Source of the DNA: Nemertoderma westbladi
Lineage: Eukaryota; Animalia; Xenacoelomorpha
Direction: 5' to 3'
Assembly: GCA_032718475.1 (NCBI GenBank)
Contig: JAUCBJ010001376.1
Coordinates: 1 to 64,000, forward strand
Length of the DNA: 64,000 nucleotides
Numbering within the stretch: position 1 is the stretch's first letter; the number at the start of each line of letters is the position of its first letter. Positions 1 through 64,000 of this stretch are shown here, in pieces. Made by a program: the position numbers and the translations under genes. The notes under the pieces were generated by a model. The model worked only from the letters and a program-made list of their open reading frames with translations, was not told the DNA's origin and did not search any database.

Positions 1-2
1 CA

Positions 3-855
3 GTGGCTTTCCAAACAAATTACTGTACGCTGGACATTCCTAAATATTACCCGCAGAATTCTGCTCAGTTAATTTTTTGGTTTCTGACATATAAAAAATA
101 ACATGTCTTATCAATTTGTTTTATATGGGAATTTGAATTGAAACGCCAATTTAGATGTAAAATGTTTACAATGTGCCAACTATAAATATGCCAATTTCGT
201 GAATAAAAGACTACATAACGCCAGTATCTACGTAAAATGGTTTTAATTCGACAACAATTGTCGATAGCCAATATGATCTCTTCAGCTCTTATTTTATTGT
301 ATAATTATATATAATTTATATTATATTATTATATAATATGAGCTCTTCATTGCATTTCTACTAAGTATATTCTGGCACACGAACATCAAAAAACTTGTCT
401 CAATTTGTAATATTTACGAACATGTAATGAAACACCAATTTTGTTCTAAGTGTGTTAATCGGATTCAGAACACATTTTAACATAAAGAAATGCAGAAATC
501 ACCATTTCGGCAAAAATGGCATATAGGTGGTTTCAAAATGAAAGGGACGATATGGTTATGATGATTCGGGTAAGTCTTTAGATCTCTTAAGGTCACAGTG
601 CAGGTGATACCGGTATGGTATTGTCTATGATTTTGAAGGTCCATGTATGTTATGGTTCAGTTTATGTAAATAATGTGGCCTTCGAAACAAATTACAGTAC
701 ACTGGACTGGACATTCCTAAATATTACCCGCAGAATTATTCTGCTTATTATTAATTTGTTTTATATGGGAATTTGAATTGAAACGCCACTTTAGTTGTAA
801 AATGTTTACAGTGTGCCAACAATAAATAGGTCAACAATTTGCCAATTTCGTGAAT
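3..855. repeat. Dispersed direct repeat, ~190-bp copies at ~3-205 and ~675-855
   Basis: Both copies share 'aaacaaattac..tac.ctggac..cattcctaaatattacccgcagaatt' and 'tttgttttatatgggaatttgaattgaaacgcca.tttag.tgtaaaatgtttaca'. Confidence 0.8.
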
Positions 856-1715
856 AAACTCGTCTCCATCACTAGACTGGTTGCGCTCGTCCTGTTTCGC
901 ATCACAAATGAAGGCATTCTCAAGAGGGAGCCCAAGAGATGACAATAAGAGTGAAGCCTCAAAGGGGGAAGGAACGCCCTACGAAACGAATAGAGTTGTG
1001 GGCAGTAACTATCCACTGGGAAGCAGCACCACAAACTTGCGCCAATCACGCTTGTGTATTTAATTTTTGTATATTGGCTGTTTGGTATAACTGGTACATG
1101 CGATGCAGCCTGCAGGATAAAAAGTCTAAATTAGATCCTAAAAAACCTGACTTTGGTGTACCTAGCGAACTTTTTAGGCTTCTTATGCGAACATAAATCG
1201 CAAATTGCTGATAATTTACTGTAGGTCCCGTGTTTTTACTTAGGCCTATATACCACAATAAATGCCATTAATAGTCACCCCATGAGTTTATAGCTTTAAT
1301 TAATATTATGCTCATTTTAATAGTTTATATTAAAAATGGTTTATTTTTTATTGCTAGCCAGGGTGCCGTCAAAAAGAATTATAAATCGTTCCCCAGGAAC
1401 ATATGCTTTTTTCGTTGCATGAAATACAAGAGATGATAGGATGATTAATAATTTGTTAATAATTGGTGCTAGGAACGCTTGAATATAAACTGATAATCAA
1501 ACGCCACTTATGATGAAATTTTTGGTCTTAAGTAGCATTATCGCCATTATGGCGTTAAGATGACATGTCTACCAAACGCCATTATATCCCGCAGAACGCC
1601 CTCATCATATATAAACAGGTCGCAAAAGCGCCAATAAACATATTTCGACATGGCGTATTTGTTAAGCGCAACATCTATATATATATAATATATTGATATT
1701 ATTATTCTCATTCGC

Positions 1716-2600
1716 ATTATTTTATTTTATTTATTTATTCTTTAAACCTCACTAAACTACATATACAAATAACATAACTACTGTACAAAGAAAAACAAAA
1801 AGAAACCTTGGTAGAGCACAATATTACATACAAAAAACGGAAAACTTGAAATTATAAAAAGTAGATTAGAAAATTACAAAAAGCCCCGTGACAGCATCAC
1901 GGCACAAATTATCGGGAAACTGGTCTGCAGACAGTGTAAACAGTTGCACTACATTGTTACAACTGAGCTTAAGTCTACTATGTAGACTACAGACTGCCTT
2001 ATAGTGAATATGACAAAATAAGGGCAGATTTAACTTACTAAGCGGAAGTGGGATGTTCCCAGGCTCGTCATCAGTTAGACGAGGTATATTAAAGAACAAA
2101 CGGGTACAATTATTATATGCTACCCTTATTTTGTCGTAAGCACGTTGTGAATAATTCTGTCTGTTCCACAGACTGTTACAATAAATCGGAGTACAATAAG
2201 CCCTAAATAATACAACTTTGACAACTACCAAAGCACGCCGAAGTTCCTAACTAAGGCACCTGATTAACTCGAGATCATCATCAGTGGACGAACTTAACAT
2301 ATGCCCTTAATAAGTGAACGACTCTACAGTCTTAATCGGTGACCCATATAAATAAACATGAGCACAATAATGCGATATAAAATATATACATTAAGTCTTT
2401 TTAACATTAAATAAAATTGAGTTTACATTCGCATATTTTACGGCAATATCTATTAGATTTTGTAATCCAATAATTGAATTAGAAATTAGACAGGTCGTTG
2501 GTGTATACGATGTGATTGGTTCTTCCAGAATCAATCATGCAACCTATGTCGTCGCGATTTAGAGCAATGCTAAGCCCGTCCACGTACACATTATAGAACA
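1716..2600 (-). mobile_element. 3' fragment of a Proto2-like non-LTR retrotransposon (RT C-terminus, decayed)
   Basis: ORF 1866-2231 reads LFRAYCTPIYCNSLW...YDKIRVAYNNCTR. Upstream minus-strand remnant VYVDGLS...IGC...NHIVYTND is a degenerate RT domain 5. (TAAA)n-like tail at ~1716-1740. Clade assignment is from recalled motifs. Confidence 0.7.
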
Positions 2601-3087
2601 CGTTCGTGGGGCCATCGCGCAGGACGAGGCTCAGTTATCAGATACAGATTAAAATTGAGCGACTGTATCACAAAATCAGGTTTTGAGAAATTTACCCACA
2701 CCACCAATCAATCAAAGAAAGGGGGACAGTACGTGTTCACCCCTTTTAATCTGCACCCCCTCCCCCCACCCTTCCCACCCACCAGTACTTTATAACTACC
2801 GATGCCTTCAATAGGCGAAGCCAGGTATGGTTTATAGGAATATAGTCTACGCAGTACTCGTCTTCATTAGCTGAAAAACTATATATATAAGCTATAATTC
2901 AATATTACTATTTAATTTTTCATATCGCTCATTTTGTTTCCTTTTTTTCCGAATTGAAAAACTTATCGCTTGAGTTCTAACATTTAAATTAATGACTTCC
3001 TAAAGTAAGTGTGGATGGCCTGTATTCTCATACTGTGTAGCGGTTTCTGCAATTTTGTTTTTACTAGTTCTACATATTTTTCATCAT

Positions 3088-6000
3088 TTAATAAATTGTA
3101 TTATGCTTCCAATAGCCGGCACCTTTGGGCCGGTTATTATAATTGTTTGGCAAAATAAATGTGAAAGAAACTGATGAATGATCTGATTTATACCCAGAAA
3201 ACAGCCCGCAGGTGTCGGCTATTGAATTAATGTTGCTCAAAACCAGAAAAAAATCTTTCCGTGTACGCACCCATCCAGAGTGTTCCTTTTGTCTATGTGA
3301 ATACAGTCGTGTATGCACCCATCCAGAGTGTACCTTTTGTCTATGTGAATACAGTCGTGTACGCACCCATCCAGAGTGTACCTTTTGTCTATGTAAATAC
3401 AGTCGTGTACGCACCCATCCAGAGTGTACCTTTTGTCTATGTGAATACAGTCGTGTACGCACCCCTCCAGAGTGTACCTTTTGTCTATGTGAATACAGTC
3501 GTGTACGCATCCATCCAGAGTGTACCTTTTGTCTATGTGAATACAGTCGTGTACGCACCCATCCAGAGTGTACCTTTTGTCTATGTAAATACAGTCGTGT
3601 ACGCACCCCTCCAGAGTGTACCTTTTGTCTATGTAAATACAGTCGTGTACGCACCCATCCAGAGTGTACCTTTTGTCTATGTGAATACAGTCGTGTACGC
3701 ACCCATCCAGAGTGTACCTTTTGTCTATGTGAATACAGTCGTGTACGCACCCATCCAGAGTGTACCTTTTGTCTATGTGAATACAGTCGTGTACGCACCC
3801 CTCCAGAGTGTACCTTTTGTCTATGTGAATACAGTCGTGTACGCACCCATCCAGAGTGTACCTTTTGTCTATGTAAATACAGTCGTGTACGCACCCCTCC
3901 AGAGTGTACCTTTTGTCTATGTAAATACAGTCGTGTATGCACCCATCCAGAGTGTACCTTTTGTCTATTTGAATACAGTCGTGTACGCACCCATCCAGAG
4001 TGTACCTTTTGTCTATGTGAATACAGTCGTGTACGCACCCATCCAGAGTGTACCTTTTGTCTATGTGAATACAGTCGTGTACGCACCCCTCCAGAGTGTA
4101 CCTTTTGTCTATGTGAATACAGTCGTGTATGCACCCATCCAGAGTGTTCCTTTTGTCTATGTGAATACAGTCGTGTACGCACCCATCCAGAGTGTACCTT
4201 TTGTCTATGTGAATACAGTCGTGTACGCACCCCTCCAGAGTGTACCTTTTGTCTATGTGAATACAGTCGTGTACGCACCCATCCAGAGTGTACCTTTTGT
4301 CTATGTGAATACAGTCGTGTACGCACCCATCCAGAGTGTACCTTTTGTCTATGTGAATACAGTCGTGTATGCACCCATCCAGAGTACCTTTTGTCTATGT
4401 GAATACAGTCGTGTACGCACCCATCCAGAGTGTACCTTTTGTCTATGTAAATACAGTCGTGTACGCACCCATCCAGAGTGTACCTTTTGTCTATGTGAAT
4501 ACAGTCGTGTATGCACCCATCCAGAGTGTACCTTTTGTCTATGTGAATACAGTCGTGTACGCACCCATCCAGAGTGTACCTTTTGTCTATGTGAATACAG
4601 TCGTGTACGCACCCATCCAGAGTGTACCTTTTGTCTATGTGAATACAGTCGTGTACGCACCCATCCAGAGTGTACCTTTTGTCTATGTGAATACAGTCGT
4701 GTACGCACCCATCCAGAGTGTACCTTTTGTCTATGTAAATACAGTCGTGTACGCACCCATCCAGAGTGTACCTTTTGTCTATGTGAATACAGTCGTGTAT
4801 GCACCCATCCAGAGTGTACCTTTTGTCTATGTGAATACAGTCGTGTACGCACCCATCCAGAGTGTACCTTTTGTCTATGTGAATACAGTCGTGTACGCAC
4901 CCATCCAGAGTGTACCTTTTGTCTATGTGAATACAGTCGTGTACGCACCCATCCAGAGTGTACCTTTTGTCTATGTGAATACAGTCGTGTACGCACCCAT
5001 CCAGAGTGTACCTTTTGTCTATGTGAATACAGTCGTGTACGCATCCATGCAGAGTGTTCCTTTTGTCTATGTGAATACAGTCGTGTACGCACCCATCCAG
5101 AGTGTACCTTTTGTCTATGTGAATACACTCGTGTACGCACCCATCCAGAGTGTACCTTTTGTCTATGTGAATACTGTCGTGTACGCACCCATCCAGAGTG
5201 TACCTTTTGTCTATGTGAATACAGTCGTGTATGCACCCATCCAGAGTGTACCTTTTGTCTATGTGAATGCAGTCGTGTACGCACCCATCCAGAGAGTACC
5301 TTTTGTCTATGTGAATACAGTCGTGTATGCACCCATCCAGAGTGTACCTTTTGTCTCTGTGAATACTGTCGTGTACGCACCCATCCAGAGTGTACCTTTT
5401 GTCTATGTAAATACAGTCGTGTACGCACCCATCCAGAGTGTATCTTTTGTCTATGTGAATACAGTCGCATACGCACCCATCCAGAGTGTTCCTTTTGTCT
5501 ATGTGAATACAGTCGTGTATGCACCCATCCAGAGTGTACCTTTTGTCTATGTGAATACAGTCGTGTACGCACCCATCCAGAGTGTTCCTTTTGTCTATGT
5601 GAATACAGTCGTGTACGCACCCCTCCAGAGTGTACCTTTTGTCTATGTGAATACAGTCGTGTACGCACCCATCCAGAGTGTACCTTTTGTCTATGTGAAT
5701 ACAGTCGTGTACGCACCCATCCAGAGTGTACCTTTTGTCTATGTGAATACAGTCGTGTATGCACCCATCCAGAGTGTACCTTTTGTCTCTGTGAATACTG
5801 TCGTGTACGCACCCATCCAGAGTGTACCTTTTGTCTATGTGAATACAGTCGTGTACGCACCCATCCAGAGTGTACCTTTTGTCTATGTGAATACAGTCGT
5901 GTACGCACCCATCCAGAGTGTACCTTTTGTCTATGTGAATACAGTCGTGTATGCACCCATCCAGAGTGTACCTTTTGTCTATGTGAATACAGTCGTGTAC

Positions 6001-8447
6001 GCACCCATCCAGAGTGTACCTTTTGTCTATGTGAATACAGTCGTGTACGCACCCATCCAGAGTGTACCTTTTGTCTATGTGAATACAGTCGTGTATGCAC
6101 CCATCCAGAGTGTTCCTTTTGTCTATGTGAATACAGTCGTGTACGCACCCATCCAGAGTGTACCTTTTGTCTATGTGAATACAGTCGTGTACGCACCCAT
6201 CCAGAGTGTACCTTTTGTCTATGTGAATACAGTCGTGTACGCACCCATCCAGAGTGTACCTTTTGTCTATGTGAATACAGTCGTGTACGCACCCATCCAG
6301 AGTGTACCTTTTGTCTATGTGAATACAGTCGTGTATGCACCCATCCAGAGTACCTTTTGTCTATGTGAATACAGTCGTGTACGCATCCATCCAGAGTGTA
6401 CCTTTTGTCTATGTGAATACAGTCGTGTATGCACCCATCCAGAGTACCTTTTGTCTATGTGAATACAGTCGTGTACGCATCCATCCAGAGTGTACCTTTT
6501 GTCTATGTGAATACAGTCGTGTATGCACCCATCCAGAGTGTACCTTTTGTCTATGTGAATACAGTCGTGTACGCACCCATCCAGAGTGTACCTTTTGTCT
6601 ATGTAAATACAGTCGTGTACGCACCCCTCCAGAGTGTACCTTTTGTCTATGTGAATACAGTCGTGTACGCACCCATCCAGAGTGTACCTTTTGTCTATGT
6701 AAATACAGTCGTGTACGCACCCATCCAGAGTGTACCTTTTGTCTATGTGAATACAGTCGTGTATGCACCCATCCAGAGTGTACCTTTTGTCTATGTGAAT
6801 ACAGTCGTGTACGCATCCATGCAGAGTGTTCCTTTTGTCTATGTGAATACAGTCGTGTACGCACCCATCCAGAGTGTACCTTTTGTCTATGTGAATACAG
6901 TCGTGTACGCACCCATCCAGAGTGTTCCTTTTGTCTATGTGAATACAGTCGTGTATGCACCCATCCAGAGTGTACCTTTTGTCTATGTGAATACAGTCGT
7001 GTACGCACCCATCCAGAGTGTACCTTTTGTCTATGTGAATACAGTCGTGTACGCACCCATCCAGAGTGTACCTTTTGTCTATGTAAATACAGTCGTGTAC
7101 GCACCCATCCAGAGTGTACCTTTTGTCTATGTGAATACAGTCGTGTATGCACCCATCCAGAGTGTACCTTTTGTCTATGTGAATACAGTCGTGTACGCAT
7201 CCATGCAGAGTGTTCCTTTTGTCTATGTGAATACAGTCGTGTACGCACCCATCCAGAGTGTACCTTTTGTCTATGTAAATACAGTCGTGTACGCACCCAT
7301 CCAGAGTGTACCTTTTGTCTATGTAAATACAGTCGTGTACGCACCCATCCAGAGTGTACCTTTTGTCTATGTGAATACAGTCGTGTACGCACCCATCCAG
7401 AGTGTTCCTTTTGTCTATGTAAATACAGTCGTGTACGCACCCATCCAGAGTGTACCTTTTGTCTATGTGAATACAGTCGTGTACGCATCCATCCAGAGTG
7501 TACCTTTTGTCTATGTGAATACAGTCGTGTACGCACCCATCCAGAGTGTACGTTTTGTCTCTGTGAATACTGTCGTGTACGCACCCATCCAGAGTGTACC
7601 TTTTGTCTATGTAAATACAGTCGTGTACGCACCCATCCAGAGTGTACCTTTTGTCTATGTAAATACAGTCGTGTACGCACCCATCCAGAGTGTACGTTTT
7701 GTCTCTGTGAATACTGTCGTGTACGCACCCCTCCAGAGTGTACCTTTTGTCTATGTAAATACAGTCGTGTACGCACCCATCCAGAGTGTACCTTTTGTCT
7801 ATGTGAATACAGTCGTGTACGCACCCATCCAGAGTGTACCTTTTGTCTATGTGAATACAGTCGTGTACGCACCCATCCAGAGTGTACCTTTTGTCTATGT
7901 GAATACAGTCGTGTACGCACCCATCCAGAGTGTACCTTTTGTCTATGTGAATACAGTCGTGTACGCACCCATCCAGAGTGTACCTTTTGTCTATGTGAAT
8001 ACAGTCGCCCCTGTGGATTTAGCACACGATAAATATCGAATAAATTTAAATGTTCCATTGTGTCTAAGATACTCTGTCGCACATTTTCATTTGTCTTTGC
8101 TAATCCCCCTTTTTTATCTATGTTCATATCGAGAATGCAATTGAAGTCCCCAGCCCAGATAATGTTGCCCCCGTCAAAGTGTTGCAAGACTTCATTTTTA
8201 ATTTATTCTATCAGTGCAGGGGAGTCAATATTATAGTTGTATATATTAACCAGTGTCAGAATTGTGTCACTAATTGCCCCATTAGTTAGACCACTTATTT
8301 AAGTTTGAATTAGAACAATGTGTTTCTTGGAGGAAGCAAATGTCAAATTTAGCCCTTTTTAGTTTCTCGAAAAGTCGCTATTCTTTTTACGTTATTTTGC
8401 AATCCATTACAATTTAGAGAAACTATATTTATAGACCTGTTAGCCAT
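3088..8447 (-). pseudogene. LINE ORF2 APE endonuclease interrupted by a tandem array
   Basis: APE motifs lie on both sides of the array (GDFN before; RxD and SDH after). Stops and frameshifts near 8190-8350 and within the array. Confidence 0.85.
3260..8007. repeat. 48-bp tandem minisatellite, ~99 units
   Basis: Unit cgtgtacgcacccatccagagtgtaccttttgtctatgtgaatacagt. Three 46-bp variants at ~4385, ~6351 and ~6445. No unique spacers. Confidence 0.98.
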
Positions 8448-9321
8448 TCAAATAATCTTAGTGAAAAAAAACAATTAATAGGCCGTTTCCCAAGTGTGGT
8501 TCCTATTTACATAGTCCCGAGCTGATACCATGCTACTGTACATCACACCCAAATTGCACTTGAAATTATTATAGTATTTATAATACCGTTTATAATAGCA
8601 CAGAAGGATATATATTTTAAGAGTCACATTGAATCTAATATGTAAGTAAAATACAATATTAGGCCTTGTAAAATTTTGTGAGTAATTGTTTCGATAATTA
8701 TTAAAAATTACTTGAACTTGGTCGAGCCACAGACCAATTCCTATAGGAAATTGTATCTTGTAAGCTTAAATATATAACGGGTATTATATTTACTAATAAT
8801 ATTATAGATAGTTTAGGTTTATTCATAGTAGTACCGCCTACGGATCTCACGTAAGACATAAAGCATAAAAAAGAACAGCATGTACAGTATATAATAACAC
8901 GAAAAAAACCGATTATAATTACTCTCTCTAGTTCTCCACCAAATATGAAAATGGCAGAAAGAAATGTAATGAGAGTAATAAGAAAGAAAACTTAAAAAAA
9001 TAAACAGTTCCAAAGATAAACTGTATAAATACATTACTGGGTATTTTCCATCTATTCATAGCAAACTCCTACTTTCTAATCTTATGATATTACCACCAAA
9101 CGTCCGATAAGTTTACATAATTACTATATTCACGCATTATATTTCCTGTTATCAATAACCACTCAGACATAGTGTATATTGTTTAATATAGCAGTTTCTT
9201 AAGTAATTAGCAATTTCTAATGTAACTAGTTAACTTTTCTTTAACATCAAATTTTAATTACAAATAAAGTAAAATGAAAAAAAAAAAAATACATTACTTC
9301 GATTAATTTTAATGATTTACT

Positions 9322-10300
9322 TTACCTAACTCTATTTCGTCCACGACGACCACGTCCACTTACAGGGGGGCCTCTACCACCCTGCGAACTTCCAACCACG
9401 TTATCGATCTCTGTGCCTCCGTCTTCATAAAGCTCCATGCTTAGTGTATCAGCGTCTTTCTGCATCCCTCCCGTTTGTCTCTGACTCAGAAGTCCCTTCG
9501 CGATGGCGACTGGACGTAGTCGTGGTTTTATATTGGAGAAAATATTTTCTCCAGAGCGCATTGAGATATATACGAACGGATGAAATCTTTCGGTGATCCT
9601 TATTATTCTAGCATCCTTTTTATCAGCCACGCTAAGTCTCTTTTTAATTTCCACTAAATCTCGTCGTAGGTCTAGCAAATAAGCAAGAAGATCTCTAGCG
9701 ATCGTTGTTGACCTCATTTATTTGCGTCCGCCAGAGCTTTTTTAAACCATAAGTCAACGTCACCAAGTTGTACGAAGCAAATGAGAATCGGTGCGTCGTG
9801 TTTGCCGGATAATCGGTGGCAGGCTGCCATTAGCGCCCTGGGCAGTCCTAGCATCTCAGCAGTTCGATCGACTACCTTCTTGATTTGTTGTTCATTTTCT
9901 CTTTCGGGACCGCTTGCTCTTGCACCGTAGATGATAATCTGCCATTTCGGATTCCATACGTCCCTGCTAATAATGTTATGTTCTACTTCAGTTAATCTTT
10001 TCCTCTGTTTCAGCTTTACACATCGCAGTAGTTTCCAATGCTTTTTGGATAGCATCGCTGTTTAAGTTGACTGTGCTGATGAGCTCGTTGTATTGGGTGG
10101 TTGTCGTCAGGCTTAAATTACTAATCATTGACGCCAATGTTTCTAGACTCATCGGTGAAGTCGCGGTATTTGCGGCTGATTCGCGTTCTCATCAGGCCAC
10201 AGACTCCAGGGAGATCTCGTTATCTTGCTCGCTTTCTTCCAGAGGAGCGATAGCATTCCAGTAATTTTCTTGCGTTTTTGAGGTTGCATTTCCTGTGAAT
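9322..10300 (-). pseudogene. LINE ORF1 (coiled coil + RRM-like), frameshifted
   Basis: ORFs 9714-10055 and 9322-9717; RG-rich C-terminus; lies upstream of the APE ORF2. Confidence 0.7.
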
Positions 10301-10719
10301 GAAGTCATTTTTTGTTCTCCTTGTCAGATAGCTGCAGGGAGGTCTACCTGAACGGAGTTTTGCCCTTGAAAAACAAAAGGTTATATTATCGATGTCGTTA
10401 CTGTGGTTATCCAGTCGATTATGGTTCTAGGATTACCGGTACCGGTATCAGTATCGTTCCCTTTATATGCCAGAGAAATGTTTGATCGGTTTTTTTTATC
10501 ACTCAACGTTTTGTCTGTACTTTTTCTTGAAAGGAGACCGTTCAAGTAAATGTTGTGTTAATTTAGGGGGCGAGGGAGGATATGATCGTTTTTTTCTTTT
10601 CATGGAATACCGGACCAGTATGCCGGCAGTGGAAATTTATGCTGTCGCCCAACGGTTGTTTGTGGTTTGGTTACTGTGTATCGCATTTAAAATGATTAAT
10701 AATCTGGGTAAATCTTTTC

Positions 10720-10920
10720 GACCTACGCGTAGGCCTACGCGTAGTTTTTAACTTCCATTCCTGTCATTTACCGGTAGGGCCAGACTTACTGCCTTTTTAA
10801 CAACTACGCGTAGGTGTTTTAAAACTACGCGTAGTTATTTTGGAACTACGCGTAGGTATTTTGAAACTACGCGTAGGTGCTACGCGTAGCTACGCGTAGG
10901 TGCTACGCGTAGCAGTCCTG
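10720..10920. repeat. Cluster of palindromic CTACGCGTAG repeats ending in ...CAGTCCTG (probable hAT-type transposon end)
   Basis: About eight copies of the 10-bp palindrome; terminal CTG. Confidence 0.55.
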
Positions 10921-11659
10921 ATAACAATGATTTTTCATTTCAGGTCCGGTAGGGTTGAGTTGTTAGGCAAGTATCGGTATATGTCAGGTATCTGATTATA
11001 GGACAAATGTAATAACAGAATCGGAAGCTCATATCTCTACATACAGCACTGGTAATAAATAATATTCGGCTCTTTCACATACAAACACAGGATGAATAAA
11101 AAGTAAACTTAAAATCACGTCTCATGATTCAAGTATCTTTGTTTCCATTGGATTATTTAAATATTGAACAGTAGTAAATAAAGCGACAAGTCTACTGGTG
11201 AAGAGGTTAAGCGAAAGCTGATAAATACTGCATATAATCAAATTGTTTGGTCAAATAACAAGAGCAACCAATCATGGTAGACAATTTAGTCTCCCCCTTC
11301 CCTTGTCAAGGGGTTAACATATTAAATACAGTATATCCTTGCCCTATCGTGAACAAAGGCAATAAAAAGCATAGAGAATCGATAAGAACCATCGGCCTAT
11401 TTCCTTTGTAAACTATTTTTGAACTCTAAACATTAATTATTAACACATTTTACCGCCCGCAACGCATGAAGTGAAGAATATAGTCTTCGCGTATTCCTCT
11501 ATATAGAGTATACAGGTATAGGATACATTACTGTTGAAAGCGTTTGATGGTTGTGGGTTGTTTATTGAACATACCGTATTGTGTCTTATTTTAGTACTGT
11601 ACTGACTCGCTTGGAATACGTAAGCCTACTAATGATAAACGACGTATAGGCATAGTTAT

Positions 11660-11820
11660 GGGTAGCACCTATGCGTAGGTCGCGTAGGACCTACGCGTAG
11701 GTCGCGTAGGACCTACGCGTAGCTACGCGTAGCACCTACGCGTAGTTATTGTTAAAACTCTGAAACTGGTGATATATGACCCAATGTTGCGAACTACGCG
11801 TACCTACGCGTAGCTACAAT
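11660..11820. repeat. Second CTACGCGTAG cluster (same family)
   Basis: Tandem ctacgcgtag copies followed by ttattgttaaaactctg. Confidence 0.55.
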
Positions 11821-12030
11821 CTCGGCTCGGACTACGTGGACGTGTGTCTTTCCTTTTGAGCCATCCGGATATGTGGACATTGTTCAGTTTAAAGAATCTG
11901 CATGTCAATGTATGTAAACCCAGAAACCAGCCTAAATATTACTGCATTACGTACAGCATTAGAATTCAGACTGTCATTCAAGCCACCTCTTTCAATACTA
12001 CTAATTAGGGTTCGATCAGTGGCAAAATTT

Positions 12031-12333
12031 TGCTGGTGCCGGTGCCTGTGCCTTTGCCAGTGCCGGTGCTGGTGCCGGTGCCAGTGCTGGTGCCGGTGCC
12101 GGTGCTGGTGCCGGTGCCAGTGCTGGTGCCGGTGCTGGTGCCGGTGCCAGTGCTGGTGCCGGTGCCGGTGCTGGTGCTGGTGCTGGTGCCGGTGCCAGTG
12201 CTGGTGCCGGTGCCGGTGCCAGTGCCAGGGCCAGTGCTGGTGCCGGTGCCGGTGCCGGTGCCGGTGCCGGTGCCGGTGCCGGTGCCGGTGCCGGTGCCGG
12301 TGTCACATTGTAAATGCTGGTGCAGGTGCCGGT
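12031..12333. repeat. Hexamer microsatellite (TGCCGG/TGCTGG/TGCCAG)n
   Basis: Directly visible; explains the spurious PA, VP and CR-rich ORFs. Confidence 0.95.
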
Positions 12334-12592
12334 GTTTTTAAATGTTTAGCTATTGGCGTAATTCTATTTGAAAACGAAATAAAATTTCTTTGTAATTACT
12401 TAATTAGTTATAAATTATCACGTTCGTTAGGTTTTGATTTGATTGATTGGTTTGGTGAGCTCGTGAAATCACCCCCCCCCCCCCCCCCCCCCCCCACCCC
12501 CACTTACCTGTTAATCTACTCTATCCTTCTGTAAATCCTGGCAAGCTGTATCTAATGGTATAATCGAGAACACCGTATCTACTCTAGAGATA

Positions 12593-13003
12593 TGCAATGT
12601 AGAAAGGCCGTAAGTCACAACATATGTATAGTTTTACAAAGGAAAAAGACCGCAAGTCACTTAAATTTATGCAAAAAAACCGTAAGTCACAAGACTTGCG
12701 GTGTTTGTCATTGCATTGATAATAAGAAAACGCACACACGGTTTTTTTTTAAATATGTGTCTTGAAATATGTTAGGTTGTATGTATAATGCAAAAACACT
12801 GTAAGTACAAAAAATTACCCTGGGGTCAAAATATTAATGAAAAGTGAAAAATAATCTCGTAGAAAAATTTCCCACCCCCATTTGCGTAGGGTTATAAAAA
12901 ATTAGTAATTTACGGACATTTTAAACCACAAATTTGAAGGCAAACACTAATTTGCGTTTTACTCGAAATGACTTTTTGTGACTTGCGGTCTTTTTACATT
13001 GCA
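12593..13003. mobile_element. MITE with ~28-bp imperfect TIRs
   Basis: tgcaatgtagaaaggccgtaagtcacaa ... ttgtgacttgcggtctttttacattgca; internal subterminal ccg(t/c)aagtcac repeats. Confidence 0.7.
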
Positions 13004-13023
13004 CGGCACATGAGTCTGTACAT

Positions 13024-13381
13024 CAGGGATGGCTTAACGAAACGAAACGAAAGTACTTTCAATTTCGTTTCGTATTGGTTTCGTTTTTTTATCAATCTAT
13101 GACATTTTAAATTCATTTTTCGTTTCGTTTTTATCGAAATTTTTCTTATTTTAATATATTAATAAATTTATATCGTAATGATTAATTACTTTTTAATTTA
13201 ATGAAACGAAACACTTAACGAAACGAAATAGTTATTATTTCGTTTCGTTATTTGCATGTATTTTCGTTTCGTTTCGTTATTTTCCATACATTTTTATATC
13301 ATTTTTCGTTTCGTTTAACATTTTTTCGTTTCGTTATTGCAAAAATTCTTAGTTTCGTTTCGTTTGGTTATGCCATCCCTG
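13024..13381. mobile_element. hAT-type MITE
   Basis: TIRs cagggatggcttaac / gttatgccatccctg; 8-bp TSD ctgtacat / ctgtacag (1 mismatch); internal (AACGA)n and (TTTCG)n subterminal repeats. Confidence 0.85.
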
Positions 13382-13528
13382 CTGTACAGTAGTATACTGT
13401 TGTATATATATGCACCGTACCTACCTACCTACCTTAGAAAGCGGTAGCCAAACACCTTCCTTCCGCTCCAGTATTCCAATGGGTCACTGGGTTACGTTGA
13501 TAATTGCTCCACCGGCGAAATTTATTTT

Positions 13529-13658
13529 GGGGCCATTCTTAAATTACGTAAAGCAAGGGAGGGGGGGGGGGGGGGGGTCCAACATATCGTAAATAATTTG
13601 TGACAGAGGGGGGTCAAAATCGTCCAAAACAGCGGCTACGTAATTTAAGGACGACCCC
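13529..13658. mobile_element. PIF/Harbinger-like MITE (130 bp)
   Basis: TIRs ggggccattcttaaattacgta / tacgtaatttaaggacgacccc; flanked by ttt / tta. Confidence 0.75.
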
Positions 13659-13816
13659 TTACTTTATAATATTCCTAGAAAAGCCAGCTGGCTATAAACG
13701 AAACTGCCTAAACCGTAAATTTAACAAAAGACCTAACTCAGGATTGTACCCAGTACTTTCACATCTCAAGTTGTAGAATTAAATAATTATTAAATATTAA
13801 TTAAATAATAATTTGA

Positions 13817-14042
13817 TCATTTAAATATGATGGCGCCTGAACAAAGCCGATCTTTATGGCGAGGGTGAAGAAGTGTTGCCAGCGCAAACTCTTCGCAATC
13901 CTCGACATCTTCAAAGTGATCCTTGACATCGTATCCCGCAAAGTACCTGTTCAATTGCCGTAATAGTTCATTCCTTAAATGTAACGCGATAGCACTTCCT
14001 CGGCCACTGACAACAATGGATCTAATGGTCGACTTCAAGTAC
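13817..14042 (-). pseudogene. hAT transposase fragment
   Basis: LLRQLNRYF...FALATLLHPRHK resembles the hAT 'ATLLDPRFK' motif; a cag acceptor-like site lies just upstream. Confidence 0.6.
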
Positions 14043-14109
14043 CTGTGAAAAATATCGACGAAAGACTATAAACACAAAGATTATTCGTGAAAATAATGTA
14101 CTGACACGA

Positions 14110-15697
14110 GATTGATAGTATTTAATTACGATTAAGTTGAATAATAATGATATTTTATTAATTCTTAATGTTTATATGCCATATGAATGCCCTGATAATG
14201 ATGACCTTTATAGTAATTGTCTTGGGAGCCTAAAGGCCATTTATGAATCTGTATCTCATTCTCATCTGTTGATTTTCGGTGATTTTAACGCCAACCCAGG
14301 CAGATTATTTTATAATTATCTATCTGAATGGTGCAGTGAGTTTAATCTGTCTATTATTGATACAGTGTTATTGCCAGCCAATACGTGACGCACATTCGTC
14401 AACATCGTGGCTGGATCATGTTGTATGTTCCCAATCTGCTATTCAGCTGATAAAAACATCAATGTGAACTACAATATTAGTGTTAGGGACCATATTCCTA
14501 TCAGTGTGTCTATATGTGGCACAGTTAATGGACAAAGTGCTGCCAAGCAACATAAATCGTGTAATACCCTGGATTGGGAACACGCCACACCTTTGCAAAT
14601 TAATAACTATCACATTAAGGTTCGTCAACTTTTAGAATTTTATCCAATTGATGAGTCATTTATTGTGTGCAATGATACAAACTGTGAAACTCATAAGAAG
14701 TATATAGATGAATTGTATAATAACCTGGTGCATATTTTGCTAACATGTGGTAATGTTACTATTAGTCCACGGAAAACTAAAAGTAACACTGCCCCCCACA
14801 TTCCTGGCTGGAATGATGTTGTAAAAGATAAATACGAGGAGTCCAGAAAATGGCTTAAAACTTGGCGGTCTATTGGATCTCCAAGGGATGGCGAAATTCA
14901 TAGGAAATACCTGTGCAGCAAAGCACAATTTAAACGTTCTCTTCGGGAATGTAAACGTAATGAACAAAAATTTCGAGAGGAAAAACTAGCTAATGCCCTT
15001 ATTAAAGGCACTAGCAGTAATGAATTTTGGTCTGGGGTTCATAAACAAGCGTGCGATTTTGCTCCACTCCCTAGCAGGGTAGGTGATGCAAATGGGCCAG
15101 GAGGGGAAATCTGCGATATGTGGAAATCACATTTTGATGATCTACTAAATAGTGTTAAAGATGACTCCAGTCGAGAGTTTGTACACAGTCGTTTGAAGGA
15201 AACCGTTTTTGGTGCTGATAATATTTTATCTCCTGTTGAAACATTTATGGCGATTAATAATCGTCTCGAGGCAAGGCCGTCGGCCCAGATGGCCTTTATA
15301 AATGAACACTTTATAAATGGCTGTTGTGTTTCTTTGTTAAATATTCTATCTATTATTTTTACTGGTATTTTTGTCCACGGTTACATCCCGATTGGTATGA
15401 TGGAATCTATTATAATTCCGTTAATTAAGGATAAGAATGATGACCACACGTCTAAAGATAATTATAGAGGCATTTCAATTGCTACAGTGCTCAGTAAAAT
15501 TTTAGAAAATGTTATCTTACATAGGTGTCTATCCCTACTTTACACTACCGATAACCAGTTTGGCTTCAAGTCGAAGCTTGGCACTGAAACTTGCGTATAT
15601 GCCCTAAAGAGATTCTCAATTATTATTTAAGTAAGAACACACCCGTTTATGTGTGTATGCTAGACGCCAGCAAAGCTTTTGACAAAGTTAACCACTT
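14110..15697 (+). mobile_element. Proto2-like LINE ORF2 fragment (APE, linker, RT N-terminus)
   Basis: NVYMP, GDFNA, WLDHV, DHIPI, PGWNDVVK, NYRGISI, NQFGFK and LDASKAFDKVNH, then an abrupt break. Confidence 0.85.
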
Positions 15698-15710
15698 TGT
15701 ACCACTGTAG

Positions 15711-16502
15711 TTAACCACTGCATACGAGCCCCATTAGCTGGCCCATCGCCACCGCTCCACAATGGCGCATGTTCTCTACTAGTCCCAACCCGGCTGGCCC
15801 CGTCATAGCCATGTAGACCATTTGTGTGTCCAGGAGGTTGGGGGTCTCCGGACCGATGATCCTCTCCGCATCGTCGCGGATCGCCGATCCCACCTTTATC
15901 GTCGACTTCTCTCTTACTGCGTTCTGCACCGCCGTTGGCAACCAGTTTAACTTCGGCCCGTTCTTCTTCCCATACGTTCCCAGATCAAACAGGAATATGT
16001 CCCCATTTGGCGCGGTCAAATGGAGAAGTATGGTTCTGGCCGACCCCGCCGACCCTCTTCTTGAACCTTCCTCGTCTTCCACGGTCCCCTCATCGTCTAG
16101 GACCATGTATCCTCCCCTGCTGACAGACTCTACGAACCTCTTCCAGTCTTTTTTCGGTGGTTCCCTCGGATACTTCGGTATCCCGAACTTCGCCTCATCT
16201 CCCTTTACCACGTAGTGGAAATGCTGTGGAAATGTAGTGAAGATCGCGTTGTCTAGCGACGACGTCCCGTAGGTCCTGACCAGCCGCCTCTCATGCACCT
16301 CCCTGAAATGGTCCTGTAGCGCTCGCGCTTTATGATCCTTCTCCAACCGCTCGTAGTATCCCCTCGTCTTCTCCTCCGAATGCCTCTCGGTGAAGTCTAC
16401 TAGTATTTCTTTTCCCCCCATCTCCGCCTTTCTCTTTCTAACAAGTTTCTCCGCCACTTTGAATGCTCCCGATCGCTCACCTATAAGGTGGTGCCTTACC
16501 AA
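15711..16502 (-). CDS. DEDDy-type (WRN/RNase D-like) 3'-5' exonuclease, element A extra ORF, 3'-truncated
   Basis: ExoI-like YMVLDDEG, LLHL...IFLFDL, LPTAVQNAV, ExoII-like KVGSAIRDD, LLDTQ. Confidence 0.75.
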   Translation of the reverse strand: MVRHHLIGERSGAFKVAEKLVRKRKAEMGGKEILVDFTERHSEEKTRGYYERLEKDHKARALQDHFREVHERRLVRTYGTSSLDNAIFTTFPQHFHYVVKGDEAKFGIPKYPREPPKKDWKRFVESVSRGGYMVLDDEGTVEDEEGSRRGSAGSARTILLHLTAPNGDIFLFDLGTYGKKNGPKLNWLPTAVQNAVREKSTIKVGSAIRDDAERIIGPETPNLLDTQMVYMAMTGPAGLGLVENMRHCGAVAMGQLMGLVCSG

Positions 16503-16879
16503 GGCTCAATATAAGTGAGTGATGTAGTTAGGATGGTCTGTATGGTTCGATAATGGCCTATCTCTCTCTGAACGCTAGATTTGTGCTAATATTTGCCTAT
16601 TTTATTCCCTAAAGGTACCAAATTTCCTAAATTCCCTAATTTTGTCAGTTACTTTTATTATATTCTAGAATATTTTTATCTACTGTTACTATAATTTGTT
16701 GAATTTTGATTTTTTTTTTATATTAATTTTAATTCCGCAACTGTGCTATTAATATTTATAACGGATTATTTATTTGATAATCCCTATTCTAACCTATTCT
16801 ACGGGCTGTGCAGTACAGTAGTATGTCCCGTGCGGCCTACACGGTCTGTCCTGCTGTACCCATGTGCCCCCCTCTCACT

Positions 16880-17395
16880 ACTCACTACTAACTCTACTAA
16901 CTCTTACTAACACACTAACTAACTCCTACTAACTCTTACTAACACACTAACTAACTCCTACTAACTCTTACTAACACACTAACTAACTCCTACTAACTCT
17001 TACTAACACACTAACTAACTCCTACTAATGGTACTATGTACCCTCTTACTACTAACCAACTCCACTAACTCTTACTAACGGTACTACATACCCTCTTACT
17101 AACTAACTCCACTAACTCTTACTAACGGTACTACGTACCCTCTTACTAACTAACTCCACTAACTCTTACTAATGGTACTACGTACCCTCTTACTAACTAA
17201 CTCTGTAACGGTACTACACGTACCCTCTTACTAACTCTTCTACTAACGGTACTACACGTACCTTCCTACTAACTCTTCTACTAACGGTACTACACGTACC
17301 CTCTTACTAACTCTTCTACTAACGTTACTACGTACCCTCTTACTACTAACTCTCTAACTAACTTATATCTGCCTACTTACTTACTACGTACTTAC
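16880..17395. repeat. ACTAAC-based compound minisatellite in the pol-ORF3 spacer of element A
   Basis: 32-bp units actaactaactcctactaactcttactaacac grading into ggtactac(a)cgtaccctcttactaac units. Confidence 0.9.
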
Positions 17396-17532
17396 TATAT
17401 ACTATTACTTTCCTTTCTCTTACTCTCTTTCTCTATTAATTTTTATTATTTTTATTTTTTTATATTTTGTGTGGGAAGGGCGTCTCGCCCTCAATCCTAC
17501 CCCCCTCAGTCCAACACTTGGACGAATAAACT

Positions 17533-18837
17533 CTATGGTGCCCCTTCTAGCAGGCAACATTTACCTACAGCCCTCCTGTAGGTCTTCCTGTCTTTCTTTC
17601 CTATCTTACCCCCTATCCGCACTTCCACCGATCGGACACTTCCATCCTCGTCGGAGTAAGTGTCCACTACTCTTGCTAGCCTCCACTGATTGTTGATGAT
17701 GGTGTCGTGCGTGATGATCACCAAATCACCCTTCTTTAACTCTCTAGTGGTATTTCTCCACTTGCTCCTCCTATGTAGTGTAGGTAGGTATTCCTCGACC
17801 CGCCTCCTCCAGTACTCTGCGCTTATCACCTTCTGAGTCTCCTCCCTCTTCCTCTAGTGCTACTTCCTCTGAGCCCGGGTCCACCTTGTTCATTGGTGGC
17901 CAGGCCGTCCTATCGTTCAGGAACTGTGGCCCATGCTGCCACAATACTTCCTTCTTTAAGAAAGTGTGGCATGCCACACCCCTCGATAACAAGTCCGCTG
18001 GGTTCTCGTCCGTTGGGCAGTAGTGCCACATTTCCAAATCTGTCGTCGCTCTTATTTCGTCCACCCTATTTGTGACGAATATAGGGTATCTCGTCTTCTC
18101 ATTGTGCAGCCAACCAAGCACTACCATGGAGTCTGTCCAGTAGTGTGTTTCCACTATGTTGGGAATAGTGTCCATCAAGTAGGCTGTGGCCCTTATTCCT
18201 AATCTTGCAGCTGTCAACTCGAGTTTCGGGACCGATGCTGAATCTGGCTGCGTCGACTTTGCTTTGCTGAATGCAAGTCTGGGCTTATGAGCCCCCTCTC
18301 GTTGTACTAGGTAGAGTGCCGCTCCGTATGCTTCCAATGACGCATTGGAGAACATGTGTAGATCCAGATCCGTCATGTCCCCATCCGGGAAATACACGCA
18401 TGGCATGCTGTACATCCCCATCTGTTCTAAACTCTCCGTCCACTTACTCCACTGCTTGCTGATTTCTTCCGGGACCTCTGTATCCCACTCGTCCTTTAGC
18501 TTATATACTTTCTTAAGTATCTGTTTCCCTGTAACTAATAGTGGGGATGCTAGGCCTAGGGGATCGTATATCCTTGCTATGTACGATACATAGCGATACG
18601 GATGTCCGCGCCCTCCTGGCTCAGCTGATACTTGAACTCGTCTGTCTCCCGGTTCCACACGATCCCTAGTGCCTTCTGCTGGGACTCTACTCTATGGTCG
18701 ACTCTGGCCTCCTGTCCTCTATGGCTTTCATAAACTCTTCTGAGCTTCGGAGCCTCGCGGATCGTTTCGTTGGTATCGTCCGGGGTCCGCGGCGGTGTCC
18801 TTTCTCCCTCCGACAATCTTGGTTGTCCTGTGCTCAT
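17533..18837 (-). pseudogene. Deleted Bel/Pao gag-pol of element A
   Basis: Gag start fused to KALGIVWN (end of RT region); RNase H; integrase tail YWRRRVEEYLPTL...WRLARV...DGSVRSV...CCLLEG. RT and integrase cores are absent. Confidence 0.85.
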
Positions 18838-18933
18838 CTTTACCTTTTGTGGTGGCTGGCAGTCACAGTTTGGCAGTTGTCCCTAGAATTTCGTACTCTG
18901 CAGTCACAGCTTACAGTGTTGGGAATTGCGTAC

Positions 18934-19503
18934 TGTGACGGGATCAGGGGATCCCGACCGGTTTATTAGGTCACGCATTACCGTGTAATTGAGAAGAAGA
19001 TGGTTCGTCGTTATCGTTCTGATATTGTTATAGGTTAATGAGTAAAATATGATAGAACAGTTGACAGAATGTATGCAATATGATATAAATGTTGTACCGG
19101 TAGTGACGGTGACGGTACGAAATATCACCGGTCTGCACTGAATGACTGAGTAAACTAAACTGGTCAGTACTGTATGCAATATGATATATGATTGTCACTC
19201 CTACATTACTTTGGCCTCTCAATCTAGCGGATGCTTCCTTCGCCCTTATTGGCTAATAGTCTAATTCTCGGCTCTCACCTCTGTGGGAGTGCCCCCCCCC
19301 CCCCTCCTCGCTGCTGTTACTTTCCCTCTCGAGGTGGTTTGACCTCTAACCTCCCTTTGTGTGGCCTTCGGGGCTGTGTGTTGTCCCCATTATTGGGTGT
19401 GATACGAGATTAGTTGTGATTAATCTCGTATCTCCAATATTGCTGAAAAAGCGCCACTTCCCAACTTTATGGGGATAGTGAGGCGGAATTGAATCCGCTC
19501 ACA
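18934..19503 (-). repeat. 5' LTR of element A (570 bp)
   Basis: Sense strand starts TGTGAGCGGATTCAATTCC and ends GATCCCGTCACA, matching the termini of the C and E LTRs. Confidence 0.85.
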
Positions 19504-19595
19504 CATAATAAGCTACGAGTAGCTTACAATAATTGTGCTAGATTTCTATTAAAAATACCCTGTCTAACTGATGGAGAATCCACTAGTATTTATCT
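19504..19595 (+). pseudogene. Continuation of the Proto2-like LINE (RT C-terminus)
   Basis: HNKLRVAYNNCARFLLKIPCLTDG is homologous to the 1866-2231 peptide; it starts right at the LTR-A boundary. Confidence 0.75.
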
Positions 19596-22500
19596 GACAG
19601 CAGTCTTCAGAAAACACCCTGACAGCACTCTTCAGAAAACAGCAGCAGCTGTAGGCCTGCCAACAATAAGACCAAGATAGATACCGGTACTAGGCCTATA
19701 CAGTTTTTATCTTTTGAGTCAGACTACAGCCAGACAGCACAATTTCACCGCTCTTAATCTCCACAGTTGTCATCGTTCTGGGCCGTTTCTTTGTGACAGA
19801 ACCATAATGGTTCTGAGACGGGGGAACCGCGGGGTAACCCTGCAACCCACCCAATACCCGTATTGGACTGGTTTGCCGAACACCCTGTCGCTACCGTTTC
19901 GAACTGCCGCGCCGAATCGACGGAGATGTGGTCGACGAGTGGATTTAGCCTCTACTGCTCTTGTTGGAGAAGAAGATCTTGGGTCTCCTCTCCACGAACT
20001 AGAGGCCTAATCGCCAAACTCTGTCTTCTGTCTCTGGCTGGGGATATTGAGACCAACCCAGGACCCAGCAGGATGCGGGCCCCGAAGATCAACTGTCCCG
20101 TCTGTCAACGAGGAACAAACTCTCAGAGTAAGATCATCCAGTGCGAGAGTTGTGACATATTTGTACATTTAAAATGTTACTGTAGGAAAAGCAGTAATTT
20201 ATGCTCCACCAGAAACAATCTTGTGCCAAGTTTTCTCTGCAAAAGCTGTATTTTTACCGAACTTCCCTTTCATGATACTATTTTAGAATCAGAAACCGAC
20301 GATTCATTCCTCACATCGCCTCTGCAAACTCCAAGTGATGCTGAGAGTGAAACTTTTAAATTTTTTAAGAAAAAAGGTCTGCATTTTTTGCATTTAAATG
20401 CACGATATCTCTGCTTCCCAAACTTTCCGAAATTCGTATTTTAATCAATAAATCCAACCCAGCAGTTTTAACAATCTCTGAAACTTGGCTCGATGATAGC
20501 GTTTCTGAGGGAGAAATTTTATATTGATAATTACGTAGTTTTACGTAAGGATAGGGACAGACACGGTGGTGGTGACTGTACTTACATTCGATGTGATTTA
20601 GCTTTTAATCGTAGGGAAGATTTAGAGACTTGTGACGAAGTTTTACTGGTGGAACTTTTACTTCCTAAAACTAAACCTATTTTAATTGGTACTTTATATC
20701 GGCCCCCTAAACAAATAGATTTTTTGCAAAATTTTGAAAATACAATTTTATGTAATCTTAGGTCAGACTGTGAAATATATTTCTTAGGTTATTTTAATAT
20801 CTGTTACCATCACAAAGCATCCCCCATCTGTAAACAGTACCAAAGTATTTTAAATTTGTTTGGTTTAAAACAAATTTTTCGAGATTCTACCAGAATTACC
20901 AGTAAAACTTATACTTTACTAGATCATAATCCTTTGTAATAATACTGATATTATTTCTCAATCTGGGGTTTTACCTATAGGTCTAAGCGATCATTTTATA
21001 GTTTTTTGCACAAGAAAGACACAAAAATCTTTTTTCGGGGATCATAAAACAGTAACTGTTAGGTCTATGAAAAATTACAGCAAGGATCGCTTTTTAAGTT
21101 TGTTAGTTAATTCTGACTGGGAACCCTGTTTTAAGGCCGCTGACATTAACCTTGCATACACTGATTTTAAAGATATTTTTAAAGGCACTTAATACTGTAG
21201 CACCAATTAAAGAAATTAGTCTTAAACAACGCACTGAGCCCTGGATGACCTCGGGTATTCTTAGTAATATCAGAGAAAGAGATAACTATTTGTATAAATT
21301 TAGGAAATACCGTGTTTTAGCTGCTTATAATAATTACTGCAAATATAGAAACCTTGTCCAACGGGAAATAAAAAAAGCTAAATCTGAATATTTGTACGAC
21401 AAAATAAGTGAGAATAAAGATAATCCTTAAAGTCTATGGTCTACCCTAAAATCTTTAGGTTATAAAAACCTTAAATCTAAATCGAATATTGTTCTGCAAG
21501 ATAATGGTGAGCTGATTCATGATCATACTCTAGTTAGTAATTTATTTAATAATTATTTTACTAATGTGGCCTCTAATTTAGTTAAGAAGTTACCGTTATC
21601 AAGTAATAAATATAGTATAGGGTCCGAAACTCTAAATAATTTTTATTTAGAAAAGTTACAAAATTCAGAAAAGTTATTTTTAAAACCCGTTTCTGAGGAT
21701 TTCGTTTTTCAAAATATACTTAGCCTATCAGCCTCAAAAACTACCGGTCTAGACCTAATACCTGCCCGTTTTCTTAAGGATGGTATTGAAGTACTTAAAG
21801 TGCCTATTACTTTTATTATTAATTACTCTATCGTAGATAATGTAGTACCAGACGAACTGAAATTAGCTAAGGTTGTTCCTCTGTATAAAAAGAATAGTAA
21901 AGTAGAAACCTGTAATTACAGACCTGTTGGTATCTTAAGTATTGTATCTAAAATTCTAGAACGTTCTGTTTTTCTACAGCTGGAAGCACATCTTAGTAGG
22001 CTAAATCTGATCTATGAACTTCAGTCTGGTTTTCGTAAATCATATTCTACAGACACCTGTCTTATTAACTTAACTGATACAATTAGATGTAATAACGCAA
22101 TGGGTTTATATACTGGTATGGTAATGTTGGACCTACAAAAGGCTTTCGATACAGTAGATCACGAAATTCTGCTTGGTAAGTTAGGCCTGATGGGTGTAGG
22201 TTCTATAGACTGGTTCAAGTCCTACCTGTCAGACAGAGGTCAAACTGTAGTCATTAGCAAATCGCAGTCTACTATACAAGAGATTACCTGTGGTGTACCG
22301 CAAGGTAGTATATTAGGTCCTCTGCTTTTTGAATGCTATGTAAATGATATGATAAGTAGTATAGATCCCGATTTTAAACTCATTTTATATACCGACGACA
22401 GTGCTCTTATTTTCTCTCATAAAGATCCTATCCATATTTCCCAAAAGTTAAGTGCAGTTCTAGAATCCTGTAATGAGTGGTTGGTTGATAATATGCTATC

Positions 22501-23603
22501 ATTTCACTACGGTAAGACTGAAAGTATTTTGTTTGGTTCCAAAAGAAAGTTAAAGAAGGTAACTAAGTTTGAAGTCACTAGTAATGGACATAAGATTGAA
22601 AATAAAAAGGAAGTTAAATATTTAGGCGCCACATTGGATAACTGCTTATCAGGAGAAAGCACAGTGAAAAATATTTTCTCGAAAGTTAACAGTAGGCTTA
22701 GGTTTCTATACAAAATTAAAAATAGTTTTCAACACCGACTCCCGCAAGTTACTTTGCTCTTCTTTAATACAGTGCCATATGGACTATGCATGCTCTTCTT
22801 GGTATGAAGGCTTAACCAAACAGCTTAAATGTAAATTACAAGTAGCTCAGAATAAAGTAGTACGATTTATTAAAGACTACAAACCTAGACACCACCTAAC
22901 TCCAGAAGACTTTTCTGAATCTGGACTACTTAACTTAGATAGTAGAGTTAAGCAGCTACGCCTTAACCATGTGCATAAAGTGTATAATGGTAAATGTCGT
23001 AATTACCTAAAACAAAAATTCAACAGAGTACGCGATACACACTCTTTCAGTACCAGAGCTAGTGCTTCAAACTTCTACCTCCCGAATTGTAAATCCTTTG
23101 AATCTGATACTTTCTTTTTTAACAGCATTAAAATTTGGAACGCTCTGTCTAATGAAATTAAAAATCTAGATAATCAACATTCTTTTAAATCTGCAGTTAA
23201 ATCTCACCTCCGTGTGCAATGTAAAATGTACAATAGTACAACGTACAATAGTCCTACAGTAAGTTATTAGTTTATTAATTATTTACTATTTATACTGTAA
23301 TTACGTTTTATAATAAATTGTTCTGTACATTACATCTTTATCGTTGAGTCGGACATTGTCACGCTCTCGGTAAAGTTGTACATGTACATAATGTAATTAC
23401 GTTTTATATTGGTTTTAGGTTAGCGTAGTGTAATATTGTATTTGTAACCAAGTAACATAAAGGACCCCCTTGGAAATAAGCTGCAAAGCTTTAGGGGTAA
23501 TCCTATATGTTATGTTGGACAATACCTTTATACCGATACATTGTTCGGTGTATTTGTTATTGTTTTTACATAATGTATAAATAAATCTATCTATCTATCT
23601 ATC
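19596..23603 (+). mobile_element. Near-complete CR1/L2-group (Crack/Daphne-like) LINE: 2A, PHD, APE, RT; decayed
   Basis: LLSLAGDIETNPGP; PHD CPVC...CESC...HLKC...CKSC; HLNAR, SETWL, YRPP, LDH, SDH; [36 protein letters not shown]; 3' AATAAA(TCTA)n tail at ~23579-23603. Confidence 0.92.
20001..20066 (+). other. 2A 'StopGo' ribosome-skipping motif
   Basis: RGLIAKLCLLSLAGDIETNPG|P matches the consensus D(V/I)ExNPGP. Confidence 0.88.
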
Positions 23604-23746
23604 GATAATTAAAGCCTACAATATACATCAGAGTGACGATGATGTATATATTTATAGTTTGTCGCTCCTTGATGTTATGTGGCATCACCGGCTGGCTCCT
23701 GGGTCTCTCGGGCTCGCTCCTCTCTTTTGTCCCCTTCCCAGATACA

Positions 23747-24898
23747 CTAGTCTGCCTCTGGTAGATTCCAACGATGGCGTACTCGAGGCTTCGCTTCCTG
23801 GGACGATGAGGACAACCCCTGAGCGCTAACTAGTTCCCGACTGATGCTCCTTCCTCGGCCTCGCCCCATTTGCCGCGTCGCAGCGGGCGCCTCCGCCAAC
23901 TCCTCCTTCTGTAATTGTACGTGCGACCTTTCGGACATCCCCTGCGCTTTGCGTTGCAGCTGCTGAGCATCGATGATTTCATGGTATTGAGCGTCTTTCG
24001 CTTGATGCTTACTGAGGACCACTCCATCAGCTCCTTGCCATGAGCTAGGAGCTCCAGCTGTCGTTGCGGTGGGCGCATCAGCCCGCTGCTCCGCTATCCG
24101 TTCAGCGGTCAATGACCCTAGATGAATGTGGATCAACAGGAATTCGTTCCTGTATTGGATGGCCGATACCCTCCAATCGCCCCACGCGCGCACCAACTTC
24201 CTTGTCTCCGAGAATATTCCATTAGTAATTCTATTGCAAATAGCGATAAAGTTCCAGGTATATTTATTGTCCATATTAAGCTGTCTGAAGTATGACCTGA
24301 TCACCATAACTCTGGTGTTCCGTGGAAAGTCTTGAGCAGTTAACATTAATTCTTGATACTGGGGTAGCGATTGTAGGTAGGGCTTGTACGCCACATGTGA
24401 AGGATCCACTGCCCAGAATCCGTAGCCCGCCTTAAACGGCAGCCACCTCATCTGGGCCTGAATATGGTAATCCGCCATATCTTCCCACTTATCTAACATC
24501 TCTCGAAGTAAGTTAGCGCTATGGTTCTGAAAGGCATCGTCATGCAGCTGACACTTCGAACTGCGGTGTACCTTCACCCCACAATATCCGCACTGAGAAA
24601 TGAAGACGGTACATATATAGAATGAATGGTCAGTCTCATTGCACCAACGGCAAACCTTGTGCGCTGCTTCGACCACAGCATCACACGTCTTCTGACTGTG
24701 TCTTGTGCTACCGCACAACTTATATCTACGCACTTGCGGGAACCAAGCCCTCTCATATATGAGGTCTCCAATCGGTTTCGTGCTTCCTTCCTTCCCAATA
24801 TCTAGAACAATGTCATCTTCTCTGGTTAAGGGTTGCTGATCTGGAACAAAGTAAACATCTTCGCCTTTGTTTTCGATCTCTAATATTTCCTCTCGCAT
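23747..24898 (-). CDS. Element B ORF3 C-terminal part: triple Zn-knuckle module
   Basis: CGSTRHSQKTC, CRWCNETDHSFYIC, CGYCGVKVHRSSKC, then WEDMADYH...AGYGF. Confidence 0.75.
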   Translation of the reverse strand: MREEILEIENKGEDVYFVPDQQPLTREDDIVLDIGKEGSTKPIGDLIYERAWFPQVRRYKLCGSTRHSQKTCDAVVEAAHKVCRWCNETDHSFYICTVFISQCGYCGVKVHRSSKCQLHDDAFQNHSANLLREMLDKWEDMADYHIQAQMRWLPFKAGYGFWAVDPSHVAYKPYLQSLPQYQELMLTAQDFPRNTRVMVIRSYFRQLNMDNKYTWNFIAICNRITNGIFSETRKLVRAWGDWRVSAIQYRNEFLLIHIHLGSLTAERIAEQRADAPTATTAGAPSSWQGADGVVLSKHQAKDAQYHEIIDAQQLQRKAQGMSERSHVQLQKEELAEAPAATRQMGRGRGRSISRELVSAQGLSSSSQEAKPRVRHRWNLPEAD

Positions 24899-25163
24899 CC
24901 GTTTAGGATATCACTTCTCCACCGGAAGATCCATTCCGAACACCTTTACTAACGTCTCAGGCCAACCCTCTCCCTTCCTCTCTCTAACGGGTCTGTCTGC
25001 ATCCAAGTGGAGTACCAAACCCGCGGGTTAGGTTCCCGAACCACTTCTCCAATACCTCTGCCATCGGATACTCCATGGAAGTTCGATCTCCCAAGTCTTC
25101 AATGTTCTGTCGGTATACTCCTTCGAATATCGCCTATCCCCTTCTGACCATCGATGTATTATC

Positions 25164-27025
25164 CTACGATTGGTTGAAGAACGGGGTTAAGAAATGCTTC
25201 ATCACGTCAGACTGAATTCCCCCTTTCGATCTGATGTACTTTTCTCCTCCAAATACCAACGGATGGCGCTTCAAAACTCTCGCGACTATGTCCGTAATTA
25301 GGCAAGTTACCGTGTAGACTCCAACACCAAATAATATTGCAACAAAGCACAGGGTGGTGCGCAGATGTTCCAATATACCAACGCTTGCCACTTGAAATGG
25401 GATTTGAACTCAGCTCCCGGCGGCGTGTTATATTCACTATATGCCTCCTCGTATTTCTTTTGCGTGTTTAACTTGATGTCCCAATTATATAATAAGTGCG
25501 CTATAAAACCCATACCAGTCTTAACAGAATTGGGGTACTCCATATAAATCCCAATGTCCTGCGCCCATAGCAATAATAGCTTCGTGTCAATGAATGGTCT
25601 TCGCAATAGATCCTTCAGGTCTGCCGTAGCGTTGAAATCACTCTCCAGATCACTCTGGACACCTGATCCCACCTTGACATAATCTTGGTTAAAAATCGCC
25701 TCCCTAACCTTCTTGGGTAACATCCTAGTGTCAATCCGCTCCGCTCCATGCATACCCCCTCGTCTACATACCTCTAAGATTTGCTCTCGGGGATCCTTCC
25801 CGCGCCTATATTGCGTCGTTATAATGCTCGCTCGAACTTGAATACATTTGCTGGTCAAGTATTCCTGGTGAGACCCTCCCTCGTTGTCATAAAACATTAG
25901 ACGCAAATCCTCCAAGGATTCCTCCGTCATTCTCCATTGGTGCTGAATCTCGTCGGATGGGGTCCACATGCGCTCAATAGCCTTGGGGTCATCATATTGG
26001 GTATAGGAACCCTTCCTCCTCAACCACGCTTGGTCTACCTCCTCGTCGTCTGGGAACGTAGTCACCGCGACCCATACCTTTATGTATTTGTCTAGCCAAC
26101 TGAACAACTGACTCTCCTTCCCCGGAGCTCCAAACTTATCCAATGTGTTGTAGTACATATCTGCATCGGAACATCGCGCAGGAACTTCGCACATAAGGCT
26201 TCCCTCAAGCAGTCGACATTCCCATGATCCGCCAACGTCACCATTGGCAAGAATCGAATAGCTTCTCGCGCCTCTGGATGATCTACCAACATCGCAGCTT
26301 CATTACCACTGGAATAATACACCGGTCTAGGTTGAGATACAGCATGTGGAACAAATCCAGTAACTCTCCTCATCTCTTTCTGGTGTTTATCCACAGTCTT
26401 ATTATATTCAGCTATACGTTCTATGAATAGTTGTTTCACATTTGCCGCTCGCTCATCCTGTCGCAACACGTCTATCTCGTCCTGGTGCCCAGGCGTGAGC
26501 TTCTTATAGGTGGTGAAGTGTGGCGAAGTGAATGTGGACCAGGGACTCGAGAGTTCCAAACCCGCGGGTTTGGTGCTCGAGTCCCGTACCACTTCGCGCC
26601 GCGCCTCCAGGTCCTTCTATGCTCGGTAGAGTGAAATGGCCGCTGCCATTTCTATCAAAGCGGGAGTCGTACGAGGTTTAATCACTGTGTACGGATCCAA
26701 AGTTGTAACGGTCGGCGTAACAGGTCTCGGAGGTCTCTTTCCGCTAAAATCGATGCTGAAAATCGGATTACTCATCGGGTAACCTCCTTCGTTGTTCATA
26801 AGAATCTGATGAGCCTTGCACCGCGTTAATATCCGCGTTTAGACGATCGGGGATGGATACATCTTGTTTATTCATACATTCGCTGCATTTGTTGAACAAA
26901 TTATACATGCTGAAAACCCTTGGCGTCTCCTCGTCCTCCCCTCGGGTTCTTCGGTAAAGATGCATTCTGTCAAATTGATCTCTAACGGCAGGTAGAGGTT
27001 CATCGTGCGATAAATACATATTCAT
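25164..27025 (-). pseudogene. Element B ORF3 N-terminal part with DEDDy exonuclease (frameshifted)
   Basis: ORF 25307-26194: LMFYDNEG, MLPKKVREAIF, KVGSGVQSD, FIDTK, KTGMGFIA, YLVLES. Confidence 0.78.
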
Positions 27026-27489
27026 ATGGTATAGTCACGCTATCTCCTCGTTGGGATCCGCGCTTACATCTCACACATCAACGGCGAAGTCGTAGGGGTA
27101 TCGGGTTCGGTATTCTCGACGCAACACCTCCATTCAGTCCTCCAACGCCCTCATTCTTTCCCTCCTTAATCCTTTATCGTAATTCGATTTAAAGTTAGTA
27201 TTCAAATCTATCACAGATCATCCGTGGTAATACACATTTGAATCCTTACAACCATGACGGGCAAACGGTAGTCCGGCTTCTTCTTTAGCAGTCCAACCTC
27301 TCCTCGGTTCCGCAGTGATATCTTTACTCATCATTATTACTCATTTCTTTGCGCATATATTATATGTATATATATATTTATCCAAATAATCTGTTACATT
27401 AATTAGTTACACTGTGGGTGGATCAGTTAGATAGTAAGGAGGGATCGACATCCCGAGCTACCTGGCCCACCTTCCAGCAGTTCAGGTTC

Positions 27490-30400
27490 AGGTGCGCGAT
27501 CAGCTGTTCCGCTCCAATCAACATGGACACATTTCTATAACCTACCTGGTGTCTTGGTATTTTGAAAGGAGTATTTTTTCAAAATACTCCTGAGCTATGG
27601 GACTCATCAGTGGCACCTTACCTAACTGCCTGCCGAACCCTTTCATAGCTAGACACTTAAATTCATCCAACGGCAATGCTCTCCTTTCCTGGCGAGTGTG
27701 CTCTTCTCTTGGGAGTAGGGAGTCTAGTTCCACAGAAATCTTATGTCCCTCGACCTCTCCTACCCCGTGCATGGATTTTAACTCTATTTTTATCTCCTCA
27801 GCATCCTGGAAGCTGGAAACGGCTCTTGCCACTTCCTCGTCTATATACGATAATGTGGACGCGTTGTCTAACATTACATATATTATCTTTGATCCTTTGT
27901 CTCCGGTAAGTTTCACCGGTTTCACGCTGAATATCTCTGACGTGGCCGATGATAAATACATTCTCACGCTGGTCGACAAGCTATCAGTAGTGAATCCCTG
28001 GCAGGTTACCTCCCTCGCGCTCGCTTCACCATCCTCATCTAATGAACCTGGTTGATATCCATCATCTTGGATGCCGGTGTACGTATTTTTCCTTATCATT
28101 ACGGGATCTCTGCTTCCCTTCCTTTGAGGATTTCTCTGTAAATAACGGTCTGTTGGAGTATGGAAATCTGCATGTAGCAACTTGTGATGTAGTCTGCCGC
28201 ACTCCATACATCCGTCTTTACTGTTCGGGCACTGGCGCCGTACGTGACCTGGAGCAAGACATGCCCAACAGTGGTCCAGCATCTGCACTTGAACCCTTCT
28301 CTGTTCCGAAGTTAGCTCCTTGAAATGCCTGCAACTGTCTAACTTATGGTCATCTGATCTTACCTACTTTAGTAGGCATAATTGGCAACCTACAAATCCA
28401 TCTGGCAACTCCTGTTGCTTCACTCTGGGTCTATCTGACCTCTCACCTGACCATACTCACGAGTCTGGTCTGAAGGCAGGGGTACTCGGATTGTATTTGT
28501 CCATTGTGTTAAATGTCACAGTCGTTTTGTCCATGTCAAAACTCACCATTGACTTCCCGATAGCAGGGTTGGTCTCTCTCATATTCTCTTCTGAGAAATT
28601 CGACTTCATCTCTGCTACCACGTCTGTGGCTATCATATTATGAATATGTCTGATCATGTCTGAGTGTCAACACTTTGTCCAGACCCTCCAGTTTGTTTTC
28701 TAGTTTTCGCCATTTCTGTCGATAACGCATGTTTAAGCGTCTTATTATACTTTTTAAGACTTCTGTGTGGTCACCATGATGAGGCAGATTCACCGTCTTT
28801 AAGATATCTAATGCGTTTGAGATAGCGTTAGCTAAGTTCAACAGCTCTAACGGAGTCGGAGATCTCCCACTATTGGTTTTATTCCCGTAAATGTCGCTAA
28901 GTGTCTTCATGGCTAATTCAAATGCTCTTTCATTGCCAACGAAGTTATCAGCAATGGCTCTTGGTTCCCGATGGAGCATTTGTAGTAGGTAGTTGAATTT
29001 TTCATTTGAGTGAAGGTGCTGTTGGTCAATTGCTCATCGACATAAGTCTTAAATGTCCTTCAATGTTTGTGGTTGCCCATAAACTTCTGGGGTTGTTGCG
29101 CCGGCAGTTCCTGCCTAGTGGCAAACTTACCTATGTCTCTAAGGGTGGCGTCATTCCGGGTCATCAAGTTGGTTAGTTCTGCAGGATTGTTAAGTCTAGT
29201 CCCTTCCCGGGGGTTCATACTTACCTGCTCTACGTTGGTCTGACGCCTCAAATCTTCCTCTTCTTCGCTCGAGTCGGTGTCAGTTCTCGGTGCTCGTTTT
29301 GGTTTCGCTGCTGAAGCTCTAATCCAAGCTTCTTCTATAAATCTTTCATCTGAGTGCAGAAAATTGGGATTATGGATCATAGGGATGGGTGTTCTTACCT
29401 GAGGTCTTTGAGGTATTGTTGCCTCTGATATGCGTACTCGTGTGCCAGATTGGACTCCACCTTGTTCTTGTCTGCAAGGATTAGAATTAGTCCTTACCTG
29501 GGCTGCTTCCTTTATTTGTAAGTTACTAAGCATGTCCGTTATAGGTTGGATGTGCAGCGATATAGCTTGCGCTAGACTGGCGCTTAACTCCTCCCTCATA
29601 ATAAATTCCTGGCTAGGGTTCCGCTGAGCCGTTGGCTCTATTTGGGTAATTCATTGTCTTTCATATGATCCTTCTTCCGGTTTAACCCAGAAGTTTTCTG
29701 TCAAACTGGGTCGGTGATCCATTCGCGTATTCAAAACTCGCGGATTTGGTTCGCCCAATGTTCGTCCTATAAGGGTTTCTTCTATAAACTCCGCTGAATT
29801 GCGATAATAATTCACTCGTAGAGCGCCTTCCTGATGGCACGGATCTTGCGCAATTGGCGAGGCGCTAATACCAACTGGTGTGCGATATGTAGAAAATGGT
29901 TTAGTGATCTGAGTACTCGTAATAGTCGGACCGGGTATAGGTGCTCTTGTCGATGGTGACTCACGTATAACTGGAGATCTCGCCTCTTGTCCAGCCTTCT
30001 GTTGCGCGAATAGGTCTCGCAGCTCGGTATCGCTTTCTAAGCCCAATCTCACGCTTTCTAATTGATCCAACTTCCGTTGTTCTGCTTCCCTTGCGATTCT
30101 TGCGGCGGTTTCTGCCTTCAATTTAGCCTGTTCTTCATGTAGCAACCGCCTTTCATGTTCGAGTTGGAATTCACGTTCTTCACGCTCGCATTCGAGTTTA
30201 AGTTCGAGTTCTTTAATCTCGCGTTCACGTTGGAATTTGCGTTCCTCATGTTCGCGTTCAAGTTTAAGTTCGCGTTTCTCGCATTCGCATTCAAGTTTAA
30301 GTTTGCGTTCCTCACGTTCTTCGCACTCGCGTTGAAGTTTGAGTTCAAATGCCTTGTACTCGCGTTCACGTTGAAGTTCACGGGCTGCTGTGCAATCCTT

Positions 30401-30616
30401 CCTTACAGTAGCGGTAGGGGACCCTAATAATATTACCTCACCTTGATCTTCCTCACTAGTCACTGTCTCGTCCTCCTGTTCACTCACGTCAGCATCACTC
30501 GCTGCATCGTCATAGTCAGCATTATCGTCAACAGTTATGTTGACACTGTCGTCAGTCGGTGGTCCAGCCACCATCTCATAGCTGTCCTCTAGCGCCTCCT
30601 TCTCTGAGACACTCAT
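27490..30616 (-). pseudogene. Bel/Pao gag + aspartic protease of element B
   Basis: ELKLERE-repeat coiled coil, DUF1759-like region, Cys/His knuckles and protease motif; multiple stops and frameshifts. Confidence 0.85.
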
Positions 30617-32259
30617 TGTTTAAAGTATATTTTGCCTTCCGGCTTTAATCTCTCAAAATTTCGAGATGTACTGTATATTAATTTAATCGAATTTTCAATT
30701 AAATTATTTGTCAAAATAATTTATTTGGTCTCAAATGTCAAATACGAATGTAAATTCACAGTATAATATTGTGAATTTAATTGTATATAGTTATAGTAAA
30801 TACCGGTATAATATTTAAATAAAAATGTAGCTCTATAGCTATTATACAGCATTCAAATACCGGTATGACATGAAAATATTTTTGAATCTAAAAATTCAAA
30901 ATTCAAAAATTCAAAAAATTCAAAAAAATGAATTTGTCAACCAAAATATTTCTAATTTTATATATAGCTCAAATTAGCGTAATTTTACTTTTAAATGTTA
31001 TATATGTATCCACTGACGCATGGCTACACCTTCAGGTTGCGACACTCTCTCTCTCTCCAACTGAGCGATCCAAAACACCATGCCCGGCTAAACCTAACTA
31101 TCCTAACTAATAAATTGAGTTCAGTTTCGCAGTCAAACAACCGGTAATTTTTTACTGCTTCCACAAATACACTGGTACCAACAGAACAACTAACCTTGTT
31201 TGCTGTGAGATTCCACGTCCGCGTCCTAGGTTTCAGTCTCGTATGATTGTAAACCGGACCCGTAGGCCCACACAAACCCCAGGATCAGAAGTTCCATCTC
31301 GCCATGTATCTCCAGATGGTATAAAATAATTAGGCGGTTATCCAATATACCGGTACTAAAACTAAAACAAAAAAACTGTAAAAAAATTACTGTACATAGT
31401 ACAGCAAATAATACAATACTCTTTACTGTTAAGAAGCAACAGTAAATAATACAATACAAATACTCTTTACTGTTAAGAAGCAACAGTAAATAATACAATA
31501 CAAATACTCTTTACTGTTAAGCGATCAGAGGACGTTACTCCTTACTGATAAGCGATCCAACTTGGTCCAACGCAATCTCTTATTGTCGAACGCAAGCAGA
31601 ACCTTCAGAACTGTCTGCTAAGAATATTTTACTATTACGAACTATACGGCTCTGACAATCACTCGCTCCTTTCTCTGTTGATTTATCAACAGAGAGCTAA
31701 CTGTTCGAATTTATAAGCCAAAACAGCAGCAACCAAAACAATAAATCTAAAATGGCTCCCTAAGCTACTTAATATGAGTGCGGGTGGTCTGGCACTCAGA
31801 GTTCACTTATCACAGAGAAATACAGGAAGTTATCGGGCAGAATTAATGTCGAATGTGAGAATATTTTAATATTAAAATGGGATAGGCTATTTATTCGTCC
31901 TAATGTCAAAACTTGGCCTTATGCTGGCTTTAGGCCAGCAAATTTACTACTGCATATACTAGCTACCCGTACAAACTCTTAATTGTATTCTAACATGCTA
32001 AATAAACTACAGTGTCATAAAATACGAATTTGTATACTAATTACTAAGTATTCCAGAATATGTATTAATAATTATTACATTACTGAGTTATACTATCAAC
32101 AGCCTAAATACTGTATTATTTTGACCTAACGGCAATTAATAAGCATAAACTAAGAAATAGAAAGCAATCAAGAAAGGTAGCGCCTATCTAAACATTTACA
32201 TTAAAACATCACGCACTCTTCAGCAACACATAAAATAGCATTAGCAACAGAGCTGGTAG

Positions 32260-32793
32260 TGTTAGCTTATCCAATTCCGCTAACACAAACCCATAGAGTG
32301 AGCCATTAAGCAATATTGGGAGCACGAGGTTGATTACCAATATCAACCTCGTGTTACCCCAAAAAAGTGGGAAGGGAAGGAGAAACACACAATAGGAGGT
32401 CAGGGGCCAAACCCCTAACCCAAAGAGAACAGGTGGAGTGAACGGGAACACTCCAAAGGGCGCCAACAGGGGTATCAACCAATCAGAGGGGGGAAAGGCA
32501 TCGATTAGGTACAGCAATAAGGCCACCGTGCAATATAACCAGTTACCAGTAATCATACCAGTCAGTTATCCCAGTATCATATTGGTGCTAGTTAGGTTAG
32601 ATAGTTTAGCTAGGGAAGGACCGGGACTTTAGTTACCGTATCCCGCCTTCCGTGTACAACAACCTATATCTATATCTTATTAGACTGATCATTATATACA
32701 CCGAACATCAGAACTCATTTTACTCTTTACACACGGCGGGGACGCGTGAACTAAACATCGGATAAATCGGGATCCCTCCTGGATCCCGTCACA
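32260..32793 (+). repeat. 5' LTR of element C
   Basis: tgttagcttatccaattcc...ggatcccgtcaca. Confidence 0.97.
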
Positions 32794-32930
32794 GTAACTA
32801 AATCAAGCTGCCGCCCTAGTTAAACTGTAACAGTAACTAAAACCAACTGCTGCCCTAGCTAGTAACTAAATCCGTGCTGCTGCCCTGGATAAACTCAATA
32901 ACCACCAGCCACCAATCACTAAAGACGAAG

Positions 32931-34472
32931 ATGAGTCGAGAGAGAGGAACGACACCGCCGCGGACCCCGGACGACGATCTAACGATCCGCGAGGCCACGG
33001 CGAGACGATACGAACCCACGACGCCGGTCGATGCTACGTCGACCACGTCGACGCCAGTTGACGCCACGTCGATAACGAGCAACCCGGCGAACCAAGATGT
33101 GGGGGGTCGTCTACGAGGAGAGAGCGAGTCAAGTAGAGGAGACGAGTCGGGAGGAGAGGAAGACGAGTCGACACACGACGGCGGTCGACGTGCCGATGTC
33201 GCCGGGCAGCGAGAGGCCGAGGGCGACGGACGGCCCACCGGAACGGCAACGGTGGAGCCGACAGTACGACGCCGAACCCGGAGGGAGAGAGGAGATGTCG
33301 ACGACGAGGACGTCGGGGTCGTCCGGCTCCGACGAGCCTACGCCGCGACCCGGGAACAACTGAAGGAAGCTAGAGGAGGGGCTGAGATAGACCAGGTGAA
33401 GTTGAGGAGACGACTAGGTGAGTCGAACAGATACTTTGATTACCTAGTGCGTTCTGGGCAGGGAGAACTGGCCGAGGAGAGAGTGAGAGGGGTTGCCTTT
33501 GAACTGTTTGGGCTATGGGAACGTAGGGGTATGGGGCCTGGTGTAGTGTACATAGGGCCATACTTAGTCGATGCCAGGGAAGTTAAGTTAGTGGGTTGGG
33601 CGGGACCGCACGAGGGCGAATCCGAGGTTAGCTCCGAGGATTCGGTCTCGTTGGTCAGCGAGAACCCCGGAGAGCGGGGGAAAGTTAGTAGGACGGAGGG
33701 GCGGCGGGAGTCCGTCGCAACCTATAAGTCTGCTACATCCTCCGCAAAAGAAAGACGGGTGCGAGAGAGTGAACGCATGGCATATAAATTAAAAATGGAA
33801 GAATTAGAGTGGCGACTGAGGGGAAGGAATGAGCGAGAGAGTGAGCGTGAGGCAAGAGAACAGAGCGTGCGGTACACGTACAGTACATACAGTAACCGTA
33901 CGGGCGGGGGGGGGGGGGGTAGTAGTAGTACGTTAGGAAATGTTGGTATTAATAGTACCGTAGTAAATAACCCTAATCCCTTTATTACAGGAAATATTTT
34001 ACCCGGTAGTAGTAATTTAAGTTTAAATTCAAATAATAATATTAATTCAAATATTCAGAATAATCAAAATAATTCAAATAGTTTAAATCTAAATACACAA
34101 AATAATTTAAATAATAATCCCGTTTCAAATTCTAATGGTTCTAATAATTTAATTAAATTAACAAATAATATTGGGAATGGTGCTATTAATGTGAACGCGT
34201 CAGACGTGTATAGCCCGGCAGACGGCGGCCTGGTAGGCCACATAGTTAGTAGGCAGGAAGTGGCGCGGTTGAGCCAACCCGAGGTGGGCCTGGTAGGCCA
34301 CGCAGTAGTAGAGAGAGAGGCGGGGGTGAATAGACCCGGCCGTAGTAGAGACAGTGTGTCGACTAGAGAGGGGTGTAGAGACGAAGTAAGAGGTAGTGAA
34401 GTTAGAAGTGGCGGGTGGGGGGGGCTACGGGCGCCCCACCACAGAAGATTAGTGGCGAGAGAAAGGGGGTAG
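32931..34472 (+). CDS. Gag-like N-terminal protein of element C (continues frameshifted to ~35290)
   Basis: MSRERGTTPPRTPDDDLTIREA matches the A gag start GERTPPRTPDDTNETIREA; coiled-coil, Asn-rich and R/E-rich repeats; no pol. Confidence 0.65.
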   Translation: MSRERGTTPPRTPDDDLTIREATARRYEPTTPVDATSTTSTPVDATSITSNPANQDVGGRLRGESESSRGDESGGEEDESTHDGGRRADVAGQREAEGDGRPTGTATVEPTVRRRTRRERGDVDDEDVGVVRLRRAYAATREQLKEARGGAEIDQVKLRRRLGESNRYFDYLVRSGQGELAEERVRGVAFELFGLWERRGMGPGVVYIGPYLVDAREVKLVGWAGPHEGESEVSSEDSVSLVSENPGERGKVSRTEGRRESVATYKSATSSAKERRVRESERMAYKLKMEELEWRLRGRNERESEREAREQSVRYTYSTYSNRTGGGGGGSSSTLGNVGINSTVVNNPNPFITGNILPGSSNLSLNSNNNINSNIQNNQNNSNSLNLNTQNNLNNNPVSNSNGSNNLIKLTNNIGNGAINVNASDVYSPADGGLVGHIVSRQEVARLSQPEVGLVGHAVVEREAGVNRPGRSRDSVSTREGCRDEVRGSEVRSGGWGGLRAPHHRRLVARERG

Positions 34473-35559
34473 AGAGTGTCCGACAAGAGGGACGCAGAAG
34501 TGTAGTAAGAGATAGTGAAGTTAGAAGTAGCGGGTGGGGGGGGGGGCTACGGGCACCCCACCGCGAGAGATTAGTAGCGAGAGAGGGGGGGCAGAGAGTG
34601 TCCCACAGGCGTCGGCGGATAATGCGCGGGCCGAATTAGGTAAACCGCAACACCCGGCGATGGAGAGTAATAGGGGGATTGCGAGTATCCCCAGCGGCGT
34701 GCGATCGAGCAGAGAGAGACAGGTTGACGTCGCGAGAGGGCGGGCGACGGAACGTCGAGCCCAGTCAGAAGAGAGAAGATTAGTAGAGTTTAATAGAGAG
34801 GTCGAAGATAGGAGAAGATTAGTAGAGTATAATCGAGAGGTCGAAGATAGAAGAAGATTAGCAGAGTTTAACCGAGAGGTCGAAGAGAGAAGAAAGGAAG
34901 ATAATAGAAGAGTCGTTGCTAGGAGCAACCGGAGAGCGAGGACGGATAGCGAGCCGTCGATAGTAGAGATGGAGGTAGGGAGTCAGTGGGGTCGAACTTC
35001 GGGAGATTGCCGTCGCCCCGGAGAAACGCACCGCACACCAGGAGAGCGGTACAGGACGTACCGGTACGAAGAAGAGAACAGGAGATGGGATCGAGGGGAA
35101 ACTTCCCGACGGGATGTAGCTGCCGATCGAGAGTACGGTAGTCGCGGGAAGATTCGAGATTCGCGAAGAATAAACTTTGGTCCGGAAGGGCACATGCAGA
35201 CTGCAGGACATACTGTAGGCCTTACTGCACATACTATTATAGGCCATGTTGGCGAGAAGTTAGAGTGCGATTCAGGTGTGGGGAGAGTGTAAGAGTGGGG
35301 AGAGAGCTAGTTGAGTTAGAGAGCGAAGTTAGAGTGGCGAGAGTGTTGGGGAAACAAAAATTGTGTGAGAGAAGCGCACGATCGGCCCGACACGAGACGC
35401 CAGAGGGTAGTGACATCATACCCATAGGGAGCGGCCTGGAAAGCCGACTCCAAGAAAATAACCCCACCCCACACCCGATAATAGATCGAGTTCCAGCGGA
35501 ATTGTAGCGCACTTTAGTTGGATGCTATCTTCTTACCGGGAAGATAGCATGGGGGGGAG

Positions 35560-36093
35560 TGTTAGCTTATCCAATTCCGCTAACACAAACCCATAGAGTG
35601 AGCCATTAAGCAATATTGGGAGCACGAGGTTGATTACCAATATCAACCTCGTGTTACCCCAATAAAGTGGGAAGGGAAGGAGAAACACACAATAGGAGGT
35701 CAGGGGCCAAACCCCTAACCCAAAGAGAACAGGTGGAGTGAACGGGAACACTCCAAAGGGCGCCAACAGGGGTATCAACCAATCAGAGGGGGGAAAGGCA
35801 TCGATTAGGTACAGCAATAAGGCCACCGTGCAAGATAACCAGTTACCAGTAATCATACCAGTCAGTTATCCCAGTATCATATTGGTGCTAGTTAGGTTAG
35901 ATAGTTTAGCTAGGGAAGGACCGGGACTTTAGTTACCGTATCCCGCCTTCCGTGTACAACAACCTATATCTATATCTTATTAGACTGATCATTATATACA
36001 CCGAACATCAGAACTCATTTTACTCTTTACACACGGCGGGGACGCGTGAACTAAACATCGGATAAATCGGGATCCCTCCTGGATCCCGTCACA
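35560..36093 (+). repeat. 3' LTR of element C
   Basis: Near-identical to 32260-32793 and preceded by the PPT. Confidence 0.97.
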
Positions 36094-37299
36094 GGTAGTG
36101 CTATCGACAGCGCTAGTAGCGCTAGTCAGCTAGTGTCGACTAGTACATTAATCAGTGTAAAGAGTAAAGGCCACACAAGCCACACACGGTCCTCCTAACT
36201 AAACCCTCTATTACTACCCTAGTACTGCAAAGTTGAGACGAAGTCTGGATTGTGAGCCCCAAAATACTGTAGTGACGACCGGTCCCCGGTCCCTAATTGA
36301 TCAGCCCGACCACAACTACCGGCCCCCCGCCAGCATTGCCCCACATTGGATCCTCCACTCCTCCCTCCATCGCTTCCACAGTGTGCCTGCTACGCCTACC
36401 GGTACCCTTAGCCCGTCATGCTAAAGCGAATAGTTACCGTATCGGCGCATGCATTTACAAACAGTCTGACAGTCGAAAGGGAAAATCCTTGTAGGATTTG
36501 CTACATCGCAATCACAAAGATTAAAGAAATCAAGAGTCAATGCGATAAGATCATTATTCAAAGTTGTAATCAAAGAGGCATAACAGTCAGCATTTAACAA
36601 TTTACAGAATTAGCAGAATTAACAAGCAAGAAGATTGAAAACTTTTAAATACGACTAACATGTGCACAGTACCGCTGTACCAGTATACTAATACATTGAA
36701 CACTGATACTGAGGTACACTGACAAAATATAGGTATGGCGCAATGGTTATATCATTGGTCCAACAAATTCTACTACCACTAGACCAACCTAAAATAGCTG
36801 GCCAATGGGAGAGCCGGATTGTGATCCAATGCTTCCCCATTTCTCAAATTATTACCATATATGGTAATGAATCTGTCTCGGTGGGCTTATAGGTTTATGG
36901 CCGTAGCATTAATTTCACGATTATTAAAGCACATTTTGCATAAATTTGTACAACACCAGTTTGTAGAGAAATATATAAGAAATTAGTACAAATACGCATT
37001 AAGTTCGGTCAATATCAATAAACGGCAAATTCATATTAATGTTTTATGAAAGTTTGCCACCGTAAATTTATATACTAAGGTTTTATTATAAAATTACATA
37101 CGTAAGACTACATACTGTACAAAATCGGATGAATAATATTTAACACATGTATTTTATTTTCCCTATCTAACGAATGCCGTACATCGATATAACTATAAAC
37201 TATAAATGATATATATATAACATATATAATATATATAACTATAAATCGCTCTATACTGTATAATGGGCTGTTCTGGTACACAGCGCCATATAACATGAT

Positions 37300-37500
37300 A
37301 AATAATCGTAAACCCCTCAACTTTCTTAATTACTGAGGTAATCAGAAGGGTGTACTGGTTGCAATTGCGACTCAAATTATAGTGGTTTTTGTGTGAAATA
37401 AATGCTATTTCATAATCCCTACGTATGTCAGTTGCAATCCTCCTTATATATGATCAAAATCAGTGACGGTCATCAAATCAGTGGGCATTAGTGTGAATTA
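37300..37500 (+). repeat. Dispersed repeat homologous to 54386-54600 (probable LTR fragment)
   Basis: Shared aaacccctcaa...ttactgaggtaa...aattatagtggttttt...taaatgctatttcataatccctacgt...tatatgatcaaaatcagtga. Confidence 0.8.
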
Positions 37501-38326
37501 TAATGATGATGGGGTGATGATTACTCCACCTACTGGCTCCAGAAGTCGAGGAAATCCTGCCAAGTACCTAACTGATCTAGACTTTGCTGATGACTTTGGA
37601 GTACTCTCAGAATCACTAGAGGGAGCCCAACGGTTCCTCAGCTCATTAGAACATGCTGCTTCTAGTGTTGGTCTTTTTATTAACTCCAGAAAGGCCAAAA
37701 TTTTGACAGTTAACTTTGAAAGTCCTCAGCAAGTCTCTGATCGGATGAGCATAAGCTCAAAGGATGGTATGCTTGAGCATGTGGACGACTTCTGTTACCT
37801 GGGATCATGGATCCGGAAGTCAGGTGAGGACCTTCGAATACGTAAGGGAAAGGCATGGGCAGCCTTGAATAGGCTTTCCAGGATTTGGAAGTCACCGAAA
37901 ATTAATCGGAAACTTAAGGTCCGATTATTTAGAGCAGCAGTAGTTCCAGTACTCCTCTACGGGAGTCCATGCTGGGCTCTAACTGCTGAGGACACCAAAT
38001 CTCTGGATGGCACATTCACAAGAATGCTACGCCGGGTTCATTGTGTCAAGTACAATGCACACATCTCCAACCAGACACTATATAACATTGGAGGTGTCTC
38101 ATTGGTTCCCCCAAGCTTGACACTCGAACAAAATCGCCTCCACTTTGCAGGACATTGCTTTCGCCGTGAGGACCAGCCAGTGCATAATCTTGTACTTTGG
38201 CAGCCTCATGGAGTGAATAAGCATGGTGGACAGCCCATGACTTTCTTGAGACGCATCTTAAAGTACACTGGCCTTGAAGATGCGGATGATCTAGCAAATG
38301 TCATGGGTGATAGGGATTTTATTTAG
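37500..38326 (+). mobile_element. RTE-clade LINE, 5'-truncated RT fragment
   Basis: LTDLDFADD, VGLFIN, VDDFCYLGSWI, RKGKAWAALNRLSRIWKS, VLLYGSPCW, FAGHCFR. Confidence 0.85.
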
Positions 38327-39450
38327 GGATTTATTAAGTAATTGAGATGGATAGAAATAGGTTGATCTGCTAACATTATAAGTTTAGTTGGAAGAGTATC
38401 ATTAGAAGCGGATTTAGGATTGAGATGAAGAAGGTAGTATTGCACTTCTACAGGTGAAGTTTCTACTAATGAAAAAGAGTTAGAATGTCTGTTAGAGTGT
38501 TGGATATGGCGCAGTGGGGAGCGGTTTGATGAAGGGATTTTTTTATTAAGTAGTGGTCCTATCGTTGCAAAATGATTATTTAGAATAGTTGCTATTCTGG
38601 AAGGATCGGTGATAGTTTCTATTGCATTATCTGATCGAACTGTTAACTGACGTGGAATGTTTAATTTCTTAGATTTAGATAGAGCAGAGTTTATAATCAA
38701 CCATGTTTTTTTATGTTGTTTGAGTTCTCTTGAAATTGTTTATGGTAGTATATTTTTTCTGCTGAACGTTGAGATGTTAATTTTTAATTATTGAGTGTTT
38801 TGATTCTGTTGGGTTTTTTAAGTACTTCCGGTATAACTTATTTTTTTGTATGGTACTGGATACAAGAGATTCAGTCATCTAAGGTTTATCGGGCATTTTT
38901 CGAGGTGATACTATTTTTTCTGAACATTTTTTTCACAAATTTTTTCTAAATGTTTATCAAAAATATCAAATTTGTCTATTTTTTTAATTTTATTCGAAGT
39001 ATATGACCAACTCGAAGCCGATTGAATATCTTTAAGAACATTTACTTTGTTAAATTTGGAGAAATCAAAAATTGTATTTGGCTCTGGATTTTTGAAAAAA
39101 ACAAGAATAGTTATGAAAAGGTGTGAAGGTTGGTTGATGATCTGAGGTGCCAATTTTAACTCGAAAAGTGCCAGACGTGGTTGTGGATGTTGTATTGTAA
39201 TGTTTGTAAAAATGTGATCTATAAGGGATTCGGTCCATGGAGTGAGTCGCGTAGGTGCGTTTATTAATTGTAAGAAGCCGTAAGTATTTAATAGGTTAAT
39301 GTATTCATGTGGTTTGTCTTTAGGGTCTAGTAAGTCTACATTAGTGTCGCCAGTAATTATTATGTCGTAATTAGAGTTCGTAAGGTTAGAAAGTGCGGGG
39401 AATTTGTTTTGATAGCATTGTGAGAGGAATCAATATCATTAGGAAGACGG
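38323..39450 (-). mobile_element. CR1/L2-group LINE fragment (APE C-terminus + linker)
   Basis: Minus-strand TGDTNVDLL, QLINAPTRLTPWTESLIDHIF, IATILNNHFATIGP. Confidence 0.75.
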
Positions 39451-39674
39451 ATTACAAACTACTACTACTACTATAATCGACCTGCTGCATTGAGACTGCA
39501 CATTGAGATGCTACGGCTTAACAAAATAATTTTACCAACACCATGCATCTACAATTGGCAAGCCTAATGCAGCGTGCATTAAGAATGCTATGCCGGCTTA
39601 TCAACAAAGTTGCACCGCCATGTGGTGTCGTTACTCTTAATATTTAATTAATTAAACCATATGTTATGCTGCAG

Positions 39675-39797
39675 ATATTGATGAATGTGATATCAATACT
39701 GATAACTGCCACTCCGATGCCAGCTGCACAAATACTGTTGGTTCATTCACATGTGAATGCAATAATGGCTATTCTGGTGATGGTGAATCATGCACTG
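39675..39797 (+). CDS. Host gene exon: calcium-binding EGF domain
   Basis: cag|...|gtaag, 123 bp, phase 1-1; [41 protein letters not shown]. Confidence 0.92.
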
Positions 39798-39931
39798 GTA
39801 AGTTATGTTAGCATATTTCATACTTTAATTTAAAATCTTTTTATGTTAGATATATGGTATATCATCTGAAATGATTTCTGCAATATCTTCTAAATCCTGA
39901 CTTTCTTTGTATTCACGTATCTGTCCTTTAA

Positions 39932-41331
39932 CCCTATTAAACCCGGGGGGGGGGGGGTCAATATGACCCCCCCCCCGTGGTTTTTTTATTATAATTCTGA
40001 AACAAACGCAGTTGGGAATCTGAAATTTTATGACTTTTCCTAAAAATCTATTCTCTTCCTAGTAGTGAAAACCGTTTTCAAAAATATTGGGTACTTTTCG
40101 AGTTATAGCACCATTTTTTAACCCTACTTTTGGCACTTTTTTTGAGACGTTTTTTGAAAATTACATTTCATTAAATATGAATTGTAACATCTCTATTTTT
40201 GATTTACACCGGTTTTTTGGTGTTAGAAATTTGATGGAATTCATATAAATTGATTTAAAAATTCCAAACTTGTTTTTTTCGGTGGGTGCCAAATTTTGGT
40301 GCCAGCACCAAATTTTGAAATAAGTCAATTTTGTAAATTGATCGTTTGAAACTTGTTTTTTACGCAATTTGGGTTTTTTGGGTTTCTGGATACGATGAAA
40401 TATATACGAGTTGCACCAAGCGTATCAAACTTGTATTTTTGTGTTTTTGTGCTGTGTGCAAATTTTCGTGCTAGCACGAAATTTTGAAAATCCATTCAAT
40501 AGATAAAATTGCTTGTGACAATTTATTTCTTGCGTTTTAGAGTTTATGGCTGTTCTGAATTCAATGGAAAATATAATTATCGAACTAGACATATCAAACT
40601 TGTATTTTTCGGATGTGGGTGCAAAATGTGGTGCTAGCACCAAATTTTGAAAACCATCAAATATATCAATTGATTGTGTCACCTTGTTTCTTGCGTTATA
40701 CGGGTTTGTGATGGTTCTGAATTCAATGGAATCAGTAAAAATTTCATAAGAGTTCTCAAACTTGTATTTTTCTCCGGTGGGTGAAAATTGTTGTGCCAGC
40801 ACCAAATTTTGGAAAATATGCAAATTGATAAGTAGATAGTATCACCTTGTTTCTTGCGTTATACGGGTTTATGAGGGTCCTGAATCCGATGGAATCAATA
40901 AAAACAGCACTGGACATCGCAAACTTGTACTTTTTCGTGATGGGTACGAAATTTGGTGCTAGCACCAAAATTTGCCAAATTACGCCGGAAAATACAAGTA
41001 GCAATGATCTGGCATATTAGAAATGTATTCCATTAGAATCAGCGCCCTAGAAAACCTGAATATGTGAATTTGTAGCATCGTATAAGTGAATTAAAAATTA
41101 ATTTTGTGTTCTAACTGAAAAGTGCTGGTTACTTGTTTTTTTCATTTTTTTCCTACGCAGAGAGGACTAAACAGCCATTTATAGTAATCATATCATTTTT
41201 AAATATTTTCCAATGTATTTTGCGGGGTTGGGGTCTTTTTTTTATTCTAGAGGGGGTGGGGTCAATATGACCCCCCCCCCCCCCCCCCCCACGGTGTTTG
41301 TACAACATTTTATAGCCCGGTACTAATAGGG
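39932..41331. mobile_element. piggyBac-type non-autonomous element (1.4 kb) with internal ~163-bp tandem repeats
   Basis: TTAA TSDs; ends CCCTATTA...TAATAGGG; subterminal palindromes ggggtcaatatgacccc at both ends; gctagcaccaaattttg-like motif at ~40301, 40470, 40633, 40795 and 40958. Confidence 0.88.
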
Positions 41332-42547
41332 TTAATAAGGATTGATTATTACTGGAATGATGACGTTTTCACCCATAAATACAAAGTCCCCAATTTATCC
41401 CAGATCATCCAAGAGTACAGATGTTGATTGGCCAAAACCTCCTGGAAGCCTTGGAGATACTAATTGCACCTTCCTTCCATTAACAGCATTCCAATGCCAA
41501 GCGAGACACCAGAGCACAGCAGTTCGTAAAGGTCGGAAGCTTATATCAAGAGCATGAACTGCAACCCTACTATGGGTATTGATGCTGCATGACTTCACAA
41601 TAGTTCAAACATACCCTATCCATTCGTCAACACACAGATAGTCCTGCTTTGGGCTCATTCCCGTGGTTTCTTCCGGCTTATGTACCGAAACAATAATGAT
41701 GATACCCACAACAGAGTTGATCATGCATCTTCCAATCAATATTCCTGGAATTTTAAAGAGAATGACTATGACGCGTATTCCAAAGTATACCTCGACTCGT
41801 ATTCATTCTATTATTTCCAGTGAGCGCTCACTGCCCACTGTGTCATATATAGTTTCATGAGCTTATCCTTGCATCCCTCACTCGCTGTGTATATTATTTT
41901 ATATTCGGCATTAACCGGATGGATAGCAGACACTTGTAGCAACACTCTGCAATCACACCCATTGCTGATTAGTACCCAACTTGCCAAGATAAATGAGTCT
42001 CTCACGGTTTGTAATGTTTCCAACGGTTCCTCCAACCCTTCATTAAGTAGACCGTCATTTCCGAAATAAAATTTAAAATACTACAAATTCAGTGCAGTTT
42101 CAGTGCTTCAGTGCAGTAAGCCTTTCAAGTTGGTCTATAAATTTCATAGCCAGTCGTCCATGGGAACGCCTACCTTGTTTTTCTTGTTGTCAGAAAAGTA
42201 GATCTGTTATGACCTTGTAATCTAATAATCAGAATCATGCATAAATAAGACAGAATTCACATTGTAATTTAGTTCTCGGGATCGCAAGTGTAAATAATAC
42301 AGCATTCACATGATAATCAAAGGATGTGAATCGCCATTTCCTGAGAGAGAATACAATTTCCTGTGGATGATTATTATAAAAAATTCGATTCACAACGATT
42401 TGTTTAACTGCCATAGCTTGCTATTATTATCTGCTTGCTGGGTATCCCACCCATCGGTCTCTTTCACATCATGATGTTCTTTATTTTTATGTGGTGCTCT
42501 TTCCTCTTAAAGCCTAATTAATTTAAAAAATCTATGTTATGCTGAAG

Positions 42548-42670
42548 ATATTGATGAATGTATTACCAATACTCATAATTGCCAGTTTCGTACCAGCTGC
42601 ACAAATACTGTTGCTTCATTCACATATGAATGCAATAATGGCTATTCTGGTGATGGTGACTAGTGCACTG
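42548..42670 (+). pseudogene. Inactivated cbEGF exon copy
   Basis: [40 protein letters not shown]: Cys>Tyr change, in-frame TAG and an aag acceptor. Confidence 0.88.
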
Positions 42671-42954
42671 GTAAGTTATATTAGCATACAGTATTGAATA
42701 TTGAATAATTATATCCGGCAATGGCCATTATAATGTGAGAGGATCAATATCAGTCTGTGGAAGATAAACACATAATTATAATTGAACAAGGCAAATGGCA
42801 ATATAACAGCCAATCATAAGTTAGCAATGAATAGATATGGGACTGACTGGCTTGACGTGTATTATTACATGCATCACCCTATACATTATATACTATTGAC
42901 GGGCATGGCGGCCCGATAAGAAACCGACCTTTTTTATTTCATAAAAAACACTCA

Positions 42955-43330
42955 TCTGGTAGCGGTTACGAATTTGAGATCCTGGTTACAAATCTTTGTT
43001 TCTAGTTACAAATCTGAGAGCCCTATAACAAATTGGAGTTCCCGGTTACTAATAGGTGTTTCCAGTTACGAATTGGAGTACCTGGTTACAAATCTCTGTT
43101 GCTCATTACAAAAATCAGTATGTTTGGTTACAAATATGAGCACCCTGTCGCAACTTGATAGCCCAGGTTTTACATATCTGAGCACCCAGTTACAAATTCA
43201 ACTGCTCAGTTCCAAATCCAAGTAACCAGTAATAAATCCATACACCCTGTACCAAATCTTAGTATCCATGAGCAGAATAGTCTGCCTAGTTACAAATATG
43301 ACTACTCATTTACAAAATCTGAGTGTCAGT
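42955..43330. repeat. Degenerate ~21-bp minisatellite (ggttacaaat core)
   Basis: Recurring (g/a)gttacaaat(c/a)tgag at roughly 21-bp spacing. Confidence 0.7.
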
Positions 43331-44019
43331 CAACTTTGTATCTGTAACACAACTAATACTTATACTGTATCTGGCACAGGCAAAGAATGTATAAAAAACT
43401 CACATTAATAATGTGTATTAAGAATTGGATCAGTACCTTTAGATTCCCGTTTAAGCCACAGCGGATATATGTTTGGCTTAAATAATTTAATAATTTATAA
43501 TACTGTATAACGCGTGTCTGCTATCTAACTTTGTTCAACTATCATGTTGCCAAAATATAATTAACTTCCCTCTACGAAAATGATCTTAATTAAATACATA
43601 ATTAAATACATACATCAACTATTATAGAGCAGTCAACTCTCTTTCTGTCAGCAGTACTCGAAAACTAAAAATGCATTTCCAGCTTTTCCCTTTAAGCTAA
43701 TTAGACATTCGATTTCATTTGAGTGTGAGAGGCCCATCATCTGGCATGCAACAAATTACAAACACGCAGTAGGCTTTGATAGTGGGTTGTTATTAAAATT
43801 ATCACATTTAAACCATTTGATTTAAATGAAATGCAGAAAATTCAATAAAACTGTGAATGAAATTAGAATATTGATGAATTCGAAGATCCTTTTTAACGAA
43901 TTCATTAAAAAGGCTGTATCTTAGAACTTATATGGTGAATTTGTTCGAAAAGCGCTATCTCAGGTATCCATACCTATACAGTTTTGAAGATAGCACCTTT
44001 TTATTGCCACATGATGATA

Positions 44020-44240
44020 TAGCACCATTTTTCAACCCTACATTTTGTCACAATTTTCGAAAAGTTTTTTTGAAAATTCCATTGCATGAAATATCAATAA
44101 TTGTATAATCTCTATTTTTAAGTTACATCGATATTTTGGGGTTATGATTACGTTGGAATAAATGAAATGGCACGAGACAAGACATCTCCAACTTGCATAT
44201 AACGATGGTGGGTGAAATATTTAGTACCAGCACCAAAGCT
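44020..44240 (+). repeat. Fragment related to the piggyBac-type element at 39932
   Basis: atagcaccattttt.aaccctac.tttt...ttttttgaaaatt.catt.cat.aaatat matches ~40105-40200. Confidence 0.65.
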
Positions 44241-44313
44241 TTATGCAAAAAATTCATTATGCCAACTTATCCTGGATTTAATTGGGTTACAGAAAATTGA
44301 TTTTATGCTTCAG

Positions 44314-44439
44314 ATATTGATGAATGTATTACCAATACTCACAATTGTCACATTGATGCCAGCTGCACAAATACTAATGGTGGTTTCACATGTGAATGCA
44401 ATAAGGGCTTTTATGGTAATGGTGAAGTCTGCACTTTGG
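44314..44439 (+). CDS. Host gene exon: calcium-binding EGF domain
   Basis: cag|...|gtaag, 126 bp; [42 protein letters not shown]. Confidence 0.92.
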
Positions 44440-45311
44440 GTAAGTTAACCATATAAATAGGCTTAATTTAAATTCTGTAACTATGTGACACCGTATGCAC
44501 TGGCCAAACTAAACTAATCACTGAGTAGTAATACACATTGGGTACGGCAAGATAAAACGAGGCATGTGGCTATCCTGAGTGTAGTCGAGTTTTGGAGCCT
44601 TCGCAGGTTTCACATTAAATTGCTACTCACTTACTTCTGGATCGATCGATGGCATTATAGTAGCCAGTGCGATCGGTGGAGTAGAGGATCCCGAGGACTT
44701 AATTCAGATGGAGACCCCATTAATACCCCACGAGATCGATGGCGACAATGCAGTGTTTAAACAAGGACAGACCGGTGTCTGAGAACCAGTCGAGCAACCC
44801 TACCCTGCAGGGGGAAGGCGAGCTCTGTTCCCAGGCAACAGTGGGAGGTCCCTAACAGTGGGCGATGGGGGAGTGAGGTTGAAACCCGACCTCTGCTTCC
44901 CAGAGACTCCGACTCCATCAGTGGAGCGAGTCTACCTCCTACCTTTAGACAACGACTCTCATAAACGACACGATCCTTAACCACACCGAGTGGATGATGG
45001 CCCCAAAAGGAGGACGAAAAGGAGATCGTCGATGATCTGAGGAACAACATCGATGAGATAAGTAGATACTTGAGTAGAATAAACCACCACTTATACAAGG
45101 CAACTCAAATTATTAGTTCGGAGATGGAAGGATTCTACACTGATGAATTTTCAGACGAAAATGAATCCTGTTATATGATCAACACAACTGTGTATCGAGC
45201 ACTTACGTATGAGACCGAAATGGAGGGAGAAGAACCCCGACTGTCTATTCCAGATTGACAGCTCTCTGGTAAAGCGCCAACATCATCTGTCAGTATCCGA
45301 GAGTTTACGTA

Positions 45312-48300
45312 GTGCAACTGAGGGTCCATGGGATAGGGAAGAGCTTAATAGTGAACGCCCTCCTTGACTCCGGCAGTACAGGCACTTTTATAGATAAAGA
45401 CCTAGCCGAAAATATCTTTGCTGGTCAACCAAAGTTCCGAACCAAACTGAACCTTTCCGGAATTATGCAGGTTGGGAAATCCACGGTATCCACCGATTAT
45501 TACATGGGTTCGTTGTCCACTCCCCAGGATGAACTAGGAGAAAATAGTGTAAGGTCAGTTAAGATGGTGGCGATAAAGAACTTTGCTACTAGCCAAGTGG
45601 AGCCTTACAACTGGGATGAAGATCATTTTGCCCAGCAATACAACATACCTAGATTCAGTACCGATTATCCAGGGGTACAAATATTACTTGGCCAAAATGC
45701 GCACGAGGCGCTTGAGACAATAGAAAAACGGCCTGCTTGACCGTGACCACTCCTGACTTACGCGGGAAGAACAAGAGTAGGTTGGTACTTCACTGGTCCT
45801 TCCCACAGGACTTTACAAGAAAGACTCCCGAGCGAACAAGTCCATCAAGTAAATGAGTGGGAGGAAGATATAAGTGAAGAAGAAATCCCAGCTGAGGAAA
45901 CCCCATACTCCTCAGATAACGACGATATTCACAATTTATATGACGAGGAAAATACTATTGAACACCTCACTGAGAACCAAACTTGGTTAAACCAAGTTAA
46001 CCTGTATAACCTTATCAGTCAAAGGAACGAACTATTGAGTTATGACGATGAATTAAATGAAGCGGTACAGCGGTATAATAATAAAGTACGCGATGAACAC
46101 GCCGTACGATTCTTTACTCAAGAAGCGGTAGAGCCTAATTCTTACGACAAAGCATTATCTGTCGAAGAAGAGAGAGCCAAGCAGAATCAGGAAACGACCA
46201 CACGTTATCTGAAAGATGAAGGTCGTTATGAGATTGGTCTGCCGTTCCGACGGAGAGAACCCAGCTTCGTGAATAACCGAACTTTAGCGGAAAAAAGAAT
46301 CGCGCAACTTCATCAGCGTTTGACGGCTAACGATGGAGCCAAAGAAATGTATAAAACTCAATTGAAGAAGTTTATAGACAAGGGATACGCGGAGCGGCAC
46401 CCATAACGGAAAGAATGTATTATTTGACACATCATTACGTTCCCAAGCCCGGTAAACCAAATGAAGTCCGGGTAGTGTTTGACGGCTCCGCCCTTTATAT
46501 GGGACAATCCCTAAATTCTGAACTGTTGCCGGGACCCAACTTACTCCAATCTTTGTTGGGAATATTACTACGACTGCGGCAATATTCGATCGCCTCCGCT
46601 TCGGATATTGAAGGCATGTTTCTACAAGTTAAAGCGTTAGCTAGGGATCGAGACAGTCTACGATTTCTGTGGTGGCCTGAAGGAGACCTCAACCGAAAAC
46701 CAGTAGAGTACTGGATGACAATCCAGGCTTTCGGGATCATTTCGAGCCCTCGAACGCTTGTTCGGTAGTGCGTACCACTGCCGATGACAACAGAGACGCC
46801 TTCTCTAAAGCGGTTATCAACAACATCAAACGGGATATTTACATGGACGACAATTTAAAGTCCCTCCCATCGGTGGAAGAAGCAATCGCTGTTGCCAAGG
46901 GAATGGTCGAGTGCTTACAATGAGGTGGATTTCGCCTAACCAAATTCACTAGTAACTCCCGTTAGTTCCTGGAATCGATCCCAGTAGAAGACCGAGGTGT
47001 TAAAGATCTTGACCTCATGAAGGACGATCTTCCAGAAACCAAAACTCTTGGATTAAAATGGGACACGGAGAGAGATATCCTATTCTTTCAATTGAAGCAA
47101 CGAGACAATCCAGTTACAACTAAACGGATTTGTCTAAGTATCCTGAGCACTTATTTCGATCCATTGGGATTCATTAGCCCAGTCATACTAGTTGCTCGGA
47201 GCTTAGTACAACAATTGTGGCTCGAAAACCACTCGTGGGATGATCCACTCAAGGGAGAACTGCTAAAGAAGTGGATGAAATGGGAAGATTCTTTACCATC
47301 TATCGAGAACTTTAAGATTTCCCGCTCATATTTCGGTCACATTCTCCCCACGTATTCCTATCAACTCCATGTTTTTGGAGACACCAGCGATATGGGAATA
47401 GGTATAGTAGCCTACCTGAGGGTTGAAACTCCTGATGGAATTAAGGTTTCATTAGTCGCCTCTAAGGCCCTAATAAACAACAAACTAGGAGTTCCCCGAG
47501 TGGAGTTAAAGGCGGCTCTATACGCTACAGCTATCGGCCGGAATGTAATGGAACAGATTGACTATCCACTAGAGAAAAATGTCTATTGGACTGATGATTT
47601 ACTCATTCTGGAGTATATAACTAATGAAGTCTGTCAATTCAGCGTCTTTGTTACCAACAGAGTAGCCATTATACTCAGTCGCTCTAATATAGATCAATGG
47701 AGACATTGCCCTGGGACAATAATTCCAGCTGACATAGCTTCCAGAGGAGCAACTCCTCAAGAATTGATAGATACTCCAGACTGGTTAGGTGGACCCAACT
47801 TCCTGAGTAAAGAAGAGGAGGAATGGCCCCCTCATCTCACCACGGCAGAGATCAGACAAGCCATGGGAGCGGAGAAAGTCAAACCAAAAACCCAGACGAG
47901 TAAATCAAAGCTGTTTAAGCCAGCGCTAGATCTGTCTGTGCTACACACCGCCGGTGACGCCACTGTAGATCTAAACTCACCCGTGGATGATACCTGAGCT
48001 ATAAATAAATCCGTTATGGAAATCAGGGAAAGAGACTGGAAATCTGGAACACCAGAAGTCTCGCAAGGACTCTCTCCTCTCCTACAAAGAGCGATAGATC
48101 ATTATAGCTCCTGGAATCAGCTTTGAAAGGCCATTGTGTATCTGAAAAGATGTTTCCATCATCACTATTCCAGGACGAAGATCGCTAATGATACCGCTCC
48201 AGTAGTAGCTGAAAAGGTCCATGCCACTAAAGACCTTCCCACTTATAGAGTGTCTGATAGGTTTCTGACTGAGAAGATCAGTTACCCAGAACATGATGAT

Positions 48301-49707
48301 ACCAACAAGCAGTTACTGAGACTCCTGCAATGTTACGAGGATTCCGATAAGTATTTCCTGTTGTTGAGAATTCCACAGATGCGCTTAAGGGATCATTTCT
48401 CTAGCACATTGATAGATGGGTTAATACGTGTTGGAGGGAGATTAACCAATGCTCCATTGTCCTTTGACACTAAGTTTCCCATACTCATTAGAAATCTTGA
48501 AATACAAATCAAGATGATCGTAGATGTTCACAGTAAGCTTTACCATGCTGGTAGAGAATGAGTTCTTAACGAAATTCGAACTCGCTATTATTTCCATAAG
48601 CCCCGTAGAGCTCTAAACCAAGTTCTTAGGAACTGTATACCCTGTAGGAAAGCATTTAGTAGGCCTTTAACACAGCGAGAGGCAGAATTACCTAGGGAAC
48701 AAGTAAGCTGTTATGAACCACCCTTTACTAATACTGGTGTGGATTTATTTGGCCCTATTGAAGTATATCGTGCTAGGACTATAGTCAAGCAATGGTGCGT
48801 CATCTTTGTCTGTATGACTTGTAGAGTGATCCATCTAGATATGGTGAACGATCTATCTACCAACAGCTTCATACTGAGCTTACACCGACAAATCGCTCGT
48901 TTTGGGACTAGCAACACAATGAGATCTGACAAAGGAACTAATTTCATTGGCGCCAATAACGAGATCAAAGCTTACGTAAAGGATTGGAACCAAAGACAGG
49001 TGGACGATCAGCTATGAATAACAGTATCTAGCTGGACCTTCAACGCCACCGACGCCCCTTGGTGGGGAGGAAGTTGGGAGAGACTCATACGTAGCGTAAA
49101 GACCGCATTTCACTTTATAGTGCCGTGTCGCGCATATCTCACCGACGAACTTTTGCGGATGTTAATGGAAGAAATCACCGCCTATCTCAACGAGAGACCG
49201 CTTATGCCAGTCTCATCTAGTCCCAACGGCCTAGAAGCGCTAACACCCGCGCATTTCCTACTAAAGAAACCTGTAGCCATGCTCCTGCAATCGAAAATAA
49301 CAGACGGAGACGAATACTGCCGACAAACTTGGCAACTTATGCAGTTATTATCCCATCGTTTCGCTAACCATTTCGAAAAACATTATCTTCCTACGCTACA
49401 ACTTCGAACAAAGTGGTTTGCGCAGCAAGAAAACGTCAGCGCCGGAGACATGGTCCTTATCGTGGAATCAGATCTTCCCCGTAAGAGGTGGCAGACAGGT
49501 CGTATCATCGAGACTCATATATCTGATGATGGTTTAGTGCGATCGGTAGAACTCGTCGTCATGCGACGTAACTTTAAGAAACCTGGAATTGTGTTCGAAA
49601 CGCAACAAATTAATCGCCGGTTGGTCGTTTATGTTTACTGGAAAGAGACCGAGAGTTGTCCGGTAACTATGGAAGGCAAGAGACTCTTCCCACGACCACC
49701 TCCCTAA
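45312..49707 (+). pseudogene. Bel/Pao pol (PR-RT-RH-IN) with multiple stops and frameshifts
   Basis: Successive ORFs at 45312, 46035, 46415, 47017, 48136, 48739 and 49120 carry the motifs in Bel/Pao order. Confidence 0.93.
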
Positions 49708-51250
49708 TCCAACAAACATCTAGGGACTCCGCAATGTAACAGCGTTTAGAGTGGGTGTGTGACTACATTATTTTATTTTTTATTTTTATATTTATGTATG
49801 TATTATTATGTAATTTTATTATTATTATCGTTTTCTTTAATTTTATTTAGTAGAATAATATTTTAACGATTATTCAGTATATTAGTGCAATATATTCGTG
49901 TTTTATTACTTAATTACATAATATAATATATTTCGTTTAAAGGCGAGAAATAATTCATTTTCTCTTTCCTTACTGTCCGTATCATACTATAAATACATGA
50001 CTACAGTAAGATGAAATGTCAGTACTTGTTAAAGTACAATACCGCCCCTACTATACTTAAGTATTATTGGTAAGTAGAGTATTAGGAATGCAAAGTTCAG
50101 ATCCTCGTGTCTCGGCTAAACCAAGCTCTGGGTAGACCTTGGAAACGACTTGCCTCTTCTCACTGACATTGCTTCTTGCAATATTGCTCTCATACCATAT
50201 CTTAAATAATACATATAGTAGAATGATGTCCATTTAACAGTAGCATTGAAGCGCAAAAATAAATCTGTTAAACCCTTTGACCATCTGAAATTCTAGTCGA
50301 TTAAGATATCACGGCACCCATCCTCTAAAATTCTAGTCGATTAAGATATCGTAGTACTTACCGATACTCTTAAAAGGCAAAATTCTGGAATTAAGGATCC
50401 TAGTCCCCAGACATGTTCTGGAATAAAATTGTGTCTATTTTAATATCAAATAATAAAATTCACGGGAATAAATTTTAAATTCATATCCTCTCATGAATTT
50501 AATAAATTGTCATTTTATACAATTTATAAACATTCTCAAAATTCCGTTAATTAATATATCATGGGAGCGGAGATTCACCCTATTAAAGTACATCAATGTG
50601 AGAGAATCTCCAGTGTACAGTCAATAGCCGATAAAATTCAAAAATTATGTATAAGGGGAATATTGACAATTAAACAGTCACTATTAAATAGCATCCCAGA
50701 TCTGTATGCATGAGAAATACCCTAATTCTACCTCTAGCTTTGCATAATGTCACCATAGTAACAACCACGCTAGAATTAGAAGTGAGTTAAAAGAACAATA
50801 GAAAGCTTGCCCCATTGAATAGCATGCGGAATAAATAGCACCTTGCTAGTATCTAGGGATACATAATAATAACGTGGTATTCTGGAAGGCATTTGACTAA
50901 TGGACAAATGGCCCTAATTTGTACAAATTGCGGCAGGAATGTGGAATTTGTGTATTTATAGGTGAATGTTGCTACTAAAGTGTGTTTACAGTAGCGAGTC
51001 GCAGTTGTGAAAGTTACTCTGCATCTGTAGCAAGTACCTCCAGTATATCCAAGCCCTTGGGACGGACTGTGGAGTGACTCACGCTGGTTATTGTTGTCAT
51101 TGTATAGTTACTACGTTGGCGAGAGGCACAGCGACGACAGTACATCAGCGCTGGGGATCTCATGCTGTCTGGGATCATAGAGGGGGAGGCAGCGACGCCC
51201 GCTAGCCTTATTATTATTAACTATAATATCGATAAACTCATATAACAGCT

Positions 51251-53780
51251 ATGACTGAGTTGATAGAAGATGATCTTGGTATCAGGGAGCGATATACCCT
51301 ACCACTGCAAGCGTTTGTTGATAGTTTGATAACTGGCGACGCTAGTCAACACACGACGGAAGACGATGACCGTTATATCGAACCGCCAATGTCAAAAGAA
51401 CAGCTCAAGCGTGAATTGGACTATCGGAAATTCACCGCTCGCTATACGCATCGTAATGGTACGTATATGGACTTCTTAACTACTGGTCATCCTATCGATT
51501 TACACAATACGGACGATGTAGACACTAAAAGGGAAATGATTCTATTTAAATATCATGCCCAGCGGAGTTGGAATGATAAACTGAGAATTGAACAAGAAAA
51601 TTATATTCGAAACCGACTCGAAAGAGAGAATGTGGAAGAATGTTTTTAAAAGACAAGTGGAGGGAAATCAGCTGGAGAAAAACCATACAGTAATGTCCAG
51701 GGTCCAAAATGTGAATAGTTTTCCCCGGGGCGCGGGTGCTCGCAGGCAGTCTCCTTCGGGAGGCCTCTTACCTCATCCTCTTCCTGCAATTATTGTGATC
51801 AGTGTCACAATAAAAGAGTAAGAATGAGTAATGACGTGAAAGGAAAACATGCCCATTGTGGTATCTTATAGATACTATCCCCAAATCCTTCCTCCTTCCT
51901 ACCACTACTCTCCCTCTACCCATCGCTATCTATCGAGGATATAAGACGTTGATAGAGAAACACTCTTCCCCCCATCTTTTCTACCCAAAGCGCTTGGAGC
52001 TTTCGGGAGAATATCGACCCATCATTGCTATATCGTGATATTGATCATACCTCCTCCTACTAAACCTCCCCATCGTTTACTATTGATCTGGATGCTTATA
52101 TTGGTATCCATACCTCCTGTTTGTGTACCATCGTGTTGGTATTTATAATATCAACCTCCACCCCTCTTGTTGTTGATTGGATAATCAACTATCAATAATT
52201 TCCTCAAGTCCATGGCCATTGATACAAGGACTGAAAGGACACAATAATAGTCTGTGAACAACTGGTACCATTATGTGTCATAAATCTGGTTGTTCACCTT
52301 CCTTAGTGCTTGGGAATAAATTCAGTTTGAGATAGCCATCGAATGTTGAATCCTCTTACTGAGATCGTATTTCTGCCTATTTCTGAATATATATGACATA
52401 GGCCTTCCCTGGCCCTATATCATCAATGGAAGACATATTAAGTGAATACAATAAATTCATCAGATTCGAATGCTTTAGGCGCTTTCTGACTCCATTCCAC
52501 AATGTTGATAGTCAGTTCAAGGACTGCGCTTTGACTAAGCTCAGCTTAAGAGACTCAGCTGCTGAGAAGTTGGACAGCGCTGGATTCGCCATTTTTAAGG
52601 ACGTTTGTATACATAACCTACATTCATCTGTCATACAAAGATCCCGAATCTCCACTGGTTATTCTATTGTGGAAGTTCAAACAGTGGGTTCACTTGAGGA
52701 AACAGCTGCGCCTATCTCAGCTGTGCAAGTGGAAGAAGAACCAATTTGCTTGGAATCCGAAGAGATTCAACCCACAGCGCCTAGGAGTAGCGACAATGAT
52801 TATGTGTTAGAATGGTATCAGGGTCCACAATGTCTCACGGCATATGATTATCAGCATGCCAATTACATTTCTAGGAAACGTTGCCGATTATGTGCATCAC
52901 GAGACCACTTTACCCCGGTGGACTCCAGCGAACCCTGCTCCTAATTTAAAGATCAACCTATTATGGAGATTTATTGTGCGTATTGTAGACTCAACAATCT
53001 ACACATCTTCGCCGTCTGTCCTCAATTTATGACTCAATGTCACCATTGTCAGTTCAAAGGACATGCAAGTTTCGATTGCCCTTTCAACCGGAGAGCGTAG
53101 ACGAAACAGTTACCCTGCGCTACATCATAGCTTGGGAAGCTAACGCGGATCTCCATTGCGAATCACATAACCGATACTATCCAGCGTTTCACCCATAGCT
53201 CTTTGCATCCATCGAACAAAATTCTCGCATTCCTAGTTACGAACTGATGAAGCATGTTGGCGAGAATATTTCAACTAAATATGTTCGCAAGTATCTTAGG
53301 AATATTAATCCCAATAACCTGAATTCCTATAACTTGATCAACTTCATCCGTCAAGATCAGGAATACGGCGACTTGTTCATAAACTCGCATCCTGAATTAC
53401 AAGAAATTCATAGACAACCATATGAATATAAAGCCAGAGAACGCAAATTAGAGAGAACAATCAAACCGCGGAAATTTCTCACTACACACGGTCAACCTAA
53501 AGCTGTCGTACAAACGACCCATCAAGGACCGGTAAGAGCTGCCGTCCTGAAACGAGCTCTAAAGGTTGTTCACCCTCGTTCCACCGATGTTGATATCGAT
53601 CAACCAGGTACCTCGACCGGCGGATACACCGACCGTAATCCAAAACCTTCTGATGCAATTGTATTGCACCCTTCCCCCAGGAGTTATAGCCCTCCTAGTA
53701 AAGTGGCTCGTCCCAAAGAGAAAAAGACTCTTACTAGTCTCAAAAAACTTCGTAAACGCCGTTCACGAAAGAAGGACTGA
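51251..53780 (+). pseudogene. Element F extra ORF3 remnant with the triple Zn-knuckle module
   Basis: CRLCASRDH (~52880); YCAYCRLNNLHIFAVCPQFMTQCHHCQFKGHASFDCP (~52972-53082); AWEANADLH (~53130); basic C-terminus. No clear exonuclease motifs seen. Confidence 0.7.
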
Positions 53781-53858
53781 TAGTTTAGAGTATTTTTGTA
53801 TTTTAGAAACTGTGATTTTTTATATATTATAGACTTAAATCCCATTTTCTGGGAGCGG

Positions 53859-54800
53859 TGTAAAAGCTTTTGCAGACATAACAAGTCATTTTTACGCAAT
53901 GCGCAGAATACTCTAAAATAGCCCTAAAATTGTTCAACTACGCGTCAGAAAGAAATTAGAACCAAGATGACGTAATCTGTCAGCTGATTCTTTGTGTACG
54001 TGGAGATCTCTTTGTTCCAGCTTATTTCAGCCAATCAGAGCAATCTTCCCAGTTATGCCAGTAGAGACCTACCTGAGGAAACTGACGCATGCGCAGTTAT
54101 CGTTTTTCTGAGAATTAGATTCTTCTCAGAATTCTGTACCAAGTACGGTCGTTTCAGACTTTAGCCCAAGAACATCTGATGAATGGAGTTATATGGACGT
54201 AAATCTATTAACTGAATCACCATTTCAATTCATACAAACATAACATAACTACTCAATACGACGCATTGCACCAAACTGAACTTCATGAACACATACTGAC
54301 TGATCACCGCACTGTTTTACTGCTGTTTTATATTGTGTTAATTGTTGTTTATATTAATGGATGTTATATTTAGAGAATACCGATAAATAATTGTAAACCC
54401 CTCAATCTTCTTGATTACTGAGGTAAGCGGAGAAAGAGTTTACCGGTAGCAACTGCGACTTAAATTATAGTGGTTTTTATGTGAATTAAATGCTATTTCA
54501 TAATCCCTACGTGTATCAGTTGCAATCCTCCTTGCCTTATATATGATCAAAATCAGTGATGGTCGGCAAATTAGTGTGAATCAGTGTAAATTAGTGTGAA
54601 GTCGTGTGAAGGTTAATAAAGCATCTCCTAAAGAATGCGCTATTTACGAAACTCTGTGGCCATCTAGTTGTGATTAGTATAAGTCATAACTCTGTTTTTA
54701 TACTTAAAGCACCACTTCCTAAAGGAACTGTTAATATTTCCCCGAAAGTAAATATAGTTGTCAGAGATTATATAGTAGCGATCAATCGAATAATACAAAG
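53859..54800 (+). repeat. Putative 3' LTR of element F
   Basis: GGGAGCGG|TGTAAAAG junction after ORF3; CCAAT box; AATAAA at ~54615; part is repeated at 37300. No matching 5' LTR found and the right end is uncertain. Confidence 0.45.
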
Positions 54801-55339
54801 TAGCTTACACCGCAATACTTCCTCCGGAACCCGTATCCAGTCTCCCACACCGTGGGTCATACGCCGCGCCCGGTCTGGCTTCGGCAGATGTAAATTCAGT
54901 AAACCAGGTAATTGGTACGGGCAAAGTCGATTCATAAACAAAAGGACAATTAAAATTGGCAGGTTAAACTACTAAAGGTCTGAAAGCGCGAACAAACGTT
55001 GGGGTTATGAAATAGCATAAATATCATACAGACCACTGTAATTTGAGCCAAGCAATTGTTACTAATGTTCCCTTCTGCTTACCTCTTAATAATAAAGAAA
55101 GTTATTTGGGATTATCGATTATTCGTACGTATTCTCCAAATATAAACATCCATTAAATATGTTACCAAATAACAATGAATAACATTATAAGACAGTATCA
55201 AATATGCGGTCTCGGCAGTTAATCAGCAATCAGATGTTTGCTGGTACAACAGTCCGAGTTTTTAGATGTCAGGATATGCATGCAGTGCAGTGCAGAGAGT
55301 GGAGAGATAATTTACTTTGAGCTCTATAACTCTAGCCAC

Positions 55340-56422
55340 TGATGGTCTAGGGCAGAAGTCAGAATGAATGATTCTGTCGCATTGCGGCATATTCATATGT
55401 AAACAACAGGAGAGTATGGAGAGTGAGAGCAAAGGGGGTTGAGTATTGGGGAAGTATAGGAGGAGAGGTACGAAAGTTAGGGGGGAAAAGTGAAGTGTGC
55501 GAGATCCAAGTGAGGGGGCAAGCAGTAAGGATGAGTCCTATGGGACTAGTGTAAGAGGACATTGGAAGATAGAGTCCAGGATAAAGTTGCATGAGGAGAG
55601 GGGTTGATCATCTAAACAGAGACGCCAGATGCCTTGGTACAGCTTAGCTCGCAGATGTACCAAGGATGGGTAGTGAAAACAGACCCATGGGGGCCGGCCA
55701 GGAAAGCTTACCCCGATAAGAAAATTCCACCCCACATCCAATATTAGATTGGATTCCAGCGGAATTGAAGCGCACTTAAGGTTGATGCTATCTTCTCACC
55801 GGGAAGATTGCCTGGGGGGAGTGTAAGCGGATGCAATTCCCTGCACTACCCACCGAAAATGGGCTTAGTGGCATTTTACCGATTATAGTTGGGAAGGTGA
55901 CATTACCAATAATAATGTCACCTCATAACCAACTTAGGCGATACGCATCGCCAGCCACAAAGAGGTGGGGCTAGCAAGGCTAGCATGTGGGGATAGTGGC
56001 AACAGGGAGTGGCGAGGTGACAATTAATCATCCCAATGATGGGTGGGGAAAACAGATTGGAAGTGATTAGAGCGCATCTATTGGACAGGCCACTCCGTAG
56101 TGTATCAGTGATTAATATGTGTTAATAATATAACCGTTGCACTTATTGATTCCGATTCAGTTGGTTTCTATACAGTTGTGAAACCGGAACGGTTTTTAAC
56201 CGTTGTCGTCGTCGTCGTCATTACCATGCTATTATATTCTGACTGTGCTATTATTATGTTCTGTGATTACAATAACTGACAGTAAAAACTCAGTTATTTC
56301 AACGGCCTTCGGCCTATTATATATATCCAGACTACAGCTTTAGCAGCCTATGGACGCGGCGACGCATATAACACACAGACACCGGTCGGGATCCTTATTG
56401 CCAACTCCAAGATCCCGTCACA
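55340..56422 (+). mobile_element. 3' remnant of LTR element E (A/C family) with a 601-bp LTR at 55822-56422
   Basis: PPT gggggag then TGTAAGCGGATGCAATTCC...GATCCCGTCACA; the pre-PPT sequence is homologous to element C. Confidence 0.88.
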
Positions 56423-57954
56423 TAATACATTCTGGTATACGGAAATTTAAGTTATTTCCATGCCATTGATTACTTTGCAGCATTACGAGTAATTCACCAG
56501 AACGCTGTTAAGTTGATATAATGTAACTAAATTAAATTAATTTCGCAATTTTTCTAATTTGTTGTTTATTTTACATCGACGGCGAGATCAGAAACAACAG
56601 CATTTTACCTTATTGGTTAGATTAATTTAGTTTTGGATTTATTTTAAGATTTATGATATTTTTAGCTAAATAGCTGATCAAGCGTACGATAACAGACCTA
56701 AAGAAACTATAGACCCCCCCCCCCCCCCCCCGCATATAAATGTTATACATAGTAGGCCTTCACTCTATAACATTGCAGCATTTTTTCGGATATTCTTCTA
56801 ATAAAGTTTCATATCTGCCTAACTAATAATTTTCGCTGACTTTCCACAGATGATGCTGGCGATAAATGACGGGTGATAATTCATTGTTGATAGAATCAAA
56901 CTTATGTTGTGATATGGCGGTTTCACCATTTTATGTCAAACAAACTTGGTTTCTGTTTGTCCATCAATGTGCGGACTTCATCATTCTATCTCTTGACTTT
57001 TGAATCATTGTCTGTTATTCGTTACATTATGTCGCATTATTAAATAGACTATGTTATGGGTACCCACTTTTTGACCAAATTTATTCATATGAAAATGGCT
57101 TTTATCATAAGTTTTTTGTTCTAGACTAATATTTAACCTTCTGCCAGTTAGATGGTAGCTAGTAATTTTGATTTGTGTTAGCTAGTATTTTTATGGGTTC
57201 AGTTCCGCCCCCGGCTACATTTTTGGATTTTTAACTGTACTTTTATACTAGCTAGTGTTTTCACTTTTTGTAGTTTTAAATGTTCTAGAACATGTCAGTT
57301 ATTGATTAAAATAAAAATTTATGTTCTAGAACAAATATTTTTTGTTTAAATCTTTATACAATCTAGATTTTGAAACAAATTGTTGTCTTTTGTTTTTTTT
57401 TTTTTTTTTTTTAACTACTTGTTGTTTTAAAAGTTCTAGAACATGTAAGTTACCGGTATTGATTAAAATATAATGTTTTTCTATGATAGCTAGTATTTTT
57501 AATCTAGCTAGCTATATCTTTACTTTACTTATTAGCTAGCTATATCTTTAGCTATACTGGTTGTTGCCATTATTCCCGACACCAAGGGGGAAAACGCCGA
57601 TGCTGGAGGCGGAATTTTCAGACCTCTTTATCCCGGCCAGTCACCGGATATTGTGAGTGGAGAAGGATGTTATCTGAGATGCAAGATTGCGGGTAGAGAA
57701 AAAGTTTCATTGGTTGGATATAATCTTTAATGTAACTTGAACTCTGATTGAATCCTGATTGAGAATACTTTGGGCTTCCCCAAACCAATATACCAAAATA
57801 ATATTCACAATAATACACAAATATAAATTCCTACAGTAAATTATTTAATTACCCACTGTTCGCTTAACTTTCAGATTTTGACCTAACTAATGTTCACCAT
57901 TTTCCCGCGGTCCTAGTCCCGGTACCGTAGAGTCAGAGTTGGTCGATCCTTTGC

Positions 57955-58520
57955 TTGTCCGTCCCACCCTTCCCGAACCCTAAAGGGATCGGTCATCAGG
58001 AAAGCGGTATGGCTTAGCTAGGGGTCTGTCGGTTCATCGCAGGGTCCCAACCACCTAAGCTTTCCGAATCCTTTTCAGGCTCGTAATCGCGTCGGTAGCC
58101 GAGAATCTGCTCCGAATAGTCGGTAGGCCAGTAGAGTCCGGTCCTCTGTCTTTCGACTCTGTCGCATGTCCGTCCCACCCTTCCCGAACCCTAAAGGGAT
58201 CGGTCATCAGGAAAGCGGTACGGCTTAGCTAGGGGTCTGTCGGCCCGTTGTGAGTCCCAACTGTCGGAGCTTTCCGAGTCCTTTTCAGGCTCGTACTAAC
58301 ACCAGTCATGGAACCCACGCCAGGAAGTCAGTCCTCGTCGAACCCTTCCTTTCCGTCCGGTCAGTCGATCCTTCGCAAGTCCACAATGCGAAGACTCCGC
58401 CCGAGTCCCTTTCAGGCTCAGTCATAGCCAACGCACCGGAAACCGCTTAGGATCTGTCAGTTCCCATCGCAAATCCCTGGCGCAACCAGCAACGCCCTAG
58501 TCCCTTTCAGGCTCAGTCGC
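57955..58520. repeat. Direct repeats in the 3' region of element D (211-bp-period duplication plus recurring CCTTTCAGGCTC)
   Basis: 57957-58084 is nearly identical to 58168-58295; tcc(c/t)tttcaggctc at ~58070, 58280, 58407 and 58501. Confidence 0.85.
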
Positions 58521-59036
58521 CACTGATGGCCAGGGACAGCTAAGGGCAGTCCTTGTCCCCAGGCCTAGCGGGTTTCCAACTACCGAAATAGAAGGAGGTT
58601 GTCTAGGCCTCAGTAACTATCAGGCAACCCTTACAGCTGAGAGTATTGCTTGATTTTGCCTCCCACCCCTGGCCCTTAAATATCTGATATGATTCCTGCG
58701 CCCCGTAAGTCGTCCCAAGATTCGCCCATAACTCGCCCCCAGTCTATCGAATGTACCCAAATTTTGTGTTCCCGCACCCACCACTGATATTGGCACATTC
58801 ATAAAAAATAAATCCAAAAAATATGTAACTCGCGTTATGATAAATTGAAATACCGCAAAATCCCCCCAAATGACCTTTGTGAGGTCTATCGGTAGATCGA
58901 GTTTGCGTAAGGTCATTTCCCCATATAAAAACCCAATTTTTATTATTGCATAGTCTTGATTAATTTGTCCTAGAGTCAGTTTACATACATATAAAAATAA
59001 ATGTTCAAATAAATGTCTATAAAATGTCCTGGTCTT

Positions 59037-60389
59037 CTATCTCCTGCTTTGATATGCTTTCCTTTTCTTCGCCCGTCGACTTTCATCTATCACCAGTGCG
59101 GGTAGAGGAGCATCATTGGCCGACGTGAGCATCGCCGCGGCCTGCCTCCTGGCAGCCCTTCCTCGGGGAGGTATCGAGATGAGATCTGTTCTCCTCTCCA
59201 GCTCGGTGGTTCGAGCCGCCTGGAACCATTCTCCATCTCCAAACGCTTTTGTATACGAATATAGACGTCTAATCACTTCGAAGGGGCCGAATAGGTTGGC
59301 GCTAAGCAATAAATCCTCATAGTGGAAAGGCAAGGTCTTTACTGTATGGAGGCATTCGGGGAACGAAATATACCCGCACGCCATCTCCTGTGCGATGTTA
59401 TGGGCGCTCAATCGTGCTCTGGTCTTTACGTGTACGTTGGCATACGTCTCGAACATAACCATGTTCCCGGTAGCCATAATGTCCTTGGTAGGACATTTAA
59501 TGTTGCACCGAGGGCTCGCTGTATGCCCACGGAAGCCGTACGTTGTACAGACGTTATACAGTGTCGGGCAAACCGCTATGTCATGGCCCGGGGTAGTGCA
59601 ATATGGACAATAGATTATCCCGAGGATTTGGAAGCACGGTTCGGTTATTCGTTGTTTCTTACCGCGAGGAAACTGATCCGAACCGCAGCTACTGCAAACA
59701 TCGAGTTGCATTTCCCGACCGAAAAAGATCGGGATTTGTACGCCGGCGTAATATTCCAGTCATCTATCCTTTTTAGGGATAATCGTCGTAACCGGAAGCC
59801 CGTGGAACGCCGCGCTGTCGCGGAGTTGAGCCTAGCTTCGGTATCCCTCCTTATGGTCTGCAGGACGCATCTCGGGTGCCCGTTTCTGAATCCACTCCGT
59901 CTGTTCGGTGTACCATTGGGTGAGTCTCATCAGGTCCTGTGGAATGGTGGGAGCCGTCGCAACAGCCGGTCGGCGAAGGGGTGCCGGGATATTCGCCGAA
60001 GGAATCCCGAGGAGGTCTCCGGAGGTTGGTGGTATACTAGGGCCCTTCGTAACTTGGATAGCCGATTGGGTCCGCTGTGTACTGGTACTTGGGGTTTCTG
60101 TGGACCAATCCTCTCCTCCAGGAAACGGGTAAGGAGATAACCTCGTGCATGCATTGTCGAAGTCACTAAGTGCGAGGGTGGTAACTAGTTCTCTTGCCGC
60201 ACTACCAGAGCCAAGTGGAGTGGTTACGCCGGATTCCGTCGCTGGCTCAGTCGCGGCAATACGCTTAGCAGCTGATTCGTAGTCAACTTCCGGTGCGTGT
60301 TGACGTTTTGGTGTAGATAGCAGAATACCTTTGTGTTTCCATAACTCCTCTCCTTCCGACGACACTATAGCTCTATTACTCTGCGCCAA
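59037..60389 (-). pseudogene. Element D ORF3 C-terminal part: linker + triple Zn-knuckle module
   Basis: CSSCGSDQF, YCPYCTTPGHDIAVCP, CTTYGFRGHTASPRC, FETYANVH, ACGY. Confidence 0.75.
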
Positions 60390-61635
60390 GGAGATCGGTA
60401 ATCGTGGGGATATCGAATGGTCTGTGCAGATCCCAGGATTCGATTACATCGAGCGTCTTGGTATCTCCCGGTGGGATATTCTGTACTGCCTTGAACGTGT
60501 GGTCGATCACCTCGTTCCATTCGTAATCTATGAAGGACTTTGGGACCGCGCTAATAAGTTTATCGAGGGTTTTATAGATGAACTTAGCAACCGTGTACGA
60601 TTTAATCGTGACGTAGATGTAGTTCCGTCGATCCGGATCATCCCAGCGTTGGTGGATCGTCCACTTCCTATCTACATTCTTCCAATGGTTCTCCCGCTCA
60701 TGAGGTATCGCTAAATCCGGATGCACGCCGTAGAATTTATTGTAGTCTTGGAACTTCTGTGGTTTAAAATCTAAACCGCCATTTAGCACCGCTAGGTAGC
60801 CGATACCGGATTTAGTCTGTCTCACCTCTTTAAACCCGCCCATAAAGTCCGTGACCAGTAACCAGGCCAGCAGGGTTTGGGTGTCGATGAAGTGGCTAAT
60901 CGCGCTAATGTCCTCTCTACGATTCATTCCGAATGGAGCGTTGATATAGTCGTTCCGGAGATCCGCTTTTATATCTGACCCGATTTTGATAATATCGAAG
61001 TCGAACAGGACCTGTTGGATCGCCGATGGTAGTAGCCAGATTACCCCGGCTGTCTGTATCTCTTGGCAGGATGTCGGGAAGATTCGGCACACTAACACCA
61101 ACCCGTCCAGGGTTCCGAGGACTACTATTAGCGACCGACCGTACTCCTTCGTCCCGTATTTCTCTTTATAGTCGTCTCGGTTTTGGATGACTGCCATTCG
61201 TTCCTCTCGCAGCGTCGCTGTATATTCCGCCAGGTTTCCCCAGTGTGTGAGGTATGTACTCTTGTCGTCAATGAAACTCTGGCATCGCACCATTGTAATC
61301 GCCTTTGGAGTCGGCATCGCATTGCCTTCGTTGTCATATATTAGGCACCGGGATTTGTAAACGCTTTGCCGGAATGTATCCCAGAATGACAACTCTCCTC
61401 CTCCGGTTGCCTCAGCGTTCCGAGTCCTTTTCAGGCTCGTACTAGCGTCGGTGAACCGGAGCGGCTGCAGGTTACGGGAATCCGGGACCTCCCTCCCAGA
61501 GAAACGAATGACTCGCACATTCTCGCTCAACAGGATGTTCCATTTCGCATCAAAACTAGGAGATCCAGGCTGTGGGTAGTCCAATAAATCAATCGTATTA
61601 CGTAATTCGCCAAGAATCTGGCGATTCGGGTCCAT
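60376..61635 (-). CDS. Element D ORF3: DEDDy-type 3'-5' exonuclease
   Basis: CLIYDNEG, LVLVCRIF, LLPSAIQQVLFD, KIGSDIKAD, FIDTQ, KSGIGYLA, RWDDP...YVTIKSY. Confidence 0.8.
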   Translation of the reverse strand: MDPNRQILGELRNTIDLLDYPQPGSPSFDAKWNILLSENVRVIRFSGREVPDSRNLQPLRFTDASTSLKRTRNAEATGGGELSFWDTFRQSVYKSRCLIYDNEGNAMPTPKAITMVRCQSFIDDKSTYLTHWGNLAEYTATLREERMAVIQNRDDYKEKYGTKEYGRSLIVVLGTLDGLVLVCRIFPTSCQEIQTAGVIWLLPSAIQQVLFDFDIIKIGSDIKADLRNDYINAPFGMNRREDISAISHFIDTQTLLAWLLVTDFMGGFKEVRQTKSGIGYLAVLNGGLDFKPQKFQDYNKFYGVHPDLAIPHERENHWKNVDRKWTIHQRWDDPDRRNYIYVTIKSYTVAKFIYKTLDKLISAVPKSFIDYEWNEVIDHTFKAVQNIPPGDTKTLDVIESWDLHRPFDIPTITDLLGAE

Positions 61636-61959
61636 ATTGTAAATTACATCCGTTACAAATTAATTCAGTTAATTATAAATCCAGAAAGTCTGATTCTATA
61701 GCGACTGCAGAATAGTTATTTTTAATATAGTTAATGTTATTGATATATAGGCATCTATCATCTTATTGTTACTACATTCAGTATTTACAGTTGCTATAGC
61801 TATACATTATTATCCAACCAGTTTTTTTGACTTTTTATGTCCGCTTCTTTTTTAAATTCCTTTTCCATTCTACATTTTATACTTTTTTTTTGTCTTTTTT
61901 CATTTCTATAGTTTATTCATTTCACATTTCCTTTTTTCTTTCACATTTCATCATTTATT

Positions 61960-62560
61960 CCACCATTACATCATTTATTCCACCATTACATCATTTATTT
62001 CACCATTACATCATTTATTACACATTTCATTGGGGTTATAGCCCCCCGGCTATCATCATTGGTTATAAGCACAAAGCACCAGGGATGCGCATCATCACAT
62101 TTTCATCATCATAATAGTACACGTCATCATTCAGTTTATAGTTGAGTTATCTGTTCCTTTTCATCATTTCGTACTACATTCAACCATCTTCTTGGGAAAT
62201 TTTTTGTTGTGGAAGGGGTGTTACGCAGCAGTCTGGGATCTACAGCTGGACTCATTACACCGCCTACCCCAAACTGCACACATAATGGACAATGAATAGA
62301 ACGATGGAAGTGAAGTCACGCGGAATGCACCAGGGACCCACCAGAATAACACTCCCAGAAACATAAAGCTCAGCCGACGAAGACATGTGTAATGCACCAG
62401 GGACCCACCAGAATAACGTGGCTGAGGAACATAAAGTCTCTATCGACGAAGTCATGTGGAATGCACCATGGACCCACCAGAATAACGCGATAGGGGGTGT
62501 TGCGCGGCAGTCTGGGATCTACAGCTGGACTCGTTACACTGCCTATGCCCCAAACTGCAC
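61960..62560. repeat. Short tandem and direct repeats in the integrase-ORF3 spacer of element D
   Basis: caccattacatcatttatt x3; atgcacca.ggacccaccagaataac x3 (~62325, 62392, 62461); gcagtctgggatctacagctggactc x2. Confidence 0.8.
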
Positions 62561-62842
62561 ATGCAACAGACAACACAAGACAAACATAATGGATACAATG
62601 AATTCCATTTCGAAACTTTCCCATTTCCAATAATCCAAGGTAGTTGGTCCTGATGACCAAAATCAGGGTGAACAAAACATAAACTACCCTAAGTCAGTCG
62701 AAACATCTGCAGGGTGACGCTGGACTCCACATAACACACGAGGAAACACAAATACCATGCGTGGTTACAGTTGGTTTAAGGGGGGTCCATAATCATTGTC
62801 GCTAAATCACATTTAAAGAGTTTGTCAACAGGATGGGAAGGG

Positions 62843-64000
62843 TTAAACGGGTTTGTTATTGTCACCAATGTCAGAAGCAGGATCCAGAGTAGGGAACTTA
62901 TCACCTCTCGTGGTGTCACCATTGTCATTGCCTTCGAGAAGGCAAAGCCTCTGGATAGGGCATTGGTAGTGGCCCTTTGCCGTTCGTATCGTCACCGTTC
63001 TCGCAAGTCCATCTTTGCTAGGGGTTATCTCCATGACACGCGCCACAGGCCAGTGGACGCGGTCTTTAAGGTCTTCCTTGACGAGCACCATGTTGCCAAC
63101 TGCAACATTCCGGTACGTATCATTCCATTTCCTCCTTGTTCGAAGGGTTATAAGGTACTCCTGAGCCCAAATTCTCCAGCAATGCGCCATCAGCGCTTGG
63201 GCTTTCTTCCAGCTGGTGTGTTTCATGATGTCTTTGGGATCCGGGAACATGGCCTCCGGAAGGATGTTGGTCTTAGGTCTACCAGGGAGATGGTTGGGTG
63301 TGAGGGGTTCCAGATCAGTTGGGTCGTCATGGATGGGAACGATTGGCCAGTTGTTTAATGTAGCCGTAATATCGCAGAATGTGGTGCGCAACGTGTCATG
63401 AGTGACCCAGGTATCCCCTAATGCGATCTGCATGGATCGTTTCACTAAATCAATGAGTTTCTCCCATACCCCACTCGTATGGGGTGCTACTGGTGTTTGG
63501 AAGTGCCATTGGATGTGGTGTTCCTTCCAGACGTGTGATGTGGTTTCGTCAGTAAACATCCTTCGATAGCCTCTCTTAGTTCCCTTTCTCTTCCCACAAA
63601 GTTCGTTCCGTTGTCTGAGTACATATGCCGGCATGAACCATTGTTCGCCACGAACTGACACAGGGCGTTGATGAATGTGTGTTGCTTGAGGTTCACTACA
63701 AGGTCCAGGTAGATCACCCTCGACAGTAGGCAGGTAAAGATTGCTCCCCATCATTTAATGTTGGATCATCGCTCTATAACTGTAAATGGTCCGAAGCAGT
63801 CTACGCCAGTTACGTAGAATGGCGGTGAGTCGGACTGGAGTCGCGTGGCCGGCAGATCGGCCATTCTTTAGGTGAGTGGTGGCGCTAGATCTCTCCTGCA
63901 AGGGAAACACCGTTTCAATACTTTCCGAATTAGCGGCTGGATGTGGGTGATCCAGTATCGTTGCCGGATATTGGCCATGATCCAGTTTTGGCCTGCGTGA
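62843..64000 (-). pseudogene. Bel/Pao integrase of element D
   Basis: HHCC remnant, rve core and DUF5641-like tail, with frameshifts. Confidence 0.9.

Follow-up and report, generated by a model that had tools for sequence, protein, structure and literature searches.

Bel/Pao remnants and the position of ORF3

The window, a stretch of 64,000 nt from Nemertoderma westbladi (GCA_032718475.1, JAUCBJ010001376.1:1-64000), contains Bel/Pao elements designated A to E and a fragment, F. Elements A, B and D are decayed remnants, their copies within the window being broken relics, and element C is a young relative of A. An extra ORF (ORF3) is found in A, B and D, and pieces of it in E and F. The features are listed below, with the basis of assignment in brackets.

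15711-16505, minus: A, exonuclease part of ORF3 with Exo I, Exo II, DT and GxG (frames, motifs, profile)
16872-17363, no strand: A, spacer of tandem repeats that separates ORF3 from the integrase tail (repeat scan)
17533-17853, minus: A, C-terminal tail of integrase, DUF5641 E 2e-22, integrase core missing (Pfam)
17771-18691, minus: A, RNase H region, Peptidase_A17 E 7e-37 (Pfam)
18925-18933, minus: A, leader lacking a TGG start (pairing with the LTR, positions 19115-19123, at 8 of 9 bases)
18934-19503, minus: A, 5' LTR, TGT...ACA (end-to-end homology with the LTR of C)
23747-24910, minus: B, ORF3 Cys/His knuckle module and basic tail (frames, module comparison)
25307-26299, minus: B, ORF3 exonuclease frame, Exo I at 25888, Exo III YxxxE at about 25333 (frames, motifs, profile)
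26095-27330, minus: B, probably a long N-terminal portion of ORF3, split among several broken frames, upstream edge approximate (frames)
27542-30619, minus: B, gag (DUF1759), Gag knuckles and protease (Pfam, frames, comparison)
32260-36093, plus: C, 534-bp LTRs 99.4% alike, 5-bp target duplication, gag-like ORFs only (LTR pair, frames)
41388-41793, plus: F, end of a Pao-type protease, then an ORF3 exonuclease piece at 41617-41793, i-E 0.005 (profile)
45273-49707, plus: E, pol in pieces, namely protease, RT, RNase H, integrase and DUF5641 (Pfam, comparison)
52879-53780, plus: E, ORF3 remnant with knuckle module at 52879-53091 (i-E 6e-8) and basic tail (profile)
57900-58730, minus: D, probably either a 3' untranslated region or an LTR, with uncertain boundaries (four GAAA-type hairpin copies)
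59037-59759, minus: D, ORF3 Cys/His knuckle module (frames, module comparison)
59832-60443, minus: D, ORF3 low-complexity linker frame (frames)
60376-61659, minus: D, ORF3 exonuclease frame, Exo I at 61335 followed by a long insertion (frames, fold, motifs)
61935-62690, no strand: D, spacer with tandem repeats (repeat scan)
62843-63981, minus: D, integrase with zinc finger, core (weak rve) and DUF5641 E 7e-28, the element running off the window (Pfam)

The Bel/Pao hallmarks Peptidase_A17 and DUF5641 are both present in A and in E, and D has DUF5641 together with the weak rve match. The order in E (protease, RT, RNase H, integrase, with the RT piece read by eye) is that of Bel/Pao. Element B has DUF1759 (E 2e-6), Cys/His boxes and a protease resembling that of E, and a Gag with DUF1759 and Cys/His boxes followed by a protease is given as a Bel/Pao hallmark (PMC554778). 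RT, RNase H and integrase are not recognisable in B, Peptidase_A17 and DUF5641 both being absent through deletion, and no family was recognised in its 26095-27330 region. The RNase H and integrase domains of A, D and E share only 29-39% identity. The LTRs of A and C align with a score of 156, the best of 200 shuffles reaching 46.

The open frames on the minus strand measure 264 aa in A (16505-15711), 330 aa in B (26299-25307) and 427 aa in D (61659-60376), so that the same-sense extra ORF described earlier is present in all three. Its location after the integrase holds for D (rve piece and DUF5641) and, by the DUF5641 tail only, for A, but not for B, where the ORF3 region lies behind the protease. 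From the end of the integrase or protease to Exo I the distance is 1436 nt in A, 1654 nt in B and 1508 nt in D, always on the same strand, a spacing with a rough chance of 2e-4 for a window picked post hoc. E and F were not part of the preliminary description, and both keep the order and sense seen in A, B and D. That description also named ORF3 between paired LTRs as something to check for; within the 64-kb window no pair was found around any ORF3, the sole pair being that of C, in which a profile scan detected no ORF3. The only LTR of element A is the 5' one, both A and B are interrupted at the 3' end, and the 5' end of D lies beyond the window.

Motifs, knuckles and predicted fold of ORF3

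The motifs named previously are all present and colinear in A, B and D, and G-x-G, formerly ascribed to B and D, occurs in A as well (positions given for A, B and D in turn).

Exo I aspartate: 16097, 25888, 61335
LP: 15941, 25720, 61032
K(V/I)GS: 15896, 25675, 60987
DT: 15830, 25588, 60885
G-x-G: 15791, 25516, 60807

Exo I D-x-E and the Exo II aspartate are kept in five of five sequences (A, B, D and the outside relatives P0001 and P0002) that are 17-34% alike, the Exo II residue being an invariant aspartate after K-x-G. Three of the four sequences that reach Exo III have its acid, as YxxxD in P0002 and as YxxxE (glutamate for aspartate) in P0001 and B; D has the tyrosine and no acid near 60621, and the ORF3 of A stops ahead of Exo III, at the onset of unrelated RT-like sequence. 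Scored with a 19-residue Exo I block taken from the outside relatives, the proposed site came top among 246 windows in A and among 409 in D; in B it came third among 312, and first once A joined the block. An alternative MAFFT alignment that put Exo I of D near residue 157 scored 2.5, as opposed to 19.0, and was rejected.

The exonuclease copies of the window are 23-29% identical. When local scores were compared with 200 shuffles, none reached that of B-D (z 15.9) or A-B (z 4.9) and two reached that of A-D (z 3.5). A profile built from P0001 and P0002 only, run against the six-frame window, recovered D (i-E 1e-21), B (6e-11) and A (4e-5), and nothing else at E < 1. As had been described, B and D run on into a Cys/His module in other frames (24910-23750 and 59759-59040), and the two modules match each other (0/200 shuffles reach the score, z 6.5). 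P0001 is an unbroken 648-aa relative with the same exonuclease and triple Cys/His module in one frame, and its knuckles match those of D and B with scores that none of 200 shuffles reached. The low identity within the window and the same layout in P0001 bear out the earlier view of an old, conserved exonuclease and knuckle ORF3. The five exonucleases group with a support of only 79/87, on long branches. No exonuclease was detected upstream of the knuckles of E by profile scan.

The ORF3 exonuclease is multi-copy: 245-293 contigs per run (two samples, one possibly the source) fell on the 896-nt exonuclease core of D, most of them less than 95% alike. Among the 40 listed of 189 differences, 18 were synonymous against 10.1 expected (P 0.005). 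Among these listed differences the excess is limited to 61080-61345 (14/21), with none at 60450-61079 (4/19), nor among the few listed for the integrase (0/6) and knuckles (2/5). Word-index homolog searches, which are weak as negatives, returned no match for D, none in the set of longer proteins for the A1 profile, and only P0001 itself for P0001; the latter had no match in phages.

The Pfam scan gave no exonuclease match for A, B or D, and P0001 scored 11.9 bits against PF01612, below the cut-off of 23.6 (E 0.2). By ESM features, 25 of 30 matches were PF01612. Scans for related loci returned L001-L004 only, and no retrotransposon; the ORF3 profile matches L003, an exonuclease beside DUF6729 (E 9e-7), and the family A polymerases L001 (E 1.5e-5) and L002 (E 1e-3), all three of which exceed the Pfam cut-off for PF01612. 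With the ORF3 model, Foldseek placed EXD2 first (E 2.9e-4), with RNase D, Nibbler and Exd1 among the first matches, and all listed matches with E < 0.06 were DEDD-type exonucleases or an Egalitarian complex. The top rows of VIA were EXD2, RICE, Nibbler, diDNase, Exd1 and WRN (Z 5.1-5.7, rmsd 4.2-6.0, 119-145 aligned residues); the Z of 5.7 goes with an rmsd of 5.0 and 119 aligned residues, and the alignments begin at about residue 103 of D. Since the model is of low confidence (mean pLDDT 40.7) and a VIA Z below 8 may mean a common arrangement, the fold match counts as moderate evidence. A single-sequence fold of the D ORF3 reached a pLDDT of only 29.9, PDB sequence searches found no exonuclease, and in a viral fold library no match reached E <= 0.001, the weaker ones including several 3'-5' exonucleases. 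The ESM, Foldseek, VIA and profile matches agree with the proposed DEDDy fold of WRN/EXD type, though the Pfam scan misses it, and the domain is predicted to be a DEDDy exonuclease of PF01612 type, in fold and in metal-dependent activity.

Leaders and hairpins

In A and C no TGG follows the LTR, and the leaders pair with their own LTR at the same site, with letters changed. The pairing is 9/9 in C, reached by 5/200 shuffles, and 8/9 in A; with G-U allowed it is not significant (39/200 shuffles). It was seen in A and C only; in B and E the scan did not turn up a clear site, and the LTR ends of B, D and E were not located. Element D has five copies of a hairpin motif, four within 57900-58730 and the fifth at 61410-61452, and 3/5 fold with a GAAA loop. 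A 43-nt motif flanks the D cassette (61410-61452 and 58054-58096, 88% alike). The joints between hairpin copies have sides of at most 30 letters and may be misplacements. A hammerhead at the CTGATGA hairpins (58210 and 57999) was dropped, as stems I and III could not be built by eye, and Rfam over 8300-64000 gave one chance match, elsewhere than these hairpins. Six residues behind the B protease that resemble the integrase end of A were not significant (E 0.23).

Possible roles and relation to known elements

The observed position, strand, motifs, homology between copies and unbroken two-domain relative, together with the predicted fold and metal-dependent activity, lead us to regard ORF3 as a Bel/Pao-encoded DEDDy exonuclease with three knuckles, likely an accessory nuclease that would trim the 3' ends of element RNA. 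That an exonuclease-knuckle ORF3 is borne by the elements is very probable, and intact members probably encode an active enzyme. The knuckles would grip the RNA of the element, and the exonuclease would trim unpaired 3' ends at particle maturation or at the priming of reverse transcription; ORF3 would then lie inside the LTRs, form a separate translation unit, be carried in the particle and act on RNA. RNA-end or primer trimming as its main role is put forward only tentatively.

Nibbler, Exd1 and RICE1, all structural neighbours of ORF3, act in small-RNA pathways. ORF3 might accordingly degrade or sequester piRNAs, siRNAs or double-stranded RNA of the element and so weaken silencing, a role that has been raised for the rotifer ORFs (PMC5408684) and has a parallel in the arenavirus ExoN, which suppresses innate signalling (PMC7968707). 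However, nucleocapsid-like knuckles would be equally suited to binding RNA of the element itself, and in rotifers small RNAs are found on every ORF type, with no unambiguous copy-number advantage (PMC5408684); counter-defence seems rather unlikely.

Retention of catalytic residues across divergent sequences usually means catalysis. The D-x-E and Exo II aspartate held in 5/5 sequences at 17-34% identity, and the full YxxxD of P0002, therefore speak against a pseudo-nuclease adaptor that, like Exd1 or Egalitarian, would use the fold to bind structured RNA (e.g., the D hairpins) and route or package element RNA. The missing Exo III acid in D, the survival of the knuckles alone in E, the presence of Exd1 and Egalitarian among the fold matches, and the five hairpin copies (three with a GAAA loop) fit such an adaptor, which we nevertheless consider distinctly unlikely.

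Integrase itself makes the 3' DNA ends, and the exonuclease stands in an ORF of its own, joined to knuckles, and not within Pol. Both points make a WRN- or Pol I-like DNA exonuclease, acting as an editor of cDNA in the course of reverse transcription or as a trimmer of DNA ends ahead of integration, highly improbable, even though the nearest loci obtained are PF01612 domains (two of the three scanned lying in family A polymerases) and the DEDDy domain of Dada is proposed to process 3' DNA ends (PMC3706591). Just as improbable is an origin of the cassette as an independent mobile unit, or as a piece of a host gene, that came to lie behind Bel/Pao remnants where repeats cluster: no LTR pair encloses ORF3, the 43-nt motif lies on either side of the D cassette, and rotifer DEDDy ORFs are shared with Terminons (PMC5408684), but strand and near-constant distance agree in A, B and D, order and sense in E and F, the surroundings of the cassette showed no target duplication, poly(A) or RT of its own, and 43 nt is too short for an LTR.

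Juno and Vesta are gypsy-like elements. The bdelloid LTR retrotransposons Juno1/2 and Vesta2/5 carry a DEDDy ORF3 shared with Athena/Terminons, of predicted activity and with a proposed role in RNA 3'-end processing or silencing (PMC5408684). As in the elements described here, it is a separate ORF3 behind pol for an RNase D/WRN-like 3'-5' exonuclease; the carriers here have Bel/Pao-specific Pfam domains, whereas the rotifer hosts are Juno/Vesta clades with a dUTPase. The rotifer motif is stated as DEED, against D-E-D-(D/E) here with aspartate as third acid in 5/5, and a Cys-His-Cys motif but no triple knuckle is described for Vesta2/5 (PMC5408684). Dada, another mobile element with a DEDDy 3'-5' exonuclease, differs in being a DNA transposon with the domain inside its transposase (PMC3706591).

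Env-like ORF3s of Bel/Pao elements are described for Tas, Cer and Atlas (PMC8742986; PMC9094657), and the ICTV Belpaoviridae profile lists only gag, pol and env, the slot behind the integrase being env or empty (PMC8742986). The present elements share with this family the DUF1759 gag with Cys/His boxes, the PR-RT-RH-IN order, Peptidase_A17, DUF5641 and an extra slot behind the integrase, but this slot holds an exonuclease with knuckles and not env. Cellular EXD2, WRN-exo, Nibbler/Mut-7, Exd1 and RNase D are the top fold matches, at 10-19% identity in structural alignments, and no donor can be named; ORF3 differs from them in the C-terminal triple knuckle, in a conserved tail and, in D, in the long insertion that follows Exo I. 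The ESM cluster nearest to P0001 (score 0.86), mostly Euglenozoa with PF01612 in 100% and zf-CCHC in 61%, is a lead only. Malik et al. are said to have noted, in 2000, an RNase D-like domain in a Cer element of C. elegans, and if so an exonuclease in Bel/Pao would not be a first. In the literature covered, with Repbase, Dfam, GyDB and key older papers outside its scope, DEDDy ORF3s were found only in rotifer gypsy-like elements and Terminons, and the exonuclease-knuckle ORF3 may be new for Bel/Pao, a claim that is unrefuted and not proven.

Because Pfam-based annotation misses such ORF3s, they may be undercounted, and P0001, as an unbroken natural protein, makes the role of ORF3, left open by the 2017 rotifer paper (PMC5408684), testable at the bench. 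The keeping of the enzyme across elements whose pol domains are about 30-39% identical points to a step of the LTR retrotransposon cycle for which a nuclease encoded by the element is at times required. An unlikely extension of this is an ancient Bel/Pao lineage, spread over more than one genome, whose own exonuclease-knuckle RNA-processing enzyme cuts a self-primer back to its paired 3' end; if true, then together with the rotifer case it would mean that LTR retrotransposons have repeatedly recruited DEDDy nucleases, to serve either one so far unrecognised step in reverse transcription or a defence against silencing.

Bel/Pao remnants and the position of ORF3

The window consists of repeat-rich, eukaryotic-type DNA, in which several remnants of Bel/Pao elements occur alongside non-LTR elements and a satellite. 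The list below gives the domains found by Pfam (in a scan covering 49 frames, except for the DUF5641 of A), and the exonuclease frames of ORF3, an extra same-strand gene of the decayed elements A, B and D that is a candidate DEDDy exonuclease with Cys/His knuckles.

Features of the Bel/Pao elements in the window
16505-15711, minus strand, ORF3 exonuclease frame of element A
17539-17853, minus strand, DUF5641 of element A
17774-18691, minus strand, Peptidase_A17 of element A
26299-25307, minus strand, ORF3 exonuclease frame of element B
28641-29033, minus strand, DUF1759 of element B
41617-41793, plus strand, exonuclease piece of fragment F
46966-47994, plus strand, Peptidase_A17 of element E
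49018-49704, plus strand, DUF5641 of element E
61659-60376, minus strand, ORF3 exonuclease frame of element D
62846-63754, minus strand, DUF5641 of element D

The preliminary description reported shared motifs in ORF3, and the three frames (A, B and D) do carry every named motif in colinear order. Shuffled sequences reached the real local score in 0/200 cases for B-D, 0/200 for A-B and 2/200 for A-D, and the RNase H or integrase of A, D and E share 29-39% identity. On the same strand, Exo I, the first of the three DEDDy catalytic motifs, follows the end of pol or protease by 1436, 1654 and 1508 nt in A, B and D. The proposed location of ORF3 after integrase holds for D, where a near-complete integrase is found upstream; in A the RNase H passes straight to an integrase tail, which is all that remains, and the claim fails for B, where gag-protease is followed by ORF3 and no RT, RNase H or integrase was detectable between them. 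Element E retains a complete, though broken, pol and a knuckle module 3.2 kb downstream of integrase, with no exonuclease found, and in fragment F a protease end is joined to the exonuclease piece; both retain the gene order of A, B and D. No ORF3 is present in element C, a young relative of A with paired LTRs, and it is because of C that the 5' LTR of A could be recognised. No ORF3 occurs between a demonstrated LTR pair within the window, and the copies found there are relics.

The surrounding DNA includes a satellite of about 5 kb (3116-8200; 48-nt unit, copies about 97% alike) with long spurious ORFs on both strands, and two short stretches with inverted-repeat ends (10795-11757 and 13016-13389, arms of 45 nt and 40 nt) that are possibly MITE-like. 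An RT-like sequence (14389-15715, plus strand), of non-LTR type by its motifs, truncates the ORF3 of A; its frame at 14389-15627 had no Pfam match. A non-LTR element with a PHD-finger ORF, RVT_1 and a short microsatellite tail (19797-23600, plus strand) adjoins the 3' end of B. The sequence at 55668-55840 is 80% alike to 35405-35578 (3' internal end of C plus LTR start), a likeness that marks it as a further relic of the C family.

Fold assignment and relatives of ORF3

The DEDDy assignment is firm because several lines of evidence, each moderate alone, combine. A direct Pfam exonuclease match was not obtained for the ORF3 domain, and even P0001, an outside protein relative, gave only E 0.2. 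With ESM features, PF01612 (the Pfam family of DEDDy exonuclease) appeared in 25/30 matches to the D query, at 0.90, and the top match to P0001 (0.86) was an exonuclease-plus-CCHC cluster. The structure model of D, built from five sequences, is weak (pLDDT 40.7 overall, 50-70 in parts of residues 141-263), but in a Foldseek search with this low-confidence model EXD2 came first (E 2.9e-4), followed by RNase D, Nibbler, Exd1 and RICE1. VIA recovered these families too, with Z scores (5-5.7) that fall short of its comfort level of Z = 8. The ORF3 profile matched 3/4 fetched loci, and all three loci scanned with Pfam passed the PF01612 cut-off. Among outside sequences, L003 matched the profile of the ORF3 exonucleases best (hhalign probability 83%, E 9e-6). 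On this metagenome contig, a DUF6729 ORF is followed by a PF01612 exonuclease (430-2548), an arrangement that presumably resembles a fungal transposon-type gene.

When 1.84 billion representatives were searched exhaustively with D ORF3, there were two matches, both singletons: P0001 (648 aa, E 2.6e-6, ENA contig of 9449 nt) and P0002 (472 aa, E 8.8e-5, ENA contig of 2199 nt). The P0001 protein runs in one unbroken frame from the exonuclease through a low-complexity linker to three Cys/His knuckles and a conserved tail, and it matches the knuckle frames of both D (z 14.2) and B (z 9.2), scores that 0/200 shuffles reached. A profile of P0001 and P0002 matched only D, B and A in the window. In a tree, a branch with support of only 79/87 separated the five ORF3 domains from the other sequences.

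Diverged copies of the D exonuclease were found in public DNA runs on 245, 280 and 293 contigs, counts that represent two samples, one possibly the window's own source. Among 40 differences listed, 18 were synonymous against 10.1 expected (P 0.005), with 149 further differences outside this set; among those listed, the excess falls around Exo I and the insertion in D (14/21) and is absent downstream (4/19).

Active site and possible function

The Exo I site was correctly placed at the outset: scored with a block of 19 residues taken from the outside proteins, it comes first in both A and D, and third in B. D has a long insertion downstream of Exo I. The Exo II aspartate is invariant, and Exo III reads YxxxD in P0002 and YxxxE in P0001 and B; its acid is missing in D, and A is truncated before it. 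This residue pattern argues that intact members are likely to be catalytically active.

ORF3 is a predicted two-metal 3'-5' exonuclease, which its knuckles would keep on element RNA. These knuckles (59609) are weakly like the Gag knuckles of B (28270; minus strand, E 0.25); in both, two of the fingers are six residues apart. The ORF3 knuckles may derive from a nucleocapsid duplication. Elements A (18925-19503) and C (32260-36093) have related LTRs and no TGG primer site, and in both the first nine bases of the leader pair with one shared site inside the LTR, although the letters differ (9/9 in C, 8/9 in A). This is a weak, self-priming-like signature from two related elements only; with such pairing and no TGG, the 3' end of a self-primer would have to be defined. 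We tentatively favour, over four rivals, the trimming of RNA 3' ends inside the particle, a reading for which this weak lead speaks. That ORF3 instead counters silencing is rather less probable, and that it serves as a pseudo-nuclease adaptor, set beside the residue pattern of intact members, is unlikely. DNA editing by the enzyme, and a separate nested unit, are both very improbable.

A GAGCCTGAAA hairpin motif also recurs on the minus strand of D, in five copies: one within the ORF3 frame (61438) and four downstream (58514, 58419, 58292 and 58082). An Rfam search with it gave no match; it is possibly an RNA signal or a deletion hotspot.

Comparison with known elements

The genes of Bel/Pao are given as gag, pol and env (ICTV profile, PMC8742986). 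DEDDy ORF3s were described in the rotifer elements Juno, Vesta and Terminons as previously unreported in retrotransposons (PMC5408684); the accessible parts of PMC5718144 and PMC6431247 have rotifer cases only, and those of PMC3706591 report a DEDDy domain in Dada transposases. The word 'exonuclease' is absent from the main text of PMC3118150, as far as accessible, and a Bel/Pao exonuclease was not found in the available portions of PMC554778, PMC3985635, PMC9094657, PMC11662393 and bioRxiv 10.64898/2026.03.22.711591. Among the papers that the literature search covered, none was on a Bel/Pao exonuclease ORF. For C. elegans, Malik et al. reportedly noted in 2000 that a Cer element has an RNase D-like domain. 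It is a serious possibility, if short of probable, that print or Repbase already documents a Bel/Pao exonuclease. By analogy, the ORF3 of the window may work like that of rotifers, but it falls outside the rotifer group by the two features tested. Judged from sequence, the Bel/Pao remnants do carry a real ORF3 that joins exonuclease and knuckles, and an unbroken relative exists elsewhere.

Follow-up and report, generated by a model that had tools for sequence, protein, structure and literature searches.

Complementarity between the LTR and the primer-binding position in BEL/Pao elements of Nemertoderma westbladi points to a probable primer drawn from the element's own transcript

Self-priming of reverse transcription has, to our knowledge, been shown experimentally only in Tf1-type Ty3/gypsy elements; in a small number of lineages from fungi and plants it is a prediction. 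The BEL/Pao elements are, as far as we know, the least studied superfamily of LTR retrotransposons. Our literature search found no report of self-priming among them, and primer sites go unmentioned, by a search for terms, in two large BEL/Pao surveys (PMC3118150, PMC554778). [quoted passage not shown] The elements described here resemble the Tf1/sushi group, with Tf1 and Tf2 from Schizosaccharomyces pombe, in having no tRNA site and in carrying, just after the LTR, a sequence complementary to RNA derived from that same LTR. They also resemble the TAR lineage of plant Ty1/copia elements (Houba, Osr-1) and the Tcn1 clade, for which self-priming was deduced purely from a PBS complementary to the element's own LTR, as reported in PMC6317226.

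The window, a stretch of 64,000 nucleotides of N. westbladi DNA (contig JAUCBJ010001376.1, positions 1 to 64,000), contains three related elements, here called A, C and E, with these LTRs:

32260 to 32793, plus strand: 5' LTR of element C, 534 bp, with ends TGT...ACA, placed by self-blast and target-site duplication (TSD)
35560 to 36093, plus strand: 3' LTR of element C, 534 bp, with a polypurine tract just before it (about 35538-35559)
18934 to 19503, minus strand (read from 19503 to 18934): 5' LTR of element A, 570 bp
55832 to 56422, plus strand: 3' LTR of element E, ending at 56422

The two LTRs of C are identical at 532 of 534 positions (self-blast, 32260-32793 against 35560-36093) and are flanked by a 5-bp TSD, GGTAG (32255-32259 and 36094-36098), which fixes the LTR end. 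TG...CA ends with a short TSD are a mark of BEL/Pao elements, as is the order of pol domains, protease, reverse transcriptase/RNase H, integrase: Pfam finds Asp_protease_2 (45273), Peptidase_A17 (46966, E 3.8e-36), Integrase_H2C2 (48562) and DUF5641 (49018) in E, and Peptidase_A17 in A (17771-18691, E 6.6e-37). No pol was found in C by the Pfam search, and we place it in BEL/Pao because its LTR and leader are homologous to those of A and E. A, whose 3' LTR is absent from the window, is a defective copy, as is C. N. westbladi carries the family in great abundance, and one defective member has transposed recently.

That neither 5' LTR is followed by TGG, as the original prediction had it, was borne out. 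The 96-nt leader of A contains no TGG anywhere; that of C, 137 nt long, has a single one, 92 nt from the LTR and none directly after it; and neither ARAGORN nor Rfam detected tRNA-like sequence. Elements A and C thus have no primer site for a tRNA 3' end adjoining the 5' LTR, internal tRNA fragments being excluded by argument alone. What stands in this position instead is the first of a series of short units, whose counterpart is a block within the LTR:

32596 to 32636, plus strand: LTR block of C, the putative self-primer strand, with motif TTTAGTTAC at 32628-32636 and the strand of a second helix at 32601-32615
32794 to 32832, plus strand: leader unit 1 of C, with 9-mer GTAACTAAA (32794-32802) at the primer-binding position
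32833 to 32861, plus strand: leader unit 2 of C, 9-mer at 32833-32841
32862 to 32903, plus strand: leader unit 3 of C, 9-mer at 32862-32870; the remaining leader sequence comes next, then the start codon of ORF1 (ATG, 32931)
19115 to 19148, minus strand: LTR block of A, with motif ATTTCGTAC (19123 to 19115), beginning at an initiator-like TCAGTC (19149 to 19144)
18897 to 18933, minus strand: leader unit 1 of A, 9-mer GTACGCAAT (18933 to 18925), pairing at 8 of 9 positions with the mismatch at 18928
18857 to 18896, minus strand: leader unit 2 of A, 9-mer GTACGAAAT (18896 to 18888), pairing at 9 of 9; after it come the leader's conserved tail and an ATG (18837)

In C, the nine bases immediately 3' of the terminal CA of the LTR are the exact reverse complement of the LTR motif, which recurs in the 3' LTR (35928-35936), and the same nine bases open units 2 and 3. 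In A the first unit pairs with the LTR motif at eight positions and the second, 37 nt further on, at all nine. The sequences cited in the original prediction were all found where it had placed them, including TTTTTAACCGT in the LTR of E (56193-56203), where the homologous motif is GTTTTTAAC (56192-56200), and so was the shared context: in an LTR alignment the motifs of A, C and E fill the same columns, with ACCGG on one side and CGT on the other. In both A and C the complement begins 0 nt past the terminal CA, some 160-190 nt downstream of its partner in the LTR. When the C LTR was shuffled 20000 times with its dinucleotides preserved, an exact complement of the C 9-mer arose 65 times, and for another element to match at the homologous site adds a further factor of about 4^-9; the complementarity is far beyond chance. 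The pairing is also kept through change: A and C differ at positions 1, 4, 5 and 6 of the nine, the partner compensates in 4 of 4 cases and no change among the nine pairs is uncompensated, so that the predicted covariation holds for the two linked LTR-leader pairs, A and C, on which it rests. Nine nucleotides lie within the known range for primer sites, given as 10 nt for Ty1 (PMC3592414) and as 8-18 nt in general (PMC13524379), in the passages concerned.

The relationship extends beyond the nine bases, an addition to what had been noticed before. Every leader unit (about 30-40 nt) matches over its whole length, imperfectly and in antisense, a block of 34-42 nt in the LTR whose end is the motif. 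For C the antisense alignment spans 32595/6-32636, takes in part of the spacer in unit 3, and reaches scores matched by 0 of 500 shuffles for all three units; the A units score less well, being equalled by 8 and 48 shuffles of 500. When each unit was slid along the whole LTR, the block proved the best duplex partner for four of the five, at -27.1 to -34.4 kcal/mol, among them all three of C; non-cognate combinations of A, C and E find their best partners elsewhere in the LTR, at -18.9 to -27.0 kcal/mol. Part of this pairing forms a second helix, in which 32814-32828 of C unit 1 pairs over 15 bp (two of them G-U) with 32601-32615, and CCCTAGCTA of unit 2 is the exact complement of 32607-32615. 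It is matched by 1, 6 and 40 of 2000 shuffles for the C units and by 40 and 183 for those of A, where it is outscored by a non-cognate pairing (-18.8 against -15.9), and it is convincing in C only. C, non-autonomous yet young, has retained block, leader units and polypurine tract.

Further copies of the family come from publicly available DNA contigs of N. westbladi, of runs X1, X2 and X3. At 18928, the mismatched position of A unit 1, the A-family contigs read T (23, 10 and 13 contigs in X1, X2 and X3), and by contig depth the pairing base accounts for 1451.6 of 1466.2, 271.3 of 335.2 and 401.4 of 512.7, respectively; the mismatch is private to the A copy, and first units of other A-type copies also pair at 9 of 9. 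Among the 12 of 46 matches listed, A-type contigs have LTR end and leader tail in common but differ in the 9-mer, of which there are at least six further kinds, each starting with GT. For the C family no well-supported variant is among those listed at either 32628-32636 or 32794-32802, and 5 of the 15 joints listed depart from the reference at 32802-32806, just past the 9-mer, to return to it at the start of ORF1. At least eight different 9-mers thus occupy the primer position within one genome, the nine-base site varying strongly between subfamilies while both its flanks are conserved; the contigs are too short for linking the other 9-mers with their own LTR motifs, such linkage being available in A and C.

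These distributions bear on two ways of explaining the pairing without self-priming. The first, to which we give little credence, is that the leader units are functionless relics of an old inverted duplication of the LTR, with the 9-mer as the best-kept remnant. The units do align with the antisense block over their full length, which for unit 3 of C takes in some of the spacer, and predicted minimum-energy folds have no need of the 9-bp helix, a short one rich in A and U (-7.3 kcal/mol for C, -8.8 kcal/mol for the A family): in the fold of C the motif finds its partner inside the LTR, in GUGAACUAAA (32745-32754), and not in the 9-mer after the LTR, and in that of A the helix is not seen. But neutral decay would not spare nine bases while the spacer diverges, nor would it yield four compensated differences between A and C, a family-wide perfect match at A's private mismatch, or a 9-mer fixed in C-type copies whose other leader sequence differs. 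The second, which we regard as very improbable, is that a host RNA—an internal tRNA fragment, as in copia-type half-tRNA priming, or another small RNA—primes at the 9-mer and that the LTR match is incidental. Half-tRNA primer sites do not start with TGG, according to PMC6317226, as these do not; a host primer, however, predicts neither at least eight different 9-mers at the site in one genome nor that each linked 9-mer should match its own LTR at the homologous site, and Rfam detects no tRNA similarity. A site that varies by subfamily, matching each one's own LTR, fits poorly with priming by a host RNA; and because the mismatch is private, the site variable between conserved flanks and the units antisense, a primer derived from the element itself is the most economical reading.

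Whether the motif could serve in this way depends on where transcription starts, and candidate promoters lie on both sides of the motif, one upstream and one downstream. Upstream, E has TATAAC at 56129, 30 nt before the A of a TCAGTT (56159), and the antisense copies end near such an initiator-like site at the block edge. Downstream, TATATA boxes lie about 65 nt (C) and about 120 nt (E) beyond the motif, at matching positions from the LTR end (-101 and -105). A start at the downstream TATA would put the motif in U3 and hence leave it absent from the RNA 5' end. On this footing the pairing could be a long-range structural contact, a reading we hold to be unlikely though well above the two just discussed: the motif would be present at the RNA 3' end only, the leader units would close the genome into a circle in the manner of CYC5/CYC3 of Ty1, which could aid initiation or strand transfer, or else packaging or dimerisation, and the primer would be something else. 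The matching TATATA positions, the presence of the motif in the 3' LTR of C and the extended two-helix pairing of -27 to -34 kcal/mol all suit such a role, and Ty1 does require contact between PBS-adjoining sequence and the 3' end, as PMC3592414 reports. Such a contact would, however, leave the element without any primer site, since the 90 nt next to the LTR hold no tRNA-like sequence, and does not explain the 0-nt offset of the complement from the LTR end in both A and C, or why only the nine bases adjoining the LTR vary strongly and yet remain perfectly matched. The TATA-containing stretch of the C LTR (32665-32726) is, moreover, the least conserved part of that LTR in the contig depth profile.

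On balance, then, we favour the view that these BEL/Pao elements, which have no tRNA PBS, probably prime minus-strand DNA with a segment of their own transcript, much as Tf1 does; the feature is real, and the priming mechanism is what we infer from it. Transcription would begin where the block has its 5' edge, at the initiator-like site (19147 in A, about 32599 in C, 56159 in E), and the RNA would fold so that its first 33-42 nt lie on the leader. The RNase H of the reverse transcriptase is predicted, as in Tf1, to cut behind the motif, and this would leave a 3'-OH paired with the first base past the LTR, for reverse transcriptase to extend, and plus-strand synthesis would re-copy the last nine or so bases of the primer into the new copy. 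Re-copying of the primer would compensate changes in the motif automatically within two replication cycles, and would leave the short helix alone strongly variable between subfamilies. The original prediction of a tRNA-independent, self-priming lineage is supported in part, by the missing site for tRNA 3' ends, the pairing and the covariation; its step in which an ORF3 nuclease would generate the primer 3' end lacks firm backing. ORF3 gave no matches in Pfam or PDB sequence searches, its fold model (pLDDT 30.6) is unusable, and a feature-space lead to 3'-5' exonucleases (score 0.90) is the sole hint of such an activity.

More speculatively, the whole lineage may be free of host primers: the 33-42 nt 5' end of the transcript would prime, the PBS would be re-copied at each cycle and the helix would drift as a matched pair, a subfamily barcode against cross-priming, while the tandem units would be fossils of primers copied to the 5' end, marking the transcription start in the DNA. 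If self-priming is right, tRNA-independent priming has arisen or persisted in all three LTR superfamilies; self-priming would explain why annotation tools based on tRNA overlook the PBS in such elements, and the pair of primer and primer site would provide a simple rule for sorting subfamilies. Since the family is abundant and a defective member has moved recently, the prediction is testable by ordinary mapping of RNA and cDNA.

Within their own superfamily, A and C share LTR ends and gene order with canonical BEL/Pao elements but, unlike Achilles, with 18 nt complementary to tRNA-Tyr at its 3' end (PMC4580426), or the Anopheles Bel element, with a tRNA-Asn site (PMC3212995), as those sources describe them, have no tRNA site. 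The self-priming candidates of the TAR and Tcn1 groups belong to Ty1/copia and Ty3/gypsy, in plants or fungi, and are unrelated to the present family. In Ty1 a short PBS-adjoining sequence likewise pairs near the RNA 3' end, in the CYC5/CYC3 contact described as required for reverse transcription, but there the tRNA-iMet PBS is kept, whereas here the complement itself stands at the primer position; cyclisation of the Ty1 type, alongside a tRNA PBS, does not describe these elements. GalEa fungal Ty1/copia elements, too, lack a tRNA site and have a conserved 9-bp sequence directly after the 5' LTR, the Conserved Hairpin Site, of unknown role in the account of PMC5445492. That site is a palindrome with its partner 12-41 bp downstream, its authors reporting no LTR complement; here the copies that follow downstream are in direct orientation, with the inverted partner inside the LTR, and we reject the identity. 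Membership of the Tf1/sushi group is rejected as well, the pol domains (Peptidase_A17 and DUF5641) being Pao-type and not those of a Ty3/gypsy chromovirus such as Tf1, so that at most the mechanism is Tf1-like. The helix is of 9 bp rather than 11, the RNA would pair not through its first bases but through the 3' end of a 5' leader piece of 33-42 nt, two or three primer-site units stand in tandem, and start and cleavage are here predictions; as in Tf1, additional RNA structure surrounds the primer helix.

The pairing between the sequence that follows the 5' LTR and a site inside the LTR itself is real and under selection. It was proposed for elements A and C, two of the several BEL/Pao-type LTR retrotransposons in the window, with the prediction that a third, E, had a counterpart. 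The parts that bear on it are these.

Features of the BEL/Pao-type elements
32260-32793 and 35560-36093, plus strand: LTRs of element C, 534 bp each, 532/534 identical, ends TGT...ACA
19503 to 18934, minus strand: 5' LTR of element A, 570 bp, followed by a leader (LTR to ORF1) of 96 nt
45273-49707, plus strand: degraded pol of element E, with protease, Peptidase_A17, integrase zinc domain and DUF5641
60376-61659, minus strand: ORF3, located 3' of pol in a third BEL/Pao copy

The C LTRs differ only at 32363 and 32534, the 3' LTR is directly preceded by a polypurine tract, and the element is flanked by a 5-bp target duplication, GGTAG. Its 2.77-kb interior holds a low-complexity ORF1 from 32931 and a second ORF, and a Pfam search found no pol in it; the lack of pol, near-identical LTRs and target duplication thus mark C as a non-autonomous copy that moved recently. 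What is left of the strongly deleted interior of A includes Peptidase_A17 (17771-18691) and the C-end of an integrase (17536-17853); A and C have in common a 22-nt string at the start of ORF1. E, whose 3' LTR ends at 56422, has no 5' end within the window. The LTRs of all three can be aligned, at a mean column identity of 59%. C and E are 80% alike over the 170 nt that precede the 3' LTR. A 10-nt inverted repeat (35495-35504 / 35572-35581) surrounds the polypurine tract of C together with the opening bases of its 3' LTR; in E the left arm is retained (55748-55757), as are 7 nt of the right (55844-55850). The repeat may form a conserved stem enclosing the plus-strand primer. Elsewhere in the window are a 48-bp tandem satellite (3116-8200; over 100 copies, most of them 96-98% alike) and, adjoining the LTR of A, another retroelement (19797-22807, plus strand), one ORF of which has a PHD-finger match below the Pfam cut-off and the second an RVT_1 match (E 3.3e-34).

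All strings quoted in the original prediction were found in place. The nine bases directly after the C 5' LTR (the 9-mer), GTAACTAAA (32794-32802), abut its last base with no gap and are the exact complement of the LTR motif TTTAGTTAC (32628-32636). In A, GTACGCAAT (18933 to 18925) lies right after the LTR and forms 8/9 pairs with the motif ATTTCGTAC (19123 to 19115), and a second copy, GTACGAAAT (18896 to 18888), forms 9/9. In the LTR alignment the three motifs, that of E being GTTTTTAAC (56192-56200), stand in the same columns, between ACCGG and CGT. TGG does not follow either 5' LTR: the A leader has none, and the only one in the C leader is 92 nt away. An exact complement of the C 9-mer occurs in 65 of 20000 shuffled LTRs, and the second match, at the homologous site in A, lowers the chance by a further 4^-9 or so. 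Both partners have changed between A and C in 4/9 pairs, with no pair lost, a covariation that comes from only two linked LTR-leader pairs; the base pairs were counted by hand, because MAFFT had misplaced the motif when aligning the two sequences. No relevant match came from Rfam.

The 9-bp helix is short and AU-rich (-7.3 kcal/mol in C, -8.8 in the A family), and minimum-energy folds of 321-341 nt do not single it out; in A it is absent from the fold. In the C fold the motif is paired with another stretch inside the LTR, 32745-32754. This stretch, 40 nt before the LTR end, is a near-copy of the post-LTR 9-mer (GTGAACTAAA) and could act as a competing or switching partner of the motif.

The complementarity extends beyond nine bases. 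The leaders contain tandem units that each start with a 9-mer, three in C and two in A, and a 48-nt window was slid along each whole LTR against each of them (RNAduplex of whole LTRs gave over-extended structures). For 4/5 units the best duplex partner along the whole LTR is the block, the 34-42 nt segment ending at the motif: -34.4, -27.8 and -30.4 kcal/mol for C units 1, 2 and 3, and -27.1 for A unit 2. A unit 1, which carries the mismatch, finds its best partner elsewhere in the LTR, and non-cognate combinations of A, C and E find theirs at other LTR positions (-18.9 to -27.0 kcal/mol). C has a second helix, 32601-32615 with 32814-32828, of 15 bp including two G-U pairs, which also appears in the minimum-energy fold. 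With the 9-mer left out, the second helix is significant in C (reached in 1, 6 and 40 of 2000 shuffles) and weak in A (40 and 183 of 2000), where one non-cognate pairing outscores the cognate. Every leader unit can, moreover, be aligned as an imperfect antisense copy of the block: for each of the three C units the score against the reverse complement of 32595/6-32636 was reached in 0/500 shuffles, and for the A units against 19148/52-19115 antisense in 8 and 48 of 500. The spacer between the helices is far more diverged than the helices themselves. On both sides of the block the LTR of A (minus strand) carries ATATCATATTGCATACA, directly repeated and about 17 nt long (19240-19170 and 19095-19065), and C has a related string (32574-32583); a duplicated promoter element is one possibility.

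Other copies from the same organism were sought in contigs of four public DNA runs (three samples, three studies; runs X1 and X3 share one sample), compared with the A and C regions at 80% likeness, and the family proved very abundant there. At 18928, the only mismatch of A, the pair-restoring base accounts for 1451.6/1466.2 of contig depth in X1 (23 contigs), 271.3/335.2 in X2 (10 contigs) and 401.4/512.7 in X3 (13 contigs); since nearly all other depth reads the pairing base, the mismatch is private to the dead copy A. Contigs with the LTR end and the leader tail of A carry different 9-mers in between; those among the 12 of 46 cases listed include, on the sense strand, GTGAAAAAC, GTCTTAAAG, GTAATAGAA, GTGTGAAAT, GTCAAACTG and GTACGAAAA. 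Position 7 of the motif in A-type LTRs (19117) is C instead of T in about 40% of depth, and GTGTGAAAT would pair with this variant with one G-U; the two may be partners, in contigs too short to link both. One subfamily 9-mer is a single base off that predicted for E; it was discarded as a test of that prediction, its flanks being A-like. For C, no well-supported variant lies inside either 9-mer among those listed, with 109 further rows of other letters beyond these; variants just past the 9-mer are listed at 32805 and 32812, and 5 of the 15 C joints listed depart from the reference at 32802-32806 and return to it at the start of ORF1. Contig depth over the C LTR is highest over the motif block (32603-32664) and at the LTR end, with a minimum at 32665-32726. 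Wider searches yielded chance hits only: none of 240 loci matching a 14-base LTR-end pattern in metagenome and viral contig collections was LTR-like by blastn, the 30 matches of a gapped 20-base pattern in genome and viral contig collections fell by chance in bacterial contigs, and neither E's RT/RNase H ORF nor the two-sequence alignment found a relative among viral contigs. The observation first made in the window is confirmed and extended.

A primer site must abut the LTR. Here that site varies from subfamily to subfamily within a single genome and fits the LTR of its own element, a pattern that no host primer can account for. The simplest candidate for the primer is therefore the sense RNA of the element itself; such self-priming is the best explanation of the pairing and, we think, somewhat more likely than not. 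The motif would then form the 3' terminus of a longer piece of 5' RNA. The antisense copies stop at 19148 in A, beside TCAGTC (its A at 19147), and at 32595/6 in C, beside TTAGAT; in E, TATAAC precedes the A of TCAGTT (56159) by 30 nt, and an RNA piece that starts at 56159 and ends at the motif would be 42 nt long. Plus-strand synthesis would copy the last nine or so bases of the primer, so that by the standard reverse-transcription scheme a change in the motif would be compensated automatically after two cycles. Such copying would explain why the 9-bp helix alone is strongly variable yet perfect, and why the units resemble primers that had at one time been copied as far as their 5' end. A primer formed at a splice junction was considered and rejected: neither LTR holds a GT/GC...AG intron that splits an extended complement, and the pairing ends at 9 contiguous bp. 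An 8-mer near the LTR 5' end that complements offset 8-15 of the A leader was judged a chance match, since transcription would have to start in the first 40 nt of the LTR and the intron implied would lack an AG end.

ORF3 had been put forward as the nuclease that makes the primer end, a role that found no support. Pfam gave nothing at E<=1, sequence searches of the PDB nothing meaningful and a word-index search no homologues; 3'-5' exonuclease domain clusters appear in a feature-space search at a similarity of 0.90, within the range where chance matches occur, and the AlphaFold model is of very low confidence (pLDDT 30.6). A relative at 25307-26299 (minus strand) is 28% identical, and blastp found no ORF3-like ORF in the recently moved C.

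Self-priming is a known mechanism; a plant survey, PMC6317226, lists it for Tf1/sushi, Tcn1 and the TAR copia lineage. Where primer sites have been described in BEL/Pao elements, the primers are tRNA 3' ends (PMC4580426 and PMC3212995). A term search of the BEL/Pao surveys PMC3118150 and PMC554778 found PBS and tRNA nowhere mentioned, nor does a broader LTR-retroelement survey (PMC2774666) mention PBS or self-priming. Combining self-priming with Pao, BEL or Belpaoviridae returned, outside the subscription literature, only that plant survey, with a passing mention of BEL/Pao; in that scope no report of self-priming in the BEL/Pao superfamily was found, and an earlier description may exist. The position of the transcription start bears on the comparison. 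Downstream of the motif, C and E have a TATATA at -101 and -105, respectively, counted from the end of the LTR; were transcription to begin there, the motif would lie in U3 and the primer would be something else. The contact between leader and motif would then resemble the CYC5/CYC3 cyclisation contact of Ty1, as described in PMC3592414.
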